Part shown: one piece after another, positions 1 through 64,000 of the stretch
Layout of the letters: each line of letters starts with the position of its first letter
How positions within the stretch are numbered: position 1 is the stretch's first letter
Virus record (IMG/VR): IMGVR_UViG_3300017917_002466
Coordinates: 124,001 to 188,000 of that record
DNA length: 64,000 nt
Reading direction: 5' to 3' (one strand)
Notes under the pieces: model-generated
What the model was told of the DNA's origin: nothing
The model's input: only the letters and a program-made list of their open reading frames with translations
Databases searched by the model: none
Made by a program: the position numbers and the translations under genes

Positions 1-235
1 CAAAGTCATAACACTTTTGAACAAAGCAATCTCTAGCCCCTGTGCAGTTATATTATTCTGATTGCGAAAAGTTGCGAATGATTCAGCATCAGAAATAACA
101 GACCTACGGAAAATATTTACCATACTTTCCAAAGCATCTTCACAATGCTTATCCCAGACTTTCGTTACGTCTTTCATTTAAATCTCCTTTCAATATGAAT
201 ATAACATATTCTTTCAAACTAATCAAGCTCTACTA

Positions 236-598
236 TTATTTATCTATAGCTTTGTCTGAATTCTTGAATTCCATTCTCTCGTTCTCTTTCATATTACGAA
301 GTCCTTTTCTTTTCTCAATGTCAAACTTAACATCATTGAGAATAAGCGCACTCAAGAAGCGAATGGATTCTTTTTCGTGCTGATAAATCTCCTTCGCAAT
401 CTTCTTGCTTCTTTTCTGCAACATTTGCAGAACAGTTTCCCTCATAGGATGCTTGACAAGAATATCCGACCATCCACTAAAAGAATCCTCATCTTCATAG
501 TCCTGTACAGCCATTTCAGGATAAAGATCATCCCAAATACGAACTTTGAGAGTTAGGTATTCAGGGACTGGAGGCTTCACAAACTTTTTCTTAGCCAT
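236..598 (-). CDS. hypothetical phage protein, paralog of 25333..25620
   Basis: 120 aa ORF; shares FSGW[ST]DI and HxKES[IV]RFL with 25333..25620. Confidence 0.7.
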   Translation of the reverse strand: MAKKKFVKPPVPEYLTLKVRIWDDLYPEMAVQDYEDEDSFSGWSDILVKHPMRETVLQMLQKRSKKIAKEIYQHEKESIRFLSALILNDVKFDIEKRKGLRNMKENERMEFKNSDKAIDK

Positions 599-903
599 TA
601 GAACTTCCTCACTTCTGCAAGTTCAACTTTGATACCGGCCTTATGAAGTGCAATACTGTTCAGAATATGTGCGGAGAATCCTTCGGGGAAGTTCACTTCA
701 CCCAACTGGGCTCCCATAAAATCCGCACACATAACACAAAAGAATCCGCAGTCATTATTGCTAGGATATTCGGTGGGACAAGGAAGATCAGTTCTTCCAA
801 GTGTCTTCAACACACAGCTATCATCATAAACCTTCGGGAAGATACCGCTGTTGTTAAGGACTTCCAAGATGTCTTTCAGAGCCGGATTGCTAGGACCTTT
901 CAT
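598..903 (-). CDS. hypothetical protein
   Basis: 101 aa ORF overlapping neighbours' start/stop codons. Confidence 0.6.
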   Translation of the reverse strand: MKGPSNPALKDILEVLNNSGIFPKVYDDSCVLKTLGRTDLPCPTEYPSNNDCGFFCVMCADFMGAQLGEVNFPEGFSAHILNSIALHKAGIKVELAEVRKF

Positions 904-1136
904 TGTAGGACTTCTTTCTTCTTCTGTTGGGGAATATCTTTCTTGTTAGCCACATCTATCAATCTTGAAAAGTAAACCATCACATCAACAATCTGTTGAG
1001 CGCCAACTTCTCCCTTATCAGCCCTTTTATCCATATCTTCTATCATAAACTTCAGACGAAGAAATCTTCCACCACCGTCTGCACCGGCCATACAGTCCAT
1101 AATGTTATCAAAATGCTTTTGTGTTTCTTTTCTCAT
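900..1136 (-). CDS. hypothetical protein
   Basis: 78 aa ORF directly downstream of a TTGACA/TATATT promoter. Confidence 0.6.
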   Translation of the reverse strand: MRKETQKHFDNIMDCMAGADGGGRFLRLKFMIEDMDKRADKGEVGAQQIVDVMVYFSRLIDVANKKDIPQQKKKEVLQ

Positions 1137-1167
1137 ATTCTTAATATAAACCCAAAAAACGATTTTG

Positions 1168-1485
1168 TCAATACAAATCTTCGCTCAGCAATGTCTTTGT
1201 AATGCCACTATCCTCAATTTGTCCATTATCAACAGCCAACTTATAGGCTTCCTGTCGGTTCAAGAATCTATCATAGCTTGTAACAAATCCCTGCACATTC
1301 TCAATATGTACTGGTGGTTCAGTCTCAGGTCTTCCCTCAATGATCCTTCTTGTCATAAAGCAGTTATGATGCCTTCGACCACAAACAACATAACCACTCG
1401 TTATATTCTTTGGCTGATGAAGGTATTCCTTTCCATCCTTAAAATGAATGGCTGCACAGAGAATATATTCTATCTTATCTTCCAT
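1168..1485 (-). CDS. conserved phage hypothetical protein
   Basis: ILCAAI, GRRHHNC, QGF..S..RFLNR.EA and LLSEDLY motifs typical of a widespread phage family. Confidence 0.7.
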   Translation of the reverse strand: MEDKIEYILCAAIHFKDGKEYLHQPKNITSGYVVCGRRHHNCFMTRRIIEGRPETEPPVHIENVQGFVTSYDRFLNRQEAYKLAVDNGQIEDSGITKTLLSEDLY

Positions 1486-2170
1486 TTTTACTCCAGTCTC
1501 GGATGATAATTTTCACACTTATCATTCACAAGAGGCTTACCACATTCATCACAACAAGATACCTTCCTAAAGTAACTACCACAGCTACAAGTCAACACAA
1601 AGTAATAATCCGTATAAACCTGTACACCATTCACCTGATGTTCTTTACTTTCAGTCATTCTTTTATTACCAGCCAAGCACATCAGTACTTGCATATTCTA
1701 CCCCCTTAAAAACCATATCTCCTTTCTCCCTTCAATATAAACCAAAGTCCATAGATTGTCAAGAAGCCAATTTATTTTTACAAGGTTCCCAAAGGGATTC
1801 CTTAACAATTTCCTAGAAAAAGGGGGGAGGGGTCATTGGATGGATTTTAGAACTAATAAAGGTCAAAGAGAAAGGGCTTTTGTGGAATTCAAAGATTTTG
1901 GGGGAAAAACAAGAACAAAAAAGGCTTTCAAAGATTTTGAGGAAAAACGGGCTTGATAGTCAAGGCTCGGAAAATCCGAACCCCCTATTTTCCCGATTTT
2001 TTGGTTTTCCTATAACCTGGATTTGGCCCCCTACCACCTCCAGCATATACCCAGCCCCCACCCCCTTTATTATATGTAAGCCCCTCCATATCCCCCTTAC
2101 ACATTAGAATACCCCGGCCCCACCCCCATATTCTTTTAAGTTAATCAAGCCTCCCCCGGCCCCCCATAAT

Positions 2171-2209
2171 AAAAAAAGGTATGGCCCCAGTACATAGCCG
2201 GGGGCCACC
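2171..2209 (-). terminator. intrinsic terminator
   Basis: GC-rich hairpin tggcccc...ggggcca next to an A-tract (U-tract on the minus strand). Confidence 0.55.
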
Positions 2210-2358
2210 CTTCCCCCAGCATAGCTATACTTTCTTGTGGGATCGGGTGAGGCTACCTATACTGTATAATATAGTTTTTAAAACTAATATTAAAGATTCT
2301 AATACTATATCAAATACCCTTAACAGGCGATAGAGTATGGTGTAAGTGGTTGTGTTCA

Positions 2359-2748
2359 TTAAGATTCTTTTGTGTTAAGTTGTTCTTCTATTCTCTGTAT
2401 CTCTGCGGTATCTTTGGCCACTCTGGCTCTTAAATACTGAAGCCTTCTCTTGGTCTTGCCAGTCAGTATGCCTTGGTCAATATTGGCCTTGTCACCAACA
2501 GTACCGCCTTGCTTGACAATGGTATAACGAGAATCAGGGGCTCCGAATTTTTGGTCGATGGTGGTACTGAATCCAGTGGTATTGCGGAACTCTTTGCCAG
2601 TCTTGGAGCAAAGAATAACTTGGTAGGTCAAGCCATTGTCCCAGAAACTCTTCCCGATTTCAGTTACCTTCCAGTACTTCAGAACAGTAGTTTGGTTCCA
2701 CCTATTGCACAGTACGCTGAAGATGTCACCGACTGAAAGCTTGGGCAT
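2359..2748 (-). CDS. hypothetical protein
   Basis: 129 aa ORF with coiled-coil-like C-terminus. Confidence 0.65.
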   Translation of the reverse strand: MPKLSVGDIFSVLCNRWNQTTVLKYWKVTEIGKSFWDNGLTYQVILCSKTGKEFRNTTGFSTTIDQKFGAPDSRYTIVKQGGTVGDKANIDQGILTGKTKRRLQYLRARVAKDTAEIQRIEEQLNTKES

Positions 2749-2751
2749 AGC

Positions 2752-3159
2752 TTATCCTTTTGGGTTGTAAGTATATGGCTGGTTCCACTTGCCGATATTG
2801 ATATGAGTGTACCAACCAACATCAAAAAAATCTACTTGGGCGTCACTGTTGTCGTGGTTGCCGACATTCATAGCCTCTATCAGTTCAGCCAGACAAGCCT
2901 TGGCCTGACCAGTGAAGTGCTCGTGGAACCAGTACTCATTGACTTGCAGGTGGCCGTCAAGCACTGTGCTTCGGTTGTTACGGTCGGCCTCAACCATCCG
3001 GTTGAAGTTACCCACAAAGTCAATTGGTCCTGACTTGATGTTCAGCACCAGAGTACTGTGGTGACGAACGGCCAGTGTGGCCTTGAGTCCGTACTTTCGG
3101 AGTATGGACTGGATGGCTGGGGTTAGTGACCGCTTGTTCTGCTGGCTCATGTAAGCCAT
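2752..3159 (-). CDS. phage protein resembling LPD29-like polyvalent-protein domain
   Basis: GNHDNSDAQVDFFDVGWY motif; own promoter and AAGGAG RBS. Confidence 0.55.
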   Translation of the reverse strand: MAYMSQQNKRSLTPAIQSILRKYGLKATLAVRHHSTLVLNIKSGPIDFVGNFNRMVEADRNNRSTVLDGHLQVNEYWFHEHFTGQAKACLAELIEAMNVGNHDNSDAQVDFFDVGWYTHINIGKWNQPYTYNPKG

Positions 3160-3505
3160 AGGTTACTCCTTTCTTACTAATTAATATACATTCGGAAGTT
3201 CAGACTGTCAAGTTTTATTTTTGTGACTTACCTACTCTTATCAAGCACCTTGAAAGCCAGTTCACTGAAGGAATGAACTGGAGTAACCACGGTCTATATG
3301 GTTGGCACATTGACCATATAATACCTTGTTCTTCATTTGACTTGACAAAGCCGGAAGAACTTGCTAAGTGTTTTCACTATACTAACCTTCAACCACTTTG
3401 GGCTAAAGATAACTTATCAAAAGGCTCCACTTAATTTACTCGGCTAAACCAGAAGACGACCTCGCCCTCGGGTCACTTTTAATATAATACAAAGTGGCCT
3501 GAATG

Positions 3506-3790
3506 TCAAGCCCTCTTTAGATTCTTTCGGTGAGACTGTGGGTAGTTAACTCTTAACCACTTCATCCATTTAACAGAGTCAATGGTTATGGTTCCAACCA
3601 CATTTACTTCCCCGTCTTCCCTTGCAAGCTTCGCTGCGTGGTATCTGGCCGCACTTACTGAATTGAGTCCCTTCCAGTCTCGCGAGTAGACTATTAAGCT
3701 TTCAATTCCGGGATACCACTCCCACTCGCCCTTTTCAGACAAGTAGTATGGCTGGCCACTAATGCAAACATAAGGAACGTAGAACTTCAT
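3506..3790 (-). CDS. hypothetical protein
   Basis: ORF, likely start MKFYVP. Confidence 0.55.
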   Translation of the reverse strand: MKFYVPYVCISGQPYYLSEKGEWEWYPGIESLIVYSRDWKGLNSVSAARYHAAKLAREDGEVNVVGTITIDSVKWMKWLRVNYPQSHRKNLKRA

Positions 3791-4074
3791 GTTAGGCTCT
3801 TTCAATTGTGATAAGGTGGAAGCCATTAAAGACTTTGTGGTTCTTTCGGACTATGAAGGAAGCCCAATCCAACTCAATCCGCTGACCAAGGAAAGCACCG
3901 AAGTCGACTCGGCCAAAGTGAGGAAGAACAAAGGAAGTACCAGCCGAAGCCCTTGTCAGCTTCTTCTGGACGATTGAGGAGAGAATGTGATTGAGAACTT
4001 TGAACATATCGTTCCCCTTTCTGTACATCTAATATAATACAAAGGGGCCTGAATGTCAAGCCCCTTTTTGTATT

Positions 4075-4186
4075 TGGTGGCAGCGGCTGGATTCGAACCA
4101 GCATCGGGACGACCACTACTTATCTAGAATGTTCGTGACCGTCAGGCACACCATTGGCCCTTTGTGTATTTGTCCTACACGCTGCC
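4075..4186 (-). ncRNA. tRNA-like RNA (112 nt) with non-canonical anticodon region
   Basis: Acceptor stem GGCAGCG/CGCTGCC + A + CCA; T-arm GCTGG-TTCGAAT-CCAGC; central part too long and branched for a standard tRNA. Confidence 0.7.
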
Positions 4187-4206
4187 AGTAAGCTTGTTGA
4201 AGTTGA

Positions 4207-4509
4207 TTACACAAACTCGTAGCACTCGACAGCCGGACCGTTCCGCATATTCTCACTGACAATCACAGCCTGAACCATCGGCCACTCGGCACGGTCGATG
4301 TTGCGCCACTTGGCGATGTAGGAAACATTCTTGGCGCAAGCTATCGGCTCGTCACAACACATTGAGCCAATCTTGTAGCCGTTCTTGTCCATGAACTTCT
4401 CAGCCTGACTCTCAGCCTCAAAGTCCTCGGTGGACTCAAAGCGGGCGATCATCACAGCCTTGCGACCAGTTTCCCTTGCGATCGTCTCAGCGGTTGACTT
4501 GTTGCTCAT
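4207..4509 (-). CDS. hypothetical protein
   Basis: ORF MSNKSTAE with AAAGG RBS and own promoter. Confidence 0.65.
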   Translation of the reverse strand: MSNKSTAETIARETGRKAVMIARFESTEDFEAESQAEKFMDKNGYKIGSMCCDEPIACAKNVSYIAKWRNIDRAEWPMVQAVIVSENMRNGPAVECYEFV

Positions 4510-4823
4510 TGATTGTTTTCCTTTCTGTACATTCAATATACATCAAGCGAGTCGGTTTGTCAAGCTCTATTTTTGGTATTTCCGTACAGACATAATACTT
4601 GATACTCTTCACCATCAGAGTAAGGAATCTTTTTATTTGACATTTCAGCAAAAACAAACCGAACACCTTGATTTCGAAGGTCTTGAGCAGCTGCTTGAAG
4701 GTCAGAAATTAACTCTTCTACCGAACCACCTACGCTTATTTCAACTTCTACTCTTCGCATATTCCCTCCTTTTGTACATATAATATACAACAAATGAGCT
4801 TGAAAGTCAAACTCTTTTTATAT

Positions 4824-5591
4824 TTAGTAACATCTAAGCAAGCGCTTTGTGTGCAGGGCCCCGGCGGGAAGGTGGCGTCCGTCAAGTGAATACGTCTCCA
4901 GTCGACCGGGGCGCACCGCGACCGGCGGTCTGTGGCGGCTGTCCAATACACCCGCCCTGGGCACCAGAGAAAACAATCCGGAAAGCGTACTGATACTGTG
5001 ATTGTCGTAGTTGCTCAACTGGATATAACAGGCGTCCGACTGCGGGAGATCGGTGCCCACGGTCCAGAGCCATGAACTGCCGCTGAGCCGTGCGGTCGTC
5101 AACGTCTGGAAATTGATACCGCCGTCGGTTGACAGTTCGACGCGCAGGTCGGCCTGAAGACCGATCTGCCAGGTAATCTCATACGTCGAACCCAATTCGA
5201 TATTCTCTCCGCCGGTAGGCGTCAGGACGAGAAATGGAACATCCTCCTGCACCGTTACCGATATACTGTCAACGACGGTAAACTCTCCGTCGTAGGCAGA
5301 CAACTGGAACACGTACGCTCCCGCCATCGAGAACACAACCAGAGACGACTTCGCGCCCGGAGCCCGGATATCGGCTCCGCCGGCAGGCCCGTCAACCTGC
5401 GTCCACTGATATTGCAGTTGTGCATTGAGCAGGCTGTCGTCCGTCGCAGTGGCGAAAAACCGGAAGGTCTGTCCAAGTCGAAACGTCGTATCGTGTCCGG
5501 CATTGACAACCGGCGGATTATTCTGAACGCCCCACACCCCGGACGACAGCATCAAAATACCCAGAATTGCGGAAAAACCGAGCCGAGTCAT
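4824..5591 (-). CDS. secreted PKD/Ig-like domain protein of bacterial type, possibly C-terminally truncated
   Basis: Signal peptide; NNPPVVNAGHD, YQWTQVDGP and GAYVFQLSAYDG PKD/REJ-like motifs; second Ig-like domain (PTGGE, LSTDGGINF); YSLDGR tail; GC-rich. Confidence 0.75.
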   Translation of the reverse strand: MTRLGFSAILGILMLSSGVWGVQNNPPVVNAGHDTTFRLGQTFRFFATATDDSLLNAQLQYQWTQVDGPAGGADIRAPGAKSSLVVFSMAGAYVFQLSAYDGEFTVVDSISVTVQEDVPFLVLTPTGGENIELGSTYEITWQIGLQADLRVELSTDGGINFQTLTTARLSGSSWLWTVGTDLPQSDACYIQLSNYDNHSISTLSGLFSLVPRAGVLDSRHRPPVAVRPGRLETYSLDGRHLPAGALHTKRLLRCY

Positions 5592-5621
5592 AAAACATCA
5601 CCCCCATTTAATTCACATTGC

Positions 5622-5718
5622 CTACAACGTTTACGCAATGGGCGAAGCGCACCGTCTACAAAAAAGTTTATCTTCCTCCTTACCACAAACGGTGCATTTT
5701 GCCCTTGCGCTGTTGTGT
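5622..5718 (-). repeat. attC-like site
   Basis: Minus strand ACACAAC agcgcaagggc...gcaccgt...acggtgc...gcccattgcgtaaac GTTGTAG. Confidence 0.8.
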
Positions 5719-5734
5719 GATGTGTTGCGAGTAC

Positions 5735-5881
5735 CTAAATGTTAATAGCTATTGTTGTACAAATAAACCCTGATAATAATCCAATCCCACTACCAGCAGA
5801 TGGAGGTAAATTAAAAAGAATGCTTATGCCACAACTAATGAAACATCCAATAACAAAACCAATAATCACACGACACAACAT
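5735..5881 (-). CDS. cassette-borne 48 aa membrane peptide
   Basis: AGGAGG RBS; MLCRVIIGFVIGCFISCGISILF..., two hydrophobic segments. Confidence 0.6.
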   Translation of the reverse strand: MLCRVIIGFVIGCFISCGISILFNLPPSAGSGIGLLSGFICTTIAINI

Positions 5882-5924
5882 AATACCTCCTTTAAAAATT
5901 TAAGAGCAACATTTTGCACAACGT

Positions 5925-6170
5925 TTACGCAACGGTAGATGTGTTGCGCTTACTTGGTTCACAAATATCATCTACAAACTTAAACTGACAATCGGGATAC
6001 CACTTGCACTTCAAACATTGGCGCAACATTTCTACCTTGCGGTGTTGTGTGTTGCGGAGGAAGGCTACCTCAGATTCCAGAGCAATTATGCGCTTTTGAC
6101 TACGCACACAAACCAACATTTGAAAAAAACCGATTGCCACCAAAACGATGATTGAAATTGAGTTAAGCAT
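5925..6170 (-). CDS. cassette ORF (TM, coiled coil, Cys-rich tail encoded in attC)
   Basis: AGGAG RBS; reads through attC 5917-6050. Confidence 0.65.
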   Translation of the reverse strand: MLNSISIIVLVAIGFFQMLVCVRSQKRIIALESEVAFLRNTQHRKVEMLRQCLKCKWYPDCQFKFVDDICEPSKRNTSTVA

Positions 6171-6252
6171 AATTGCTCCTATAATGATAAAAAGCCGACC
6201 GTAGTTTCACACAACGGTTTGCCGTGTGTTGTGTGATGTTTAACCGCGCCTC

Positions 6253-6399
6253 CTAATTTTCTTTCGGCGCAGGCACTTGAGTAAACTTACCATCAAGAGT
6301 AACCTCGAAATAATTACCACAACAATCCCGAACCAATTCTATATCACGATAACCGCCTACAGGCTCGTAACCAAGTTTGCGAAGAATATAGCAGTTCAT
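6253..6399 (-). CDS. cassette-borne 48 aa protein
   Basis: AAGGAG RBS; MNCYILRKLGYEP... Confidence 0.55.
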   Translation of the reverse strand: MNCYILRKLGYEPVGGYRDIELVRDCCGNYFEVTLDGKFTQVPAPKEN

Positions 6400-6455
6400 T
6401 TTTGCTCCTTGCGCCGAACTATTAATTCAAAGCGCGGTTAAATTTCGCACAACGT

Positions 6456-6761
6456 TCAGCGCACAGCCGATGCGGTACGCCCCGTGCTACGCTTCCCACG
6501 TTTCGGCTTGCGCTTGTTGGCCGATGTGCCTGCCGACTCAAATTTTACCAGCGGGCGACCCGGCGTAGTTACGAGAAGTCGAAGAAAGTAAATCGCTGCA
6601 TCGTTAGCCACTTTGTGCAGCTTTTTATAAGAATCGCGGCAGCCTTGTTGCCTGAACGTGTCAACAAAAGCCATTGCGATATTCGACTGCCACGCATATC
6701 GATACCCTTCGTCTTTTTTCAGGGCTGCCGCCACCATTTTGAATGCCTGTTGAAACTTCAT
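6456..6761 (-). CDS. cassette ORF, paralog of 33538..33795
   Basis: MKFQQAFK..AL..D.G...A.Q.NIAMA shared with 33538..33795; basic tail encoded by attC. Confidence 0.7.
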   Translation of the reverse strand: MKFQQAFKMVAAALKKDEGYRYAWQSNIAMAFVDTFRQQGCRDSYKKLHKVANDAAIYFLRLLVTTPGRPLVKFESAGTSANKRKPKRGKRSTGRTASAVR

Positions 6762-6818
6762 TTTGCTCCTTTCGCCCGCCTACAAGATGGTTCGGCAGGC
6801 ATTTTGGCCAACGTGTTG

Positions 6819-7061
6819 CTAAACGGCTGATAGTTGCCGAATAGCCTGCAAAGATTGTCGAGCCAACACATACTGACCGTTGGACGTATACTCATCGTAA
6901 TCACGCAAACGTGAGGCAATTTCAGCCTTTAGTTGTTGTAGGCTGTTTGAGGAGGCTTCCATCAATTTTGCAGCACAAACAAGTGCCGCCTCTGCACTTC
7001 CAATATCTCCAACACTTAAAGCCAATTGAGCATTATGAATGTGTGATAGTATGTGCTGCAT
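6819..7061 (-). CDS. cassette ORF
   Basis: GGAG RBS; reads through attC. Confidence 0.6.
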   Translation of the reverse strand: MQHILSHIHNAQLALSVGDIGSAEAALVCAAKLMEASSNSLQQLKAEIASRLRDYDEYTSNGQYVLARQSLQAIRQLSAV

Positions 7062-7350
7062 ATAACTCCAATGAAAAGTTTATTTCCACCAACGTTGACA
7101 AATGCTGAAGTGCCCGCCTATATAACCTCTACCTTAATGTCAGCGGGCATTTGGGTCGAGGCATCCGAGCCAGCATTTGTTTGTTGTGTGCTGTGACGAC
7201 CGGCTACCTTGATTTTCTGTGCGGCGACCTTACGCAACTTATTGGCAACGACTTCCGCAACAGGATCGGGGCCGATGACTTCGATATTCATATGATTCCT
7301 TTCGCCGCACCTATTTATAGAAAAGCCGGGCGGCATGGCATCACAACGTT

Positions 7351-7617
7351 TCAGGCACTCGCCTGTTGTTTTTCTGCGACTCTATATTGACAAGACTCTG
7401 CCACGCAATACCCACGATTGACATTTAATGGGCACTTATGTTCCGATCCGAGACAGCAGAAAAATTGCAGGCTGCCTGTGTTGTATGAAGGTTTTGTTGA
7501 CTCCACCAGTGCTGCTTTTATGCGAAGCCACGCAAGATACTGGAGTCGCGACATACCGATATCACCCCAAGCCGAATCAACACTTTCTATATCTTCTTGT
7601 AGCATAAAAGCCTCCAA
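7351..7617 (-). CDS. first cassette ORF of array 1 (start may be 7605)
   Basis: Directly follows attI-like site; Cys-rich tail encoded in attC. Confidence 0.6.
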   Translation of the reverse strand: MEAFMLQEDIESVDSAWGDIGMSRLQYLAWLRIKAALVESTKPSYNTGSLQFFCCLGSEHKCPLNVNRGYCVAESCQYRVAEKQQASA

Positions 7618-7640
7618 TACGGTTCAACAAAACTTTTGTA

Positions 7641-7680
7641 CAACTAGTTAAATGATGTCATTCCCTTGTCTAACTCTTTG
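7641..7680 (-). other. attI-like recombination site, copy 1
   Basis: 40 bp identical to 33852-33891; ends at the GTT of the first cassette. Confidence 0.8.
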
Positions 7681-7697
7681 TTTTCTCCTATACATTT

Positions 7698-7726
7698 AAT
7701 ATACAACAGGAAACCGTTCTTGTCAA
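7698..7726 (-). promoter_or_regulatory. promoter facing cassette array 1 (Pc-like position)
   Basis: TTGACA-N17-TATATT immediately upstream of the attI-like site. Confidence 0.8.
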
Positions 7727-7991
7727 GCCCTTTCTTACATCACCGAAACAAACAGATTCACGTCAGGGGCTTCCATTGCCTTCTTCAAAAATTCAACATC
7801 GGCATCTGTAATGGGCCGAAGGAACTTCTTCTGATTCTCAACCATATCGCTCTTGGCGATTACCAAGGCACGATAGTTGTCATACTCTCGCTTCGTCCAA
7901 CCACCAGTGAAATTCATGTTGCCTCCCTTTCTTACTATCAATATACACTATGGAAGAAGGATTGTCAAGCCCCAAAGTTGAAGTCCTTTTA

Positions 7992-8074
7992 TTTAATCGT
8001 TTAAAAATCCACCGTAGGCTTTATCCTTGGCTTACTAAACCCTCGGCTTTATCCTGTCTTCTTAAGCGATTAAA
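7992..8074. repeat. paired-palindrome module TTTAANCGNTTAAA x2
   Basis: Same layout at 12067-12150; inverted half copy at 10640-10661. Confidence 0.7.
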
Positions 8075-8134
8075 TAAGGGTAAAAAAAGAAGGGGAAACC
8101 TTTGCTTCCCCCAGTTAGATCACATCTTCGGTTC

Positions 8135-8320
8135 TTAGGCAGCCAAACTTGCTACCCAGTTGTAACCAGCAATCAAGTAAGGCACTATTGTATTATAGAC
8201 CTGAATAGCCAGACTCCATACCTGAGGAACGAGAGCCACGACGAAGGTTACCAGAGTCACAACCACCATCACCATAAAACTGAACACTGTCACCAGAATC
8301 CCACCGATTGTTGCGAACAT
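8135..8320 (-). CDS. small hydrophobic membrane protein
   Basis: MFATIGGILVTVFSF...; followed by hairpin plus U-tract at about 8082-8112. Confidence 0.6.
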   Translation of the reverse strand: MFATIGGILVTVFSFMVMVVVTLVTFVVALVPQVWSLAIQVYNTIVPYLIAGYNWVASLAA

Positions 8321-8649
8321 CTTCCTTCTCCTTTGATTGTTTGTGTCTTCCCTACCGACACATATAATATAAGCTCTGCAAACCAATTTGTCAAGCCCTA
8401 AAAAAGAAAACCGGGACCGATAGAGAAGGGGAGAGGGAGGAATCGATCCCGGTTTCTTTGAAGCAACTTTAAAGATGGTAGCTTTTTGATTTGTCTTTTA
8501 GCCGCATCAACTCGGCGCAGTCAACTACCGAAACTGCTTGCAATCTTAATATACATTACTCGGGTCGTTTTGTCAAGTCCTTTTAATAAAAAAATAAAAG
8601 CTATCGAGAACCGATAGCTTTTCAAGCAAGGAAGGATAAAATGAGGAAA

Positions 8650-9117
8650 TTACTGAGCAGATGCCATATCGGCTTTTGCTGAGGCTTCTGCATTTGCATC
8701 AACCGGGATTTCATCATTGACGATCACCTCAGGAATATCTATAATATTTTCCGGATGAACGACTTTCTGCTTACGGCTTTTATTTACCCGACTTGAATTG
8801 GACTTACTTTCTTTGGTCACGATTGCAATACCATTTTTCTTGAGCATTGCAACGATTTTTGAAACGCTCATACCAGTCTTTTTCGCAATTTCACTGGCTG
8901 TACGTTTTCCTTTACGACCAAGAGCAAGAACACGATATTTCGCTCTTCGACCAGCAACTTTGTCAGACCCTTTTGTATTTGCATACACAGTCTGATAAGT
9001 CATCCCGGTCATCTCAGCAGCTTCTGCAAGCGTCTTACCAGCAGCAACCAAAGCCTTCGCTGCGGCTGTTCGAGACTTGTACTCTACACCTTCAATCTTC
9101 ACACTCTGCTTAGCCAT
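8650..9117 (-). CDS. putative HTH DNA-binding protein
   Basis: TLAEAAEMTGMTYQTVY and TASEIAKKTGMSVSKI HTH-like motifs; AGGAGG RBS before MAKQS. Confidence 0.6.
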   Translation of the reverse strand: MAKQSVKIEGVEYKSRTAAAKALVAAGKTLAEAAEMTGMTYQTVYANTKGSDKVAGRRAKYRVLALGRKGKRTASEIAKKTGMSVSKIVAMLKKNGIAIVTKESKSNSSRVNKSRKQKVVHPENIIDIPEVIVNDEIPVDANAEASAKADMASAQ

Positions 9118-9197
9118 TTGGCCCTCCTTATTGGTTTGTTGTTTGCAGAGTCCTATTTGGACTTTCAATATCAATATACAATGTTTTCCCGAACTTG

Positions 9198-9515
9198 TCA
9201 AGTCCCTTCTTCAACGGAGAAAGCCATCAGAATCTTGTTCACCTGTTCACTGGTGATGCTTCCAAAGTCAAGCCCTCGGTCATAGTTGAACAAGAGCTTT
9301 TCACGATAGAAGCCAGGCCAAACATTTGTCTTGGAAATAATCAATTTGGAAACCCGACCTTCGTTGATACCGAAGATTGAGGGGTTTACATAGACCTTGG
9401 ATTGAAACCAATGTCCATCAACCTGACCCGTGACCCAGTTGCCTGAGCTTTCGGTGACTTCCACACCCTCAACCTGTTGATAGGAACCTACATAATCATT
9501 AAGATAGTTAATCAT
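9198..9515 (-). CDS. hypothetical protein
   Basis: S.FGINEGRVSKL motif; own promoter. Confidence 0.6.
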   Translation of the reverse strand: MINYLNDYVGSYQQVEGVEVTESSGNWVTGQVDGHWFQSKVYVNPSIFGINEGRVSKLIISKTNVWPGFYREKLLFNYDRGLDFGSITSEQVNKILMAFSVEEGT

Positions 9516-9574
9516 TTTGTTTTCCTTTCTGTACATTCAATATACATCAAGAAGACTGTTTTATCAAGCACATT

Positions 9575-9796
9575 TCAATCATATTCAGGAACTTCAAAAT
9601 CTTTGCGATCATCATATCCGCCGCCGTGAAACAACTGAGCACAATCCTCACAACAAAAATCCTGATCTTTGTCGGAAGGCTCAAATTCACATCCGCACCA
9701 CCGGCACACTCTTTTCTCATCTTTCCAAGCTTCTGGGCATCCTTGTTCGTGACAAAGTAATCCATTGATAACAAGAGATTCACAAGATGAACACAT
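9575..9796 (-). CDS. Cys-rich zinc-binding protein, paralog of 17633..17811
   Basis: MC.SCE.LVING.LCHE.GCP.AW shared. Confidence 0.7.
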   Translation of the reverse strand: MCSSCESLVINGLLCHEQGCPEAWKDEKRVCRWCGCEFEPSDKDQDFCCEDCAQLFHGGGYDDRKDFEVPEYD

Positions 9797-12163
9797 ATTA
9801 AATGATCTCCATTTCTAGAGAATCTTCCATCGCGCTGATGGTCGCCATCTCGGTCAGCCACTCATCGTCGTCCCAACGTCCGTCTTCCTCGGTCACGACC
9901 ACGTTTAGATTCTCGTTCATATTCCCTCCCTTTCTGTACTTCTAATATACATCAAAGGAACGGATTTGTCAAGTCCTAATCTTCGTAATCTTGAAGAAAG
10001 CCATCCAGATGCCAAGCCTCAATACAGGCCCGAACTGGGGCAGACTTCTGACCACGCCAAGAAATGCCGGCTTCAGTCAAGTCGATTTGTGCATCCCATT
10101 CACCTTCGTTGGCCAATTCAATGGCCTGCTTGGCAAGGCCGAACACACATCCGGGAAGCGGCGGGTAGTGGTTGGACTGAAGGTGCCAACGAAGTGCAAT
10201 GTCGGCATCAGTCAGTTCAAGCATTGATTCAAGTCCCATTCGGCCCATTATCCATTCTCCCTGTTCATTTTGACGCACTCGTCCTGCACCACCGGATGCC
10301 AGACTCCAGAAATCTCGGTGAGGGGCTTATAGTTCTCTCTGGCCCACTTGCGGAACTCGACTTCTTCTGCTGCGGTCAATTCACGAAAGAGTATCATATC
10401 TTATCTCCCTTCCTTTCTCCTGTAACTCAGCACAACATTATTATAACATTGCCCGCATCGAGATTTAAGATCAACCAATTCGCCTTGGTTAGACATTGAA
10501 AATATAATGAACTCAAACGGAACCCATCTTTTACATTCGGCACATTGAACATATATGTGTTTGTTCGTTATCATAAGAATAATATACATCAAAGAGGCTG
10601 GTTTGTCAAGCTCTATCTTCATCTTTGTTTTAACATCTATTTAATCGTTTAAGAAGACAGGCAAAAAGAAAGGGAAGGTAATAACATACCTTCCCAATCA
10701 ATCTGAACCGGAGATGTTGTATAAAGTCTTAACCCCGAACAAGCATACGCATTTTGATCGCGTAAACAGTTTGTGGTCGAATTCCAGTCTTCCGAGCAAT
10801 CTCCGAATCCGACATATTGCTGTTGACGAGCAGGGTCCGAACATACGCGGAACGGGAACGATACTTTACGACACCAATCTTCTTCGCCTTCATCTGAACA
10901 CCTTTCGTTAAGGATTGTTTGTCTTGCTTACACATCTAATATACTCAAAAGAAACTGATTTGTCAAGCCCTATCAGTTCATTTCAAAAGAAATATCGGCA
11001 TCAGCACGGAATGAACCATCAACATAATCACCATCAGGAAGGGGAATAGTCTCATCTTCTTCCGCAATCCGAATAGCATCTTCAAGACATTTTGCTTCGA
11101 CGGTTACAACACCGTACATTTCCCAAGAAACCGCAACATTGAATTTTGCCATCTTGTCTCTCCCTTTGTTTGTTGTTTCCCCTACCGACACATATAATAT
11201 ACAAAGAGAATACTGATTTGTCAAGTCCCTAATTGAAGTTTCTTACAGGATCGCCATAACTATAAAAGAAATAATGACTACTACAACAAATGCAAAAACT
11301 AATCCACCTAAATCACAAATTATTGACCATAACAACCAAAGAAGTTTAACTGCTGCCACAAGCAGAATAAGCCCACCAATAATAACCGCAGCAAAAGTAA
11401 GCAATGTAGTTACCATTCATTTCTCCTTTGATGTTTAATTTTACGAGAATACTTGGTCTTATCACGCATTACTTGACCTTGCTTTTGACCACGCAGCTTT
11501 AAAATAAGAACTCCATTAATAGAGACTAAACCACCGTAAGTATATTTTGAGGACTTCATTTTTCTTTCCTTCTTTCGCATATTCAATATACATTAAAAAT
11601 ACTGATCTGTCAAGCCTTATGTTTCAATGGTGAAAAGTTCTCTCTAATGTATTTGATTTTGTTTTGAATCTCATCAAAACTATTTCCACAAAAAGTTGCA
11701 CCTGTACGATTACAATTAAACGTACATAGTGAAAATTTTTCACTGTAAAACATTCCTATGAATTCTACATCTTCAAATTCATTGGCTAAATCTTTGCCCA
11801 ACTCTTCAAGCATCTTCAATCTCCTTCAAGGTATAGAATCTATATTATATCATCTTGCGGGCGCTTTGACAAGTATTTATACAAGAAGGGATTGTATTCT
11901 CTCTTCCTCACATCTAATATACTCACGAAATACCGTCTTGTCAAGCCCTATTTTTTATTAAAGAAAGGGCTTGACTTTATAGCTTCTATAGCTTATATTA
12001 AAGGTGTGGCAAGGCCAGCGAACGGGGAGGTCGTCTTTAAGTTTAAGCGATTAAATAAGAGTTCTATTTAAGCGATTCAAATTCAATCGTAGGCTTTAGG
12101 TGAGGGATTACTAGGGATAGCTTCTTAACCTGTCTTCTTAAGCGATTAAACGATGATTAAAAC

Positions 12164-12264
12164 TATAAATACTGTTGTAGTAGGGAGACAGAGGAGTCGA
12201 CACCTTTTCTCAACCATACTTGAGATTATCCCTACTTAATCTACTTAACCTGTATGGAGGGAAT
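12164..12264 (+). ncRNA. TATAAATA promoter plus structured pseudoknot leader RNA, copy 1
   Basis: P1 agtaggga/tccctact; P3 tctcaa-ccatac-ttgaga; loop pairs with gtatgg overlapping the SD. Confidence 0.75.
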
Positions 12265-12957
12265 ATGCAAAAACTTTCTAAAGAAGATTTCATTTCCAAG
12301 GCTAATCAAATCCACCAAAATCGTTTTGATTATTCAAAAGTTGAATACTACGATAATAAAACTAAGGTTTGTATTATTTGCAAAGAACATAAAGAGTTCT
12401 ATCAACAACCAAGCAAACATCTTCTTGGTCAAGGTTGTCCAATATGTTCAGACCAAAAATTAACATTAGATAAGTTTATTTCAAAAGCAAATCAAACTCA
12501 TAACTTCTATTACGATTATTCTGAAGTTGTTTATGTTAACTGGAAAACTAAAATTTGTGTGGTATGTCCAGCACACGGAAAGTTCTGGCAAAGACCAGAT
12601 GTTCATTCGTCTGGTCAAGGATGTCCTATATGTAAATCTTCAAAAGGCGAAAAAGAAGTTGAAAAATGTTTAACCAACAAAGGAATTACATTCATTCCAC
12701 AAAAACGATTTGAAGATTGTCGTGGTAAAGTCAAACCTTTACCTTTTGACTTTTACTTACCAGAACATAATATTTGTATTGAATACCAAGGTAAACAACA
12801 CTACCTAAAAGAAAGTAAGTTCTATTCGGAAGAACTTTTACAGAATGATAAAACAAAAGCCCAGTATTGTTTCGATAACAACATTAGGCTTATCGTGATC
12901 CCATATTGGGAAGACGTTTATAAATGTCTACGATTTTTTGGTAGCGAAAGAGGTTGA
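12265..12957 (+). CDS. free-standing endonuclease (two zinc-ribbon repeats plus DUF559/Vsr-like PD-(D/E)xK domain)
   Basis: FISKANQIH...YDYS...C..H...GCPIC repeats; PFDFYLP...IEYQGKQH; GGAGG RBS. Confidence 0.8.
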   Translation: MQKLSKEDFISKANQIHQNRFDYSKVEYYDNKTKVCIICKEHKEFYQQPSKHLLGQGCPICSDQKLTLDKFISKANQTHNFYYDYSEVVYVNWKTKICVVCPAHGKFWQRPDVHSSGQGCPICKSSKGEKEVEKCLTNKGITFIPQKRFEDCRGKVKPLPFDFYLPEHNICIEYQGKQHYLKESKFYSEELLQNDKTKAQYCFDNNIRLIVIPYWEDVYKCLRFFGSERG

Positions 12958-13092
12958 CTTTAAAAAAACATTAAATCCTTTCTGTAAAGAAATGAAAGGG
13001 CTCTGGTCGCTTGGCGTCCGTGGCCCCTTCCCCCAATTTACCAACCCATTGACTTGATACATACAATATATATCAAAAAAAGTTGTTTTGTC

Positions 13093-13190
13093 AAATGGAA
13101 TTTGTTTATGTAAAGATTGTCATAAAAAATTTCACAGTATGTTTGGTATAAAACATACTGTAAAATCTATGATAGACGATTTTTTAAAAA
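13093..13190 (+). pseudogene. HNH endonuclease C-terminal remnant
   Basis: Translates NGICLCKDCHKKFHSMFG, similar to the end of 24660..25343. Confidence 0.7.
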
Positions 13191-13457
13191 CTACCAACCC
13201 ATCGACTTAACCATCTCACGACATTTGATTTGAGCAGGAGTATATTCGAGGTCTTTCTTCCATTCACCAGTCGTCTTGTCTCTATAGGCGATAATATCGC
13301 TGGTATACACACTTCCGCACTCCGTCTCAAAGCCATAGACCCGACAGATGGTCGTGGAACCACGGGCTGAACCAAGAACGTCGGCTTCCCAGCCGTTGCG
13401 CTGCATCACCCGAAAGCCCTTCTTGTTCTTCGCATCCCACAGTTCGGCAGTCTTCAT
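13191..13457 (-). CDS. hypothetical protein
   Basis: ORF MKTAELWD with own promoter. Confidence 0.6.
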   Translation of the reverse strand: MKTAELWDAKNKKGFRVMQRNGWEADVLGSARGSTTICRVYGFETECGSVYTSDIIAYRDKTTGEWKKDLEYTPAQIKCREMVKSMGW

Positions 13458-13540
13458 TCCCCATCCCTTCGTTAAATGTTTGTTTCTCTCACCTACACAT
13501 TTAATATACAACAGAAAAGGGATTTTGTCAAGCCCTATAT

Positions 13541-13909
13541 TCACCACGAAGACTGGTAGATACAAGGCTTGTTTGCGGCGATGGCATTGTCCAGAATCTT
13601 CAAGGTGGACTCCAAGTCCTGAATGTAGTATTCGTCATAGTCCGTTCCACCGAAGAAAAATCCGCCCTGAGTAGGAAGCATTTTTTCCGCCAGAGAGAAG
13701 TCGCTCTTCTTGGCAGCGGCCAAGACCTTGTTGACGGTTGAACGAAGGGACTTCAGCTTGGTGACAGAGACGAGGGACCCCTGGCATTCGTCAATACCCT
13801 TCTGGCAGTTCTGTACGAACCATTTGTGAATTGCGTTGGCCTTGCGCCAATATCCGACATTAACGTTCTGGCCATTCACATTGCGGAACAAATACATATC
13901 CAGACCCAT
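13541..13909 (-). CDS. conserved phage hypothetical protein
   Basis: MGLDMYL, YWRKANAIH.WF, LPTQ.GFFFG and YQSSW family motifs. Confidence 0.75.
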   Translation of the reverse strand: MGLDMYLFRNVNGQNVNVGYWRKANAIHKWFVQNCQKGIDECQGSLVSVTKLKSLRSTVNKVLAAAKKSDFSLAEKMLPTQGGFFFGGTDYDEYYIQDLESTLKILDNAIAANKPCIYQSSW

Positions 13910-14234
13910 ACGCCTCCCTTATGTTGATTGTTTCTTTTCCCTACATATCTAATATACATCAAGGAAATTGTTTTGTCAAGCCTTAATTACGAAAAGAATC
14001 AACTCGCATTAGTTGATCTTTTCAAGAGAAAATGTTTCGCCTTCATAAACATATTTCAACTGAACATCTTCTGCTTCTGCTCTTGTCAAGATTTTGGGGT
14101 TTGCACCCTTTGCACCCTTTGCAACATAAATCGGCATCCCTTGAACAGTTCCCTCAAAGACCCAAACTTTCCCCTCTGCATCTGTTACCTTTGCAATGTA
14201 TAATTCTTTCATATTTGTTTTTCCCCATCCTCTC

Positions 14235-14645
14235 TTAATTTGTTTTTCCATAGTTGTCAAGGAATTTTTGAATTGCAGGAAGAAGAACATTATGAAAAGA
14301 ATCAACGATTATTTTAGCCGATTCATAATCTGGTGCTAAGTCTTCATTAGTCACGACGAATCCTGCATCCATATTGGACTGACCTTGATTAAAAATATTT
14401 ATAAAGACTTCCTTTGCCATTTGAAGAACAATATCGTCATCTTCATTAATGTTTGAATTAACAAGATTGGTTTTGAAAAACATATCTGCTTCCCAATCTT
14501 CTTTGGCGGCATTATATTCTTTTTGAACAAAAGTGTCAAAAGAAATTTTTTCATTGAGGGTTTTTTCAATATCATAATGCATTGAATGAAGTTCTTTCAA
14601 ACCAATATCATCAATCCATTCGATAAGACTGGGGAACTGAATCAT
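14235..14645 (-). CDS. hypothetical acidic protein
   Basis: 136 aa; GGAGG RBS; own promoter. Confidence 0.6.
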   Translation of the reverse strand: MIQFPSLIEWIDDIGLKELHSMHYDIEKTLNEKISFDTFVQKEYNAAKEDWEADMFFKTNLVNSNINEDDDIVLQMAKEVFINIFNQGQSNMDAGFVVTNEDLAPDYESAKIIVDSFHNVLLPAIQKFLDNYGKTN

Positions 14646-14715
14646 ATTTCCTCCCTCGTTAATGTTGTTCTTTCAACACATATAATATACAACAAGAACT
14701 GAAAAAAGTCAATCC

Positions 14716-15066
14716 CTATTTGACATTATCAAATTTTACCATAGCTGCATTTTTGCTATTAAAAGACCAGGCCCAATCACCAAACGATTCATTACCTGGA
14801 AACATTTCCGAAGGTGGATAATTATATACTTGACCTTTCTTTTTACCGTGCTTTTGAATCAATGAATATCCTTTTTGAACCTTAATCAAAAAGACTTCGT
14901 ATCCGACAGTCTTGCCGACCTCTCCATTGATTTCTTTTTCTATCTTTTGTTCGTAGACAGCTGCCTTGTCTGAACGACAGACCTGAACGTATTCGTATCC
15001 GTTCTTGGACTTCGTCTGAGGCAGCTTCTCGTAGGTCTTTGGGGCAGGTGCTTTGGTTCGTGCCAT
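14716..15066 (-). CDS. hypothetical protein
   Basis: GYEVF and E.FP.NE.FG.WAW; own promoter. Confidence 0.65.
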   Translation of the reverse strand: MARTKAPAPKTYEKLPQTKSKNGYEYVQVCRSDKAAVYEQKIEKEINGEVGKTVGYEVFLIKVQKGYSLIQKHGKKKGQVYNYPPSEMFPGNESFGDWAWSFNSKNAAMVKFDNVK

Positions 15067-15178
15067 TGTTCTTTCTCCCTTCCCTAATAATATACATCAC
15101 GGACGAAGGATTGTCAAGCCCTAAAAAAATGAATATGCCGCCAGTTTGGAATCCTTTCAGTTAAAGTTATCTTCTTTC

Positions 15179-15502
15179 CTATATAAAATTGACAATTCTT
15201 GAAATTCGATTTCGATAAACTTCGGTCTCAGTTATCGTTCTCTTTTTGCAATCTACGGTCACAAGGTATTCAATGTCTCCGTGCATATTGGTTCCGATGC
15301 CGTAGCCAGTCTCGCCAGCCTCATCGCCGCGAACCATCTCACAGAAGATGATGCGAGCAAGATATTCAGGATCATCCTGGCGGCCCTTCCCAACAGGACT
15401 GTTGACAGCCTTCACAACCTTATCCATCAGATTGTCGCCATCCCAATGCTGGTACAGATAGACACCTTCATCCTTGATAAACACCTGCGCTCTTGTTCCC
15501 AT
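15179..15502 (-). CDS. conserved phage hypothetical protein
   Basis: MGTRA, YLYQHWDG and HGDIEY motifs. Confidence 0.7.
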   Translation of the reverse strand: MGTRAQVFIKDEGVYLYQHWDGDNLMDKVVKAVNSPVGKGRQDDPEYLARIIFCEMVRGDEAGETGYGIGTNMHGDIEYLVTVDCKKRTITETEVYRNRISRIVNFI

Positions 15503-15552
15503 TGTTTTCCTCTCTTTCTATACAGATAATATACATCAAGGAAATTATTTTG

Positions 15553-15858
15553 TCAAGACCTTTTATTTCCACATTGACCACAGTAATTATCTTTGTCATT
15601 AAAAGCGTTTCCGCAATTACGACAATAATTATCTTTCTTACAATTTTTCACGGGAGTTGTAGCCAATGTACTTATTAATCCTTCATCTCTTGCTTCGTCA
15701 ATATGCCTGCAATTTTTACGATATTCAAATCCTCTACAATCACAAGTAATAACACCATCAACAAACTTAATAGTATAATCATTTCCACTGTATGAATGAC
15801 ATATAATCTCATGACATTCATCATTCATTATCAATTCAAAATCATCTTTAAAACTCAT
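15553..15858 (-). CDS. SWIM zinc finger plus zinc ribbon protein
   Basis: TCDC.GF.YR..CRHI; C-terminal CxxC...CxxC. Confidence 0.7.
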   Translation of the reverse strand: MSFKDDFELIMNDECHEIICHSYSGNDYTIKFVDGVITCDCRGFEYRKNCRHIDEARDEGLISTLATTPVKNCKKDNYCRNCGNAFNDKDNYCGQCGNKRS

Positions 15859-17418
15859 TGGGTAACCTTTCGTTTATATTCCACAATATTCACATGATCC
15901 ATTGATATGAAACAAATGATAATTTCTCTCAGTGATATATCCGTAATCATACATGCCATGTTTAACAGGAACCATAAACTTATTAGGTCGAGTTTTCCAA
16001 GTCTTCACTTTGCCGTTGACTCTCCAACGAACACAAGTACCATCAGCATTCATTTCATCATTCATCGCGAGAACATCATGATAATGAAGATTTTTAGCTT
16101 TATCAATTGTCAATGCAACCATCTTATTCCTCGCCTTCTATTCTGTCAATGTTGATTTCTTGTTCATCATTGTTAGTATCATTTTCGATACCGGCAACTT
16201 CACAAAGAGAATCCCAGACTCCAATTTCGATAGCATAATCTGTTAAATCACTTTTACGAAGTACCATATTGTTTCTCCCTTCAACAATAATATACAACAA
16301 AACATCCGATTTGTCAAGCCCTAAAATCTCTCGACAACCGTAAAGTGATCACCTTTCCCTCTTGCGGCGATCTCAGGCAATTGTTTTTCGCAACCAGCCA
16401 GAGTCCTGAAGCCTGACCAATCCATCTCGTCATAAAGAATAAGGAAGTTTGCGCTCTCAACATTTCCCCTTGGTTCACTTACCTTAATGAACGAACCAAA
16501 ATGTTCCTGACAGTAGATTAATTGGTCCATGATGTTTAGCCTTTCATTAGTTAGTTATCTTACGCCTGTAGTATCCATACGGAACTGACATATCAGGAGT
16601 ATTGACTTTATTACCAAAAAGCTGTTCACCTACACTCTTCCATTTTCTGTAGATCGGTTCATTGCGAACCATCAAAGACACATCATCACCCTTGACAATT
16701 ATCTCCCCAATGTTCAACAGACGATAACCCTCGCCAGGATAAACCACTTCGTAAAAGAAAGCTTTCATAGTTCACATACTCCAATAGGTTTCGGATGAAG
16801 GATCGCAACACAAGGGAGTGTTTACGGGCTGTGTGAATTCTTTGCCACTTATCAAATTCTTTTTTGTCACCTGCTTTTCGATTTTAGTATGAAAGATAGA
16901 TTCGTCTTCGATAGCATAATCGTCTTTATTTGTTAAAACTATTCCCATATCATTAAACTCTCTTTTCATAACACGAGTCATGAATCCCTTTGCAGTTCTT
17001 TTAAATGTAAACCTTTTGGGATTTAATGAACCACCTAATAGTCTTGTAGTCTTTTTATTGTATATGATATACATATTAAATCCTTTCTATGCATTTAATA
17101 TAATACATAAAAGAAGAAAAGTCAAGCCCTATTTTAATCTATTTAATAAATCAATTGCTTGCTGTTGATACTTTTCAACTTTATTAAAATTATCTGTGAT
17201 AAAGAAATAATCGGTTCCGGTGTTTCCTAATACACATGAACTATCCATCCAATATGAATATCCATCCGAGTCTGTATAAGACCAATAAAATCCATCAGAA
17301 GTCTTTATACTTAGGCTAACTCTTTTTGAATATTCCCATTCACTTTTGTCTCTATTCCATTGACGAGTAAATACATTATTCTTTGTAAAGACTAAATCAG
17401 TTATATTGTAATTCATAA

Positions 17419-17622
17419 TCAATCCTCCTTAAAAAACTTTTTTGTTTTATTCCTCGGCAATTCGTTCCAATTTCTTACCGCTATTTTATGATCAAATTCG
17501 TCTGCGTGTTCGTCATTACGACCATTATTTTGTTTGGGACCAGTCATCAAACACACATTACATTCGACATAAACATAACGATCATTCAGATCAGTACTAC
17601 CACAATTAGGACAAGGTTTCAT
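17419..17622 (-). CDS. Lar-like restriction alleviation zinc ribbon protein
   Basis: MKPCPNCGS, VECNVC, A...WN pattern. Confidence 0.55.
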   Translation of the reverse strand: MKPCPNCGSTDLNDRYVYVECNVCLMTGPKQNNGRNDEHADEFDHKIAVRNWNELPRNKTKKFFKED

Positions 17623-17632
17623 TTGATTTCTC

Positions 17633-17811
17633 CTAGCTGTTATGATTATAATAACAATCATCAGAACAACAAGTTTGATTATTAGATTCTGGCTTAAAAT
17701 CACAACCACACCAAAGACAATTACGAACTTCATTCATCCATGCATCAGGACAACCATGTTCATGACAAAGAACACCATTAATAACGAGAGTTTCACATGA
17801 TCGACACATAG
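17633..17811 (-). CDS. Cys-rich protein, paralog of 9575..9796
   Basis: MCRSCETLVINGVLCHEHGCPDAW. Confidence 0.65.
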
Positions 17812-17869
17812 ATTGTTTTATCCTTTCTGTATATCTAATATACATCAGAATGATTATTATGTCAAGCCC

Positions 17870-18590
17870 TATTTTCTTTTATTTGGGGCTTGACAATATT
17901 AAGCCCGTGTTGTATATTATAATCATAGGGTGACGAAAGTCATCAGAAGAGGCCAAGGGCGAGGGTAGCCCGCCCAGCCGGAGACGGGTTTAAGCGCTTA
18001 AACAAAGGCCCTCAAAAATCCTCCCTCACCAAACCCCTATTTAAACGCTTCAAATTCCATCGTAGATAGGAGCCTTTGTTGCCCCTATAAGGCCCCCTGC
18101 TACAGGATCAAACCTAGTGTCTATTTAAGCGGTTTGAATCAATTCCCATTGACACAATGTGGCGAGGCTGTGACACATCAAAATTGGGCTTAAGCGGTTA
18201 GCCTATTTAAACGATTAACAAAAAAAGAAAGGGCTTGACAAACACTCTGCTATGATGTATATTAATAGTACTGGAAGCCTCCAGCGAACGGGGAGATCGC
18301 TCTTTGATTTAACCGCTTAAATGAATGCTTAAGTTTCTTCGCCTTTGTCAATCCTTTTAGTCAATCTTCTCTGTCAATTTATCCCCTCTGAAACAGCTAA
18401 ATATAATCTCTCATTATCCCCTATGAAAACAAGCCCTATTATCCCCTCTGAAATATCCCCCAAAGGCTCATTGACAATTACCTTCTAATATGTTATCTTG
18501 TATTATAGGTGGTGAAAGAGCCTATCCGAGCGTTTGCGGGCTTATGGGGGCTCTAGTACCCACGTATTTAAGCCCTTAAAAAGGAGCCTT
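17870..18590. promoter_or_regulatory. divergent non-coding control region with plus-strand promoters, palindromic sites and direct repeats
   Basis: TTGACA promoters at about 17890, 18235, 18471; TTTAANCGNTTAAA-like sites; three ttatcccct[ca]tgaaa repeats at about 18379-18454. Confidence 0.65.
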
Positions 18591-18595
18591 GACAG

Positions 18596-18865
18596 ATGAT
18601 GAAACTAGTCCATTCCTTCTTGCGATTCATATGGAGTAACCTCATAGGCATTCTCAGTTGGCTATGGTTGATATGGGTGACTGCAAGCCTATTGGATATG
18701 GGAAGCAGGCTTGACAAATTAGAGAAGCAAAATGGGCTTATCTTAGAATGGATATTGATGCAGGGGCAAGATGTTGGAAAGCTTAAACAGGCTCCGAATG
18801 AATCCGATACATCACAAGTCCCATATGGAAATTCGGATAGATGGAAAGGCTTAAATTGGCTTTAA
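18596..18865 (+). CDS. membrane-anchored hypothetical protein
   Basis: N-terminal hydrophobic helix followed by short coiled coil. Confidence 0.55.
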   Translation: MMKLVHSFLRFIWSNLIGILSWLWLIWVTASLLDMGSRLDKLEKQNGLILEWILMQGQDVGKLKQAPNESDTSQVPYGNSDRWKGLNWL

Positions 18866-19032
18866 GCATATGGAAATGTGGATGGATGGAAAGAGTTTGG
18901 GAGGCTTGATTAAGCCCACAACGAGAGAGTGAATAGGCCCTATCTTTATTAAAGTGGGAGATTGTGGGATAAAGTGGGCCTTCGTGGGGAAATCTGGATA
19001 GAAAATCAATAGCTTACGCGGGAGCCTTCCTT

Positions 19033-22000
19033 ATGGAAAGATGGAGAATTAGACCTGATGATTGTCATTTTGATTCTGTTTGCCCCTTTTATGATTCAAA
19101 GAAAAATAGATGTACTAATATCAAAATGGCCTTTAGAAAGAAGTGTATTGTTTGGGAAGCCCTTCCTGTATCAAACTTTGATATATTGATAGACCTTGGA
19201 GTTAATCGTGATGATGAATGGTCAAGGGAAGAAGTTTTACAATGGAGAGAGTTTGGAAATCTGGATGGATTTTCTGGGAGTTAAGCCTATTATGGAAAGA
19301 TGGATTATCAGTAAAACATATTCGGAATACATTAAAGATGTTATGGACATTGTGGTTCGTATGAATAAGTATAAAGATGTTGCGACTAATTTATTTGGCA
19401 ACTGTCTTAATGGGCCTTTTTTGTTAGATAGGGTTGAGAATGGTTTGTTTAAGTCTAATGCTATGGTTTCTGTTGACAAGGTAAAAGATAATGAAAAGTT
19501 TAACTTTGTAATGTATGTTGAGTCTGGAAATCTGGATGGATAATCTATATGAGAAGATTTTATACTTTAAAGAAACACTGGGACAAGGATTGTTTAAAAG
19601 CCTTTGAGTCTCGTATGACGGATATATTAGAATACATTGATTACTATAAAAGAAGTAATATATGGTTAGATTCTGATATTAAAAGCATTGAGAATTGTAG
19701 AGAAGATGTTACTATAATTTACAATGGATTAAGAACGAAAGGAACTATATAAGAAGGTGGGAAGGTAACAAAGTATGATAGAAGATTGAACGGAAACCTT
19801 TATGAAGCAGAATTTCGGATGGATGTTTTGGTATGGAAGTCTTCATTTGGGCAAATGGGGAGTACTGATACTGATTTTGAATTCTTCTTTAACTACTTGG
19901 AGAATATGAATGATAAGATGGCATATTAAAAAGATCAAAGCCAAGTGGTGGAAGATAACCTTCCCTTGGTTAGATAAGATAACTAAGATAAGAGTTGACA
20001 GAAGGTTAGATGTAATGGTAGCTATTAATTTCTTGAAAGGTTGTCGTCACGAAGGTGGTATTCCTTGCGTTGAAAGAATGTATGTTGAAGGTAAAGGATA
20101 CACAAGCCTCTATGAAAGAAAGAACTATCTTGATTGTTTGGAGAATGGAGTTTGACTTATGCAAAGATGGAAGATTGATAGAGTATTTTTCTCTGAGGAA
20201 GAAGCCGAAGGTATGCTTGGTGAATGGCTTGATGTTCGTCTTCACTTAGACTATTTGGAAAATGATTGGCACGGCCAGAAGCTTCTTGAAACGCTTGAGG
20301 AAGATCAAGTATGATAAAATATAAAGGGTTTAAAAACGACCACGATAAAGCAAGAAAAGAAGTCCTTGAAAAAATGAAGGATATGATTGAACTAAGGGAA
20401 TGGTGTGTTAGACATAATTCTCTTTCTTGTGACTTAGATGATTTTAATAATTTCCTTGAGATAATTGAAAAAGGTGGCAATGATAATGTATAAGTGGAGA
20501 ATTCTTAAATTCAAGACAAGAAAGGATGCTGAGTTTATACTTGAACAAAGGTTAGATGTTTTGAAGTATGTTCCGACAGTAATTAACAAGGAACCATATT
20601 TTGAAATGCTTGAGTATGATGAAGAGCTAATAGAAGAAGAGACATTTAACAAAGACAGGTCTTTACTGTAGATACATAATAAGGTGAAGCTAATATGAAA
20701 AGATGGAAGACAAGAGACAAGAAGCCAGAAACAGTAGAACTCTATATGGACATATTAAAGGCTGAAGAGTTCTTCAAATTCTTGGATAATGAAAGTATAT
20801 TTGACAAAAAGCAAAGATACCCTGATAACTTTCAAAGATACATTATCAAGTCCGAGTTCGGTAACAATGAAGGTAAATATGTATAGATGGAAAGTTCAAA
20901 GGCTAAGTAGGAACAAAGAGATGCTTGAAAGGCGAATGGATGCCTTAGTAGCAAAAGAATATATTCTACATAACAAGTTTGAAGAAAGTATTATTGCTTG
21001 GAGTGGTGGCCCTCATCTCATTAAAAAGTTTGAACATTATTTGACGTTTCTTGAGAGTGGAATAATGGAGAAATAAAGTTAGCTAAATGTATGTAACCCA
21101 TTGGAGGACTTATGATAAGATGGGTTTCAAAAAAGGTCAAAACAGTTCCAGCAACAGACTGGATTACAATGGAGAAAACTGAGCAAGAATTATTGGATGA
21201 ATTGGCGTATCAGATGGATATTCAAATAGTTAAGCAGCTAATGTCAAAAGAAGGTGGGTGTTTTGTCAGGGTGTTTTGATGACTGATATAGAAGAATACC
21301 TTGAATGTTTGGAGAATTCAGTATGAGAAGGTGGAGTTTCAAAAAGAACGGGAACAATGAAGAGTTTGATTCTTTTAGACTTATGACTGATATTTTAGTT
21401 TATTTGAATAATATGAAAGAGATAACAGCCAAATCTGTTAGTAATCCAGAAACCCTGAAATTCTATATCCAACATCAAACGGATAAAATAATTGCTTCAA
21501 TTGAAGAAGGAGATGGCTCAAATGGTTAGATGGCATATTGTCAAAGGAAGAAAAGAAGAACCCGAACTTACCAAGAGATTCACCGATGTTCAGTATGAAA
21601 TTGATTGTTGGAAGTCTCTTAAACTAACCGCGGGATGGGCTGACGAAAAAGGAATTCAAGAAGCAGTTAAAAATACTTTACATAGTCTTGAGTTTGGAAG
21701 GTAGACAAATGGTAAAATGGAGATTCCATAAACTTTGTTTAGATGCTGATGAGTTGCACGAAGAATGTCTTGACATAATAACACGACGAAGAAATTTGTT
21801 TAGAAGATATGAGGATGAAGAAATGGATTGTTTAATACAAGAAGATTGGAAGTCCGAACTAAGGTCAATAGAATATGATTAAGTGGAGCGCAAACGGTTC
21901 AAATGGTCAAAGAAGAAAGAGGATAATAGCCACATTATCTGATTTAAAGATATGTGAAGCTTGCATTAATGAATATGATACTTTTCAAAATTACTTAGAA

Positions 22001-22723
22001 ATTCTTGAAGATGGTCAAGACGATGGGAAGTTTCCTGCTCAAATTCAAAATAAAATTATTGTAGGTATTGAAAAATTAAATTGGACTGATTTTAACTTTT
22101 CTATGTAAAGATTTTATATGATACGTTGGAAAATCTATAAATCGAAAAACAAGAGTTCTATAAGAGCCAGAAACAATATGATGAACTTTTATAATTGGAG
22201 TAACGCTATTAAACAAGTCGGGAAAAAAATTAATGCAGATTATTCTAAACATATTAGCGAAAGATTAACATTAATTGAGTCAGAAGAAGTTTATATAATT
22301 AAAAGGAATATTTAAGCTTGCATAACTTATTGGAAAATATTATATTATGATAAGGAAATGGAGGGTTAATAAAGGAAAGTCAGTTCAGGCTAGCTTTACT
22401 ATTTCTAAGCTAGGCCATCAAGGATTTATTTCACCAAACCCAAAAGACTTTGAAAAGTACTGTGACATAATGAGTGATGAATTAAAGTTCAGAAAACTAT
22501 TTACTGATCCAAATACTATTAAAAGATACGAAGAATTTTTGGAGAATGACTGATGCAAAGGTGGATAGTTCCAAAACAGATTCGTAAGTGGGAAGCTGTC
22601 ATTGAGGAAAGGGATCGTTGTATGGATGTTTTGAAAGATATTGAATATTACTCAGGAATTTGTTTGGTTAGAGTAGACCCTTTAAAAGTTAGAATGGCTG
22701 AACTATCTGTATGGGAAAACTAA
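19033..22723 (+). other. tandem run of about 17 small ORFs, about 15 starting M-x-[RK]-W or a close variant
   Basis: MERWRI, MERWII, MIRWHI, MQRWKI, MYKWRI, MKRWKT, MYRWKV, MIRWVS, MRRWSF, MVRWHI, MVKWRF, MIKWSA, MIRWKI, MIRKWRV, MQRWIV. Confidence 0.8.
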
Positions 22724-22995
22724 TTGTATTTAATTATGTAAAGTTATGATAAAATTTATGTACGAACAAGTTTCTATGTTTACTTTTTGGTTTGAAATTC
22801 GTGGAAATTATGGTGAATTACTTTATCCAAAATCGACAATATCTGCACCTGCAATGTCTATAATAAAAGAAATTTTGACAGACTATTTGTTTGCCAGAGA
22901 AATTAATAATAATACTTCTAAGATATTTAATAATGAAAGTTTAAGCCCTGAAGAACAAATAGATTTATTAACAATAATAATTCACAAACTAGAGG

Positions 22996-23604
22996 ATGCT
23001 GACAATGACAAATAATGATAAAACTTTTATTGGTTGGGCGATAAATGAATGTATTAAAGAAGGTGTTAGTGTTCATTTAGTTCCTAAACAATCTATTAAA
23101 TTTGATAACGAAGATTGTGCTGGTTGTTTTAGTGATGGAGACAGAGAACTTTATGTAGCCACTAAAACTTCATTTAAAAATTTCTTTCCAACGTTTCTTC
23201 ACGAATTTTGTCACTTTAAACAATGGCAAACAAAAGAACCATCATATATGAAAGTCTGCAATAATCCTGAAGTTGATGCTGATATGTGGGAATGGATCGA
23301 GGGAAAAGATATTCCGATGAAAAGAGTTAGAAAGTCAATTCACTCTTATAGATTAATGGAGTTGAACTGTGAGAAGATGGCCTTAAATTATATAAAGAAT
23401 TTTGATTTATCTATTAACAAAGAGCATTATATTGTAGCCGCAAATGTCTATGTGTTGTTCTATGGGGTGATTGAGGAAACAAGAAAGTGGTTCAAGTACT
23501 CTCCTTATGATGATAGACTCTTTGATTTGGTACCAAAGAATTTTGTAAGGAGTTTCAGACTTCCGAAGGGGTTTAAAAAGAGGGCGTTGTCAGTGTGTTA
23601 TTGA
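22996..23604 (+). CDS. putative zincin-like metalloprotein
   Basis: FLHEFCH HExxH motif with downstream E. Confidence 0.6.
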   Translation: MLTMTNNDKTFIGWAINECIKEGVSVHLVPKQSIKFDNEDCAGCFSDGDRELYVATKTSFKNFFPTFLHEFCHFKQWQTKEPSYMKVCNNPEVDADMWEWIEGKDIPMKRVRKSIHSYRLMELNCEKMALNYIKNFDLSINKEHYIVAANVYVLFYGVIEETRKWFKYSPYDDRLFDLVPKNFVRSFRLPKGFKKRALSVCY

Positions 23605-23712
23605 ACTTATCATTTTGATACTTTTTGAAGACGAACATTCTTACCAGTCTTTTCACAGTAAGATTTTATCCACTTCTTTTCAGATTGTCTTTTGACAGTC
23701 TGACCACAATGT

Positions 23713-24174
23713 TTACAGTGATATTTTTGTGCTTTCATATTTCAACAGTTCTTCGTCACCCCAGTTTTCATCTATTGCTACAAATCCAAGCTTCTTGAAA
23801 AGATGATTAGATACTTTGTTTTCTTTAGTTGTGGAAGTATAGATTGGAACATCTGGTGGGGCTTCTTGAAGAATAAGTTTAATTGCATTAGTAGCTATTC
23901 TTTTCTTTCGGAAATTTGGATGGATCATTAGCCTTTGAATCCAAAAACCGGGAGCTTCTTCTCCTTTTTCAATTCCATAAGAAACCATACCACAGTCAAT
24001 CCAATTGCCGGTAGATTCATCTTTAGCCTGAATCCATCTGATACAATCAGAATATACTTTGAAAGACTCGGCAGCCCCAACTACAAAGTTTTCTTCTTCA
24101 TCAACTGAAACGTATTCTATTTTTAGGGCTTCATCCAAATCAGTACCGGAAAGTTGTATAAGTCGGATTTGCAT
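23713..24174 (-). CDS. GNAT family acetyltransferase
   Basis: IQRLMIHPNFRKKRIA and N..S..LFKKLGF motifs. Confidence 0.8.
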   Translation of the reverse strand: MQIRLIQLSGTDLDEALKIEYVSVDEEENFVVGAAESFKVYSDCIRWIQAKDESTGNWIDCGMVSYGIEKGEEAPGFWIQRLMIHPNFRKKRIATNAIKLILQEAPPDVPIYTSTTKENKVSNHLFKKLGFVAIDENWGDEELLKYESTKISL

Positions 24175-24484
24175 ATCTTATCTCTTGTTTTCCCAAGTAT
24201 ACATCTCGTTCTTCCAATGTCATTTCTTCAACAGAGTAACTATCAATACAATAGTTTGCGATTCTGGCAAGGTCTGTACACACTCCGTTCTTCATATGTA
24301 GAATTCTAAATACCTTTTCTTTACAAATTTTCAGGGCTGTTTCAAAGGTTTCGTTATTTCTAAGTACAAATTTCTTGACGAAACTTACCCTGTTCTTCCT
24401 AATATAAAGTTCTATTATACCACCACGAAGGCCGGTATAATTAACTCTCCACCTAACTATTCCTCTTTCAACCGCTTCATTCAT
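24140..24484 (-). CDS. hypothetical protein
   Basis: 114 aa ORF below a minus-strand promoter. Confidence 0.55.
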   Translation of the reverse strand: MNEAVERGIVRWRVNYTGLRGGIIELYIRKNRVSFVKKFVLRNNETFETALKICKEKVFRILHMKNGVCTDLARIANYCIDSYSVEEMTLEERDVYLGKQEIRYANPTYTTFRY

Positions 24485-24558
24485 GCTTCAGCCAATCTAT
24501 TTTGGAGTTTATACATATAATTATATCATTTGATATTTGATTTGTCAAGAAGTAATAT

Positions 24559-24659
24559 CATAAATATTTGTAGAAGTTAGGAGACAGCCTCCGGCCGGTG
24601 GTTTCTTTACCGCAATAAAGATTATCTTAACTTCCTTACTTAACCTTTGCGGAGGAGCC
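24559..24659 (+). ncRNA. late-type promoter plus structured pseudoknot leader RNA, copy 2
   Basis: gaagttagga/tcttaacttc; tcttta-ccgcaa-taaaga; ttgcgg(agg). Confidence 0.8.
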
Positions 24660-25343
24660 ATGATTCTTTCTAAAACTGTTCAAGTTAAAATTAGCCGAAG
24701 AAATATTAAACATTATTTGTCTCTTGGTTATGTTATTCCAAAACATACTGATATTTATAATCGCCTTTGTAATCAAATAGGGATTCTAATTGAAGTATCT
24801 ATTGGACATTTACTCAAAGGAAGTAAAGTAAAAGTTCTTTGTAAATGTGACGAATGTGGAAAAGAAAATTTAACTTATTACAACGAATCTCTTAAATTCA
24901 AATATATTTGTAAAAATTGTGCTGCTAACCAACCTAAAAGATTAGAAAAGTTAAAAAATGCTATGACTGGTAAAAAACATTCCGAAGAAACTAAAAAGAA
25001 AATGAGTGAACATAATTGGGCAAAGAATCATACTGGAAAACTACATCCTTGTTACAATTCTAATCTTACTTTTGAAGACCGATATCTAGGTAGAAATAGA
25101 AATGTACAGCCAGAAAATTATCAATGGAAAAAGAAAGTTAAAGAAAGAGATAATCATATTTGCCAAAAATGTGGCTCAAAAGAAAATCTATGCGTTCATC
25201 ATCTTAACAACTATAAATCATTTGAAAACGAAAGGTATGACATTAAAAATGGAATTACCTTATGTGTTGGATGTCATAAGGAATTCCATAAAAGATATGG
25301 TCGTTTAACTACCAAAGAGCAAATAAAGGATTTTATAGGGTAA
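24660..25343 (+). CDS. HNH homing endonuclease with NUMOD3-like motif
   Basis: KHSEETKKKMSE; RDNHICQKCG...VHH...NGITLCVGCHKEFH. Confidence 0.85.
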   Translation: MILSKTVQVKISRRNIKHYLSLGYVIPKHTDIYNRLCNQIGILIEVSIGHLLKGSKVKVLCKCDECGKENLTYYNESLKFKYICKNCAANQPKRLEKLKNAMTGKKHSEETKKKMSEHNWAKNHTGKLHPCYNSNLTFEDRYLGRNRNVQPENYQWKKKVKERDNHICQKCGSKENLCVHHLNNYKSFENERYDIKNGITLCVGCHKEFHKRYGRLTTKEQIKDFIG

Positions 25344-25620
25344 TGCTAGAACGATCCACAACTTCAAAAGGCTCTCGTTTCATTACTTTATCAGCCAAAA
25401 ATCTAACTGACTCTTTCTTGTGTTTGCAAAGAAGTACAGCCATCTTACGGCCTTCGTCGTTATCTTTGTTGTCAACCATCTTAATGACCATCTTGAGCAA
25501 GTCGGTATCCATTCGGATAATGTCAGTCCATCCACTGAAGGCTTCATCTGTGTCTTCATCCTGAATAGACATCTCAAATGCATTGGCATACTTTCTATAC
25601 TTTTCAATCAATACTGCCAT
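25333..25620 (-). CDS. hypothetical protein, paralog of 236..598
   Basis: FSGWTDI and HKKESVRFL. Confidence 0.65.
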   Translation of the reverse strand: MAVLIEKYRKYANAFEMSIQDEDTDEAFSGWTDIIRMDTDLLKMVIKMVDNKDNDEGRKMAVLLCKHKKESVRFLADKVMKREPFEVVDRSSITL

Positions 25621-25632
25621 TATTCAAACCTC

Positions 25633-26481
25633 CTAACGGGCATTTCGCACAACAGTGTCCTGCGCGGGGCTTCTTAGCGCATGGATGCGCTCTTCTGCTA
25701 TCCGGCAGTATTTCTCTTCCTTCTCAATTCCGATGTAATTCCGGCCAGTATTAATACAAGCGATTGCAGTAGTACCGGAACCAATGAACGGGTCTAAAAT
25801 TGTATCACCACAAAAAGAATAATAAGAAATCGCTTTTGTAGCCAACTCTAATGGGAACGGAGCTGGATGTCTATTACGCTCCGGGTTGATTTTCCATACA
25901 TTTGTTCTTTCGTAACCATCCAGCACTTTGGATTTTTTTATTATCTCTTGTGAATGAGAACGAATTGATTTGTCCAGTAAGCACCCCGGCTTTGAAAACA
26001 CCAGTATATATTCTGTAATATTAAATGTTTTGTACGCAACTGGTCTACGATGGTGCGAAAATTTGATTGCTCGACTTGATGCACCATCTGGCTTTACCCA
26101 TATAATGTCGTCTAAGAATGTCCATTTTTTTGAAAGCATAGAACAAACATCAAACGGTATTGGTATTCGTTTTGATTCTGTGCTTCTTTTTTTCCTCGCT
26201 TCAATAACGCATGACAAGTTCAGCACAAATATTCCCGCCGGTTTTATCTTTGTATGTGCCGTATTAAAAACTGTGTCTAAAAAAGATAGATACGAGGCAT
26301 ACGATTCGTATTTTGAATAACACCTTGCATTATAATACGGCGGTGATGTTAAAATCATATCCACGCTCTCGTCTGGTATAGTCTGCATGACTTCGAGGCA
26401 GTCCCCGCATGTTACGGTATTTGTCTTCGGCGCAGGACGCGCCGTGTCTTGCCCCGCGCCTATAATTTCAGAATTTGCCAT
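25633..26481 (-). CDS. DNA methyltransferase (N4-C/N6-A, beta-type motif order), last unit of array 2
   Basis: GDCLE, ILTSPPY, HPAPFP, ILDPFIGSGTT, GIE; ATG 5 nt after GTTAGGT. Confidence 0.9.
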   Translation of the reverse strand: MANSEIIGAGQDTARPAPKTNTVTCGDCLEVMQTIPDESVDMILTSPPYYNARCYSKYESYASYLSFLDTVFNTAHTKIKPAGIFVLNLSCVIEARKKRSTESKRIPIPFDVCSMLSKKWTFLDDIIWVKPDGASSRAIKFSHHRRPVAYKTFNITEYILVFSKPGCLLDKSIRSHSQEIIKKSKVLDGYERTNVWKINPERNRHPAPFPLELATKAISYYSFCGDTILDPFIGSGTTAIACINTGRNYIGIEKEEKYCRIAEERIHALRSPAQDTVVRNAR

Positions 26482-26516
26482 ATTGCACCTAACGGTTCGG
26501 CAAACGTAAGCCGTGC

Positions 26517-26738
26517 CTACGAATGCGTGCGACAAGGATATTTTACGTGAACGCACTGACGGTCGTAATTCTCCACACAGCACGTTGTTTGGCATGGCTT
26601 GCTTTGCCTGTTGTTTGTCTGTTGAGCGAGTACAGCGGATTTCAGAGTTTGCCAATGCAACCGCCCCTTAGTTTGCAAGTGCTCCGATAACTCATCAAAC
26701 CATTGAACCGCATCAGATATTTCGTTACTCATTGGCAA
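26517..26738 (-). CDS. cassette ORF with attC-encoded Cys-rich tail
   Basis: One ORF per cassette; AGGAG RBS. Confidence 0.55.
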   Translation of the reverse strand: MPMSNEISDAVQWFDELSEHLQTKGRLHWQTLKSAVLAQQTNNRQSKPCQTTCCVENYDRQCVHVKYPCRTHS

Positions 26739-26780
26739 ACTCCTATCAGTAAATTTAAGAGCGAAATTGCAAACAACGTA

Positions 26781-27095
26781 TCACGCACCCGCCCGTTGTT
26801 TGTCCGTTATCCACTTACAGCACCGAGGGCACCAAGCATCTATACCGCTATATGGATACACTGGTGCCTTACCACATGTAGGACAAATTACGGGCTGCGT
26901 GTGTTGTGGGACCGTGGGCAATTCTACCGCAATCTCTGCGCGGCGATCTTTTACCCATTGCTCCATTTCGATTTGATCATTACTCAATACCACCAACGCA
27001 TCATTAGGGATTTTCCCACCATGACGAAAAGGTGCCGTGACCTTGTTGACTCGGCAAAGGAACATCTCAAGCCTGTGTATGTCTTCGACGCGCAT
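26781..27095 (-). CDS. cassette ORF with attC-encoded zinc ribbon
   Basis: CPTCGK...CPRC lies inside attC 26771-26909. Confidence 0.6.
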   Translation of the reverse strand: MRVEDIHRLEMFLCRVNKVTAPFRHGGKIPNDALVVLSNDQIEMEQWVKDRRAEIAVELPTVPQHTQPVICPTCGKAPVYPYSGIDAWCPRCCKWITDKQRAGA

Positions 27096-27721
27096 AATAA
27101 TTCCTTTTGAATTGCCCATGTACCACAACGTTTAGCGCACGGGTGATAGTTTGCCCGTGGCTCGACAAAGCCCACACTTTACCATACCAGTACCAGGATC
27201 GTCGGATAAATACTCGCCACTACCCATACACGTAGGGCAAATTTTACCCTGCGCTTGTTGGTTGATGCGGAGGGAAGCCACCTCAGCCTCCAGCGTGGCG
27301 ATAGCCCGTTCAAGAGACAAAAACCGATTCATAACAAATGATGGATCAGAGAAATCAATTTCGTTTACCACGCCACACCTCCATGTATAAAAAGCTGACC
27401 GAAGTTTCAACCAACGTCTGCCCTATGCTGACGTTTCTGTTTCAGAAATGTGGGAGTCATCGACCGAACAGCATTGGGCTGTTGTTTGCTGTGCGCTCGC
27501 TTCCACAAAACCTGCGGTTTGCGGAGTATCGAGAGGGCACCAATTTGGTATTTCAAAAGTAACATTGATAACAGACCTACCGCCATATAGAGGATGGTTG
27601 CAAATAAATCCACTCTGACTGTAGCACAAGGGACATTCGTTACAGCAACTAATTTTGATTACACGCATGAGCAAACCGCCTATCTATTCTCAAAAGAGCG
27701 CATTGCAACCAACGGTATCGG

Positions 27722-27958
27722 CTACGCCTGAAGTTTGCCCGTACCGTGACAACGCCAACAGTCCTTACCATTGTTATAATTATTGGTAGAACCAGACCCA
27801 GCAGGGAAACAGTCAGGGCAAATTTTAGGCTGGCCGTGTTGGTGGATGTGACGCTTGCTTCCACCAATTTTGCGGCGGGTCTTAAACTGATCCTCGCCAT
27901 AGTGGCCGGTTATGTAATTATCAAGTTCCTGACTCATGCGCTTATCGTTGCCGAACAT
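27722..27958 (-). CDS. cassette ORF with DnaJ-like Cys-rich tail
   Basis: ICPDC..GSG...CWRCHGTGK; GGAGG RBS. Confidence 0.6.
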   Translation of the reverse strand: MFGNDKRMSQELDNYITGHYGEDQFKTRRKIGGSKRHIHQHGQPKICPDCFPAGSGSTNNYNNGKDCWRCHGTGKLQA

Positions 27959-28590
27959 ATTTCCTCCCGCCGCTTACCAGTTAAAAGCAAGCGGCATTTA
28001 CACCAAGTTTGGCGCATTCGCACGAAGTTACGCCGTCTTATCGCACCAACAAGTAGAACACTGCTTGTGAGCAACATCAAACGGGCATATATCCAAGCCC
28101 CATTTACAAGAAGGCGTAATTTTGTGCTGCGCCTGTTGGTGGATGTGCCGCGTTTCTTCCGCAATGTCAGGCTGGCAATCTTCCAGCATGATAGGGCAAG
28201 AACCGGCGTGATCCACTATTTCATCTTGAGTGCCAAAGAAGCCGCAATATTTACATTTGCCAGCCATATAATAAACCTTTCTTGAAACGCGGCATTTACA
28301 CCAACGTTTGCTCAACCGCACGATAGTTGTCGCAATCGATCTACCACTGCTGTAACATAAGACACATAAACCTTGTGCTCAACAAACTCTTTGTAAAGAC
28401 TATCGGCTATTGCGGCAATTTCGTGCTTGAGCTGTTGTACGTCTGTGGAAGGAGCGGCTTCCTCAGCTTTAAGTGCTCGCATCACGGCAGGGCAACGGTC
28501 TACGTTTATACCCATACCGCTACACGGCAAAATGAATGACTTGTTATCCACGCGAGCACCTCCTAAATCGTAAAGAGCGACTGGAATTGC

Positions 28591-28722
28591 GTACAACGGT
28601 TCAGCAACGTGCGCCGTGCCTACAGGGCTTCACGGCAATATGGACACCACACAAACCCAGTATGGGCCTTGCCAAGACGAAGCCACTCGTGAAATTGGCA
28701 TGGCGTACTTGCCGTGTTGTGC
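28591..28722 (-). repeat. attC-like site, near-identical to 29438-29570
   Basis: About 105 bp internal identity with 2 visible substitutions; encodes NTASTPCQ[FY]HEWLRLGK.HTGFVWCPYCREAL. Confidence 0.85.
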
Positions 28723-28844
28723 GATGAATTTGTTGACTCCCTAATGTAAGCGCGAATTGCTTCTAACGCGGTAAAATCTTTTGAATATTTACACATTCTC
28801 TCTACTTGCAAAACGGCTTCGTGTATATCCATTCGCGCCTCCAA
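28620..28844 (-). CDS. cassette ORF (body family shared with 31415..31663)
   Basis: ALE.IRA...ESTNSSHN shared; tail shared with 29468 cassette. Confidence 0.65.
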   Translation of the reverse strand: MEARMDIHEAVLQVERMCKYSKDFTALEAIRAYIRESTNSSHNTASTPCQFHEWLRLGKAHTGFVWCPYCREAL

Positions 28845-28895
28845 TATGGTTCAACAAACTTTTGCACAACGGTTCGGCAAACGGGCGAAGTTGGT

Positions 28896-29063
28896 TTACC
28901 TCGACACGGAGGGCTGTTCTACGCCAATTTCGCCCTTTGCCTGTTGTGCGATGTTGTTTTTAATTACCTTAATTTCAGCGGCGATTTCTCGTAACCGAAG
29001 ATTATTAGCTACAACAAAGCACCACAACGATAAATAAGCCAGAAAGACAAAAAACCATTTCAT
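28896..29063 (-). CDS. cassette-borne 55 aa membrane protein
   Basis: MKWFFVFLAYLSLWCFVV... Confidence 0.55.
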   Translation of the reverse strand: MKWFFVFLAYLSLWCFVVANNLRLREIAAEIKVIKNNIAQQAKGEIGVEQPSVSR

Positions 29064-29109
29064 AATCGCCGCCTATAAATCAAAGATTAAAAACCATTTC
29101 GCCTAACGT

Positions 29110-29406
29110 CTACCGCATCGCACGAAGTTGCCGCGCCCAAACCCACAACCTACGATAAACCCCTGACGGTAGATTATTGTTATTGTCTACAAAGGCTTCC
29201 ATTTCTGCGGCAATTTTGTGCTGCGGTTGTTGCACGGGGCGCTTCGCCCGAACCGTTCGGCCCGTTTCCAAATTATCCAGCGCGGTGCGGACTGCTATTG
29301 CCCCGCTGTGGCCGAGAGAATAATTGACAACGGCAACCGCTTTGCCGTTACGACATACCTCAAACGCATAGCCAGTATCTTCTATCTCATATTTGGCACC
29401 GCGCAT
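29110..29406 (-). CDS. cassette ORF
   Basis: AGGA RBS; tail ..WARQLRA shared with 30599 cassette. Confidence 0.6.
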   Translation of the reverse strand: MRGAKYEIEDTGYAFEVCRNGKAVAVVNYSLGHSGAIAVRTALDNLETGRTVRAKRPVQQPQHKIAAEMEAFVDNNNNLPSGVYRRLWVWARQLRAMR

Positions 29407-29437
29407 ATTAACATCCTATCTTTAAGGGCCGAATGGC

Positions 29438-29570
29438 GTGCAACGTTCTCGGCAATGTACGCCGTGCCTACAGGGCTTCACGGCAATATGGACACCACAC
29501 AAACCCAGTATGGTCCTTGCCAAGACGAAGCCACTCGTGATATTGGCATGGCGTACTTGCCGTGTTAGGC
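29438..29570 (-). repeat. attC-like site, near-identical to 28591-28722
   Basis: GCCTAAC...GTTGCAC. Confidence 0.85.
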
Positions 29571-29701
29571 GATGTAGAAAGCGACTCCTTAACGTCCTCA
29601 AATTTGACAAATTCACCGTCGTCGCACTCCTCCATCCGAGCATGCGTGCCATACATATCGCTCGTGACCTTATAATCGTACCGTGTCAAATTTACATCCA
29701 T
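29468..29701 (-). CDS. cassette ORF (NLTRY...G..VKF.D.KE body family)
   Basis: Body related to 32217..32474 and 31696..31962. Confidence 0.6.
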   Translation of the reverse strand: MDVNLTRYDYKVTSDMYGTHARMEECDDGEFVKFEDVKESLSTSPNTASTPCQYHEWLRLGKDHTGFVWCPYCREAL

Positions 29702-30598
29702 ATATCGCTCTCGCTTTCTATTTCGCATAACGTCTGCCACACGGTTGATCGTTACGGCCTACCTTGCCAATCACCAGATTCACGTTCAGGAACATCATAT
29801 CGCCGTTTAGATAAATCTCCATAATATGAATAGGCCGTAATGTCAACCTGTGGCTGTTGTACGTCTGTGGAAGGAGCGGATTCTTTAGTTAATGCGGTGC
29901 AGCCATGACCGACACCCTGAACACCTTGCCACTCCCACCGAGCTTGTATATAGTGACGACAATCTTTGAACATTTGCACCGCCTTATAGATCGTTTAGAG
30001 CGACTGGAATAGCGTACAACGTGTGCCAAAGTATGAAGGTGTGAAACAATTTGCGAAGCGAACATACTTTGGCTGTTGTGTGTTGGTTTTCGCTCCACAA
30101 TATTAAAAAGCAATTTGGCGATTGTAACGAGGCCAACTCAACCACCCTCGTATCCCATCGGGCGTCCCCTTTGGTGGTCTACATAGCCGTGGACGGCTTA
30201 GCCAAATTGCCTATAAATTCAAAGAGCGAAAACTTACACACAACGTATACGCTATTGTGAAGTAACTATGTTATTTAGGCGCTCCTCTAACTGTGAAATA
30301 AGCGACAATGCCTGTGGATACGACTCCATTGCTGACGGAACTGAATCCCGTAGAAACTTGAGCGCCGCCACAATAGCGTTGTTGTGCGAAGGTTTTAACG
30401 CCTCCTCACAAAACATTTTTATGCGACCCCACGCCAGTTGTTCAGACGAAGACCCTTTTGCATTAACAAGTGCGCTAACAGATGATAGTTCATTTTCAAG
30501 CATAAAAACTCCTAAATAAAAAGCGTTAAAACTTTTGCACAACGGGATCAGGCATTGCCCGACAGTTTGCGCGGTGCTTCACAAGCGATACAAACGCT

Positions 30599-30895
30599 TC
30601 ACAAAGCGCGAAGTTGCCGCGCCCATTTACTTAACTGCTCTGCACTTGGTACGCCACCGATATTTGCTATGCGCACACCATCCTCAAGCTCAGTGGCAAT
30701 TTGGGCGATAGCCGCGCTTTGTGTGTTGGTTGATGTGGAAGGAATGCCCACCTTATTTTTCTTTCGGCGGGTAATCTTTCTCCACCACGAATGAACAACG
30801 GAACAGATAATAGCAACCAATCCTATTGCCAACGCTACGCCAAGGAACACCAGCCCAAACACATCATGAAACGTCCATACGAAAATAGAACCCAT
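30599..30895 (-). CDS. cassette ORF, membrane protein
   Basis: AGGAG RBS; long hydrophobic segment. Confidence 0.6.
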   Translation of the reverse strand: MGSIFVWTFHDVFGLVFLGVALAIGLVAIICSVVHSWWRKITRRKKNKVGIPSTSTNTQSAAIAQIATELEDGVRIANIGGVPSAEQLSKWARQLRAL

Positions 30896-30954
30896 TTTTT
30901 TCTCCTTACCCGCCGAACTATTAATTCAAAAGCGGGATTTATTTTGCACAACGG

Positions 30955-31131
30955 TCAGCGCACAGCCGATGCGGTACGCTTACCATTTTTGCTACCCCGT
31001 TTCGGCTTGCGCTTGTTGTGTGCTGTTCGGCGCGACTCTAATCGCTCCCAGGCGGCCAGCTCCGCATCACCACGGGCCTCCGCCGCACCCATCACAGCAT
31101 CAAAATCATCAGGACCATAATCGTTTTTCAT
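30955..31131 (-). CDS. cassette ORF of 58 aa; basic tail shared with 6456..6761
   Basis: HNKRKPKRGSKNGKRTASAVR vs ANKRKPKRGKRSTGRTASAVR. Confidence 0.6.
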   Translation of the reverse strand: MKNDYGPDDFDAVMGAAEARGDAELAAWERLESRRTAHNKRKPKRGSKNGKRTASAVR

Positions 31132-31414
31132 TTGGCCGCCTTTACAATAACGCTCTCACGCCGAATGGCATCACAACGTTCACCGCACGCCGGATGCGGT
31201 ACTCCGTTTACGGCTGCGGGTGTTGTGCGAAGTGCGGCCCGCTTCCGCAAGTATTGGCGCGACTTCGCTACGGTGCGCCCACTGACCTTCCTTGTCAAAC
31301 ACAAACCTTGCAATTACTTTTCCACAGCAAATCTCAGTTTTCAATGAATACCACTGCAGTTTTTTTCGCGCCATTATAACCTCCAAAAGGGCCGCATTTT
31401 GCACAACGTCTGCG

Positions 31415-31663
31415 CTACTGGTGCTGTGCGCATACTAAGCAGGCATGTTTTTTACACTTTCGACTAGTAATTACACCACAGTCGTAACCAGCTCCGATGT
31501 GCGCTTCGCATGGCACCATAGCGCTGTTGTGCGATGAATTTGTTGACTCCGCCAGTGCTGCGCGAATGGTTTCCAATGCACATTTACAATCTGGACACTG
31601 GTGTTGATCCACGACTATTTGAAAATGAGCCAAGGCTTTCTTAATTTCCATTCGCGCCTCCAA
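31415..31663 (-). CDS. cassette ORF
   Basis: 5' end near-identical to that of the 28620 cassette. Confidence 0.6.
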   Translation of the reverse strand: MEARMEIKKALAHFQIVVDQHQCPDCKCALETIRAALAESTNSSHNSAMVPCEAHIGAGYDCGVITSRKCKKHACLVCAQHQ

Positions 31664-31695
31664 TATGGTTCAGCAAATTTTTCGCACAACGTATG

Positions 31696-31962
31696 CTAAA
31701 CGGCTGATGCCTTGCGCTGGATAAAATAGTCGTGAACATCTGGATACCACACACATTTACGACATTTATATAAATCCTCGTAATCGCTACCATAGTACGT
31801 TTCACATTCCTTACAGCGCAAGGTTTCAGCCTTTAGCGGTTGGTTGCCTGTTTGTGAAAGCTCCTTAGTGTCGGCAAATTTTAAATATACTCCGTCACCA
31901 CCTTGATGTATGTCGCAATCACAATCGCAACTATTAAACACAAATGTTCTGAAATTTGCCAT
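31696..31962 (-). CDS. cassette ORF with zinc-binding tail
   Basis: AAGGAG RBS; CKEC...CRKC inside attC. Confidence 0.6.
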   Translation of the reverse strand: MANFRTFVFNSCDCDCDIHQGGDGVYLKFADTKELSQTGNQPLKAETLRCKECETYYGSDYEDLYKCRKCVWYPDVHDYFIQRKASAV

Positions 31963-32216
31963 ATAATATCGCTCCTTTCACAAATTGCAACCAACGGTTG
32001 CCAAAGTATGAAGTTTACGTTTCGTAAATTTGCGAAGCGAACATACTTTGGCTGTTGTGTGTTGGTTTTCGCTTCACAATAATGTAAGGCGCGGGGCTGC
32101 ATAGGCTGAGTAGTGACCACCGCAGCATATATCTCCACCGAAAGTACGGTGAACCCTCAATTGTCACCGCGCCATATAAATTCCAAAGAGCGAAAACTTT
32201 CACACAACGGTTCGCA

Positions 32217-32474
32217 CTACTGCTGTTCGTGCCAATCGGTTCGTTTGCCAGTAAACCTACTGCACGCATGGCACGTGGGGCTGACACAACCACCTATGTT
32301 ACGTTTGCAAGATTGGCATGACAGCATAGCGCTGTTGTGCGATGAATTTAGAAGCTCCTTAATGTCGTCAAATTTAACCCAAGCCCCCTCATCGGATGCA
32401 ACCATTTGATGAAAATTATCCATAGTTTTAGTACGGTTAAACCACTCTAAATTATAACGGGTTAAATTTGCCAT
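32217..32474 (-). CDS. cassette ORF with zinc-binding tail
   Basis: 5' UTR identical to the 31696 cassette, different attC. Confidence 0.6.
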   Translation of the reverse strand: MANLTRYNLEWFNRTKTMDNFHQMVASDEGAWVKFDDIKELLNSSHNSAMLSCQSCKRNIGGCVSPTCHACSRFTGKRTDWHEQQ

Positions 32475-32868
32475 ATAATATCGCTCCTTTCACAAATTGC
32501 AACCAACGTTTACGCAACGGGTGAAGTCGCCACAACTTTTAGATTATGACAATACCCTTGCTTTAATGTACAATGATCCGATAAACACTTTAAACTACAC
32601 TCGATTTCACCCTTGCGTTGTTGGTTGTCTGTAAAATTTTCTACCTTAGATGCAAGAGCGGCACACCATACGAGATGGGTATACTGCTCCTTATCTAACG
32701 TAGATTTACAACCAATACTATCAAACCATTCTCTACAAGTGCCGCTCATATAAACTCCAAAGAAAATTTTATTGCAACCAACGTTTGACAAATGGTGAAG
32801 TCGTGTACTCACGATTTAGGCTTTTCGTTACCATTTGTTTGTTGTAAGATGTTTATGCCACTTCCTTA

Positions 32869-33165
32869 TTATCCGTTGGCGCATCTTTGTTTTTTGATAT
32901 AGTCTAAAAGTGTAACCTGTTCTTTTTCTGGTAACTGTTCAATCACTTTTTTATTGAAAAAATATTCATCCGTAAAACCACCAACAAAATCTAACCATTT
33001 TCCTGAAATCTTTGGTAATGGTAACTCGGTGCCCCGATAAGATGCAGACATAAATATCTCTGCTGGTACGCCGTTTAATTTCCGGTAAAGTGTTCCCCCA
33101 CCACTTTTCTGATGTTCCTCTGGATACGGTGGGTTCCAAACGCCTGTGAATTTTAGTTTTTGCAT
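32869..33165 (-). CDS. cassette ORF ending before its attC
   Basis: AGGAG RBS; 98 aa. Confidence 0.65.
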   Translation of the reverse strand: MQKLKFTGVWNPPYPEEHQKSGGGTLYRKLNGVPAEIFMSASYRGTELPLPKISGKWLDFVGGFTDEYFFNKKVIEQLPEKEQVTLLDYIKKQRCANG

Positions 33166-33496
33166 TTTTTCTCCTGCGCCAACATCTGAATATCAGAGTG
33201 GCATAAATTTCTTACAACGTTCACCGCACAGCCGATGAATTGCGCTGCCAGTTACAAGAAAGATTTTTTACACATACATCACCAAACCCTGCTTGATAAC
33301 TACACATTCCACTATATGCACAAAGCAATTTTTCGGCTTGCGGTTGTTGTGGGATGTGGAGCGCAGGTTCCTTAGTGTCCTGCGCGGCACGCTTCGCCCA
33401 AAAATCAATCCATTCATCACGAGTAATAGCTGGTTTAGATGGCATAATGTGACTTTCTATGAGCCGCGCCTATCATATAGACCTGCGCGGAATTTA

Positions 33497-33560
33497 CCAC
33501 AACGTCTGCGCAACTGCGCGTAGTTGGGCCTTGACAATTACGACGCTTGCGCTGTTGGTG
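33497..33560 (-). repeat. attC-like site of first cassette of array 2
   Basis: CACCAAC agcgcaa...ttgcgcagac GTTGTGG; R'' matches the cassette start GTTGGTG. Confidence 0.85.
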
Positions 33561-33795
33561 GATGTGCCTGCCGACTCCGCTTGCTCTGCGGGCGAACCGG
33601 CGTCAACAACAGCGCGAGGAAATGATCGGCGGCGCGATTGCCTATAGTGTGCCGTTTGGCCGATGAATCACGGCTACCCTCCCAACGAGCACAGTCGTAA
33701 TACGCCATGGCGATGTTGGCCTGATAGGCACGGTACAGCCCCTTGTCGCGCCGTAACGCCCTTGTGAATACCTTGAACGCCTCTTGAAACTCCAC
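33538..33795 (-). CDS. first cassette ORF of array 2, paralog of 6456..6761
   Basis: AGGAGG RBS; GTG start. Confidence 0.7.
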   Translation of the reverse strand: MEFQEAFKVFTRALRRDKGLYRAYQANIAMAYYDCARWEGSRDSSAKRHTIGNRAADHFLALLLTPVRPQSKRSRQAHPPTAQAS

Positions 33796-33851
33796 AGGCG
33801 CCTCCTTATTGTTCGCCCGCCTACAATCGCGTTCTCGGCAGGCATTTACAC

Positions 33852-33891
33852 CAACTAGTTAAATGATGTCATTCCCTTGTCTAACTCTTTG
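33852..33891 (-). other. attI-like recombination site, copy 2
   Basis: CAAAGAGTTAGACAAGGGAATGACATCATTTAACTAGTTG, identical to 7641-7680. Confidence 0.8.
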
Positions 33892-34095
33892 ATTTTCATA
33901 AAATTTTTTAAACTTATTGCTCAATTTATCTAATGGATAACCGTCTTGTATTAAAGCCCTTATTACAGCATACCGAATATATTTAGAACGAGTAATTTTT
34001 AGCTTTTCTCCTTGATGCAAACAACCAGTTGCTAAAACTGGTTCTAAATATATCTTATAGTCACTTCTTATCTTATCAGACCATTTTGCTTTCAT
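33859..34095 (-). CDS. small basic protein, possible ribbon-helix-helix DNA-binding protein, overlapping the attI-like site
   Basis: ITRSKYIRYAV motif; promoter TTGACA-N17-TATATT at 34102-34130. Confidence 0.5.
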   Translation of the reverse strand: MKAKWSDKIRSDYKIYLEPVLATGCLHQGEKLKITRSKYIRYAVIRALIQDGYPLDKLSNKFKKFYENQRVRQGNDII

Positions 34096-34368
34096 ATTTT
34101 AAATATATATTATTTTAATGAATTTGTCAACCCCTCTGAACAATTATATCATCAGCCAACATTGCAATACCTTTGTTATCGCTTCTTCTATTTAAAATTG
34201 CGGTCTTGAAATCTCTTGTCATTAACTTCTTTGCGACTTCGTATTCTTCATCAGTCAAATTGAATGTAGATGGATATACCCTCATATTTCGGTTGATCGC
34301 AGACATATCCCAAACTTCAAGAACCTTTGTCTTGCTTGTCAGTTTAAAGTAAGGCTGAATACGTTCCA

Positions 34369-34740
34369 TTAGGCAACCTTTCGACTTTCCTTGTACTTCC
34401 TGAAGTTCTCTACAATCTGATTATGTTTTTCTCTTGAGCAGTAAAAACACCAGTTGCCTTGTAGTTTGTTTGAGTCCGGCAAAAGACAACCAAACATTGT
34501 TTTCTCAACTCCATTAATAACTATTCTCTCAATTGAAACAATACGGGCTTGTTCAAAGTCAATATCAAATTCACAGTTTGAAGCTTCTTCCGCTTTCTTC
34601 TTTATCTGGTCGGCATAATCTCGATTCATCCGTTCAATGACGTTACGAAGCTCTCCGTTCTCTTTCTCCAATTTCTCAACCTTATCTTGAAGAAGTTTGG
34701 CGTCAACTAGATAATCCAATCCTTTGAAGAAATTCCACAT
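34369..34740 (-). CDS. hypothetical coiled-coil protein
   Basis: AGGAG RBS; own promoter. Confidence 0.6.
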   Translation of the reverse strand: MWNFFKGLDYLVDAKLLQDKVEKLEKENGELRNVIERMNRDYADQIKKKAEEASNCEFDIDFEQARIVSIERIVINGVEKTMFGCLLPDSNKLQGNWCFYCSREKHNQIVENFRKYKESRKVA

Positions 34741-34795
34741 AAAGTTCTCCTTTTCTATAATATAATGATTGCCAAATGTTTTGTCAAGGTCTTTC

Positions 34796-34990
34796 TATAA
34801 ATACATATAGAAGTTAAGAGACAGCGACTGATCCTCGTTTCTTTGCTTACCCAAAGATTATCTTAGCTTCCTCACTTAAACTCGGTAAGGAGTATCTTAT
34901 GCCAAGAAAATCCACTCGTGAAGAATTCATTACTAAAGCTAATCAAATCCACAATTTCAAATATGATTACTCCAATACAACGAATCAATT
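34796..34990 (+). pseudogene. leader RNA copy 3 plus N-terminal endonuclease remnant
   Basis: cttacc/ggtaag pseudoknot; ATG 34899 MPRKSTREEFITKANQIHNFKYDYS then homology lost. Confidence 0.75.
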
Positions 34991-35835
34991 ACGGAAACTT
35001 TGTCCCATCTATAACAGACTGTTTTTGTAATTCATCAATCTTAAACTGCGCTAACTTTCCTAGCTTTTCGTGTTTGATATAAAGGATGGCTCCCGTATCT
35101 GAAGCCATTATTTTTTCAAATCCATCCTTCTCGTCTTCGGTTAGAGTATCTCTGTAGATTTCTTTGTAGTGTTCGTCAACAACATGGCAATCAAACAACT
35201 TCACATCACCCAAAGTTGTTACCTGTAAAATTGGATTGATAAAGTACTTAAGCATCTTGAACAATTGGAGTAAAGTTGTCCTGAGTCCAAGAGAATCTTA
35301 AACAGTTTAAACAAGGAATTTGACCAGAATAACAATAAGGTTTTCCAGATGTTACCATTAGATAAAGCTGATATGAACCACAATTCTTACAATCATCACT
35401 CATATGCTGACCTCCTTTACATTTGGAACAATTTCTATCCTGTATGCATTCTCTATCTTCTATATTTTTCATCTAAGAAAAACATCGCCTCTTTTAAGTG
35501 AATCTATGATTTTAGATTCTTCTTCCTCTTTTGTCTTCTCCATCATTTTTTGAAAGTCTACTCTAGTTGATTTATCCGGTCTGTCACCACATTCTTGACA
35601 AGTCATTTTATTAGTAGTTACATCAACCGAGATATTAAAACTACCACATTTTTGACATTTATAAACACTGTTACAATCAACATCAAGTTCACCGTCTAAA
35701 AAAGGATTTGGTACTCCTTGTTTAGTAGTTGGTGAAATATTTTTTAATGTATTTTTACTTGGGATTAATTTATTTTTTTGTTTATATTCATTATATAGAT
35801 TTTCTAATTCTCCTTGCATAATTATTCCTCCTTTA

Positions 35836-36082
35836 TATAAATATATATATGAAGTTAGAAGACAGGGAGTAATTAACCTTTCTTTGCCAATCCAAAGATT
35901 ATTCTGACTTCCTTGTTGTGGCTCTAAAAAACATCTTCAAGCCCATCATATTAACAACTTCAGAGATTTCAAAGAACAAAGGCTTCTAGTCGAAAACGGT
36001 ATTACTTTGTGTCAAGAATGTCATAAATTAATTCATAAACAATTCGGTCGTTTAACTAATAGAAAAAACTTAAACGAATTTA
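35836..36082 (+). pseudogene. leader RNA copy 4 fused to HNH C-terminal remnant
   Basis: Leader breaks after P1; CCGSKKHLQAHH...NGITLCQECHKLIHKQFGRLT. Confidence 0.75.
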
Positions 36083-36826
36083 TGAATCTTCAATCTTCTT
36101 GAAAACATCTATTTCACAAATTTCATTTTCTTGATGTTGAAAAACTAAACGGTAATGATCTCTTATTTCTTTTTTGAGTTTTTCACTTCTTTCTCTATTA
36201 ACAACTGAAACTATTAAAGAATCTTTTCCATCTGATTGTTTAATCACTTGTTGAAATATTGGAAAGAAAAAAGAGTCCGTTGTCAAAGTATAAGGCTTCC
36301 AAATTTCATTTTTCATTCTTCTTTTTCCTTTTGTATTTTACCTTAATCTTTTTAAATTCTTTTTGACTTTTTTCAATTGACTTTTGCCCTTCTTGTACTA
36401 TTGAAATAATTATTTTATCTTCGAGATTGATGGGATGGTCTATCTCAATAGTACTTTGACTTTCTCTTACATATTCGTGTATTCCAGAAAAAGACTTTGT
36501 CCAAATGCTAAAACAGTATTCTTTCCAGATAACTTCATATCCTATTACTTTATCAATAAATTTTCTAACTTCTTTATTGTTATGAGTACGATTAAGAATT
36601 GCAGTCTTACCAGTGTCAGAACAAATCTTCTTTATTAAAGAAATATGATTAATATTAATAAAACTTTCATAGATAAAAGAGTTGTTAATATCAGTATAAT
36701 AATTTAATATCTTCAAAGGAATACTGTTATCAGCAACAGCAATAAAAGCCTTTGGAGCTTTACCGTATTTAATACAATAGACTGTAAGTTTCTTTTTCAT
36801 TTTTCTCATTTCTATTTATTATCTTA

Positions 36827-37486
36827 TTAAGATTTTCCATTGTCAATCCTCACAAACTTTTTTGAAAAATGATTATAGATAATACCCCATTTATTTTTAA
36901 GATGTTCTTTGACTTTAATTGGAAATCCTTTATAAATAAAAGCACATCTATTTAAAGAACAAGTTACCGATGACTTAAAATAATTCTTACAAAAATTAAA
37001 ATGTGGTTTAGAAATTAATTTTAAAAGATAAGGATTTGTAATATATAAAGTTTGAATTTCAGCAAGTTCATCGTGTATTTCATTATTACTATACTCGTTA
37101 AGATAAAGTCTTTGAATTGGAAATTTTTTAATATAATCTTGAATTATTGTTGGATAAATTTGATATTGAAGTAAGTGTGAAAATTCGTGAATAGTAATAC
37201 CAAAAAGAGTTATATCTTGAAGACTACCGGGACAATAAGGCTCTTCAAAATCTTGTTTTTCGACTTCGTTCTGATTCTTGCATATTAATGGATTAACAAA
37301 AATTCTATACTTTTGACCTTTCTCAAAAGGTTTATATAATCCTGCTTCTACACTAGAAAAATCATAAGCAATAGATAAGTTTATATTGATTTTATTTTTC
37401 TTTAAAAATTTTTCAATAAGAATTATTGCTGCTTGAGTATCATCGAGTGGAACGTCAACCTCAACCCAAATTTTCTTCTTTGTCAT
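36827..37486 (-). CDS. putative zinc metalloprotein
   Basis: IHEFSH and DELAE motifs. Confidence 0.55.
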   Translation of the reverse strand: MTKKKIWVEVDVPLDDTQAAIILIEKFLKKNKININLSIAYDFSSVEAGLYKPFEKGQKYRIFVNPLICKNQNEVEKQDFEEPYCPGSLQDITLFGITIHEFSHLLQYQIYPTIIQDYIKKFPIQRLYLNEYSNNEIHDELAEIQTLYITNPYLLKLISKPHFNFCKNYFKSSVTCSLNRCAFIYKGFPIKVKEHLKNKWGIIYNHFSKKFVRIDNGKS

Positions 37487-38198
37487 TTTCTTTTTCCTTG
37501 GCTATAACAATTAAAGAATTAATAATAATATTTTTGGGAATGATAGTATTTTCTTCTTTACTATTTTTTACCAGTAAAGAAGAAAGTCGATTTTCATTAG
37601 CTAATCTAAGATCATTTTCCCAAATATTAATTATGTTTTCTTTTTCTGATTCATCAAACCATTTTCCAATAAAAATAATATTTTGCGCCTGATTTAATTC
37701 AATTCGATACCTCATTAATAAACCTCCTTATAAATCTTAAAAATTTTTTATTTAGCATAATATCCAGCTAATAGTCTGTCCAAAAGAAGTTTAAAGTGTT
37801 GTAACGTACATCTTGGGCAAATGTTTGTGTTACAATGATTGTCGTCTGAGCATTCTTCGCCCCAAGGAATACTTGCAACCATTGGAGTATCACCACTAGA
37901 AGCTAGATTTATTTCTCTGTCTTTTGGAATTTTATGCTTTGGAGCGATCTTAGCGATTATCTCTGGCATATTCGCGTGAACAAACTTAAAGGAACCAAAG
38001 TCCTGCTGTTCCTTTAGCTGTGCAATCTTTTCTGTTATTGCTTCGGAGTCTTGAGTCTTCTTTTGAAGTTTGACTTTCAAGATTTCTAATTCTTCAATTA
38101 GCTTCTCCTGTTCTTCCTGAAGTTCCTTCATTTGTTTCATATCAATCTCCTGTTAAATATTCATTAATATTATATCATTTTTTCAAAAAGTTAAAAAA

Positions 38199-38858
38199 TT
38201 ATCTAAACTTACCAACATCTTTGTGACCGTGATTTAAATTAAGATTTCCAATTTCACAAATTTTTTGTACTCCAATTTGATAGTTATTTATGAAAATTTC
38301 ATATTGTCCTTTATATAAATTTAAAAAAGACTGAATTCCTTCTCTTGGATGTATCCACATACATCCATTTTCTTTATAAGTTTCAAATTCTTTGTGTGAA
38401 ATATAAAACCAATTGTCCTCAACCAACATATTAAAATCATCAAAAAGAAGTATTCCATTTTCTTTTAAAATTCTCCAAGATAAAATTGCGTCTTCTAATA
38501 CAGATGGTGCAAAATGGTCACCATCAATATATATCAAATCATACTTATTACCTCTAACATATTCCTCAAGTAAAGAAGAAAATGAATAATCGCACTTCCA
38601 TTTAAATCTACTAATGTCATTATCTTTTGACCATTCTTTAAAATTATGACTAAAGTTAGGCTCGTGTGCATTTGGATCAATTGTCGTTAGTTTACAATTT
38701 GGTAAATTTTCCAGAAGATAAAAAGTTGTTTTTCCTTCAAAAGTTCCAATTTCAAGTATTTCAGGACAAGTATTGTGTTTAAAATGACTTACTATCTTTT
38801 CAAAGTTTTTGTAATGAAAATCGTTCCAAAAGTCCATACTGAACTTATAATCTTTCAT
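38199..38858 (-). CDS. class I SAM-dependent methyltransferase (Methyltransf_24-like)
   Basis: LEIGTFEG, YDLIYIDGDH, GILLFDD. Confidence 0.85.
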   Translation of the reverse strand: MKDYKFSMDFWNDFHYKNFEKIVSHFKHNTCPEILEIGTFEGKTTFYLLENLPNCKLTTIDPNAHEPNFSHNFKEWSKDNDISRFKWKCDYSFSSLLEEYVRGNKYDLIYIDGDHFAPSVLEDAILSWRILKENGILLFDDFNMLVEDNWFYISHKEFETYKENGCMWIHPREGIQSFLNLYKGQYEIFINNYQIGVQKICEIGNLNLNHGHKDVGKFR

Positions 38859-39049
38859 ATTGCCTCGTTTTCAGAAATTTTTCTTCCATCTTCCTTCATC
38901 TTGCGATAGGCCCGACATTGTTGAACAGTGGCTGCAGAACCACTCTTTGAAGCATTCTTACACTTGCAGAATTCGTATTGACCCCATTTACAACAATATA
39001 TGCTTGGGCAATCATAATTATCCATATCAACCTCCTATTTTTATTATAA

Positions 39050-39171
39050 CATATTTATCAAAAAACGACAAAATTAAAAATAACTTTTGTAAACAAAATA
39101 ATATCACCCTTATAAAAATTACTTATAAAGATGATATTACAAATTATTTAAATATGTGCGTCATAAATTGA
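39050..39171 (+). pseudogene. DUF559-like endonuclease C-terminal remnant
   Basis: KNDKIKNNFCKQNNITLIKITY resembles QNDKTKAQYCFDNNIRLIVIPY of 12265..12957. Confidence 0.6.
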
Positions 39172-39663
39172 AAGAAGAGTATCATCGGGTAATCCTATCA
39201 ATGTAGTGTTGGACTTCAAGCCAATCCCAATAAGGCTTGGTATATGGAACAGGCTTAGTTAACTTTTTGGTCTCCATCTTTCTTCTCCTTCTTTACTTTC
39301 TTGTGCATTGAGTAAGAACCCCAACAAGTGCATCCTGCATATGGTACGCCGGGATTCTCTTTATGAAAATCACAGGTATGACTCTCAGTCCTACATTCGT
39401 AGTCGTCTGGGTTATAGTCTACTTGCATATGATTCAACCTCCCGTTCAAATTCAACAATAATAGAAATAAGTTGTTCCTTTGTCATGTTCTTATACTTTT
39501 CTTTTATCGGATGGCAAACTCCATATTCTTCTGGTACCAATCCCAATTGATCTTTGATGTAATTGTAAGTATGTTCGGGATGATCTATTGGTAAACAATC
39601 CCTACGATACATCATTCCGCCGTGACTCCACCATACAGGAATTTCAATTTCAGACTTCATATC

Positions 39664-40152
39664 CTAATCCTTCTTATAAGCCCTAAAAATACAACCCAAG
39701 TATTGTCTTACCTCTTGGAAAATCTTTGTTGACTCTTCTGGGTCTTTTCCGCGATTTCCGGCAACATTCAATATTACAATATTGTTTTTATCAATCCAAT
39801 CTGTGACATCAAAAATAAATGGTAAATCTTTTAAATCACATTCAAATGATAACTTATTATAAAATTGAATAGCTTTTTTAGTACAGATTGTTCCAGGTGA
39901 ATTAAAATCGTTTGCTATAAGAAGAGTTGCATCACTATCTTTTACATTACAGTATGTTCTTGGTGAATAGTTTGGAGAAGTATGCTCTATCAATCCGAGT
40001 TTGGCAAGAGATGGTCTGGGTCCATATACTGTTTTATATCCAAGAGGAGCAGTACCACCAGTAATTAACCCACAATCTCTAGCAGCAGCCAACGCAGCTA
40101 AATCAACTCCATATTGTCCACCACTGTAAATTGTTGTTAAAGTTTTTTTCAT
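39664..40152 (-). CDS. SLOG-family putative molybdenum carrier (YpsA-like) protein
   Basis: SGGQYGVD.AAL, RT..NVKDSDATL, LNVAGNR. Confidence 0.8.
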   Translation of the reverse strand: MKKTLTTIYSGGQYGVDLAALAAARDCGLITGGTAPLGYKTVYGPRPSLAKLGLIEHTSPNYSPRTYCNVKDSDATLLIANDFNSPGTICTKKAIQFYNKLSFECDLKDLPFIFDVTDWIDKNNIVILNVAGNRGKDPEESTKIFQEVRQYLGCIFRAYKKD

Positions 40153-40573
40153 ATGATTAATATACCATTTTGTTGTCAATCTGTCAATAGAAAACTATAA
40201 ACACCTAAAGATGATATTAAAATTAAACTTCAAAACAATCTTTTACCAATCTCATATAAATCTACCGAAAAACGCCGATGCATCAACCTAACAGTAAAGT
40301 ACTCTCTTAAAGTATGTCTGGCATTTTCATCTTCAAAAAAACTGTTCGTTGAAGGTCTGTCGCCGTGTTCTAAGAGTAAAGGATGTTTAATGTACAATAC
40401 ACACCATTTCAACTCAGCAGACTTTGTTACAATCATATCAATATTTGATATTATTTTTGGGTTGAGTCCACTTATCCATATCTTTTCAGAAAATATCAAA
40501 GTATCAAAGTCAACTCCGAACTGAATAGAATAAAATCCTTTCTTGGTGCTTCCGCGATCTATTATCAGTTTCA

Positions 40574-41320
40574 TTACTTCTTTGCGTTTACCAATTGTGC
40601 CTGAAACTCTGGCATCGCAGTAGTGTTATTTGAAAAACTTTGGTTCCTCAACTGAGTTATCTTATCAGGAGTCAGAAGACTTATTCCAAGTTTCTGCTCG
40701 TCATTCGTTCCCCATCCATTAGCGTCAATCTTTCCATACTTCTCATAGTATTCATCAACGCCAATTGTAAAGCTTTGCTTCGGTCTTACAATCCAATTCT
40801 TAATCCTTTCATACATTGAGTTACCATCAATGATAGTAACTGGGTCGTTCCTTGTCTCAAAATGCTCTTGGAGCATTAAAGCTAGCCCTTCAATCCGCAA
40901 TCCATATCCTTCGTACTGATGAATTGCTTCATTGACTCCATCACCCTTATTGTACAGTTCATCGGAAACTGGATTGTCTGTCCATATATGCCAAACGAAG
41001 TTATTAAAATACCTTGGGTTCCAATGATATTTTTGTGCAATATTTATTAGATTTACAAACTGGTCAACGTGTTGTTCAGGAGCATAAAAGAAAACATAAG
41101 CCTGGCTATTGTGGTGGGTTTTCGGTTCTTCTTCTTTCTCGTAAGAATATCCACAGCAAGAAAACTTCGGTATCATACCGATTCGGGCAAGTTCAAAGAC
41201 TAGCGGACGAATCGGTTTGTCAACGCATTCCCAAACTGTTCTCTTGTCTCTATCAGCGTTTATCTTTTTGAATCTTTTCTGAAAGGCTTTCCTCTGAATC
41301 GGCGTGACTCTGGACTCCAT
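40574..41320 (-). CDS. hypothetical protein
   Basis: VD..I.PLV..L...G..P.FSCCG motif; AAGGAG RBS before MESRV. Confidence 0.6.
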   Translation of the reverse strand: MESRVTPIQRKAFQKRFKKINADRDKRTVWECVDKPIRPLVFELARIGMIPKFSCCGYSYEKEEEPKTHHNSQAYVFFYAPEQHVDQFVNLINIAQKYHWNPRYFNNFVWHIWTDNPVSDELYNKGDGVNEAIHQYEGYGLRIEGLALMLQEHFETRNDPVTIIDGNSMYERIKNWIVRPKQSFTIGVDEYYEKYGKIDANGWGTNDEQKLGISLLTPDKITQLRNQSFSNNTTAMPEFQAQLVNAKK

Positions 41321-41618
41321 TATCAACTCCTTGTTGAAGTTCTCTTTCAATTTTATCAATCTCAATTTGGATTCTATTTTTATCCGAAGTCAATTTAGCA
41401 AGAGCGGTCTTCAAGTTGTTCTCTCTGTCAGCCGCATTTATTTGTTTACAAAATGGACAACGCCTTTCTCTTGTAGGGTCAAAAGTACTCATTGTGCTTG
41501 AAACATCTATATCGTAAGTCTCTCCACATAAGTCACACACAAATTCAGCCCAAATCTTTTCAAGAGGGTCAGACCTTTTACTTTTATAACCGCTTCCAAA
41601 ATAACGTAAAAATCGCAT
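41253..41618 (-). CDS. zinc ribbon plus coiled-coil protein
   Basis: CDLC...CPFC. Confidence 0.55.
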   Translation of the reverse strand: MRFLRYFGSGYKSKRSDPLEKIWAEFVCDLCGETYDIDVSSTMSTFDPTRERRCPFCKQINAADRENNLKTALAKLTSDKNRIQIEIDKIERELQQGVDNGVQSHADSEESLSEKIQKDKR

Positions 41619-42061
41619 AAAATTTCCTTTCTTAATATTTTGTTAGTAAACCTTCTAACTTTCTCCAAGGATTTTTCCAATTGAGATAATATTCGTAAAC
41701 TCTTCCGACTGCCCAATATCCTATAAAAAATAAAATACTAGAAGTAATAGAAATACTAAATCCAATAATAAAACAATATATATAATCATTTATCATAAAA
41801 TATCCTGAAGTGAGTTTTTTTCTTTTTTTCTTTTCTTTTCCTTTTTTTCTTTCTTTTTTTGTTTTTTATCAGAGCAAGTTTTTCTTATTTTATTTTTATT
41901 ATCATCTAATTCCGATTCTATTTCAACTTTTCCTTTTTTAATTCGACGATAGTAAGAACATCCAGTTTTTGGATCAGGTTTTTTAATAAGAATTGTTTTA
42001 AAGAAACAATCTTTATTATAAAGATGACAGTTCGTAATTTCGCAGTCCATTAATTTTTCTT

Positions 42062-42460
42062 TTAAAATTTTTGCTGATTTTTTATAAATAAATTTCTTTT
42101 ATATTCATTTCTATGATCGGGACACATTTTTGGATATACAAAAATATTTGGAAATATTTTGATTTTAAACTCGTTATTACAACCTGGAAGTTTACAATTA
42201 GCCTTAATTATAACTGGGTTAGTATAACTATGCATAATAGTTTGATTTGGGTTACGAGATTCTTCTTCGGCTTTCTTGGTGGCGATCTTGGCGGCATCAA
42301 TTATCTTACGATATTTACGATGACGGTGTTCTGTACAAAATTTTCCCTTTCCAGTCATTTTTTGTTTTATTTTACATCCTGGAAAAGCACACTTCTTAAA
42401 TTTAAGTTTTTCACAATGCTGCTTACCAGATTTCTTTGGAACTATAAATGGTACGCTCAT
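42062..42460 (-). CDS. Cys-rich basic protein
   Basis: Two C..PGC...C..HR repeats. Confidence 0.6.
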   Translation of the reverse strand: MSVPFIVPKKSGKQHCEKLKFKKCAFPGCKIKQKMTGKGKFCTEHRHRKYRKIIDAAKIATKKAEEESRNPNQTIMHSYTNPVIIKANCKLPGCNNEFKIKIFPNIFVYPKMCPDHRNEYKRNLFIKNQQKF

Positions 42461-42565
42461 AAACCTCCAATAAATAAAATTAAACCGATGAGGTTCTTGT
42501 TATAATATACAAAATCCTATCTATAATATAATATTAGGAAACCGTTTTGTCAATAAAATTTTTTG

Positions 42566-43456
42566 TCAATTACAAGCTATTATAGAAGGTTTATTAGCCA
42601 TTTCTTCTCCGACTCTCTTGTATTGGTCAAGAAATTGAACTCCGTCAAGCTTATCAATAGCCTTTGGAATAGCAATGTCATAGTAGCTCATTGAAATCTT
42701 TTTCTTTGAAGAATTACACATTGCCTGTAATCCATAGACTTGTTCTTGACGAACTTGTTCTCTGGCTAGTCCACCATCATCAATTTCAAGGAAAGAAAGA
42801 ATCTGACGAACAAATTTATACTTTTTAGCTTTATTGAATAAAATATTTTCATCAGAAAATCCACAACCAATAATATCAAAATGCCAATTTTCATTTGGCC
42901 AAAGAATGAAAGCATCAACAAGACCATAAGCAATAGGAATATTGGCTACTCCCATTCCACCATCCATCCATACGGATTTATTTTGTTCGTCAATCAATGT
43001 TCCGAAATAGAAAGGAGCAGCAAAAGACTTACATGTCGAAGTAACAAGATATTCTTGTCCATCCTTTTGTTCCCAAGACTTAAAGAAGTGATTTCTCTTG
43101 TCACAAAGATTAACAGAAGTTATTTGAACTTTTGTCAAACAATCAGCCATTTTTATCATTCCAATTTCTTTGACAAAAATTTCAATGAAGTGTTTTCTAT
43201 TATACATTGGAATTGGTGGAAGCCATTGTCTTTCAAATATCTTCTTGACCATACTTGGATAAATAGCTTCAAGATAATCCATTGTAATCTTTCCAGAAGC
43301 TATCATTGCGGCATTGATAGCCCCAACAGAGCTTCCTACAATCAAGTCATAATATTTGGAAAGAGGACCAACTTCAGCTTCTTTCTTTTTCAAAACTTGG
43401 GCTTGTGCGTAGCCTTTTACACCACCACCGCTTAGAATCATTATTCGTTTAGACAT
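42566..43456 (-). CDS. patatin-like phospholipase
   Basis: SGGGVKG, GSSVG, DGG motifs. Confidence 0.9.
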   Translation of the reverse strand: MSKRIMILSGGGVKGYAQAQVLKKKEAEVGPLSKYYDLIVGSSVGAINAAMIASGKITMDYLEAIYPSMVKKIFERQWLPPIPMYNRKHFIEIFVKEIGMIKMADCLTKVQITSVNLCDKRNHFFKSWEQKDGQEYLVTSTCKSFAAPFYFGTLIDEQNKSVWMDGGMGVANIPIAYGLVDAFILWPNENWHFDIIGCGFSDENILFNKAKKYKFVRQILSFLEIDDGGLAREQVRQEQVYGLQAMCNSSKKKISMSYYDIAIPKAIDKLDGVQFLDQYKRVGEEMANKPSIIACN

Positions 43457-43785
43457 TTTTTAATTCCTCTTTATCTTGATTAAAGTTTTCACATTTTTCT
43501 TTTAATAAATGTCCGCATTTTTCCCATTCAAAACAATTTTTACAACAAGAATTATTCCATTTTTCTCTTAAAGATGATGCACTTAGTTCAATCATTTCTA
43601 AAACAAATTTTTCACCTGGGTCTTTTCCTTTATTAATTCCATCAAAATATTTTGCATCATTCAAATATTTAATTTCTACTTTTATAAATCTTTGGTCTTT
43701 TTGAGACATTTTTGCTCCTTTTCATATAAATACTATATGAAGAAAAAATTAGGATAAACCCTAATCAAAAAGGAGTCAATTTTAA

Positions 43786-43899
43786 ATGAAAAATTATTCT
43801 ACATCTTTTATAAAAAGATCAAATATTATACATAAAAATAAGTATGAATATTCTGAAATTATTTATATTAATAATAAAACTAAAGTCAAAATATATTGA
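43786..43899 (+). pseudogene. N-terminal endonuclease remnant behind a TATAAATA promoter
   Basis: MKNYSTSFIKRSNIIHKNKYEYSEIIYINNKTKVKI; TATAAATA at about 43725; AAGGAG RBS. Confidence 0.6.
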
Positions 43900-43935
43900 A
43901 AATATTTTAATAAGTAAAATATTCTAAAGGCTTTA

Positions 43936-45240
43936 CTAAATTCTGTTATCTTCAAATCGGTCTAGAAAAGTTTTAAATCCCCACATCACAGGAGGATTAG
44001 AGTTTTTTGTACTCATAAGCCACAATACTTTACATTTTGGTTGGTGGGGAGGAGAAGCACAACCATCAGTATAAACTACCAATCCATCAACCTTTTCTTT
44101 ATCAGCTAAATTCATTATTTGCTCAAAGTCAGTTCCTCCCCTACCAAGACAAGTAAAACTCTTTCTGGCTTTTCTAAAGTTCTTTTCCACAATTTTTATT
44201 TCTGTATCAAACTCCACAAAAGTTATCTTACAATAGTGAAGTAGTTTATTCACAACACCAAAACCATATGCCAAATCTTCATCAGTCATTGAACCAGAAC
44301 TATCAACAGCAAAGATAACGTGTGGCATATAAACTCGTCTATAACCTGGGAGTTCAATATCCCAACGTCTATTCAAACGCATACGGCTACTAATACTTTT
44401 TCCTGTCAATACAGAAGCGCCAAATTTTCTAATAACATCTGAAGCTCTTACTTTTGGTTCAAGAGTCGCAAGAATTGATGCCTGTGCAGTACCAGTATAT
44501 CGTCCCCATTGTCTTGTCCTATGACGAACTTTATCAACGAAAGTCTTTATATCAGTATCAAATCCATTATTCTTTCCCCAACCCTGATTGCCATTACTAT
44601 TAGGGTCAGTATATTTCGTCATTGCTTCTTTTTCATTATCAAACTCTTGGAATCCATCACCATCAGCATTTTCATCTCGTTGGTCTTGTTCATCTTCAGT
44701 TTGAGAGATTACTTTTTGAACCATATCTTTCTTTTGTTCGTCAGACATTGACCCCCAAATCTTTTGAATTTGTTTATTGACCTTATCGGCTCTTTCTAAA
44801 AGTTCTCGGAAATATTCTTCAAAAGCTAAATTATCTTTCAAACCAAATCTTTTTGGGTCGGGAGTTATTTCATCAATTCCTTGGAGAAGTTTCTCAACAT
44901 CACCGTTTGAAAGTTGATTAATTGCTAAAGAAGAAGAAAGGTGAGCGATGTTTGCCGGTTCTTTCAGTCTGGTGGTGGGGTGACGAAGAAGCACACGCAT
45001 ACCTTCCGTATAAAGTACCAATTCAAGTTTTTCAAGAGAGATTGTAGTAATAAAGTTTGGGTTATACCTAAGAGATACTCGGTCTTGTCTAGTAACATCA
45101 ATACCCATTGTGTCATATTGTGGGTCTGGAATCTTATCCAACATTGACAAAGCACCAAATAAAACATTATCTTTTCTCCAAAGAGAAAAAATAACCTTAT
45201 CTATTTTTTGTTTGGCTCTTTCTATATTTTCATTATTCAT
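43936..45240 (-). CDS. DUF2201-type protein with C-terminal VWA domain
   Basis: DSSGSM MIDAS, GRGGTDF, YTDG. Confidence 0.85.
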   Translation of the reverse strand: MNNENIERAKQKIDKVIFSLWRKDNVLFGALSMLDKIPDPQYDTMGIDVTRQDRVSLRYNPNFITTISLEKLELVLYTEGMRVLLRHPTTRLKEPANIAHLSSSLAINQLSNGDVEKLLQGIDEITPDPKRFGLKDNLAFEEYFRELLERADKVNKQIQKIWGSMSDEQKKDMVQKVISQTEDEQDQRDENADGDGFQEFDNEKEAMTKYTDPNSNGNQGWGKNNGFDTDIKTFVDKVRHRTRQWGRYTGTAQASILATLEPKVRASDVIRKFGASVLTGKSISSRMRLNRRWDIELPGYRRVYMPHVIFAVDSSGSMTDEDLAYGFGVVNKLLHYCKITFVEFDTEIKIVEKNFRKARKSFTCLGRGGTDFEQIMNLADKEKVDGLVVYTDGCASPPHQPKCKVLWLMSTKNSNPPVMWGFKTFLDRFEDNRI

Positions 45241-45279
45241 TTAGAATATTCTTTCTATCAAATATAATATATAAATAAC

Positions 45280-45370
45280 AAACAGAAGATGACATTATTA
45301 GACTAAATCATTTTACTAACTTAGAGTTATTGACAGTAGAAGATCACAAGAAAATACATTCTGGTGATCT
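45280..45370 (+). pseudogene. HNH endonuclease remnant
   Basis: TEDDIIRLNHFTNLELLTVEDHKKIHSG. Confidence 0.55.
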
Positions 45371-45382
45371 TCTACTAAACGA

Positions 45383-46648
45383 TTAGCCTTTTAGTAACTC
45401 ATCAATGTCAGGATCGTTGAAATGGTTTTCCTCATCCTCTTTCTCTTTCGGTGTTTTCCCGTGAATTAGGTCTATAAAATCATCCACTAATCCTTTGATA
45501 TTACTGGAAAGTAATTTATCGGGCCACGATTTGTGATTCTCGGTTGTTGCTTCACTGATGTAGTCATAAAAATCACAGCGAAGTTCATTGGGAAGGCACT
45601 TGAGATATTGGTACACATTAAATGCGTACTTATCGGCCTGTTTCTTTCCAGTGGGACTTTCCATCTCTCCAAAGTACTGTTCTTCTTCCTCTTCAAGATG
45701 AATTGATAATTCAAGGTTTAGTAACAAAATTTCTTGGTTGGAACATTTCTTGACTTTTTCTTCCAAATCTTTTGTCCAGTTTGTTACGATACTTCCAGGA
45801 TTTATCCCCTTCTTCTGTTCCTTGATGAAAGCATAGAAAGCCGAAGATGCACTTTCTCCAATGATTCCAGCCGAAATATCCCTAAGTGTAACAAAGTCTT
45901 CTTCGTTCAAAATCTTTGGATTCTTCTTGATGATATTGCTCATCCTTACCCAAGAACGTCGGGAAGGATAGACTACGCCCATCTTTCCGTTAGATGGAGG
46001 GTCAAGGTGCAATGCTCCGAACTTGGCAATGAATCCGATAACAAGCTTATGAACCTTTGCATCAATAGCCCAGTAAATCCATTCCTTGCGTGAAGGAGCG
46101 AACCCATAAACATTGAATCGGTCAAAAAGGGCTGGGTCAAGCTCGGTAACCTGATATCCAAACTTATCGTCAAGAGGATTGATTGCAGCGATGATTCGGG
46201 TGCAATCAGGAAGCTTCAATCCGTTGAGTTGACGGTTGAGAGCCATATCCATAATGCACTGATAGACCTCGGGCTTTCCTCGGTTGAACTCATCAAGGAA
46301 AAGAACGAGCTTGGTATTATTGTCTCTCGGCCACCATTTTGGTGGTGCGAATTCTGTTATTTTCTGTGAAACTTCTTTTCCATCATAAATGAAAGTAACT
46401 ATAGTTCGATCTGGCAAACCAATCAAATCACCAGCATCAGCCATCTGGCCAAGGAAAAGCATAATGACGGCATACCCACGCTTCTCAAAATAAGCCTTCA
46501 TAAACTCGGATTTGCCGATACCGTGAATACCAACGGCCATAATGGCTTGGTCTTCTGGAGTCATTTCAAGAATGTTTATCCAGTCTTTTGCCTCAAGCTC
46601 ACGAACCATATCCAAGGAACCGTTTGAACCACCTTCAATCTTGGACAT
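45383..46648 (-). CDS. MoxR-like AAA+ ATPase
   Basis: GIHGIGKS Walker A, LFLDEFNR Walker B, LDPALFDRF. Confidence 0.9.
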   Translation of the reverse strand: MSKIEGGSNGSLDMVRELEAKDWINILEMTPEDQAIMAVGIHGIGKSEFMKAYFEKRGYAVIMLFLGQMADAGDLIGLPDRTIVTFIYDGKEVSQKITEFAPPKWWPRDNNTKLVLFLDEFNRGKPEVYQCIMDMALNRQLNGLKLPDCTRIIAAINPLDDKFGYQVTELDPALFDRFNVYGFAPSRKEWIYWAIDAKVHKLVIGFIAKFGALHLDPPSNGKMGVVYPSRRSWVRMSNIIKKNPKILNEEDFVTLRDISAGIIGESASSAFYAFIKEQKKGINPGSIVTNWTKDLEEKVKKCSNQEILLLNLELSIHLEEEEEQYFGEMESPTGKKQADKYAFNVYQYLKCLPNELRCDFYDYISEATTENHKSWPDKLLSSNIKGLVDDFIDLIHGKTPKEKEDEENHFNDPDIDELLKG

Positions 46649-47339
46649 TATGAACCCCTTTCAATTGGTGTTACTTATGAAGCTCTTCGTCTATTTCTTC
46701 TTCGTACTCTTCATCTTCTTCAAGACTATCAAGGTCTATCTTTCTAAGGTAATCTTTTACCTTCTGTCTACTTTTCTTTTGAGACTTGCCGACTTTCTCC
46801 ATTCCATAGTTGTCAGCGTCATAATAGTTTTCACGGAAAGTCTTACTCATTTGATTAGGCTCCTTTTCCCTTTCTTACTCTTTTGAAAAAGCAACGAGTA
46901 CATTGCGTTAAATTGTTTGCATCAGCAGGCTGAATGAAATATTGGTTGCAGAATTTACAACGACAAATCTTCCCAGTCCACATAATGCGGATACGTTCAA
47001 AAATGTTATAGTGCTTTGGTATTGTTCCAAACAAAGAAAACTTCTTGAGCCAGCATTGTATTGGATTCTTGATTGATAATTCGTATTCATTGATTTCTTG
47101 GAAGACATTGCATTCTTTGACTTGGTCAAAAAGCATACTGAAGTGTTCAAAACTGCCATCCCCTTTATGTAAGAAGTGGCAAAAACCATTCTCTTGATGT
47201 GGTTTGTCTTTTTGAATTGACCAATATGGGCAAGTTCCATCACTATCCCAACAATATATTCCCTGTGGAATATTCTCAATTTTTCTTTCTTTCATACTTT
47301 CAATATACATCTGTTTGCGAAAAAGTCAAGTAGTAAAAT

Positions 47340-47476
47340 CATAAATATTTATAGAAGTTAAGAGACAGCGACTGATCCTCGTTTCTTTGCCAGTACAAAG
47401 ATTATCTTAACTTCATCTACACAAACCGTACTGGAGGTTCTATGATAGTTTCTAAAACAATTCTAATAAAAGAGTT
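47340..47476 (+). pseudogene. leader RNA copy 5 plus minimal HNH remnant
   Basis: ccagta/tactgg pseudoknot; ATG 47442 MIVSKTILIKEF resembles MILSKTV...IKDF ends of 24660..25343. Confidence 0.7.
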
Positions 47477-48051
47477 TATGAATTTATAACACGAAAAGCA
47501 TCAACAACAAATCTAATTTGATATTTACAATCGCTTATTGCGTTATGTTTCTGATCTTTGTCATCTGAATATTTACTTGTTGATATTTTTGAAAGCCAAG
47601 TTATTGTTCTACAATCAAATATATGCTTATAACTCCAAGGAGTTATAAGATTATATTCATTATAAGCTTGATTTAAAAGAGGAATATCAAAACCATTGCC
47701 CCAAACCTTAAAATTCTCTACAAGATTATTAGAACAAAAATCATTAAGTAAATTCAAACATTCCAATAAACTAATATTCCTATATGCTTCACTTTGTTCT
47801 TTTCTTACATTTTCGGGTTGGTTAAACCAAAATTTAATAGAACCCCATTCAATGTTTCTATTTGTTTGAGTTTCAATAATTGGATAAATTTCAAACTCTT
47901 TCCCCAATGTTCCATCTGTAATATTAAAACAAACTGCTCCAATACTTAAAACTACTGCATTCGTTTGAACTCCAAGAGTTTCAAGGTCTATCATAAGATG
48001 ATGTAGCTTCTTACTTTCTGCGGCCGGTACTGCGTTTATTTCTTCTGACAT
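47476..48051 (-). CDS. DEDD 3'-5' exonuclease (exonuclease VIII/Rv2179c-like)
   Basis: MIDLETLG, WGNG.D, DCRT, HNAISDC. Confidence 0.85.
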   Translation of the reverse strand: MSEEINAVPAAESKKLHHLMIDLETLGVQTNAVVLSIGAVCFNITDGTLGKEFEIYPIIETQTNRNIEWGSIKFWFNQPENVRKEQSEAYRNISLLECLNLLNDFCSNNLVENFKVWGNGFDIPLLNQAYNEYNLITPWSYKHIFDCRTITWLSKISTSKYSDDKDQKHNAISDCKYQIRFVVDAFRVINS

Positions 48052-48595
48052 CTGTAGTCCTTTCTCGGAGCGCGTCAAAGAATGCATCCTCGCCATAATC
48101 GTCGTCACAATCTTCTTTACAAACATTCGTTTTCTTTACCTTTACAGGCTTCTCTTTGGATTCAAGTTCCTTTATTCTATTTCTAAGCCTTTCTATTTCT
48201 TCCTCATATCGTGAAACATCTGAGTTAGCGTGACCAACAACGGTCTTTCCTTTCTCTACAATCACTGGCTTGAGGACTTGAAAATTATCGTGGAATGAAT
48301 TCTTATTCTCATTTATCATATCTAATCCTTTATGAAGTCCATCTTCTTGCTTCTACGTTTCAGTATCATCCATCCTGTGCGAATGACAGAGAATCCCATC
48401 ACAAGTACAGTCAATATTGCTATTGATAGTTTCACAATGATAAGAGCATTGCTGTCTTGGTCGTCTATCTCAATCATGTGTTACCTTCTTTATCTCTTTC
48501 AACACAATAGCATAAATAAAGACCATAAAAAAGTACCAAACCAATACCACCAACTATTACAATAACAAGAGAAGCTATTAACCATTGTGGCAATA

Positions 48596-49579
48596 TCATA
48601 GATAATTTTTTCTGGCTATTTCAATAGCCCTTTCAACTACAGTCTTCACATTGCATCCGTAAAGACCGGCACAACTGAAGCTGTTCAACTCCATTACCGA
48701 AAACTTATCTTGAGCATTCTTACAAATATCAACTGTGTACATCGGGTCGGGCTGATATACTTTAGCAGTCGCCTTCGCAAGCTCCAATGCCTGTTCCTCA
48801 AAGGAAGGAGAATAGTCTGATTCACTTTCCTTCTTGTATTGACTACCCGTAATGATTTCACCCTCAGCAGCAATGAATCTCCACTCAGCCACGATTCTAT
48901 CTTCATGACCAACCGGCCGAGCAAGAAGCAGTATATCTTCTTCCTTGGTTCCTTCACGAACCCAGAACCAATCCGAAGACCAGTATGGTTCATTTACTAT
49001 AAAAACCATACCAGTAAAAGGTTTCAATCCAGAGCTTGGTCTAATGAAGATTCGGCCTGTCTGTGGTTCCCCTATTGACTCTATGTATTTTTCAATACCT
49101 TTCTCTACGTTTATCCTTGAATCAAACAAACAGTAACCATTGAACAATGGGATTCCTGCGCTTTGAAGAATTGGGTAATACCGGCAACATTCGTAGTTTT
49201 CAACAGTAAGCCACGGTCCGGGCTTCCAATTAGTCTGCTTCTTAATCTGAAGCGCAAAGTTTATAGAAGTTTGAGTGAGTACGAAATCATCCTTGTCAAT
49301 GAAAGACAAGTCCATTCCTTCTATCGGAATGTACTTCTCAACGTGAACATCACATCCTTGTTTCTTGGCTTCTTCAGCCAAATCACCAAAGCGATTGTCA
49401 GGATGAAAGTCTTCTATAAACCATCTTGGATTAATCATTTGATATTTCCCATTTCTATCCTTTTCTATAATATAATATGTAACTCCAAGTTTGTCAAGAG
49501 CTTTCTTCCAAATTTCTGTTTCTTGACGAAGACATTCGGATTTCCAGACTGGAAAGCCTTCTATGATGAATTTAATCAT
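48596..49579 (-). CDS. ATP-grasp domain protein (DUF4343/R2K-like)
   Basis: FIRPSSGLKPFTG, EWRF, VDI, VMELNSFSCAGLY. Confidence 0.8.
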   Translation of the reverse strand: MIKFIIEGFPVWKSECLRQETEIWKKALDKLGVTYYIIEKDRNGKYQMINPRWFIEDFHPDNRFGDLAEEAKKQGCDVHVEKYIPIEGMDLSFIDKDDFVLTQTSINFALQIKKQTNWKPGPWLTVENYECCRYYPILQSAGIPLFNGYCLFDSRINVEKGIEKYIESIGEPQTGRIFIRPSSGLKPFTGMVFIVNEPYWSSDWFWVREGTKEEDILLLARPVGHEDRIVAEWRFIAAEGEIITGSQYKKESESDYSPSFEEQALELAKATAKVYQPDPMYTVDICKNAQDKFSVMELNSFSCAGLYGCNVKTVVERAIEIARKNYL

Positions 49580-49753
49580 TTGGCTTCCTTAAATATTATG
49601 CAACCACAATACTTACATCCACAAGGATACATTTCTGCATAAGTATCAAAGTGTCGGTAATAAGGATGGCCGCAAGTACAGACTCTATCATCCCCGTAGT
49701 TAGGATTGTAATGTCTATCAGTTAATACTCTCTTTGTAATGATATATGGCTTC

Positions 49754-49945
49754 TCAGGCTTTTTCATTCTTCAATTCCTTCTTGGCCTGCTTCTCCAAAG
49801 CATCCCACTTCTTTTGGTCAGCTACGATTTGAATTGCTTGACCCATTTCCTCAAGGACTTTCATTGAAGCATGAGAGCCTTGGACGATTTGTTTTCCACG
49901 CCTCATATTCAAATCCTTACGCATTACTATTACTTGTTTGACCAT
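49754..49945 (-). pseudogene. truncated Pth2-type peptidyl-tRNA hydrolase
   Basis: MVKQVIVMRKDLNMRRGK..QGSHAS is the Pth2 N-terminus; remainder absent. Confidence 0.65.
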
Positions 49946-49946
49946 A

Positions 49947-50300
49947 TTATAGTTTCTCCCAAAGGAAAGGAACATACTGTGCTTGAATTCCATAATCCTC
50001 AAAGAGCTTAATCATCAATTTTGCGGCTGGACGGTTAATTGAATGAACGAAAATCTGATTCGGAACTCTGTCTCGGTTCTGAACCAACCACTTCACAACT
50101 CCATATCCGGTATTATCACCGGCTAGTACATATGTCTTACCACCAAGGTCGTGGTCAAGCATCAACACATCAAATTCAAAGGACTCCAAAGCAGCAATAC
50201 AATCTTTTGAAGTTGTAGTAAAGACTACATCGTTTCCGATAAGCTTCTGCTGAAATGTCTTGGTCCTTTCTGGACAGTCTTCAAGAATTAATATCTTCAT
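49947..50300 (-). CDS. cyclic-phosphate processing receiver domain protein
   Basis: ILILED, LDHDLG, TGY, VHS.N motifs. Confidence 0.75.
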   Translation of the reverse strand: MKILILEDCPERTKTFQQKLIGNDVVFTTTSKDCIAALESFEFDVLMLDHDLGGKTYVLAGDNTGYGVVKWLVQNRDRVPNQIFVHSINRPAAKLMIKLFEDYGIQAQYVPFLWEKL

Positions 50301-50301
50301 A

Positions 50302-51126
50302 TTACTCCTTGTCTACATCAACCCATTTCTGAATATAGTTTCTGTCTTGTGTGAAGATAGGAATTTCAGTATCAATAACATATTCTGTTCTTATTGTAGG
50401 ATTTCCAAGTATCTGTAGTCTATCTTCTTTTGATTTAGGAAATCCATCTTTATCATCCAAGTTATATGTGAGTCCATCTTTAATACAAACACTTCTTTTA
50501 TAGACGCAAGTTCCCCTTTTCTTGTGAGTTTCTGTATCATTCCAGTTGATACCTTTCTGTGAGAAAAGCATTTCCTGAATTGCTTCACAAGACTTATGGT
50601 CAAGTTCCTTGTGAGAGAAGTGGGCTCTTCCAACCATCTGAATAGAGTTGCGAGTACAGTCCTGCTGTCTCCAAATTATCACATTAACAACATCATCTTT
50701 CGGAACGTTAAATGCTCTGGCATCAAACAAAGCTGGCTTTTTATCATATCTTTCAGGAAATTTAGCCATAAACTCGTGATTAAAGAAAGCAGTTGCCATT
50801 GAAGCCGCAACAGACTCAACTTTACTTTTACGATAGTCAAACCAAGCACAGGTTTCAATTCTTGTATAATCAGTTAAAAGTAGCGTAATTTCATCGCTTT
50901 GAGTATAACCGAACGAACAACCTTCAATATTCTTTACAAGAGCTTGAGTTGTTCTTTGCATACATTCAATAAGATTATCGTCAAAAGGTCTATTCATTCC
51001 TCTTGTTAAAGTATGAAAAGCGCACCCATCCAAACGAATAATAACTGGTACGCGTCTAGTCAAATATATTTCGGTTGCCTTTTCATATTCTTTACATCTA
51101 TCGCCTAATGATCTTTTGTCTGACAT
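50302..51126 (-). CDS. tRNA(His) guanylyltransferase Thg1-like protein
   Basis: IRLDG.AFH, YTQSDEI, FDARAF, WRQQD..RNS, GINWND. Confidence 0.9.
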   Translation of the reverse strand: MSDKRSLGDRCKEYEKATEIYLTRRVPVIIRLDGCAFHTLTRGMNRPFDDNLIECMQRTTQALVKNIEGCSFGYTQSDEITLLLTDYTRIETCAWFDYRKSKVESVAASMATAFFNHEFMAKFPERYDKKPALFDARAFNVPKDDVVNVIIWRQQDCTRNSIQMVGRAHFSHKELDHKSCEAIQEMLFSQKGINWNDTETHKKRGTCVYKRSVCIKDGLTYNLDDKDGFPKSKEDRLQILGNPTIRTEYVIDTEIPIFTQDRNYIQKWVDVDKE

Positions 51127-51181
51127 AGATACTCCTTGGTAATATAATATGGTCGCGGCTAGTTTGTCAACTAGCCACAAC

Positions 51182-52108
51182 CTATTTGGTGAGAAGAGCT
51201 TCCAGTTTGTCAAGACGCTCCCAAACATCTTTAACAGAAATGTACTCTGTAGTCTGTTTTTTCATTCCACTCTCACTACCATACCATTGTTCAATAGCAT
51301 TAGCGAGAAGAACTTTAAGTTCTCCTGTTCTTGGTTGTGGGGAAATTGTGGTTTGATTAAGAGATTTCTTTTCAAGAATATCCAATCTTTCAAGAGCATA
51401 CTTCTCAAACCTTTCCCAAGTTCCCCAAGTACCTTCTCTCATACTTTTGGCTTCTTCTTTATTATTCATCAAATCAATAGTTCCGTTATCCAAAACCTGA
51501 TTGATTTGGTCAATGAGCCTCAATATTTGAGAAGCTTGTTTAACATCCATTCCAAACTGTTCAAGCATAAATTGTCTCTTAGGGTTTTCGGTTTTACCTC
51601 TTTTAATATCATTTCTCATACGATGAAGCTGTGCAAAAGCATAACCCTTAAAAGCCATTACTGTTCTAAGAGATAAAAACTTCTCAGCATTATCTCTTAG
51701 CATCCAAGCAATATCTGTACCAAAGGTAACCAAGTGTCTTCTAACAAAAAGACATTCAATAAGATTTGGTGAACCTTTAATTCCAGTAAGATAAAAAAAT
51801 CTAACTAAACTATTCCACTCTCCTTCAACATCAGTCTTACCATCAGGAGTAAGAATTCTACTTTTTTCTCCTTTGACTTCTTTACTTTCAAAATTGGGAA
51901 CATTATCAAAACCAATTACATATCCGTACTTTTGAGGAAAAAGATGGACTTCTTGTGGCATAACTAATGCGACAATATCAATATCTGATTGCGGAGTATT
52001 AAGTCCATAAGCTTGGCTTCCGACAATACACTCATAAAGTAAATTTTCTCTAATCCAAAGTTCTTGTTTTTGAAATTTTTCTTGAACAAATAAATCCGTG
52101 TAAATCAT
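51182..52108 (-). CDS. DNA polymerase beta superfamily nucleotidyltransferase
   Basis: GSQAYGLNTPQSDID, PNLIE, FKGYA..Q. Confidence 0.85.
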   Translation of the reverse strand: MIYTDLFVQEKFQKQELWIRENLLYECIVGSQAYGLNTPQSDIDIVALVMPQEVHLFPQKYGYVIGFDNVPNFESKEVKGEKSRILTPDGKTDVEGEWNSLVRFFYLTGIKGSPNLIECLFVRRHLVTFGTDIAWMLRDNAEKFLSLRTVMAFKGYAFAQLHRMRNDIKRGKTENPKRQFMLEQFGMDVKQASQILRLIDQINQVLDNGTIDLMNNKEEAKSMREGTWGTWERFEKYALERLDILEKKSLNQTTISPQPRTGELKVLLANAIEQWYGSESGMKKQTTEYISVKDVWERLDKLEALLTK

Positions 52109-52982
52109 TATATCCTTCCTTTTTGAAAACCTTTATCTTTTCATTTCGTTGTTTCGGAATAGGACATCTTTCAAATCCATAAATCAACCATTGGCTTTGA
52201 CACCACTCTTCATCACGACTATCCATATCCCAGTATGGACAAACTATTTTCCCAACTGAACATTTATGTTTCTTCATAAATCTTCTTTCCTTTGTCTATC
52301 GCAAAAGTTTCAATCCATGAACCAGATACTTCCTTTGAAGCTTCCTTTGCTTTCTTCTTGGTTGAATACACTCCATAAATGGACTGTGGATTGAACTGGC
52401 AACAGTAGAACATGACTATGTAGACTTTCTTCATTTATTTTCCCCTTATAAGTCTTCCAACACTTTGCCATTTCTTTACGAAGTTTGCAATCAGTGATAT
52501 AACCAAAACCAAGATGCTTACTACACCGTTTCTTGTAAAGACCATTAACGTCATTACACTGCAGTTCCTGACTGGTATGCTGATAAGGACAATGAAGTTC
52601 CTCAATCGGGAGAGGCTTCTCACCATTAAGCCAATCCTTGTAAGCGACTCCAAACTTTGAGAAGTGAATAGTTTTTCCTTCTATAGTTTAATTCTTTTTC
52701 TTCCAAATTCCAGTACTAAAACAATTATTACACAAAATCTTCATTGGTCGACCAACCCAAGCATGAAATATATCGCTTGGCTTTACTTCAAGAGCCATCC
52801 ATCCACCGTCCAGTTCAAAATTTGAATCCCAATGAGTTTCTAGTTTGCGACCACAACAGCAACAGAAATGAACAATGCGAATGCCTTTATCTTTTATAGA
52901 TTGGACTCTGGCGGTTCTTTGTAGCCTTCGGTCCTCGGCAGTTTCAATCCGTCCGATATTTTCATCTGTGCCTTCAAACATT

Positions 52983-53816
52983 TTATTGACACTTTTCGTT
53001 TTCGTCCAGAATGAGATTGATAGCTTTTCCAATTCTGCTGACAAGAGGAATCACAGCATCAACAGTTTCCTTCTTCAAGTTGTCAGCATACTTGTCAATG
53101 TATTCGTATGTGTTCTTTGTACCAGCCTTCAAACCAAACATCCTCATAAGTACGGCTGCTCCGAACTCTGCGACAATCTCTTGGTTAGAATCTTGACCAG
53201 CCTTGATTGCTCCCTGCACCTTCTCGTCTGCGGCATGGACAAGTTCGTGAAAAAATGCCTGCTGGTCGTCCGTTGCCATCACAATTTCTTTGCGTTCAGG
53301 TGAGAAGTATGCATAGAAAGAAGGGTTATCAAATCCCTGCCTGACCTTCATCCCCCAATTTTTTGCGACCTTCTCACAGAGGAACTGTGGCATTTCCTTG
53401 TCAACCTTGTAGTCTACATCTTTCCCTTCAGTCTTTTCCACTCCCCAAACTGCGATAGGGTTGAAGCCCACCAAAATCGGAATCTTCTTTTCCTTTCCAT
53501 CCTTATCCAGTACAGGCTTCCCGTCGTTGTCAAGGACTGGCTTCAGCCAAAGCTTCGGGGCGATGATACAGAAGTTCCCCGCCTTCGTAACCTTGCGTCC
53601 AACCTTGAACCAAGCCCTCGGGCCTCTTGCGTCAAAAGTACCGTGACGCATCATAATCAGTCGGTTCAGGATTGACCAGTTGTCAGAAGGAATGTCTATA
53701 CCTCTGCGGAACATAGACTTCGCCACAGTCTCCAAAGACTCTGGCTCCTTGAACATCTTCAACAGCCCTTCAATTTCCCCTCGCACCTTGTCGTTGGACA
53801 ACATACTTCTGGCCAT
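52983..53816 (-). CDS. ArdC-like antirestriction protein (ssDNA-binding plus zincin domain)
   Basis: WS..N.L, W...GRKV.K, FFHELVH, EIVAE.GA. Confidence 0.7.
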   Translation of the reverse strand: MARSMLSNDKVRGEIEGLLKMFKEPESLETVAKSMFRRGIDIPSDNWSILNRLIMMRHGTFDARGPRAWFKVGRKVTKAGNFCIIAPKLWLKPVLDNDGKPVLDKDGKEKKIPILVGFNPIAVWGVEKTEGKDVDYKVDKEMPQFLCEKVAKNWGMKVRQGFDNPSFYAYFSPERKEIVMATDDQQAFFHELVHAADEKVQGAIKAGQDSNQEIVAEFGAAVLMRMFGLKAGTKNTYEYIDKYADNLKKETVDAVIPLVSRIGKAINLILDENEKCQ

Positions 53817-53875
53817 ACAAACCTTCCTTTCTTATGATTATAATATACATCAAAGGAAAGAAAATGTCAAGAGGA

Positions 53876-53912
53876 AAATAAAAAAGATTGCCGGGCTTAA
53901 GACCCGGCAATC
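53876..53912 (-). terminator. intrinsic terminator
   Basis: agattgccggg-cttaaga-cccggcaatct next to an A-tract. Confidence 0.75.
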
Positions 53913-53988
53913 TCCAGTCCGTGAGTGGTTTGGGACGCTCAAGCAAGAAGCGCTAGCGTACTTGCCTGCTGTGTTGCTCCCGCCTTGT

Positions 53989-55188
53989 TCACTTCGTGTT
54001 TCCTGCTCCTTCAACACCCAAGTCAAGCGCAAGGTCTTTGGCTGTCTTGGCTGTCAGGAGATTGACAAGTTCATTAGCCCCTGAAGCCGACCTGCTATTA
54101 CCTTCACCCATGACAACAGTCGGAACCCAGTTACCAGCATAACCCTTGATAGCTTCAGCATATGCCTTGTTGATTTCAACAATTGCCTCAATCTTCTGTT
54201 CAAGGGCTCCGTTAGCCTGCATAACAAGCCTCTTATATGATGCCTCACCTTCTCCACGAAGGATGTTTGCACGCTTCTCCTGCTCGGCGGTCTTTGCTTC
54301 AAGTGTAGCAACTTCAAGCTTCTGCTGAGCTTCTGTTACTGCCGTTGCTTTAATTACTTCTTGATCCCACTTTGCCTTGGCTGCATCGGCCTCTCCGTTC
54401 TTGGCAACAGTGATAGCCCTCTGCTCGGCCTTCTTGGCTTCTGCTATGGAAGTTTGAACGTCCATTGTAATCTGTTGCTGTTGCTTAATCTGGTCTTCAA
54501 CAGCCTTGTCATACGGAAGCTGGTCAATCGCAAAGTTGAAGGTACGGATTCCGAAGTCCTTGATGGCTGACTCTTCCTGACGGGCAAGAAGTCCACTACT
54601 ATCTTTGACAATCTCAACCAAAGTTACAGTCTTCTCTGCACCTGTCATTTGGTCATTGGTCTTAACTTCTTTAGAGATAGTCTTGTACACACCATTGGAA
54701 ATCTGGTCTTCTACATATGAGATAAGGTAGTTGCGCTTCTCGGCATAAGACTCCTTGGAACTCATAAGAGGGCCAGTCATATAGATTGCCTTGTTCACAA
54801 TAGTCTGAATCAACTGAGTTTCAAGGGATGCCTGATTACTAAACTTATTCTGAACCTTGGTAAGATAATCCTTATTCAGTGGCATTTCATACTGAACTGA
54901 TCCCATCATTGTTCCGTGTCCACCATCATTGAAACGAACGGAAGTCTTGAACTGATAGATGGAACGCTTCTTGTACTTGGTGACCTTTCCGAAACCTTGC
55001 CACTTGATACCTGCATCGGTATACCAAGCGAGCTTTCCTGCGATGGGTGACTGAATACAAGCGATTTCGTCAGTATCTACGTTCTCAAAGATGTTACCCG
55101 CAAAAGCGATAACAATGATACCGACGACTACGATACTAACGATAGATGCAATTACTCCAACCGGATTGCGCTTCAATTGCTGGGTCAT
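53989..55188 (-). CDS. SPFH/Band 7 domain membrane protein
   Basis: N-terminal TM, VRFNDGG, coiled coil with EA repeats. Confidence 0.8.
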   Translation of the reverse strand: MTQQLKRNPVGVIASIVSIVVVGIIVIAFAGNIFENVDTDEIACIQSPIAGKLAWYTDAGIKWQGFGKVTKYKKRSIYQFKTSVRFNDGGHGTMMGSVQYEMPLNKDYLTKVQNKFSNQASLETQLIQTIVNKAIYMTGPLMSSKESYAEKRNYLISYVEDQISNGVYKTISKEVKTNDQMTGAEKTVTLVEIVKDSSGLLARQEESAIKDFGIRTFNFAIDQLPYDKAVEDQIKQQQQITMDVQTSIAEAKKAEQRAITVAKNGEADAAKAKWDQEVIKATAVTEAQQKLEVATLEAKTAEQEKRANILRGEGEASYKRLVMQANGALEQKIEAIVEINKAYAEAIKGYAGNWVPTVVMGEGNSRSASGANELVNLLTAKTAKDLALDLGVEGAGNTK

Positions 55189-55457
55189 AAACTAACTTCT
55201 CCTTTTGGTTTTGATTGTTTTACGAATTTCACGAGCTTCTTTTTCCAAATCAACTTCAGAGGATTCCTGATTGAGTTCGCGAATTTCACTCTGAATCTTC
55301 TGTTCCTTTTGGAACATTGGGAACATCTTGGTTCCTTTTAGTGACGGGACTAACATTTGAGTGACAATTAGAATCATCACCGTCACGCATACAGCGAACT
55401 CAAACAGTGAAAGAAAGAACATACCTTGACCTCCTTTCTTTTTTAAAACTTTAAATA

Positions 55458-56312
55458 TTATTCACCATCAACACAATCATAACCACAATCAGGACAATTA
55501 TAGATTTTACCATTCTTGCCGTTTTCAATATTCATTTCACACCCACATTCTGGACAATCATTATCTTCTTCATCTTCTTCTGTACCAATGAGTAAAAGCT
55601 CATAATCGCAAGAATCAGCTATCAACTCTCCTTTTTTATTAGTAAGACCTTCGCTAATTAATATATCTTGTAACAAACAAGCAGCTGTATAACCAATGCT
55701 TAAACCTTTTTGAATTGTAAAAGGGTTTGCGTTTCCTTCATCATAAACTAATTTAACAGTTTTAGTAAAGTATTTTTCTTTCAATTCTTTTTTGTGTTTT
55801 TCTTTTGCTTCTTTTGCTTCCTCTGCTTCTTTTTTTCTAGCTAATCTTTTTTCTTCTGCTTTATTTGTTACTTCATATTCTTCTTCGTATTCTTGATTTT
55901 CCAAATATTCTTCTGTTGATTGAAAAGAATCTTGATAATCTTCTCTATTCGGCGTTAGAGAATCATCAAGCTCTTGTAGTCTCTCAAGCTCCTTATCAAG
56001 CTTCTTTTGATTTCTCTTGCTTATAAAAGAACCAGCGGAAATGCCGGCTCCAAAAGAAAGAGATTCGTTTCTACTGTTTCTCTTTTCATTATCCGATCTT
56101 TTTCTTTCAGCATCTTTTTCGTTTCTCATCCTTCTTTCATAGTCACCAATCGTTTCAGTTGATCTTGAACCACAACTCAAACACTTCCTGTCTTTGAAAG
56201 ATTTTGAAGGGCAACTATTATTACTACATCCAGTACTACCACAATCTTTGCATCGGTATATCCAACCGCTGCATCTAATATGATTATGGACTGCTTCACA
56301 CAAAGTTTTCAT
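55458..56312 (-). CDS. hypothetical protein with zinc ribbons and possible FtsK-gamma-like segment
   Basis: Terminal CxxC motifs; IQKGLSIGY..A..L.D.L..EG. Confidence 0.5.
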   Translation of the reverse strand: MKTLCEAVHNHIRCSGWIYRCKDCGSTGCSNNSCPSKSFKDRKCLSCGSRSTETIGDYERRMRNEKDAERKRSDNEKRNSRNESLSFGAGISAGSFISKRNQKKLDKELERLQELDDSLTPNREDYQDSFQSTEEYLENQEYEEEYEVTNKAEEKRLARKKEAEEAKEAKEKHKKELKEKYFTKTVKLVYDEGNANPFTIQKGLSIGYTAACLLQDILISEGLTNKKGELIADSCDYELLLIGTEEDEEDNDCPECGCEMNIENGKNGKIYNCPDCGYDCVDGE

Positions 56313-56322
56313 ATTAAACCTT

Positions 56323-57489
56323 TTATATCTTATCTAAGCAACTTTTGAGATAATTAAAATAATCTTGATCTTCTGTCATAGACTTGGAAATATTATTGCT
56401 AAGTTTACAAACAGGTAGTCCATTAACAGAAATCTGCTTACAAACATTTTGTAGTGGCTCAAGTCCAAGATCATTAGATAAATAAGTTCCAATCCCGAAC
56501 ATAGTTTTTATTCTATGATTAAAACGAATAGCTAACTCAAACATCTTTGGAAAATCAAGTCCGTCAGAAAAAATCAATACCTTATTTTTTGGGTTAATTC
56601 CCAAAGCATTATAGTGATTTAGTACCATCTCACCCCAGACTATAGGATCACCAGAGTCGTGCCTCAAACCAGAACTTCTATTAGCAATATCTGGTGATAG
56701 ATCAAGTAACATTTTTTTATCACCTAACGTATCAGACAAAAGAATTCCTAAATCATTTCCATAAAAATCTAACCAAGTTTCAATCGCCATTTTCTGACTG
56801 TTCATAGGATGAGTAAAGGCTTGGAACAAAGTAAAAAACTCGTGTGCCATTGTGCCTATAGGTTTGATATTGAAACGCCTTGCCAAATCCACATCACTAG
56901 TTCCAATAATAACTCCATTATCAGCAAGATTTTTTGTTATGAACTCGTGCCATTCTGTAGTGTACGCTCTCCTACCCCCAAATTCTGCAATCAAAGGAGT
57001 ATAGCCATTCTTGCGTTCAAATTCTTTGAACATCGCAATTTTCTGAACAAGCCTATTTCTACCTTCAGAAATAAGATTATCATTAATAGGATTTACATTC
57101 CTACTATAAACCTCATGTACAATTTTCAAAACAAATATTTCAAATAGACTTACGTTTGTTAATGGTCCTTCCATTTCAATAGCCAAATTCCCATCTTTCT
57201 CACCAACATTAATATAATGCCTTTTGAGTCTGAAATCATCAAGATAGTTTATAAAACATTCACTAAAATAAGGAATAACAGCAAGATATTCAAGTTCATC
57301 ATTAGTAAAATTCAAATCACATAAACAGTCGATCTCATCTTCAATCTCTTTTTTAAATGGTAAGAGATTGATTCCGACATTTCTACACTTGAATTTATAC
57401 TTTGCTAATACATTAGGAAACTTCTGAAAAAAGATATTCAACATCGTCAGTTTGTAATAGTCTTGACTCAATAAACTTTTGATTATCAT
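56323..57489 (-). CDS. pncB: nicotinate phosphoribosyltransferase
   Basis: DYYKLTM, EFG.RR, GTMAHE, RHDSGDP, IFSDGL, FGIGT. Confidence 0.92.
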   Translation of the reverse strand: MIIKSLLSQDYYKLTMLNIFFQKFPNVLAKYKFKCRNVGINLLPFKKEIEDEIDCLCDLNFTNDELEYLAVIPYFSECFINYLDDFRLKRHYINVGEKDGNLAIEMEGPLTNVSLFEIFVLKIVHEVYSRNVNPINDNLISEGRNRLVQKIAMFKEFERKNGYTPLIAEFGGRRAYTTEWHEFITKNLADNGVIIGTSDVDLARRFNIKPIGTMAHEFFTLFQAFTHPMNSQKMAIETWLDFYGNDLGILLSDTLGDKKMLLDLSPDIANRSSGLRHDSGDPIVWGEMVLNHYNALGINPKNKVLIFSDGLDFPKMFELAIRFNHRIKTMFGIGTYLSNDLGLEPLQNVCKQISVNGLPVCKLSNNISKSMTEDQDYFNYLKSCLDKI

Positions 57490-58185
57490 TCAATTCCTCT
57501 TTCTTACTTCAATACACTTTCAATACGATTCTTTATTGCGGTCTTTAATTGAAGTTCCTTTTTATACATCTAATATAAATCAAGGTAAAGGATTTGTCAA
57601 GTTATTTCTTTCTTGCTTCTCTAAATTGTTTCAATTGTTCAAGCTTACCATTTAAAAACTTAGCTGGTAAAAAGAAAATATCTCCACACACTTGAAGAAA
57701 TTCCACAATAGGTTCAAGTGTTTCAATTGCAACAACAAGTTCTTTATCAGCAATTGCTTCACCAACACGAAGTCTATTCAAAACATCCGAAGTTGTTTGA
57801 TGTTCGGATTTCATCTATCCTCCCTTCCAAAAGTCTCCATCCAATATGTTAAAATTTTAATAGATTCTTTATTATTAACTTTAAACTTCTTTTCAATATA
57901 TGGAGCAGCTCCAAACATGTTAGTTTTACCTGACTCTCTTAATTCATCAAGAAAGTCAAGATGATCTTGAGTTACATAATCTGGTCTTGACATTTAATCA
58001 TTCTCCATTGGTAGTGATTCTACAATTAATTTTCTTCCCCACTTAATATCCAGTTCTTCAATAGTAAAAGCTCTTCCTTTATCAATTTCATTTAGTTGAT
58101 GTACAATTTTGATTTCATCATTATCAGCATAATGAATTTTAGCAGGAAAATTAATCATGACTTAGACTCCTTCGTTTAGAATAAT

Positions 58186-58554
58186 TTAAATTACCCTCAT
58201 ATAAAGAGTTTTGAAATACTTACCGTATTCAATACTATCGTCTATCATTAAATCAATATTTTGTTGCTTACAATATTTGGCTTTAGCATAGTTCCAATCT
58301 TCATTTTTGAAAAATGGATCATTAGGAGTCTTCCAATAAACTTCTTTACCTTGCGAAAGAAGATCGTCTGCTATGCTATAAAAATGAGTGTATTGAATTC
58401 CAAATTCTTTTAATTGAGATTCTATTTCAGGAGTTCTTTGCGAACCAGTTATAATGTAAACATTATGACCTTGTTCAATCAACCTTTTAGTAAAGGTTGT
58501 AAAAAACTTTGGCTTTGCATCAATTGTGTTATGTATGTCTACTCCGAACCGCAT
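58186..58554 (-). CDS. HAD-superfamily hydrolase-like protein
   Basis: FGVDIHNTI, IITG, IDLMIDD. Confidence 0.65.
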   Translation of the reverse strand: MRFGVDIHNTIDAKPKFFTTFTKRLIEQGHNVYIITGSQRTPEIESQLKEFGIQYTHFYSIADDLLSQGKEVYWKTPNDPFFKNEDWNYAKAKYCKQQNIDLMIDDSIEYGKYFKTLYMRVI

Positions 58555-59818
58555 AACAACTTTAAGCCTTTCTAAACCAATCCCACAAATAGTTCTTTCC
58601 CTTAAACTCTGGCTGGAGACTAAAGCTGTCTATTGTATTGTACTCTCCGTACACATCAACCCAATCCCCTCGGAACCCTTTGATTTTGTAGGTCTTGTTT
58701 TTGAAGAAAGCACATCCGACTGGGTCAGAAATTTCTGGAACATCTCGTTCTGCAAGGAGAAAATCATTTGGAACAATTACCTCAAAGCATTCCATAAACG
58801 TATCCTTTCTATGTAACTAATATAATATCTGTGAAAGGATTTGTCAATGGTTATTTGAAATATTCATAACCATTTGTGCCAAAGCTCCAATATCATCTGA
58901 AATAAAATCAAGGGCTTTAGAAAGTTCTCTTCTTGTTACCATTTTATCTGGACTTCTTTTCATCTTTTCTACAAAGCTATCCCAATCTTTTTGTCTAAGT
59001 TCAGAATCTTTATTTTCCGTTTTCATAGTAAACTTCATTCCACTTCTGATTCTTCTTTCTTGATATTGAACTTTTTGCCTTTCACGCTATTGCCGTGAAC
59101 GCATTCGTGTTCAATGTTGTTGGGCTTTGAACCTTGACACCAACGATAGTTCTTAGTGTAGGGAGCATAAACTGGACATTCACAACACTTCATAGAAACC
59201 TCCTATTCTGAAATTATATCAAACTGGTCACCGATTTTATTCAAAGTATTGGCAAGTTGTTTGGCCAAAGACTTTAGCCATTCCTCAGACCTACCATTCA
59301 TTACCCTGTCTTGTTCTTCTTCTGATAAGTCTTCAAAGACAACATTAGCATACTTCTTGGTATCTTCGTTCAAAGTCCTGAAATAAATGCCCGAAAGTTT
59401 TCTACGTTCTTTAGCCATTTTCTAATCTCCTTTATCTGTTTCATTAAGGATTCTATTAGCCCTACGTTTAACATTACCCGGCTTCTTATACATCATTTTC
59501 AAATAATCTTCAGCAGAAATTGAAGCACTCGAGACAGTAGGACGATAAGTACCAGAAACTGTTCTACCATCCATCGTAGTTGCTGTCAAAGGATTAAAGC
59601 CATTGTCATACATTCTATTATAATGATCTACTTCTTTCCTTATATCTTCAATGTAGTCTGTATTCTTCTTAGCCTTCTCAATCACTACTTTCATTGTAGG
59701 AGTTACTGTTTTCGGTGGCCTTGGCTTAGGCTTCGGAAGCATTGCCTTGATTGTTTTCAATTCTTCAAGAAGATTCTTGAAAGTTGAATCAAGGAAATCA
59801 ACATACTTCAAGTAAAGC

Positions 59819-60427
59819 TTAATCATATAATTCACCTTCAATTTTAAAAAAATTTCTACCAATAAAAGAATTAAAAATTAACCAAGCTTTTGCACTTATT
59901 TTATTATTTGGATTTTCTAAAATTTCTTGAACTTTATTTTTGTCGGCTATAATAATTTCTATTTCTTCACTTGATTCATTATTTTTATTTGAGATTTCTC
60001 CTTCAGCTTCACAAAAAACAATTGAAATTGATTCATCTGAAAGACCCGCGCTGTTTATAATAAATGGACTTATATGTTTTATTTTTGTCACATTTAGTCC
60101 AACTTCTTCAAAAAATTCCCTACGAGCAGCTTCTTCAATACTTTCATTTTTGTCAATTAATCCTGCTGGCAGAGAAAATTCATAATCCTGAAGTGGAACT
60201 CGGAACTCTTTGATAACTACAAGCCTCAAATCTCTTTGATATCCTGCACCAACTGGCATTGTAATCCATCCCTTATCAACAACAGCCGCAATATAAACTG
60301 CCTTCATTCCGTTTGGTCTAGAACACCAAGTCCAATAATTTGTTTGATTTTTTTTATTAAGATATTCAGTTGCAAGTAAATCAAGAAATTGTGTTTTAAT
60401 TAGTGGTTTAGTTCTCAATATTTTCAT
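59819..60427 (-). CDS. NUDIX hydrolase (ADP-ribose pyrophosphatase-like)
   Basis: PAGLIDKNESIEEAARREFFEEVG Nudix box; EFRVP; SAGLSDE. Confidence 0.9.
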   Translation of the reverse strand: MKILRTKPLIKTQFLDLLATEYLNKKNQTNYWTWCSRPNGMKAVYIAAVVDKGWITMPVGAGYQRDLRLVVIKEFRVPLQDYEFSLPAGLIDKNESIEEAARREFFEEVGLNVTKIKHISPFIINSAGLSDESISIVFCEAEGEISNKNNESSEEIEIIIADKNKVQEILENPNNKISAKAWLIFNSFIGRNFFKIEGELYD

Positions 60428-61004
60428 AAAGCTTTTCCTTTTTAATAAAACGTACAATTTTTTTATTTGTCAATGCAGTAGCACAATTAAAATTACCCCG
60501 ACTCAAAAGCTTTCTTATATAAGTAGAACTACATTCACAATTTTTTATAAGCAACATTTGATGTGGCTTAATTAAATACCAAGTTTCAAGATGTTGTTCG
60601 ATATAATCGCCTCTTTCAAAAATAATAAATGGAACTGATTGTATTAATGATTCATAATTAGCCCAAGTATTAATATGGTCTGCACAGTCCCTTCCTATAA
60701 TAACACTAAAATTATATTTTTCAAACATAAAACGAAGAATAGCTATCATATCATACATACGACCACTTATATTCATTTCTTCATATCGCTTAACCTTAAT
60801 ACGACCAAATAAACTAGGAAATATTAATTTACACATTTTAATTCTATGTTCAAAAGATACTTGATTATTTTTATGTGGATGGTTATAAGTAGGAAGTACC
60901 CAAACTTCATTAACAAGATTCTTTTCCAAACAAGCTTTTACAATTGCTAGATGTGAAATGTGGGGTGGATTAAAAGAACCCCCTAGTATTCCGATCTTTT
61001 TCAT
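60408..61004 (-). CDS. nadD: nicotinate-nucleotide adenylyltransferase
   Basis: GGSFNPPH..H, IIG.D, SSTYIR. Confidence 0.9.
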   Translation of the reverse strand: MKKIGILGGSFNPPHISHLAIVKACLEKNLVNEVWVLPTYNHPHKNNQVSFEHRIKMCKLIFPSLFGRIKVKRYEEMNISGRMYDMIAILRFMFEKYNFSVIIGRDCADHINTWANYESLIQSVPFIIFERGDYIEQHLETWYLIKPHQMLLIKNCECSSTYIRKLLSRGNFNCATALTNKKIVRFIKKEKLYENIEN

Positions 61005-61012
61005 ATTATTCT

Positions 61013-61321
61013 TTACGGAAGAATGATACCACTCTTAGTCTTATTACCAACTGTTCCTGGTTTTCCACCCGTAATTACTGATACAATCTGCTGAAAGTTA
61101 TGGTTCAGAGCATCCATATTATGCATCATCGTTACTGACATTTGAGCCAAACCTTCAATGTTTCCAGAAACGAACTCAACAACTTCCAAGAGTTCGGACT
61201 TGGTAACAGTTGCATCAGGATTATCTTTCAAATCCTGAACAAAAGCATCCCACTTAGCTTTGCGGGCTTCGTATTCTTTCTTCATTTCCTCTTTGGTCAT
61301 TTCCTTCTGTGGCTGTTCCAT
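61013..61321 (-). CDS. hypothetical protein, paralog of 58844..59038
   Basis: WD.FV......PD..VT..EL....F.S..I..LAQM shared. Confidence 0.65.
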   Translation of the reverse strand: MEQPQKEMTKEEMKKEYEARKAKWDAFVQDLKDNPDATVTKSELLEVVEFVSGNIEGLAQMSVTMMHNMDALNHNFQQIVSVITGGKPGTVGNKTKSGIILP

Positions 61322-61344
61322 TTTAGCTTCTTGGTATGATGATT

Positions 61345-62127
61345 TTATGTCTTATTAAGTTTACAGATTGGTGGCATATTCATTTTATGAAAACTATTAT
61401 TATGTCTCTTAACATAAATTGTTAAAATTTCTTTTTGTCTATCTGTTAATTCTATAAACATTCTTTCATAAACTTTTACTGGCAAATATGAATACTTTTC
61501 ATAATATTCCATTGCCCATTCAAGTTCAGGATAAGTTGCACCTATCTGATCTTCATCCGAACGATCATCTTCCCATAATCCGTCTGTAGGTTTTGCTTCA
61601 ACAATCTCTTTATTAATATCAAAATGTTTAGACAAATCCCATACTTCAGTCTTCAATAAATCACCAATTGGACTAATATCAACTCCACCATCTCCATACT
61701 TTGTAAAAAAACCTACACCAAAATCTTCAACTTTATTTCCAGTACCAGCTACAACATACCCATAACTATTAGCAAAGTTATACAAAGTCACCATTCTTAA
61801 ACGCGATCTGGCATTTACTAAAGCTAAATCTGAAATTGCATCAAATGGAATACTTTTTTTCCATACTTCAAAAGTTTCCGTCAAATCAACCTCAAAAGAA
61901 GTAACATTCGTAAAATTCCTTTTCAACCAATTCATATGGTTATGGGCTCTATCTAAATGAGATTTTGGTTGATGAATTGGCATTGAAACAACAATAACGG
62001 GTTTTTTAGTTTTAGCACAAAGAGTACTAACTAATGCAGAGTCAACCCCACCACTAATACCAATAACAAAACCATTGTAACTCTGTAGCCAATTAACAAT
62101 TTGTTTTTCAACTTTAATGCAGTCCAT
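61345..62127 (-). CDS. nadE: NH3-dependent NAD+ synthetase
   Basis: GISGGVDS, N.RSRLRM, GTGNK.E, GFFTKYGDG, PTDGLW. Confidence 0.93.
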   Translation of the reverse strand: MDCIKVEKQIVNWLQSYNGFVIGISGGVDSALVSTLCAKTKKPVIVVSMPIHQPKSHLDRAHNHMNWLKRNFTNVTSFEVDLTETFEVWKKSIPFDAISDLALVNARSRLRMVTLYNFANSYGYVVAGTGNKVEDFGVGFFTKYGDGGVDISPIGDLLKTEVWDLSKHFDINKEIVEAKPTDGLWEDDRSDEDQIGATYPELEWAMEYYEKYSYLPVKVYERMFIELTDRQKEILTIYVKRHNNSFHKMNMPPICKLNKT

Positions 62128-62144
62128 AACACTTTATTTTCGTA

Positions 62145-62675
62145 TTAAAGTTTTGCTACTGCAAAGTGCGCTCCAGCAGCGCGCATTTCTTTGATTGCTA
62201 CTTCGGTAGTTTCTGGAGCAACCCCAGCAATTGCATTCTCAAAGACGTAAGTCTTAATCCCAAGTTTACAAAGACCAAGAACAGCCGCCTTCACACAGTA
62301 GTCAGTGGCAACTCCAGCGATCCAAGCATCAGTAATCTTATTCTTTTTCAACCAATCTACAATCTCCTTGCTTCCAAGTTCTGGATGAAAAACATCATAA
62401 GTCTTTTTATTAAAAACCACTGCTTTATTAGCGGCACATTCTATTATACTAGCTTGTCCGCTGGTTTCTGTTATACAATGAGGTGGAAAAATCTTAAACT
62501 CTGGATCGTTGACATCGTGACAGTCCATTGTCTTGATAAGAAGAATATTGTCTTCTTTAACCATTTCTGTAATTTTGGCAAGAACTGGCCTAATTTTATC
62601 GGTATTCGGAACAGCCAGTGTTCCACCAAAAAAGAAATCATTTTGACAATCAACTAGAACAATTACCTTTTTCAT
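62145..62675 (-). CDS. pncA: nicotinamidase
   Basis: VDCQNDF..GGTLAV, PPHC, GVATDYCV. Confidence 0.9.
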   Translation of the reverse strand: MKKVIVLVDCQNDFFFGGTLAVPNTDKIRPVLAKITEMVKEDNILLIKTMDCHDVNDPEFKIFPPHCITETSGQASIIECAANKAVVFNKKTYDVFHPELGSKEIVDWLKKNKITDAWIAGVATDYCVKAAVLGLCKLGIKTYVFENAIAGVAPETTEVAIKEMRAAGAHFAVAKL

Positions 62676-62741
62676 ACTATATACTCCTTTGTTGAGTTCA
62701 CAATAATATAATATCTTGTAACAAGTTTGTCAAGGACAATC

Positions 62742-62897
62742 TATAAATACCTTTAGAAGTTGGGAGACAAGGGCCGTACACCTTTTTCTTGCCAATCCAA
62801 GAATTACCTCAACTTCCTTACTTATACCTGATTGGAGAGCTATTGTCATAAAGATATTCATAAAAGATTTAGTAAATTTACAACAGAAGAATACTTA
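62742..62897 (+). pseudogene. leader RNA copy 6 fused to HNH C-terminal remnant
   Basis: ccaatc/gattgg pseudoknot; CHKDIHKRFSKFTTEE. Confidence 0.7.
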
Positions 62898-63172
62898 ATT
62901 CTGTTTATCTAGTTTATTAGATTCGTCAAAATATTGTTTGATTATTTTCAAAACTTGAACCCAGAACACCTTTATTGAAAGTTCTTTGGATTCTCTCATA
63001 TTGTTATCCACGTATCTTATCCCTTTTTCAAAATCCAGAGTATCGTGCAAAAAACCTATAAGAATATAATCAAGTTTATTATTCATCTTATTTGGAACCA
63101 TAGACTGAAGTTCAGCTAATTCCTTTATCATCTTGATAACTAAATCTTTCTTAGTCTGATTTTTTCTTACGT

Positions 63173-63275
63173 TCATAGAATGTAGACCTTGACTGTTGTT
63201 TCACCAAAACATTCGTTAATCATCTTCTCAACGATTGACCACTCACCATTGGTCAACCCACAACCAATCTTTATA
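63173..63275 (-). pseudogene. macrodomain C-terminal remnant
   Basis: KIGCGLTNGEWSIVEKMINECF...VKVY matches the macrodomain (P)xIGCGLxGGxW motif. Confidence 0.6.
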
Positions 63276-63552
63276 CTTAATCATTAAAACAACACTCCCT
63301 CGTCCATAAGACGAATCTTTTTTTCTTTTTCACATTTTTCAATACATTCATCACATAGGGCTACTTGATAGACATTTCCATCAAAAAGACTTCCGTATGG
63401 CATTTGAAGAAGAAAAGTCACCCCACCGTTTACATTGTTGAATGATTTGTTAAGGATACTCTCAAGCTTCTTTCCGCAAATCATACAGACTGGCTTCTTA
63501 AATTTCTTCTTGTTGTTCATTTCTTCCTCCGTTAAATATTTATCATTAAAAA

Positions 63553-63656
63553 TATAAATACAAGTAGAAGTTAAAAGACAGCGTAGGCATACGTTTCTTT
63601 GCTCACTCAAAGATTATTTTAACTTCACTAACATAAACCTAGTGAGAGGTATATCT
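63553..63656 (+). ncRNA. TATAAATA promoter plus structured pseudoknot leader RNA, copy 7
   Basis: gaagttaaaa/ttttaacttc; tctttg-ctcact-caaaga; agtgag(agg). Confidence 0.8.
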
Positions 63657-64000
63657 ATGCGTCCTAAAATTATCAAAGATGAATTTATCCAGAAAGCTAA
63701 TTTTATTCATAATAATAAATTTAATTATGATTTAGTTGTTTTTAACAACGCAAATGATAAAATAACTATCAAATGTAATGATTGTCAAAATATATTTATT
63801 CAAAGATTAAGTTCACACATAGAAAAAAATCACCCTAAAGGATGCCCAAATTGTGCAATAAAACAACAATCCAATGTTCGTTTATATAAAGCATCAAACA
63901 AATTTCATAAAACTATTCAAATTAAACAACCAGATATTGATTTTTCAAAAGATACTTATAGTGGTTGGAATAAGCCTTATAAATGTATTTGTAAAAAATG
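63657..64000 (+). CDS. free-standing endonuclease-type protein with zinc-ribbon repeat, runs off the window
   Basis: MRPKIIKDEFIQKANFIHNNKFNY...C..C...GCPNC, same N-terminal family as 12265..12957. Confidence 0.7.
   Translation, partial: MRPKIIKDEFIQKANFIHNNKFNYDLVVFNNANDKITIKCNDCQNIFIQRLSSHIEKNHPKGCPNCAIKQQSNVRLYKASNKFHKTIQIKQPDIDFSKDTYSGWNKPYKCICKK

Follow-up and report, generated by a model that had tools for sequence, protein, structure and literature searches.

Introduction

Bacterial integrons are the textbook device for rapid gene capture in bacteria. A complete integron comprises an integron integrase (IntI), a tyrosine recombinase with an IntI-specific additional domain, next to an array of cassettes; a head site (attI), at which incoming cassettes are inserted at G|TT; and a promoter (Pc) upstream of the head site that reads into promoterless cassettes. 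Each cassette carries an attC site, an imperfect hairpin of 57-141 nt with R''/R' (..AAC / GTT..) and L''/L' boxes. In canonical attC, the extrahelical bases lie opposite the AAC triplet on the bottom strand, and the central spacer has 5-6 nt on each arm (Nivina et al., PMC5027507). In phages, only small clusters of attC-type sites lacking an integrase (CALINs) had been reported, including in virulent phages and with DNA methylases as recurrent cargo, and these sites are recombined by IntI1 (Qi et al. 2023, PMC9892861). Two further systems are relevant for comparison: the archaeal XerA and bacterial XerCD recombinases, with the elements that exploit them, which act on duplex dif-type sites, and the PeSL mobile regulatory cassettes of T4-type phages, which are probably promoter plus stem-loop units exchanged by homology in hyperplastic regions of small early genes (Arbiol et al. 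2010).

Here, we analyzed a 64-kb stretch of a giant phage genome (hereafter, the window; positions 124001-188000 of the 253,664-bp IMG/VR contig IMGVR_UViG_3300017917_002466), in which an earlier note had proposed that an identical 40-bp attI-like site heads two cassette arrays. Our literature searches found phage CALINs but no conserved phage head site, no Xer-like recombinase linked to hairpin cassette arrays, and no report of cassette turnover in phage populations.

Results and discussion

We confirmed that the 40-mer occurs exactly twice in the window, on the minus strand. No other match appeared even with 3 mismatches, and 0 are expected in 100 shuffles. The flanks are unrelated on both sides, apart from a GAAAA(T) just upstream, and identity ends after GTTG (next base T versus G). 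Both copies contain GTTAGAC, and each lies behind a TTGACA-N17-TATATT promoter. In the interval 25000-34400, the promoter of copy 2 was the only strong minus-strand match (11 of 12), although both promoters are consensus matches only, without transcription data. The window is of low G+C (0.34), has only distant cultured relatives, and encodes NAPRTase, NAD synthase, Thg1, and an R2K ATP-grasp protein among its accessory genes. Megablast of the region against deposited phage genomes found nothing, Rfam gave no hit in the window, and no tRNA was found. In IMG/VR, the exact 40-mer and a relaxed 25-nt pattern returned only this contig and one relative. The main features are as follows.

33852-33891, minus strand: att copy 2 (the 40-mer), with GTTAGAC at 33885-33879, box AAGGGAAT at 33878-33871, palindromic core AAC-TA-GTT at 33860-33853, and crossover GTT at 33855-33853; it overlaps the last 11 codons (including the stop codon TAA, 33861-33859) of the 78-aa gene
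7641-7680, minus strand: att copy 1 (identical 40-mer), with GTTAGAC at 7674-7668 and no gene body upstream, at about +11 to +50 of the transcript from the 7726-7698 promoter
33859-34095, minus strand: 78-aa gene whose 3' end overlaps att copy 2
34102-34130, minus strand: early promoter TTGACA-N17-TATATT driving the 78-aa gene and, by inference, array 2 (the analogue of Pc)
7698-7726, minus strand: early promoter TTGACA-N17-TATATT directly upstream of att copy 1 and array 1
25657-33851, minus strand: array 2, about 25 cassettes, G+C 0.46 against a backbone of 0.34, with junctions A(A/C)C|GTTG at 33503, 33218, 32782, 32507, 32208, 31995, 31690, 31407, 31177, 30952, 30543, 30244, 30020, 29731, 29444, 29107, 28870, 28597, 28305, 27713, 27415, 27129, 26777, 26493, and 25657
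4824-7640, minus strand: array 1, seven hairpin-bounded cassettes (junctions 7347, 7093, 6812, 6453, 6215, 5922, 5628) plus a terminal PKD-domain secreted-protein gene (4824-5591) that lacks a complete hairpin
30946-31021, plus strand: example attC-like hairpin, shown on the better-folding non-coding strand, with a 7-bp R box (CACAACG/TGTTGTG), a 3-nt bulge, a 6-bp L box, a 1-nt bulge, and a further stem, all bulges being on the 5' arm (z = -4.6)
6447-6522, plus strand: example attC-like hairpin of array 1 with the same architecture

Cassette arrays

The two G+C-rich blocks (0.46-0.48) that follow the copies consist of short ORFs separated by junctions, and have the layout of integron cassettes. 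Upstream of each junction, an ..ACAAC motif pairs with the GTTG.., and a second box pairs further in. This second box differs in sequence from site to site but stays complementary within a site: 61 of 222 candidate junctions have a perfect 6-nt L-box partner, against a mean of 3.9 (maximum 10) when partners are swapped among sites. Eight window sites folded as single-stranded DNA gave z-scores from -2.7 to -4.9. Site lengths were 52-199 nt (105 sites), and R' is GTTGKNN more often than a strict GTTRRRY.

The ORFs are Pfam orphans except for an N6/N4 DNA methylase and a PKD-domain protein; Pfam on 20 cassette proteins found nothing except one weak YfdX match. The methylase is the last bounded cassette of array 2 (26493-25657) and is followed by a 95-aa gene (25333-25620). 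The 340-aa ORF listed there (25633-26655) reads through two cassette junctions (GTTAGGT at 26493, GTTGTGC at 25657), and the real methylase probably starts at the ATG at 26471, like its 279-aa homologue in L165 (here and below, L numbers denote the related metagenomic phage loci that we compared). The last unit of array 1 encodes a 255-aa PKD/Ig-like protein with a signal-peptide-like N-terminus, and it ends in only the left half of a hairpin site (CACACAAAGCGC), directly before the next early promoter. Many cassette ORFs (e.g., 32217-32474, 31415-31663, and 6456-6761) run into their own hairpin site, and unrelated proteins therefore end with similar peptides (..S-H/Y-N-S/K..) encoded by the conserved TCnnACAACA motif; several are Cys-rich. 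As the cargo includes DNA methylases, counter-defence is a likely theme.

The hairpins differ from canonical attC. The non-coding strand folds better in 59 of 67 sites (21/24 and 38/43), which agrees with bottom-strand use, but all unpaired bases, a 3-nt bulge and a 1-nt bulge, lie on the same arm as its AAC triplet, and the spacer is 1 versus 4 nt. An offset of +3 dominates in both array types. The placement of bulges on the coding strand is as on a canonical bottom strand, but we did not adopt the coding strand as the main folded substrate, because cassette ends map to GTT on that strand and the complementary strand folds better. This site class therefore fails a defining attC feature, which fits an enzyme without the IntI domain that holds those bases.

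The 40-mer as a cassette insertion site

The 78-aa gene, the end of which overlaps copy 2 (an overlap not recognized in the earlier note), has about 100 homologue clusters in metagenomes. The protein is conserved up to ..KF.KFY, after which the tails vary. The DNA after that point is nevertheless conserved: across about 37 distinct versions of the site behind homologues of the gene, the consensus is AAAaTCAA..TT..A.AAGGGAAT..C-(10)-TAGTTG. The AAGGGAAT box falls in all three reading frames (19/14/4), a fixed 15 nt before GTT, and the stop codon lies anywhere from -33 to -2. This is a DNA element, not a coding constraint. A Shine-Dalgarno reading of AAGGGA, and the mini-ORF MTSFN inside copy 1, were dismissed because the box is conserved where no ATG follows. 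In contrast, GTTAGAC, which the earlier note had likened to the accessory integrase-binding repeats of attI1, is only loosely conserved (GTTAnAn) and is absent from short forms of the site. The left end of the duplicate in the window coincides with the left end of the conserved stretch; copy 1 is therefore the whole site and nothing more.

In every relative with sequence downstream, cassettes of the same kind start right after GTT. Nine sets of contigs share the site but carry unrelated sequence straight after GTT, and in seven sets at least one pair has identical upstream DNA. L009 and L010, which come from two samples of one study, are 100% identical except for one 229-bp cassette at the head, bounded by GTTGT. 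Six further sets (L004/L046, L051/L052/L054, L059/L061, L073/L074, L044/L045, and L060/L068) have 100% identical upstream sequence (400 nt; 319 nt for L044/L045) and chance-level identity (about 25-30%) after GTT. In L060/L068, identity stops right after GTT, where the next bases are AGG versus GGT. The first cassette of L046 lies at +568 in L038, so L038 has two more cassettes at the head. Several contigs break within about 70 nt of the site, and L013 ends exactly at TAGTTG, as expected from a branching assembly graph. This is what an attI site does, and the main inference of the earlier note, that cassettes are captured at the 40-mer at the head of each array downstream of an early promoter, is thus supported, although "attI-like" holds by function only. 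Without read-level data for this phage itself, activity at copy 1 is inferred only from the array behind it.

Candidate recombinase

No tyrosine recombinase was found in the window, either by Pfam on all ORFs of 250 aa or more or by phmmer with lambda Int and E. coli XerC against every six-frame ORF, and none was found within 10 kb of the site in L006-L010; 190 kb of the contig were outside our analysis. The earlier note had not mentioned this absence. The neighbours of the 78-aa gene are not conserved between phages, so no cis partner emerged. In L009 and L010, an IS607-like pair (7509-9761; a MerR-HTH plus resolvase protein of 255 aa and a TnpB-like protein of 411 aa) sits just upstream of the 78-aa gene, but it is probably an unrelated insertion.

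The phmmer search, which also covered 81 loci, found one hit only, in L081. In L081, the 78-aa gene is cut off after about 35 codons and is followed by a 282-aa recombinase, then GATTCATCATAACTTAGTTG, then cassettes. The recombinase defines a clade of about 45 clusters, in which the catalytic R-K-H-R-H-Y positions are invariant. In all seven loci examined (L081, L164-L167, L247, L248), the gene is followed within 25 nt after the stop codon by TTCAxCxTAACTTAGTT(G/A) and by a co-oriented array, whereas integron integrases are divergent from theirs. Strict hairpin sites occur almost only downstream of it; two upstream matches in L165 look like chance. These loci sit in quite different phage backbones, one between terminase and portal genes. 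The site in the window shares the core CATCAT..AAC-TA-GTT, the hairpins have the same geometry in both kinds of array, and the methylase cassette of array 2 recurs in the L165 array at 82-89% nt identity. However, the upstream half of the site (AAGGGAAT) is absent from recombinase-adjacent sites, so recognition by the same enzyme is not proven.

The enzyme is Xer-like: it is closest to archaeal XerA structures (4a8e, 5hxy) and has the full catalytic set. It scores below the NCBIfam cut-offs for integron integrase (140.7 bits against the 265-bit cut-off of TIGR02249) and has 29 residues where IntI4 has 65, so it lacks the IntI-specific insertion. Whereas Xer enzymes act on duplex dif-type sites, the partner sites here are long hairpins arranged as direct repeats between genes; a dif-like arm in the 40-mer was noticed by eye only. 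A scan of IMG/VR with the recombinase profile gave no close relatives and did not return this contig as encoding a clade member. None of the listed clusters sits on a contig of the sizes that carry the 78-aa gene. In species genomes, the recombinase profile gave one close hit on a 9-kb unbinned-type contig, and the rest are ordinary Xer at <=39% identity, giving no host clue. No isolate phage in INPHARED has the 78-aa gene or a close recombinase homologue.

For the 78-aa protein, AlphaFold2 gave a mean pLDDT of 79 with two central helices. Most of the best Foldseek PDB matches are ribbon-helix-helix proteins (Arc, CopG, NikA, antitoxins), with target TM 0.67-0.85 for the closest but non-significant E-values (0.7-3), and Pfam gave no hit. 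A DNA-binding accessory or regulatory role at the AAGGGAAT box is a reasonable guess and no more.

Interpretation

Taken together, we consider it likely (probability roughly 0.7) that the 40-mer is the phage-side attachment site of an integron-like cassette system that belongs to phages. Circular cassettes, each carrying one imperfect hairpin site, would be inserted by a tyrosine recombinase at the GTT of the core TAAC-TA-GTT, such that a new cassette lands first in line behind an early promoter. This phage would carry two such platforms, one at the 3' end of a conserved 78-aa gene with a possible ribbon-helix-helix fold and one consisting of the bare site behind another early promoter. We infer, but have not demonstrated, that the enzyme is a Xer-like recombinase of the clade found directly upstream of the same core (TAAC-N2-3-AGTT) in other phages and is supplied in trans, and that the non-coding strand is the folded substrate. 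The system is integron-like in operation but not an integron by membership. In comparison with the phage CALINs described previously, there are about 25 + 8 cassettes, a head site conserved across tens of lineages, population-level turnover at that site, and a candidate phage recombinase. The head site, the turnover, the recombinase, and the different hairpin geometry together point to a cassette economy among virulent phages, expressed from early promoters. It is about as likely as not that phages run their own integron analogue, independent of IntI, in which a Xer-like recombinase with mirrored hairpin sites maintains a shared pool of small early-gene cassettes, and giant phages such as this one keep only the landing pads and are served in trans by recombinase-carrying phages or another source; on this view, cassette capture evolved, or diverged very deeply, a second time in viruses. 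The system also offers a second structure-specific recombination system to compare with IntI/attC, which bears on how strand choice and orientation are enforced, and could give a new tool for inserting genes without sequence constraints.

It remains possible that the arrays are ordinary integron cassettes from bacterial hosts, inserted by the host's own IntI at a secondary (attG-like) or mimic attI site, i.e., a large CALIN. IntI1 recombines the attC sites of phage CALINs (PMC9892861), IntI can insert cassettes at genomic GTT sites (bioRxiv 10.1101/2022.09.11.507474), the core AAC-N2-3-GTT appears to resemble the attI1 simple site, and no recombinase was found in the window. Array G+C is 0.44-0.49 whatever the backbone (0.28-0.46), even in L164, L004, L007, and L034, whose backbone is 0.28-0.30, which suggests an outside pool with its own composition. 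Nevertheless, we regard this possibility as unlikely. The unpaired bases lie on the arm opposite to that of canonical sites, and such inversions cut IntI1 recombination by orders of magnitude (PMC5027507). The site pattern is absent from 185,579 species genomes. The one cassette protein tested has only 4 homologue clusters, all on short (<=4.1 kb) metagenomic contigs; one is the first cassette of phage locus L012, another sits in a lambdoid-phage-like context, and none was found in a bacterial chromosomal context where the context could be read. In addition, a dedicated non-IntI recombinase sits next to the same core in seven phage loci.

Shuffling by homologous or microhomology recombination between conserved intergenic repeats, as with PeSL modules, appears very improbable. 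The junction sequences (AACGTTGTGCnAAAT) are similar enough to allow short-homology exchange, and attC segments of 50-130 nt are shared at 85-96% between phages. Moreover, the window is full of repeated early-promoter modules: about 25 copies of TTGACA-N17-TATATT on the minus strand (1123-17866 and 53822-58848) have conserved flanks of 50-70 nt and resemble PeSL modules, and several precede G+C-richer genes. However, the 40-mer shares only (TA)GTTG with cassette junctions, yet cassettes join it precisely there; the covariation of L boxes points to recognition of structure, not homology; array 2 has no internal promoter repeats; and a recombinase gene is linked to the core in 7 of 7 loci. It is equally doubtful that copy 1 is a functionless remnant, left by deletion of a second copy of the 78-aa gene or by an assembly chimera across a short repeat, with array 1 carried along passively. 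Copy 1 does equal the last 40 nt of the gene region, the contig is a metagenome assembly, and weak similarity (GAAAA) continues a few bases upstream. But what was kept is exactly the conserved site and nothing of the gene body, it sits right behind a consensus promoter and heads cassettes of the same hairpin type, and a 40-nt repeat is probably shorter than the k-mers used for final assembly.

Apart from the arrays, a repeated element of about 100 nt was found at 24544-24646, 34781-34882, 35838-35923, 47325-47426, 62743-62828, and 63538-63638. It has an ATAAATA box followed by nested inverted repeats (GAAGTTAAGA..TCTTAACTTC around CTTTG..CAAAG). Single-sequence folds were not exceptional, but the repeats change in a compensatory way between copies, and the element may be a late-type promoter with a structured leader, or a terminator.

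What the first reader, a model, noticed from the sequence alone, without database searches (positions are those of the whole stretch)
34796..62897. Internally deleted endonuclease elements that keep the leader RNA and gene ends
Seen: leader + N-terminus only (34796-34990); leader fused to HNH C-terminus (35836-36082, 62742-62897); leader + about 12 codons resembling both ends of the HNH gene (47340-47476). Leaderless scraps occur at 13093, 39050, 43786 and 45280. Leader pairing is intact in these copies although the ORF is gone. Inference: either repeated clean deletion of toxic nucleases, or the RNA module is retained or mobile on its own, like a non-autonomous element.
Basis: partly seen in the sequence, partly recalled or inferred. 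Interest (0 to 1): 0.6.

Follow-up and report, generated by a model that had tools for sequence, protein, structure and literature searches.

The report
Decayed homing-endonuclease cassettes with conserved RNA leader
A T4-like giant phage from a pond carries many selfish nuclease genes that all start with the same folded RNA leader, which hides the ribosome-binding site; several copies have recently lost the nuclease gene but still keep the leader, which looks like ordinary gene decay, while the leader itself appears to be an undescribed RNA element.

Summary
The window has 7 leader copies, 3 before intact endonuclease genes and 4 before stubs (34796, 35836, 47340, 62742). It also has 4 leaderless scraps. 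The whole 253.7-kb T4-like genome has 17 leaders, 7 without a working gene.

One correction: the stub at 34796 belongs to a zinc-finger (DUF4379-type) endonuclease, not HNH.

The leader is a real structure. It is a three-way junction with invariant GACAG, UUU and AUUA, and 18 of 19 pairs show compensatory changes in 53 copies. Its third loop pairs perfectly (5-7 bp, 32 different sequences) with the bases running into the Shine-Dalgarno. That target is itself the loop of a small hairpin, so the ribosome site is buried. Rfam has no match.

The same leader precedes HNH, GIY-YIG, LAGLIDADG, DUF4379-type and DUF7487 nuclease genes in other uncultured phages.

Related contigs carry full-length genes at the 47340 and 62742 sites and empty sites at 34796 and 35836. 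Every deletion junction differs. The stubs are as undecayed as the leaders. Elsewhere 33 of 33 leaders with a complete downstream reading frame have a full gene.

So these are young, independent deletions of homing-endonuclease cassettes. Evidence for a self-mobile or separately selected RNA module is lacking. Transcription could not be tested.

The parts
12164..12957 (+). Intact cassette: TATAAATA, leader (12164-12252), buried SD, and a DUF4379-type endonuclease gene (12265-12957, 230 aa).
   Evidence: CM 71.5 bits; Pfam DUF4379, PHROG 559/9084.
13049..13186 (+). Leaderless HNH C-terminal scrap lying just after the intact cassette. This suggests one nuclease gene replaced another behind the same leader.
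   Evidence: tblastn E 8e-5 to residues 182-226 of the HNH gene; sequence read.
24559..25343 (+). Intact cassette: CATAAATA, leader (24559-24647), and an HNH+NUMOD3 endonuclease gene (24660-25343, 227 aa).
   Evidence: CM 74.4 bits; Pfam HNH and NUMOD3.
34796..34977 (+). ORF-less copy: promoter, leader (34796-34883), kissing-loop target GGTAAG and SD, ATG at 34900, and about 26 N-terminal codons of a DUF4379-type endonuclease. The rest of the gene is deleted.
   Evidence: CM 89.9 bits, 19 of 19 pairs; 90% identical to the leader of the full-length L092 gene; relatives have an empty site.
34759..34787 (-). Divergent sigma-70-type early promoter of the neighbouring gene. Its -35 box lies 9 nt from the cassette's TATAAATA. 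The same arrangement is seen at 24559, 47340 and 62742.
   Evidence: 11 of 12 match; repeat family D8.
35836..36102 (+). ORF-less copy: promoter and leader (35836-35924) joined about 4 nt after P1 to 62 in-frame C-terminal HNH codons (35914-36102). The SD, its hairpin and the start codon are deleted. The last 23 nt overlap the 3' end of the convergent gene 36080..36316.
   Evidence: CM 81.1 bits, 18 of 19 pairs; 70% aa identity to the intact HNH at genome 189404; in relatives the two flanking genes abut.
39055..39160 (+). Leaderless C-terminal scrap of a DUF4379-type endonuclease.
   Evidence: tblastn E 5e-5; sequence read; relatives have the flanking genes adjacent.
43725..43899 (+). TATAAATA, the first bases of P1 (GAAG), a short unstructured leader, an SD and 37 N-terminal codons of a DUF4379-type gene. 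The three-way junction is absent.
   Evidence: The same site in relatives holds leader+HNH (L068), leader+DUF4379-type (L050), or is empty (L052).
45270..45386 (+). TATAAATA joined after about 10 nt to a 32-codon C-terminus of an HNH-type gene. No three-way junction.
   Evidence: Read by eye. The same site in L052 holds leader plus a 258-aa DUF4379-type gene.
47340..47489 (+). Mini copy: CATAAATA, leader (47340-47428), kissing target and SD, and a 15-codon ORF (47442-47489) made of 9 N-terminal and 6 C-terminal HNH codons. The last 14 nt encode, on the other strand, the C-terminal tail and stop of gene 47476..48126.
   Evidence: CM 93.1 bits, 19 of 19 pairs; a full allele (leader plus 213-aa HNH) lies between the same two genes in L075.
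62742..62912 (+). ORF-less copy: promoter, leader (62742-62829), kissing target GATTGG, a mutated SD and hairpin strand, and about 22 C-terminal HNH codons (62844-62912). The last 18 nt overlap gene 62895..63176. It is the only copy of 53 with a changed invariant junction base (GACAA).
   Evidence: CM 82.4 bits, 18 of 19 pairs; full alleles in L073 (233 aa) and L044 next to the ortholog of 62145..62675.
63553..64000 (+). Intact cassette: TATAAATA, leader (63553-63640), and a DUF4379-type endonuclease gene starting at 63657. It runs off the window and is 249 aa in the genome.
   Evidence: CM 81.7 bits.

Best explanation
The elements are free-standing homing-endonuclease cassettes of a T4-like jumbo phage, at different stages of the usual invade-decay-lose cycle.

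A complete cassette has four parts:
1. A T4-type late promoter (TATAAATA).
2. A leader of about 65 nt that starts about 6 nt downstream, where T4-type late transcripts begin (inferred). It folds into a three-way junction (P1, P2, P3) with invariant junction bases.
3. A small hairpin, P4. Its loop pairs with the loop of P3, and its 3' strand is the rest of the Shine-Dalgarno, so the ribosome site is buried.
4. A nuclease gene of any of several families.

The leader most likely acts in cis as a portable translational silencer, and possibly also as a 5'-end stabiliser. It would keep nuclease synthesis very low wherever the cassette lands. The fold is shown; the effect on translation is inferred.

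The four ORF-less copies in the window, and three elsewhere in the genome, arose by separate recent deletions inside such cassettes.
- The 3' gene ends survive because the convergent neighbour gene now uses those 14-23 nt for its own C-terminus and stop.
- The promoter end abuts the neighbour's early promoter or ribosome site.
- The leader in between survives because the deletions are young. Copying from other leader copies may also help.
For: Structure:
- 93.9% of cells are paired, against 46-52% when the partners are slid.
- 18 of 19 pairs show compensatory changes in 53 copies (for the 17 own copies).
- G-U outnumbers A-C 30 to 12, which favours the sense RNA.
- GACAG, UUU and AUUA are invariant.

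Kissing loop:
- All 51 copies that still have an SD region show 5-7 contiguous Watson-Crick pairs between the P3 loop and the bases ending in the first GG of the SD.
- There are 32 distinct target sequences.
- Mean helix length is 6.31 against 3.97 +/- 0.13 when loops and tails are permuted, 0 of 20000 permutations reaching it.
- The flanking P4 stem is at least 3 bp in 90% of copies, against 17.5% of control windows.

Gene families behind the leader: HNH/NUMOD3, GIY-YIG, LAGLIDADG, DUF4379-type and DUF7487.

T4-like genome: a gp23 capsid gene at E 8e-87.

Alleles at the same sites in relatives:
- Full: L075, L073, L044, L052, L068, L050, L011/L091, L058.
- Empty: L017-L025, L052, L055.

Independence and youth of the deletions:
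- All junctions differ.
- The 62-codon stub at 35914 is open and keeps the HNH motif residues.
- The ORF-less state was seen in no relative.

Leaders elsewhere: 33 of 33 with a complete downstream reading frame have a full gene, against 10 of 17 here. My Fisher test on these counts gives p about 2e-4.

Overlaps with neighbour genes.
Against: - No RNA data exist, so the promoter, the transcript start and the repression are all inferred.
- In four copies the upstream deletion end lies between the end of the junction and codon 9 (35836, 62742, 47340 and genome 27179). None cuts into the junction. That is somewhat more orderly than random deletion predicts.
- However, the stubs at 43725 and 45270 do seem to have lost the junction while keeping the promoter.
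- Seven decayed copies in one genome is unusually many, and this is not explained.
- How a fully buried ribosome site is ever opened is unknown.
Confidence: 0.7

Rival explanations
1. The promoter-leader module is kept by selection after the gene is lost because it does something on its own. It might make a late antisense or small RNA against the convergent early gene. It might drive a downstream gene where it is co-oriented (genome 23254). Or it might insulate neighbouring transcription units.
For: - All 7 ORF-less copies keep the complete promoter and junction with 15-19 of 19 pairs, no worse than the intact copies.
- Four upstream deletion ends stop just past the junction.
- In the window the leaders point against the surrounding early genes.
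- No intrinsic terminator follows the mini copies.
Against: - The coding stubs are equally undecayed, so there is no differential conservation.
- The leader's fold targets its own SD.
- Leaders elsewhere essentially always have a gene.
- Two stubs kept the promoter but lost the junction.
- 62742 shows the first signs of decay: a changed invariant G and a mutated P4/SD strand.
Confidence: 0.13
2. The ORF-less copies are non-autonomous mobile elements that spread as short units, mobilised in trans by intact nucleases (MITE-like, or by trans-homing).
For: - Relatives have cleanly empty sites at 34796 and 35836, so these stubs could in principle have arrived already deleted.
- Trans-homing of a defunct endonuclease is known in T4, where mobE mobilises I-TevIII (PMC2790892; its title and abstract were listed).
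Against: - No two ORF-less copies share a junction or a gene family combination.
- No short derivative was found among 36 metagenomic leaders. The one candidate, L086, is a chimeric contig.
- Full-length alleles occupy the very same sites in relatives.
Confidence: 0.05
3. Leader copies are kept uniform by recombination or gene conversion among the 17 copies. ORF-less leaders would then stay intact without selection on them. The leader would also serve as a shared 5' homology arm for swapping nuclease genes.
For: - The same P2 hairpin sequence is shared by copies with different P1 and different gene families: 34796, 47340 and genome 112519; 35836 with genome 27179 and 189303; 62742 with the GIY-YIG copy at genome 66684.
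- Different families sit behind a leader at one site in relatives (L068 against L050).
- An HNH scrap follows the intact DUF4379-type cassette at 12164.
Against: - No conversion tract was mapped.
- Shared P2 types also occur between distant phages, which fits horizontal spread of whole cassettes equally well.
- This is a contributing process, not an alternative to decay.
Confidence: 0.2
4. The junction is a riboswitch-like sensor, or the binding site of a universal factor, that opens or locks the buried SD in response to a signal and so times nuclease synthesis.
For: - Invariant junction bases with freely covarying stems, and an SD-sequestering tertiary contact, are typical of riboswitch aptamers.
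- The motif occurs both in a pond T4-like phage and in phage-like DNA binned with Lachnospiraceae. A phage-specific protein partner is therefore unlikely.
Against: - The downstream genes have no shared metabolic theme.
- No alternative, mutually exclusive fold was found.
- No ligand is suggested.
- There is no match to any Rfam riboswitch or ribozyme even at E up to 10.
Confidence: 0.2

Closest known systems
Regulation of phage T4-family homing endonuclease genes (I-TevI, I-TevII, I-TevIII, segB, Aeh1 mobE): late promoters plus RNA hairpins that sequester the ribosome-binding site (Edgell, Gibb and Belfort 2010, PMC2988022, read)
   Same: - T4-like phage.
- Selfish nuclease genes with their own TATAAATA late promoter.
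- A ribosome site hidden in RNA structure.
- Neighbouring host-gene signals embedded in the element that favour its retention.
   Different: - In T4 each gene has its own simple hairpin, and the late promoter lies inside it, so late transcripts escape repression.
- Here one conserved three-way junction with a kissing loop is shared by at least five nuclease families and several phages.
- Here the promoter lies upstream of the whole structure, so late transcripts contain it.
Homing-endonuclease life cycle of invasion, fixation, degeneration, loss and re-invasion (Goddard and Burt 1999; cited from my own knowledge)
   Same: Full, empty and degenerate alleles occur at the same sites among relatives. 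The deletions are independent. Different nucleases re-occupy one site.
   Different: Here the stages are seen for free-standing phage cassettes that carry a common RNA leader.
PeSL mobile promoter/stem-loop cassettes of T4-type phages (Arbiol et al. 2010; cited from my own knowledge)
   Same: A short promoter-plus-structure module is repeated in many intergenic sites of a T4-type genome and is associated with shuffling of gene cassettes.
   Different: PeSLs are early promoters with a terminator-like stem-loop and no translational role. This module is a late promoter with a junction that pairs with the SD, and it is tied to nuclease genes.
Riboswitches whose pseudoknot hides the SD, such as SAM-II, preQ1 and guanidine-III (from my own knowledge)
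   Same: A compact aptamer-like fold with invariant junction bases and a tertiary pairing that covers the SD.
   Different: No ligand, no metabolic gene association, no Rfam match.
GIR1 lariat-capping ribozyme upstream of endonuclease genes in twin-ribozyme introns (from my own knowledge)
   Same: A dedicated structured RNA sits at the 5' end of a homing-endonuclease mRNA.
   Different: GIR1 is eukaryotic, intron-borne and catalytic. Nothing here indicates catalysis.

Membership tests
Free-standing homing endonuclease cassette | Encodes a nuclease of a recognised homing-endonuclease family. | tested here: met
   HNH+NUMOD3, GIY-YIG, LAGLIDADG, and PHROG homing-endonuclease families.
Free-standing homing endonuclease cassette | Lies between genes and is present or absent among related genomes at the same site. 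| tested here: met
   Full, empty and deleted alleles were found.
Free-standing homing endonuclease cassette | Cleaves a target near its insertion site and spreads by repair. | not testable with these tools
   Needs enzyme assays or phage crosses.
T4-type RBS-sequestering hairpin control | The Shine-Dalgarno is base-paired in a conserved structure. | tested here: met
   The loop-loop helix and the P4 stem cover the SD in 51 of 51 copies.
T4-type RBS-sequestering hairpin control | The late promoter sits inside the structure, so late transcripts cannot form it. | tested here: not met
   TATAAATA ends about 6 nt before P1, so the whole structure is downstream of it.
Riboswitch | A conserved aptamer with covarying stems and invariant junction bases, linked to an expression platform. 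| tested here: met
Riboswitch | Binds a small ligand, and the downstream genes share a related function. | tested here: inconclusive
   The downstream genes are selfish nucleases with no metabolic theme. Ligand binding cannot be tested here.
Known Rfam families, including self-cleaving ribozymes | Match to a curated covariance model. | tested here: not met
   No hit at gathering score in the window. No hit on any leader at E up to 10.
Non-autonomous mobile element (MITE-like) | Several copies of the same short derivative at different sites. | tested here: not met
   All junctions differ. No short derivatives were found elsewhere.
PeSL-like mobile regulatory cassette | A promoter plus structured element repeated at many intergenic sites, with signs of recombination between copies. 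| tested here: inconclusive
   There are 17 copies and mosaic P2 types, but no recombination event was mapped.

The most novel reading that the evidence does not exclude
The leader is a new class of structured regulatory RNA dedicated to selfish nuclease genes. It would be a signal-responsive switch (riboswitch-like or factor-binding) that opens the buried ribosome site only at the right moment of infection. On this reading the ORF-less copies persist because their late RNAs still do something, for example as antisense RNAs or decoys.
Probability: 0.12. Interest if true: 0.85.

Novelty: new variant of a known kind. Interest (0 to 1): 0.6.

Why it matters
Decay of homing-endonuclease genes is expected and ordinary. 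The surprise lies underneath it.

Unrelated nuclease families (HNH, GIY-YIG, LAGLIDADG and others), in phages with apparently very different hosts, share one portable RNA leader. Its covariation is exceptionally clean, and it physically hides the ribosome-binding site.

This points to a common, transferable solution to the problem every selfish nuclease faces: being expressed just enough wherever it lands. It is a compact, well-defined RNA that can be tested directly in reporter and structure-probing experiments.

The leader also works as a sensitive marker for finding endonuclease cassettes and their remnants in phage metagenomes.

Tried and rejected
- Megablast and blastn of the region and of the leader against GenBank phages found nothing, or only chance hits.
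- Peptide-pattern searches of IMG/VR with the HNH alignment and with a flanking protein gave one weak locus without a leader, and none.
- Cultured phages with homologous HNH genes lack the leader: a Raoultella T4-like phage, Vibrio D184 and a faecal phage.
- No RNA sequencing run holds the phage. Only its source pond metagenome does. Laying contigs on 58001-64000 showed only the source assembly and gave no alternative alleles.
- In the prokaryote genome scan, 35 of 37 pattern hits were chance matches.
- L086 first looked like an ORF-less leader in another phage. It is 98% identical to L039 up to the SD and then switches to bacterial genes, so I treat it as a chimeric contig.
- A hammerhead or other known ribozyme core was considered and rejected. 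The junction bases differ and Rfam gives no hit.
- A terminator role for the leader was not supported by the simple scan.
- Junction microhomology could not be established. The available full alleles are too diverged (74-78% in the coding ends) and the DNA is A+T-rich.
- The large protein-representative search, structure prediction and complex prediction were not needed. No alternative genetic code was used.

Full report
**Context**

The window is bases 124001-188000 of a 253,664-bp virus record with direct terminal repeats. The record was assembled from a pond metagenome. It encodes a T4-type major capsid protein (Pfam Gp23, E 8e-87), so reading TATAAATA as a T4-type late promoter is reasonable. 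That reading still rests on knowledge of T4, not on a test. Most genes in the window lie on the minus strand behind sigma-70-like early promoters. No close relative exists among GenBank phages.

**The observation**

A covariance model built from the repeated leader finds 7 copies in the window and 17 in the genome. All are full-length matches.

In the window, three copies precede intact genes:
- 12164: DUF4379-type, 230 aa.
- 24559: HNH+NUMOD3, 227 aa.
- 63553: DUF4379-type, 249 aa.

- 34796: start codon plus about 26 N-terminal codons.
- 35836: 62 C-terminal HNH codons fused about 4 nt after the leader's closing helix.
- 47340: a 15-codon ORF of 9 N-terminal and 6 C-terminal HNH codons.
- 62742: about 22 C-terminal HNH codons behind a degenerate SD.

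The N-terminus at 34796 is not HNH. With its leader, it is 90% identical to the start of a full-length 312-aa DUF4379-type gene in L092.

The four leaderless scraps are also real. Two of them, at 43725 and 45270, still carry the TATAAATA box but have no junction.

Elsewhere in the genome three more leaders have decayed genes:
- 23254: a 26-codon stub.
- 27179: the C-terminus of another HNH type.
- 54571: a frameshifted, truncated GIY-YIG gene.

Six intact endonuclease genes have no such leader.

**What the leader is**

About 6 nt after TATAAATA begins a three-way junction. It runs P1 (10 bp), GACAG, P2 (3-5 bp, variable), UUU, P3 (6 bp), AUUA, then the P1 3' strand.

- On the 17 genome copies, 90% of cells pair against 44-49% when the partners are slid. 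Seventeen of 19 pairs show compensatory changes.
- On 53 copies from this genome and other contigs, the figures are 93.9% against 46-52%, and 18 of 19 pairs. That alignment was fitted to the model.
- G-U pairs outnumber A-C mismatches 30 to 12, which points to RNA of the gene's sense.
- GACA, UUU and AUUA are invariant in 53 of 53 copies. The final G of GACAG is present in 52 of 53.

The decisive feature came from the sequences downstream of P1.
- In every one of the 51 copies that still has an SD region, the P3 loop is a perfect Watson-Crick complement (5-7 bp) of the bases that end in the first GG of the SD.
- There are 32 different target sequences. In the Lachnospiraceae-associated group the loop carries CUCCU and covers the whole AGGAG.
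- Pairing each loop with other copies' tails gives a mean helix of 3.97 +/- 0.13, against 6.31 observed. None of 20000 permutations reached the observed value.
- The target is flanked by a short stem, P4. It has the form (N)CCU...AGG(N') in the pond group and is 6 bp in the other group. It is at least 3 bp in 90% of copies, against 17.5% of control windows.

The structure is therefore a kissing loop between P3 and P4 that buries the entire SD. No Rfam family matches, even at E up to 10.

**Distribution**

A pattern scan of IMG/VR gave 6 contigs with the leader. A metagenome scan gave 36 true leaders among 80 loci. A scan of 185,579 prokaryote genomes gave two, both in contigs binned as Lachnospiraceae, with phage-like neighbours.

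The genes behind the leader are of several kinds:
- HNH;
- GIY-YIG, two subtypes;
- LAGLIDADG with HTH domains;
- DUF4379-type, including a chimera with an HNH C-terminus;
- DUF7487;
- a His-Me/EndoVII-like protein.

The Lachnospiraceae-associated copies lack TATAAATA, so the fold does not depend on the T4-type promoter. Of the 36 metagenomic leaders:
- 33 have complete ORFs of 213-336 aa.
- 2 have ORFs that run off their contig.
- 1 (L086) has only a 9-codon ORF, but that contig is chimeric.

**Orthologous loci**

- Empty alleles. Five contigs syntenic with 33.9-43.7 kb have no leader anywhere. The genes flanking 35836 abut in them. The region corresponding to 34796 has only a short spacer.
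- Full alleles. L075 has leader plus a 213-aa HNH between the orthologs of 46855..47310 and 47476..48126, which is the site of the 15-codon mini copy. L073 (233 aa) and L044 have leader plus HNH next to the ortholog of 62145..62675, the site of 62742. L011/L091 has a 289-aa DUF7487 gene where this genome has the 26-codon stub at 23254. L058 has a 257-aa GIY-YIG gene at the site of 54571.
- Scrap sites. At the 43725 site, relatives hold leader+HNH (L068), leader+DUF4379-type (L050), or nothing (L052). At 45270, L052 holds leader plus a DUF4379-type gene.

So one intergenic site cycles through empty, occupied by different families, and decayed. No relative shares any ORF-less allele of this genome.

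**Why leaders and gene ends remain**

- The 3' ends are explained by the sequence itself. The last 23, 14 and 18 nt of the stubs at 35836, 47340 and 62742 overlap the 3' end of the convergent neighbour gene. At 47340 the stub encodes that gene's C-terminal tail and stop. In L075 the two genes overlap by only 2 nt.
- At the 5' end, TATAAATA lies 9-20 nt from the neighbour's early -35 box or ribosome site.
- The junction itself is not covered by any such signal. Its survival is best explained by youth. The 62-codon stub at 35914 is still open and keeps the HNH motif residues. The 26-codon stub at 34900 keeps its family motif.
- The ORF-less leaders pair as well as the intact ones: 19, 19, 18, 18, 17, 18 and 15 pairs against 19, 18, 17, 16, 18, 19, 17, 17, 17 and 14.
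- Only 62742 shows incipient decay. It has the single change of an invariant junction base among 53 copies, and a mutated P4/SD strand.
- Ascertainment matters too. Remnants that lost the junction are found only as scraps, and at least four exist.
- Leaders in general evolve more slowly than the coding starts: 90% against 74%, and 81% against 78%. They are also mosaic. P2 types are shared across copies with different P1 and different gene families. Recombination between copies may therefore help keep them uniform.

**What remains open**

- Four upstream deletion ends fall in the short stretch between the junction and codon 9, which is tidier than chance.
- Seven decayed copies of 17 here, against 0 of 33 elsewhere, is a significant excess (p about 2e-4 by my Fisher test). 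The metagenomic copies are not independent samples, though.
- No transcription data exist. Laying contigs gave nothing beyond the source assembly.
- How the buried SD is ever opened is unknown. Leaky translation may suffice for a nuclease that needs only a few molecules. A signal-responsive switch is possible but unsupported.

**Verdict**

Its first reading, repeated deletion, is supported. Its second, an RNA module retained or mobile on its own, is not.

The ORF-less elements are an ordinary stage of the homing-endonuclease cycle. The shared leader is a well-supported RNA element, apparently undescribed, and is the part worth following up.

Noticed in passing
window 26700-34400, and also 4800-8000: G+C is 0.44-0.48 against about 0.3 around it, with many dispersed repeats (families D12-D20). 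There is no ORF over 136 aa. The stretch is a dense array of roughly 25 minus-strand ORFs of 75-100 aa, which look like a paralogous small-protein family. No tRNAs.
   Followed up: partly
window 1100-17900, 53822, 57552, 58799: About 22 copies of a conserved minus-strand early-promoter module (TTGACA, 17 nt, TATATT, with conserved flanks) each precede a small gene. This resembles the PeSL promoter cassettes of T4-type phages.
   Followed up: no
genome 68840-68986 (outside the window): A second, short match to the N-terminus of the gp23 capsid family (46.5 bits) lies in a 130-aa frame between two GIY-YIG cassettes, at 66684 and 69583. It may be a fragment duplicated by homing.
   Followed up: no
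genome 27096-27179, just downstream of the gp23 capsid gene (27387-28415, minus strand): A leader with a decayed HNH gene sits directly after the major capsid gene. This recalls the position of segD between genes 23 and 24 in T4.
   Followed up: no
L086 against L039: This metagenome contig is 98% identical to a phage contig for 2.9 kb up to the leader's SD. It then continues into bacterial genes (an enolase fragment and a PduL-like gene). It is probably an assembly chimera, less likely a phage-host junction.
   Followed up: partly
L068 and L050, against window 43710-43935; also window 12164-13186: Different nuclease families sit behind the leader at the same intergenic site in relatives. In the window an HNH C-terminal scrap follows an intact DUF4379-type cassette. 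This suggests gene swapping behind a shared leader.
   Followed up: partly
genome 51407, 59767, 205837 and 194784: Three intact DUF4379-type genes and one pseudogene have TATAAATA and a short unstructured leader instead of the junction. The junction is therefore optional for this family.
   Followed up: partly

What the first reader, a model, noticed from the sequence alone, without database searches (positions are those of the whole stretch)
56323..62675. Complete deamidating NAD+ salvage route (PncA-PncB-NadD-NadE) plus NUDIX in a phage
Seen: all four enzymes and an ADP-ribose pyrophosphatase-like NUDIX within 6.4 kb, with a macrodomain remnant upstream. Established: described phage NAD+ reconstitution pathways NARP1 and NARP2 are two-enzyme amidated routes that counter NAD-depleting defences such as Thoeris and SIR2-type systems. 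Inference: this four-step Preiss-Handler-type set could be an alternative route rebuilding NAD+ from nicotinamide and ADP-ribose.
Basis: partly seen in the sequence, partly recalled or inferred. Interest (0 to 1): 0.6.

Follow-up and report, generated by a model that had tools for sequence, protein, structure and literature searches.

The report
Phage nicotinamide-to-NAD+ salvage gene module
A 254-kb pond phage carries intact-looking genes for all four steps that turn nicotinamide back into NAD+, plus an ADP-ribose-splitting enzyme; this is a real, conserved module and a plausible but untested way to resist NAD+-destroying bacterial defences, though similar phage gene sets are already published.

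Summary
On the minus strand lie PncA (62145-62675), NadE (61345-62127), NadD (60408-61004), an ADP-ribose-pyrophosphatase-like NUDIX (59819-60427) and PncB (56323-57489). All keep their catalytic motifs. The "macrodomain remnant" is also real: 63176-63271 is the orphan 3' end (32 codons) of a Macro gene that is intact in a related phage.

The genome is a complete 253.7-kb T4-like jumbo phage from a pond metagenome. The same module, in the same order, occurs in at least three related uncultured phages. A similar gene set occurs in Agrobacterium phage Atu_ph07 and Sinorhizobium phage Phosso.

Strong sigma-70-type promoter motifs (36 in the window against 0.09 expected) precede PncA and PncB. The genome has no prs, NAMPT, PnuC or PncC. 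A Tad6 Thoeris inhibitor, an ADP-ribosyltransferase and an NAD-dependent ligase lie 4-12 kb upstream.

My reading is a working nicotinamide-to-NAD+ route in which ADP-ribose is recycled through the host's Prs. It probably buffers NAD+ against NADase defences, but that role is untested.

It is not new in kind. Preiss-Handler clusters in "NAD-jumbo phages" were described in 2024, and the counter-defence idea is already in print.

The parts
62705..62733 (-). Sigma-70-type promoter-like site P1 (TTGACA-17-TATATT), 30 nt before the PncA start
   Evidence: the motif occurs 36 times in the window against 0.09 expected, and 51 times in the genome. None fall in the two large terminal gene blocks (518-48,901 and 206,737-253,409); the first of these holds the baseplate wedge gene.
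62145..62675 (-). PncA, nicotinamidase (176 aa); step 1, nicotinamide -> nicotinate + NH3
   Evidence: PF00857 90.6 bits. Best PDB matches are nicotinamidases 1ILW/1IM5 and 3PL1. Triad D9/K90/C127 and metal ligands D51/H53/H66 align with D10/K94/C133 and D52/H54/H71 of the P. horikoshii enzyme. 74% and 55% identical to the relatives' copies.
61345..62127 (-). NadE, NH3-dependent NAD+ synthetase (260 aa); step 4, NaAD -> NAD+
   Evidence: TIGR00552 166.7 bits against 63.65. SGGVDS PP-loop present. PDB 3FIU and 2E18 match at E 1e-31 to 1e-33. Only 32-35% identical to the relatives' NadE but 45-55% to cyanophage and pelagiphage NadE, which indicates replacement in place.
61013..61321 (-). orf102, unknown small protein between NadE and NadD
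   Evidence: No Pfam or PHROG match. Low-confidence Atlas model with no informative neighbours. 41% identical to a 110-aa ORF lying between NadD and NUDIX in L024.
60408..61004 (-). NadD, nicotinate-mononucleotide adenylyltransferase (198 aa); step 3
   Evidence: TIGR00482 114.9 bits against 112.45. Motifs GSFNPPHISH and SSTYIR present. Best PDB matches are NadD structures 1KAM, 3DV2 and 2QTR.
59819..60427 (-). NUDIX hydrolase, ADP-ribose-pyrophosphatase-like (202 aa from the ATG at 60427); overlaps the NadD 3' end by 20 nt
   Evidence: Complete Nudix box. AlphaFold model pLDDT 94.5. Foldseek top hits are NUDT5 (TM 0.73-0.75), then bacterial ADPRases and NudE. 68 homologues found, with R37, R76, E104, E108, E132 and E154 invariant across the 48 aligned.
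59422..59862 (-). orf146, unknown; start codon uncertain; not found in the relatives
   Evidence: No family match. No counterpart in L024 or L026.
59035..59418 (-). Two small conserved ORFs (71 and 52 aa) of unknown function
   Evidence: 87% and 81% identical to ORFs in the same position in L026. No family match.
58819..58847 (-). Promoter-like site P2 (same motif), 24 nt before the 77-aa ORF at 58562-58795
58186..58554 (-). orf122, minimal HAD-fold phosphatase-like protein (NT5C / PNKP-phosphatase-like); first motif reads D-I-H-N-T
   Evidence: phrog_13623 at E 8e-20. Atlas structural neighbours are NT5C 5'-nucleotidases and the PNKP phosphatase domain, TM 0.70-0.74. 54% and 50% identical copies in L024 and L034.
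57602..58158 (-). Three small conserved ORFs (54, 60 and 70 aa) of unknown function
   Evidence: 57-71% identical to ORFs in the same order in L026/L027.
57572..57600 (-). Promoter-like site P3 (same motif), 83 nt before the PncB start
56323..57489 (-). PncB, nicotinate phosphoribosyltransferase (388 aa); step 2, nicotinate + PRPP (+ATP) -> NaMN
   Evidence: PF17767 and PF04095. NF003704 417 bits against 379; TIGR01514 362 against 269.55. PDB 1YIR matches at E 5e-73, with GTMAHE at 212-217. It is the only NAPRTase/NAMPT-family gene in the genome.
63176..63271 (-). Remnant of a Macro-domain gene (last 32 codons, no start, preceded by stops)
   Evidence: tblastn of the L026 Macro protein, residues 127-158: 53% identity, E 3e-5. 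Reading frame inspected. The L026 protein passes Pfam Macro at 27.3 bits against 22.

Best explanation
This is a working, phage-encoded NAD+ salvage module.

Proposed mechanism:
1. Three sigma-70-type, probably early, promoters drive the module.
2. PncA deamidates nicotinamide.
3. PncB joins nicotinate to host-made PRPP.
4. NadD adenylylates NaMN.
5. The NH3-dependent NadE amidates NaAD to NAD+.
6. The NUDIX, translationally coupled to NadD, splits free ADP-ribose into AMP and ribose-5-phosphate. The host's Prs and adenylate kinase can return these to PRPP and ATP.

The two entry substrates, nicotinamide and ADP-ribose, are exactly what NADase effectors (SIR2, TIR and similar) release. The most likely benefit is therefore keeping NAD+ up when the host fires an NAD+-depleting abortive-infection defence.

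Shown here: gene identities, catalytic motifs, the ADPRase-like fold, conserved synteny and the promoter motifs.
Inferred: enzyme activities, NaMN preference of NadD, early timing, and the counter-defence benefit.
For: - Family assignments and intact catalytic residues for all five enzymes.
- The NUDIX model matches ADP-ribose pyrophosphatases over its full length.
- Module order is conserved in L024, L026/L027 and L034 at 47-75% identity for PncA, NUDIX and PncB; NadD is 49-54% in L024/L026 but only 25% in L034. Catalytic motifs checked in L024 and L026 are kept.
- The NadE slot was refilled by a different NadE lineage rather than lost.
- The same enzyme set was assembled independently in Atu_ph07 and Phosso. 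There the NUDIX, adenylyltransferase and isochorismatase genes are adjacent.
- The promoter motif occurs 36 times against 0.09 expected, sits directly before PncA and PncB, and is absent from the two large terminal gene blocks, one of which holds the baseplate wedge gene.
- Entry is specific to nicotinamide: the genome has no NAMPT, PnuC, PncC or prs.
- Conflict context: a Tad6 type I Thoeris inhibitor (PF25188, E 1.4e-36) and an ART-PolyVal gene lie 12 kb upstream. Macro and NADAR genes sit inside the relatives' modules. Distant NUDIX homologues sit beside PARP plus ADP-ribosylglycohydrolase, or NADAR.
- Precedent: classical salvage enzymes (NARP2) and PnuC+NadR (NARP3) do abolish NADase defences (10.1101/2024.02.11.579819; PMC13464706).
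Against: - There is no expression or activity data, and no RNA run holds the sequence.
- From established knowledge, the route costs PRPP plus about three ATP per NAD+. Bacteria such as E. coli that have pncA, pncB, nadD and nadE are still depleted by NADase defences, so the phage copy would need much higher flux.
- Tad6 may already block Thoeris upstream, which would make the module redundant for that system.
- In this phage the Macro gene has decayed and NADAR is absent, so ADP-ribose conflict functions are dispensable here.
- Conserved synteny with an NAD-dependent ligase fits a plain supply role equally well.
- PncA and NUDIX score below NCBIfam equivalog cut-offs.
Confidence: 0.5

Rival explanations
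1. It is a general auxiliary metabolic module. It raises NAD+ supply for phage replication whether or not a defence fires. That supply would serve redox metabolism, the phage's own NAD-dependent DNA ligase and its ADP-ribosyltransferase, for example in niacin-dependent or slow-growing pond hosts.
For: - A LigA-type ligase (641 aa) lies about 3.4 kb upstream on the same strand, and this linkage is conserved in L026.
- An ART-PolyVal gene is present.
- Jumbo phages commonly carry NAD+ synthesis together with NAD+-consuming genes (PMC11662467).
- NARP2 also overproduces NAD+ without any defence present (10.1101/2024.02.11.579819).
Against: - LigA releases NMN, not nicotinamide, and the phage has no PncC, NadR or PnuC to reuse it.
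- By my estimate from general knowledge, ligation demand is tiny next to a cell's NAD+ pool.
- This reading does not explain the ADP-ribose hydrolase, the Macro and NADAR genes in relatives, or the neighbouring Tad6.
Confidence: 0.35
2. It is mainly an ADP-ribose conflict module. The NUDIX, with Macro and NADAR in relatives, removes ADP-ribose, ADP-ribosyl adducts or ADPR-derived immune signals. The NAD+ enzymes only mop up the by-products.
For: - Macro and NADAR genes lie inside the relatives' modules.
- NUDIX homologues sit next to PARP, ADP-ribosylglycohydrolase or NADAR in other phage-like contigs.
- Phage enzymes that degrade ADPR-based signals and feed NAD+ synthesis are known (PMC13232231).
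Against: - In this phage Macro is a remnant and NADAR is absent, while all four NAD+ enzymes are kept and NadE was even replaced.
- The four-enzyme core is the conserved part.
- No evidence here shows that the NUDIX acts on cyclic ADPR signals.
Confidence: 0.1
3. The genes are recently captured host genes carried as passengers, with no function in infection.
For: All five are ordinary bacterial enzyme families. The closest cellular NUDIX homologue (52%) is on a Bacteroidales-type contig.
Against: - GC content of 28-39% matches the 33.5% phage genome.
- No DNA-level match was found.
- The best bacterial matches come from different lineages for each gene.
- Synteny is conserved across phages that have diverged to 50-75% protein identity, with catalytic motifs kept and their own promoters.
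Confidence: 0.03

Closest known systems
Preiss-Handler clusters of 'NAD-jumbo phages' (PMC11662467, e.g. Kuafu_71 pncB-nadD-nadE)
   Same: A jumbo phage over 200 kb carrying clustered pncB, nadD and nadE that complete the nicotinate-to-NAD+ route. NAD-consuming genes (NAD-dependent ligase, ADP-ribosyltransferase) are in the same genome.
   Different: This module adds PncA, so entry is from nicotinamide, and an ADPRase-like NUDIX. It comes from a different lineage (a T4-like pond phage, not the gut Kuafu/Houyi clades). That paper is purely bioinformatic and does not single out the five-gene set.
Gene sets of Sinorhizobium phage Phosso (PV764938) and Agrobacterium phage Atu_ph07 (MF403008)
   Same: Both have NadE, PncB, a NUDIX, a cytidylyltransferase-like adenylyltransferase and an isochorismatase-family hydrolase. 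In Phosso all five lie within about 6 kb. The NUDIX is adjacent to the adenylyltransferase.
   Different: Proteins are only 24-30% identical, and the NUDIX and adenylyltransferase are undetectable by tblastn. Gene order differs. In Atu_ph07 NadE lies about 85 kb away. This looks like independent assembly of the same function.
NARP2 (Vibrio phage KVP40 Nampt + Nmnat/Nudix)
   Same: It uses classical salvage chemistry from nicotinamide, PRPP and ATP, depends on host PRPP, and pairs an adenylyltransferase with a Nudix function. Here that pairing is two overlapping genes rather than a fusion.
   Different: NARP2 has two amidated steps via NMN. This module has four steps via nicotinate, NaMN and NaAD, with no NAMPT-type enzyme. 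NARP2 is experimentally shown to defeat Thoeris and DSR2; this module is untested.
NARP1 (Adps + Namat)
   Same: It would recycle both NADase products, nicotinamide and ADP-ribose.
   Different: The genome has no Prs-like Adps and no NAMPT-like Namat. ADP-ribose would be broken down to AMP and ribose-5-phosphate rather than pyrophosphorylated and re-joined directly.
NARP3 (PnuC + NadR, PMC13464706)
   Same: It is a phage-borne NAD+ restoring pathway built from ordinary bacterial salvage parts.
   Different: NARP3 imports nicotinamide riboside. This genome has no PnuC, and the entry substrate here is nicotinamide.
Bacterial pyridine salvage pathway I (PncA-PncB-NadD-NadE)
   Same: The same four enzyme families, with the same catalytic motifs.
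   Different: Here the genes are phage-encoded, clustered, under phage promoters, of mixed ancestry, and linked to an ADPRase. Related phages add Macro and NADAR genes.

Membership tests
Nicotinamidase PncA (isochorismatase-like cysteine hydrolase) | Isochorismatase-family domain | tested here: met
   PF00857 90.6 bits against a cut-off of 27.
Nicotinamidase PncA (isochorismatase-like cysteine hydrolase) | Asp-Lys-Cys catalytic triad plus Asp/His/His metal site, which separates nicotinamidases from other isochorismatase-like hydrolases | tested here: met
   D9/K90/C127 and D51/H53/H66 align with D10/K94/C133 and D52/H54/H71 of 1ILW/1IM5. The residue roles come from my knowledge of that structure.
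Nicotinamidase PncA (isochorismatase-like cysteine hydrolase) | NCBIfam equivalog score (PRK11609) | tested here: not met
   86 bits against a cut-off of 174. This shows a divergent sequence, not a different fold.
Nicotinate phosphoribosyltransferase PncB | N-terminal and catalytic NAPRTase domains, with equivalog-level score | tested here: met
   PF17767 and PF04095. TIGR01514 362 bits against 269.55; NF003704 417 against 379.
Nicotinate phosphoribosyltransferase PncB | Conserved His of the ATP-coupled phospho-enzyme (GTMAHE) | tested here: met
   GTMAHE at 212-217, aligned to 1YIR. The role of the His is from knowledge of Salmonella PncB.
Nicotinate phosphoribosyltransferase PncB | Nicotinate rather than nicotinamide as substrate | not testable with these tools
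   HMMs place it with NAPRTases, not NAMPT. An enzyme assay is needed.
NadD nicotinate-mononucleotide adenylyltransferase | Equivalog score plus the GxFxPxHxxH and SxTxxR nucleotidyltransferase motifs | tested here: met
   TIGR00482 114.9 bits against 112.45, a marginal pass. GSFNPPHISH and SSTYIR are present.
NadD nicotinate-mononucleotide adenylyltransferase | Preference for NaMN over NMN | not testable with these tools
   Inferred only from the co-occurrence of PncA, PncB and NadE.
NH3-dependent NAD+ synthetase NadE | NAD_synthase domain with SGGxDS PP-loop, and no glutaminase domain | tested here: met
   PF02540 160 bits; TIGR00552 166.7 against 63.65. SGGVDS at 25-30. The protein is a single 260-aa domain. 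The full-length equivalog PRK13980 is not reached (178 against 255).
ADP-ribose pyrophosphatase (NUDT5 / NudF / NudE type NUDIX) | Complete Nudix box GX5EX7REUXEEXGU | tested here: met
   Residues 89-110 of the 202-aa protein.
ADP-ribose pyrophosphatase (NUDT5 / NudF / NudE type NUDIX) | Two-domain fold: N-terminal beta-sheet domain plus Nudix domain | tested here: met
   Model pLDDT 94.5. NUDT5 matches at TM 0.73-0.75 over about 200 columns, followed by bacterial ADPRases and NudE.
ADP-ribose pyrophosphatase (NUDT5 / NudF / NudE type NUDIX) | NCBIfam scores for NudE, NudF or YffH/AdpP | tested here: not met
   51.9 against 169, 35.4 against 248 and 39.7 against 79.55.
ADP-ribose pyrophosphatase (NUDT5 / NudF / NudE type NUDIX) | Proline about 15-16 residues after the Nudix box (a marker I recall from the Nudix literature) | tested here: not met
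   Ser and Ala occupy those positions in the protein sequence. The marker is from memory, so it carries little weight.
ADP-ribose pyrophosphatase (NUDT5 / NudF / NudE type NUDIX) | Hydrolysis of ADP-ribose to AMP and ribose-5-phosphate | not testable with these tools
   Needs a substrate panel.
NARP1 | Prs-like Adps together with NAMPT-like Namat | tested here: not met
   No Pribosyltran_N match in the genome. The only PF04095 gene is a PncB-type NAPRTase.
NARP2 | Nicotinamide phosphoribosyltransferase (Nampt) together with Nmnat | tested here: not met
   No NAMPT-type gene. The adenylyltransferase is NadD-type.
NARP3 | PnuC transporter together with NadR | tested here: not met
   No NMN_transporter match.
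'NAD-jumbo phage' with Preiss-Handler pathway (PMC11662467) | Phage genome over 200 kb encoding pncB, nadD and nadE | tested here: met
   253,664 bp with terminal repeats, and all three genes present.
Phage NAD+ reconstitution counter-defence (functional class) | Restores NAD+ and phage plating under an NADase defence | not testable with these tools
   Only circumstantial context is available.
Macro domain | Recognisable Macro domain | tested here: not met
   No Pfam Macro match in the genome at E<=1. Only a 32-codon 3' remnant is left, homologous to the intact Macro gene of L026.

The most novel reading that the evidence does not exclude
The module is a fourth, mechanistically distinct phage NAD+ reconstitution pathway. 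It would be a deamidating, four-step route coupled to an ADP-ribose pyrophosphatase. Under early promoters it would out-run SIR2- or TIR-type NADases and rescue infection. It would have been assembled independently in at least two jumbo-phage lineages.
Probability: 0.4. Interest if true: 0.6.

Novelty: new member of a known kind. Interest (0 to 1): 0.4.

Why it matters
If the module does counter NADase defences, it adds the deamidating Preiss-Handler route to the list of ways phages rebuild NAD+, alongside NARP1, NARP2 and NARP3. It would show that even the bacterium's own long salvage route can work as a counter-defence when placed under phage control.

The comparative picture gives a defined, cloneable candidate set for that test:
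- a conserved five-enzyme core;
- optional Macro, NADAR and HAD-like genes;
- a NadE gene swapped in place;
- a Tad6 homologue in the same genome.

If the module is only a supply function, it is one more example of jumbo-phage metabolic autonomy, which has already been described.

Tried and rejected
- Megablast of the 6.4-kb region against INPHARED found no match, so no close cultured relative exists.
- tblastn of the NUDIX against INPHARED found no match. Its relatives were found only in metagenome proteins.
- A Pfam Macro search of the whole genome was negative even at E<=1. It would have wrongly dismissed the macro remnant, which showed up only by comparison with a relative.
- NARP1, NARP2 and NARP3 membership is rejected: no prs/Adps, NAMPT or PnuC.
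- Also absent from the genome: SIR2, NADAR, ADP-ribosylglycohydrolase and PncC.
- orf102 and orf146 have no family or structural lead.
- orf122 is HAD-fold, but its second catalytic Asp is replaced by His, so I did not assign it a role in the pathway.
- Rfam found nothing in the window.
- The run search found only the pond sample that is probably the source, and no RNA. I laid no reads.
- The host is unresolved. The closest cellular NUDIX homologue is on a Bacteroidales-type contig, but the phage's promoters and Shine-Dalgarno sites (AAAGGAG-like) do not look Bacteroidota-like.
- Several INPHARED hits (Acinetobacter phage MD-2021a, and Listeria, Staphylococcus and Enterococcus fragment records) look like bacterial DNA. 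I did not count them as phage examples.
It was rerun from files.

Full report
**What is there**

The window is bases 124001-188000 of a 253,664-bp viral record with terminal repeats. The genome is 33.5% GC and has 36 tRNAs. It carries T4-like replication and baseplate genes: a split DNA polymerase, UvsX (27-29% identical to T4-like phages), a DnaB-type helicase and a baseplate wedge. The only run that holds the sequence is a pond metagenome, probably its source, and no RNA run was found.

In the flagged 6.4 kb every gene is on the minus strand. In the direction of transcription the order is:
- PncA (62145-62675)
- NadE (61345-62127)
- a 102-aa unknown ORF
- NadD (60408-61004)
- NUDIX (59819-60427)
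- about ten small ORFs
- PncB (56323-57489)

Family scores:
- PncB passes two NCBIfam cut-offs: 417 bits against 379, and 362 against 269.55.
- NadD passes TIGR00482 narrowly: 114.9 against 112.45.
- NadE passes TIGR00552: 166.7 against 63.65. It is the single-domain, NH3-dependent type.
- PncA passes only the Pfam isochorismatase model. Its best solved relatives are nicotinamidases.
- The NUDIX passes only Pfam NUDIX. Its nearest named families are NudE, YffH/AdpP and NudF.

**Are the enzymes intact?**

Alignments to solved structures show the expected residues.
- PncA: D9/K90/C127 plus metal ligands D51/H53/H66, matching 1ILW/1IM5.
- PncB: GTMAHE, matching 1YIR.
- NadD: GSFNPPHISH and SSTYIR.
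- NadE: SGGVDS.
- NUDIX: a complete Nudix box.

The NUDIX most likely starts at the ATG at 60427. That gives 202 aa, matching homologues of 192-195 aa that begin MKI, and it overlaps the end of NadD by 20 nt. An AlphaFold model built on 48 homologues has pLDDT 94.5. Its best Foldseek matches are human NUDT5 (TM 0.73-0.75 over the full length), followed by bacterial ADP-ribose pyrophosphatases and NudE. The equivalog cut-offs are not reached. A downstream proline that I recall as an ADPRase marker is also absent. I therefore call it "ADPRase-like" and treat the substrate as inferred.

**The macro remnant**

A Pfam Macro search of the whole genome found nothing. However, a related contig (L026) has an intact 158-aa Macro gene two to three genes upstream of PncA (27.3 bits against 22). 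Its last 32 residues align to window 63176-63271 on the minus strand at 53% identity. In the window this stretch is preceded by stop codons and has no start. The rest of the gene, and one neighbouring gene, have been deleted.

**Relatives**

NUDIX homologues led to contigs with the same module.
- L024, a 25.8-kb contig labelled as a Petrotogales MAG but phage-like: PncA ... NadE-NadD-(110 aa)-NUDIX-Amidase_2 ... HAD-like ... PncB ... RlaP.
- L026/L027: LigA ... DUF6557 ... Macro ... PncA-NadE-NadD-NUDIX ... NADAR ... PncB.
- L034, a 264-kb IMG/VR contig: PncA-NadE-NadD-NUDIX ... HAD-like-PncB.

Identities to L026 and L024:

| Protein | vs L026 | vs L024 |
|---|---|---|
| PncA | 74% | 55% |
| NadD | 54% | 49% |
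| NUDIX | 55% | 60% |
| PncB | 75% | 68% |
| NadE | 35% | 32% |

The NadE proteins of L024 and L026 are 58% identical to each other. The window's NadE is instead 45-55% identical to NadE of cyanophages, a pelagiphage and a 642-kb uncultured phage. So the NadE slot was refilled by a different lineage, which argues that this step is needed. Catalytic motifs are kept in the relatives.

The variable parts of the module are Macro, NADAR, the HAD-like gene, Amidase_2 and orf146.

Further afield:
- Phosso has NadE, PncB, NUDIX, an adenylyltransferase and an isochorismatase-family gene within about 6 kb.
- Atu_ph07 has the NUDIX-adenylyltransferase-isochorismatase trio with PncB 3 kb away.
- The 735-kb phage LR756501 has PncB-NadE-TonB receptor-PnuC-NadR-PncA.
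- Rumen-type IMG/VR contigs have PncB next to NadE.
- In INPHARED, PncB is rare: 15 of 50,697 records, some of them doubtful.

**Regulation**

The motif TTGACA-N17-TATAWT occurs 36 times in the window against 0.09 expected. It occurs 51 times in the genome, all between 55 and 194 kb. None fall in the two large terminal gene blocks (518-48,901 and 206,737-253,409), and the first of these holds the baseplate wedge gene. Copies sit 30 nt before PncA, 24 nt before a 77-aa ORF, and 83 nt before PncB. I read these as three host-RNA-polymerase transcription units, probably early. The timing is inference by analogy with T4.

**What the genome lacks and has nearby**

The genome has no prs/Adps, no second NAPRTase or NAMPT, and no PnuC, SIR2, NADAR, ADP-ribosylglycohydrolase or PncC. 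Three conclusions follow:
- Entry is from nicotinamide or nicotinate.
- PRPP must come from the host.
- NMN released by a ligase cannot be reused by phage enzymes, unless NadD accepts it.

Upstream, outside the window, lie the following:
- a 641-aa NAD-dependent DNA ligase, about 3.4 kb from PncA;
- a CCA-adding-type enzyme;
- an ART-PolyVal ADP-ribosyltransferase;
- directly beside that, a Tad6 homologue (PF25188, E 1.4e-36).

Tad6 binds ThsB of type I Thoeris (PMC13728456).

Distant NUDIX homologues in other phage-like contigs sit beside PARP plus ADP-ribosylglycohydrolase, or beside NADAR. This supports ADP-ribose as the family's substrate.

**Interpretation**

The best-supported reading is a working nicotinamide-to-NAD+ route in which ADP-ribose is broken to AMP and ribose-5-phosphate for reuse through host Prs.

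The two inputs are the two products of NADase effectors. The surrounding genes deal with ADP-ribose conflicts and Thoeris. NARP2 and NARP3 show that ordinary salvage enzymes can defeat NADase defences (10.1101/2024.02.11.579819; PMC13464706). I therefore favour NAD+ buffering against depletion defences, at about even odds.

The main rival is plain NAD+ supply for replication. The conserved ligase linkage and the general habits of jumbo phages (PMC11662467) support it. Two further points, both from general knowledge, count against the counter-defence reading:
- The route is ATP-costly.
- Bacteria with the same native route are still depleted by NADases.

**Novelty**

The kind is known.
- "NAD-jumbo phages" with complete Preiss-Handler clusters were reported in 2024 (PMC11662467).
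- The NARP1/2 paper foresaw further phage NAD+ routes.
- The counter-defence idea for phage pncB/nadD/nadE is in print (PMC13384950).
- GenBank already annotates most of these genes in Phosso.
- I found no experimental test of the deamidating route.

What is new here is a further lineage with a well-defined five-enzyme core, its optional ADP-ribose genes, the replacement of NadE in place, and the promoter layout.

Noticed in passing
L004:11617-12141 (-) and L004:11066-11620 (-), i.e. G000 198066-199141, about 12 kb beyond PncA and outside the window: A Tad6 homologue (type I Thoeris inhibitor; PF25188, 126 bits, E 1.4e-36) lies directly next to an ART-PolyVal ADP-ribosyltransferase and a CCA-adding/poly(A)-polymerase-type gene.
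   Followed up: partly
window 61345-62127 (-): The NadE gene has been replaced in place. It is 32-35% identical to the NadE of syntenic relatives, which are 58% identical to each other. It is 45-55% identical to cyanophage and pelagiphage NadE.
   Followed up: partly
window 1143-18263, both strands but mostly minus: There are 26 copies of the TTGACA-N17-TATAWT promoter-like motif, one every 0.3-1.5 kb, each before a small ORF. Many share an extended GGGCTTGACAAA...TGTATATTA consensus. This looks like a dense early-gene region.
   Followed up: partly
window 26000-34000: An island of 46-48% GC sits in a 33.5% GC phage. It has no ORF over 180 aa, at least nine minus-strand ORFs of 92-100 aa, and diverged direct repeats spaced 0.8-2.8 kb. 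It looks like an array of paralogous small genes. No Rfam family matched.
   Followed up: partly
window 58186-58554 (-): orf122 is a minimal HAD-fold protein resembling 5'-nucleotidases and the PNKP phosphatase domain (TM 0.70-0.74). Its first motif reads DIHNT, with His where the second Asp is expected. It is common in phages and conserved in L024 and L034. A possible nucleotide phosphatase sitting inside an NAD module is worth an assay.
   Followed up: partly
window 63642-64000 (+), continuing to G000 188406; and L004:2404-3084 (+): Two plus-strand ORFs interrupt the minus-strand run between the ligase and PncA. One has DUF4379 zinc-finger and PvuRts1I-like domains; the other is an HNH endonuclease. 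Both are absent from the syntenic relative L026, so they are probably homing-endonuclease insertions.
   Followed up: partly
G000 108207-108280 (-), outside the window: ARAGORN calls a tRNA with anticodon CTA (amber-reading, labelled Pyl) among the 36 tRNAs. The NAD module reads cleanly under table 11, and I named no other genetic code.
   Followed up: no
L013:18396-19751 (+) and L014:684-2081 (+), i.e. G000 58396-62081; L014:12726-16229 (+): The T4-type DNA polymerase is split into two ORFs about 0.9 kb apart. The ribonucleotide reductase large subunit is unusually long (1167 aa) and matches its family in two separate stretches. Both suggest inserted elements.
   Followed up: no
L026:7662-8156 (+) and L026:2301-2777 (+) (related phage contig): A relative carries an intact NADAR gene (172 bits) between NUDIX and PncB, and an intact Macro gene upstream of PncA. 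Both are missing or decayed in this phage.
   Followed up: yes
window 51182-52108 (-) and 53989-55188 (-): Downstream of the module lie an RlaP-type nucleotidyltransferase of the RNA-repair pathway family, which is conserved in L024, and an SPFH/Band-7-like protein.
   Followed up: no
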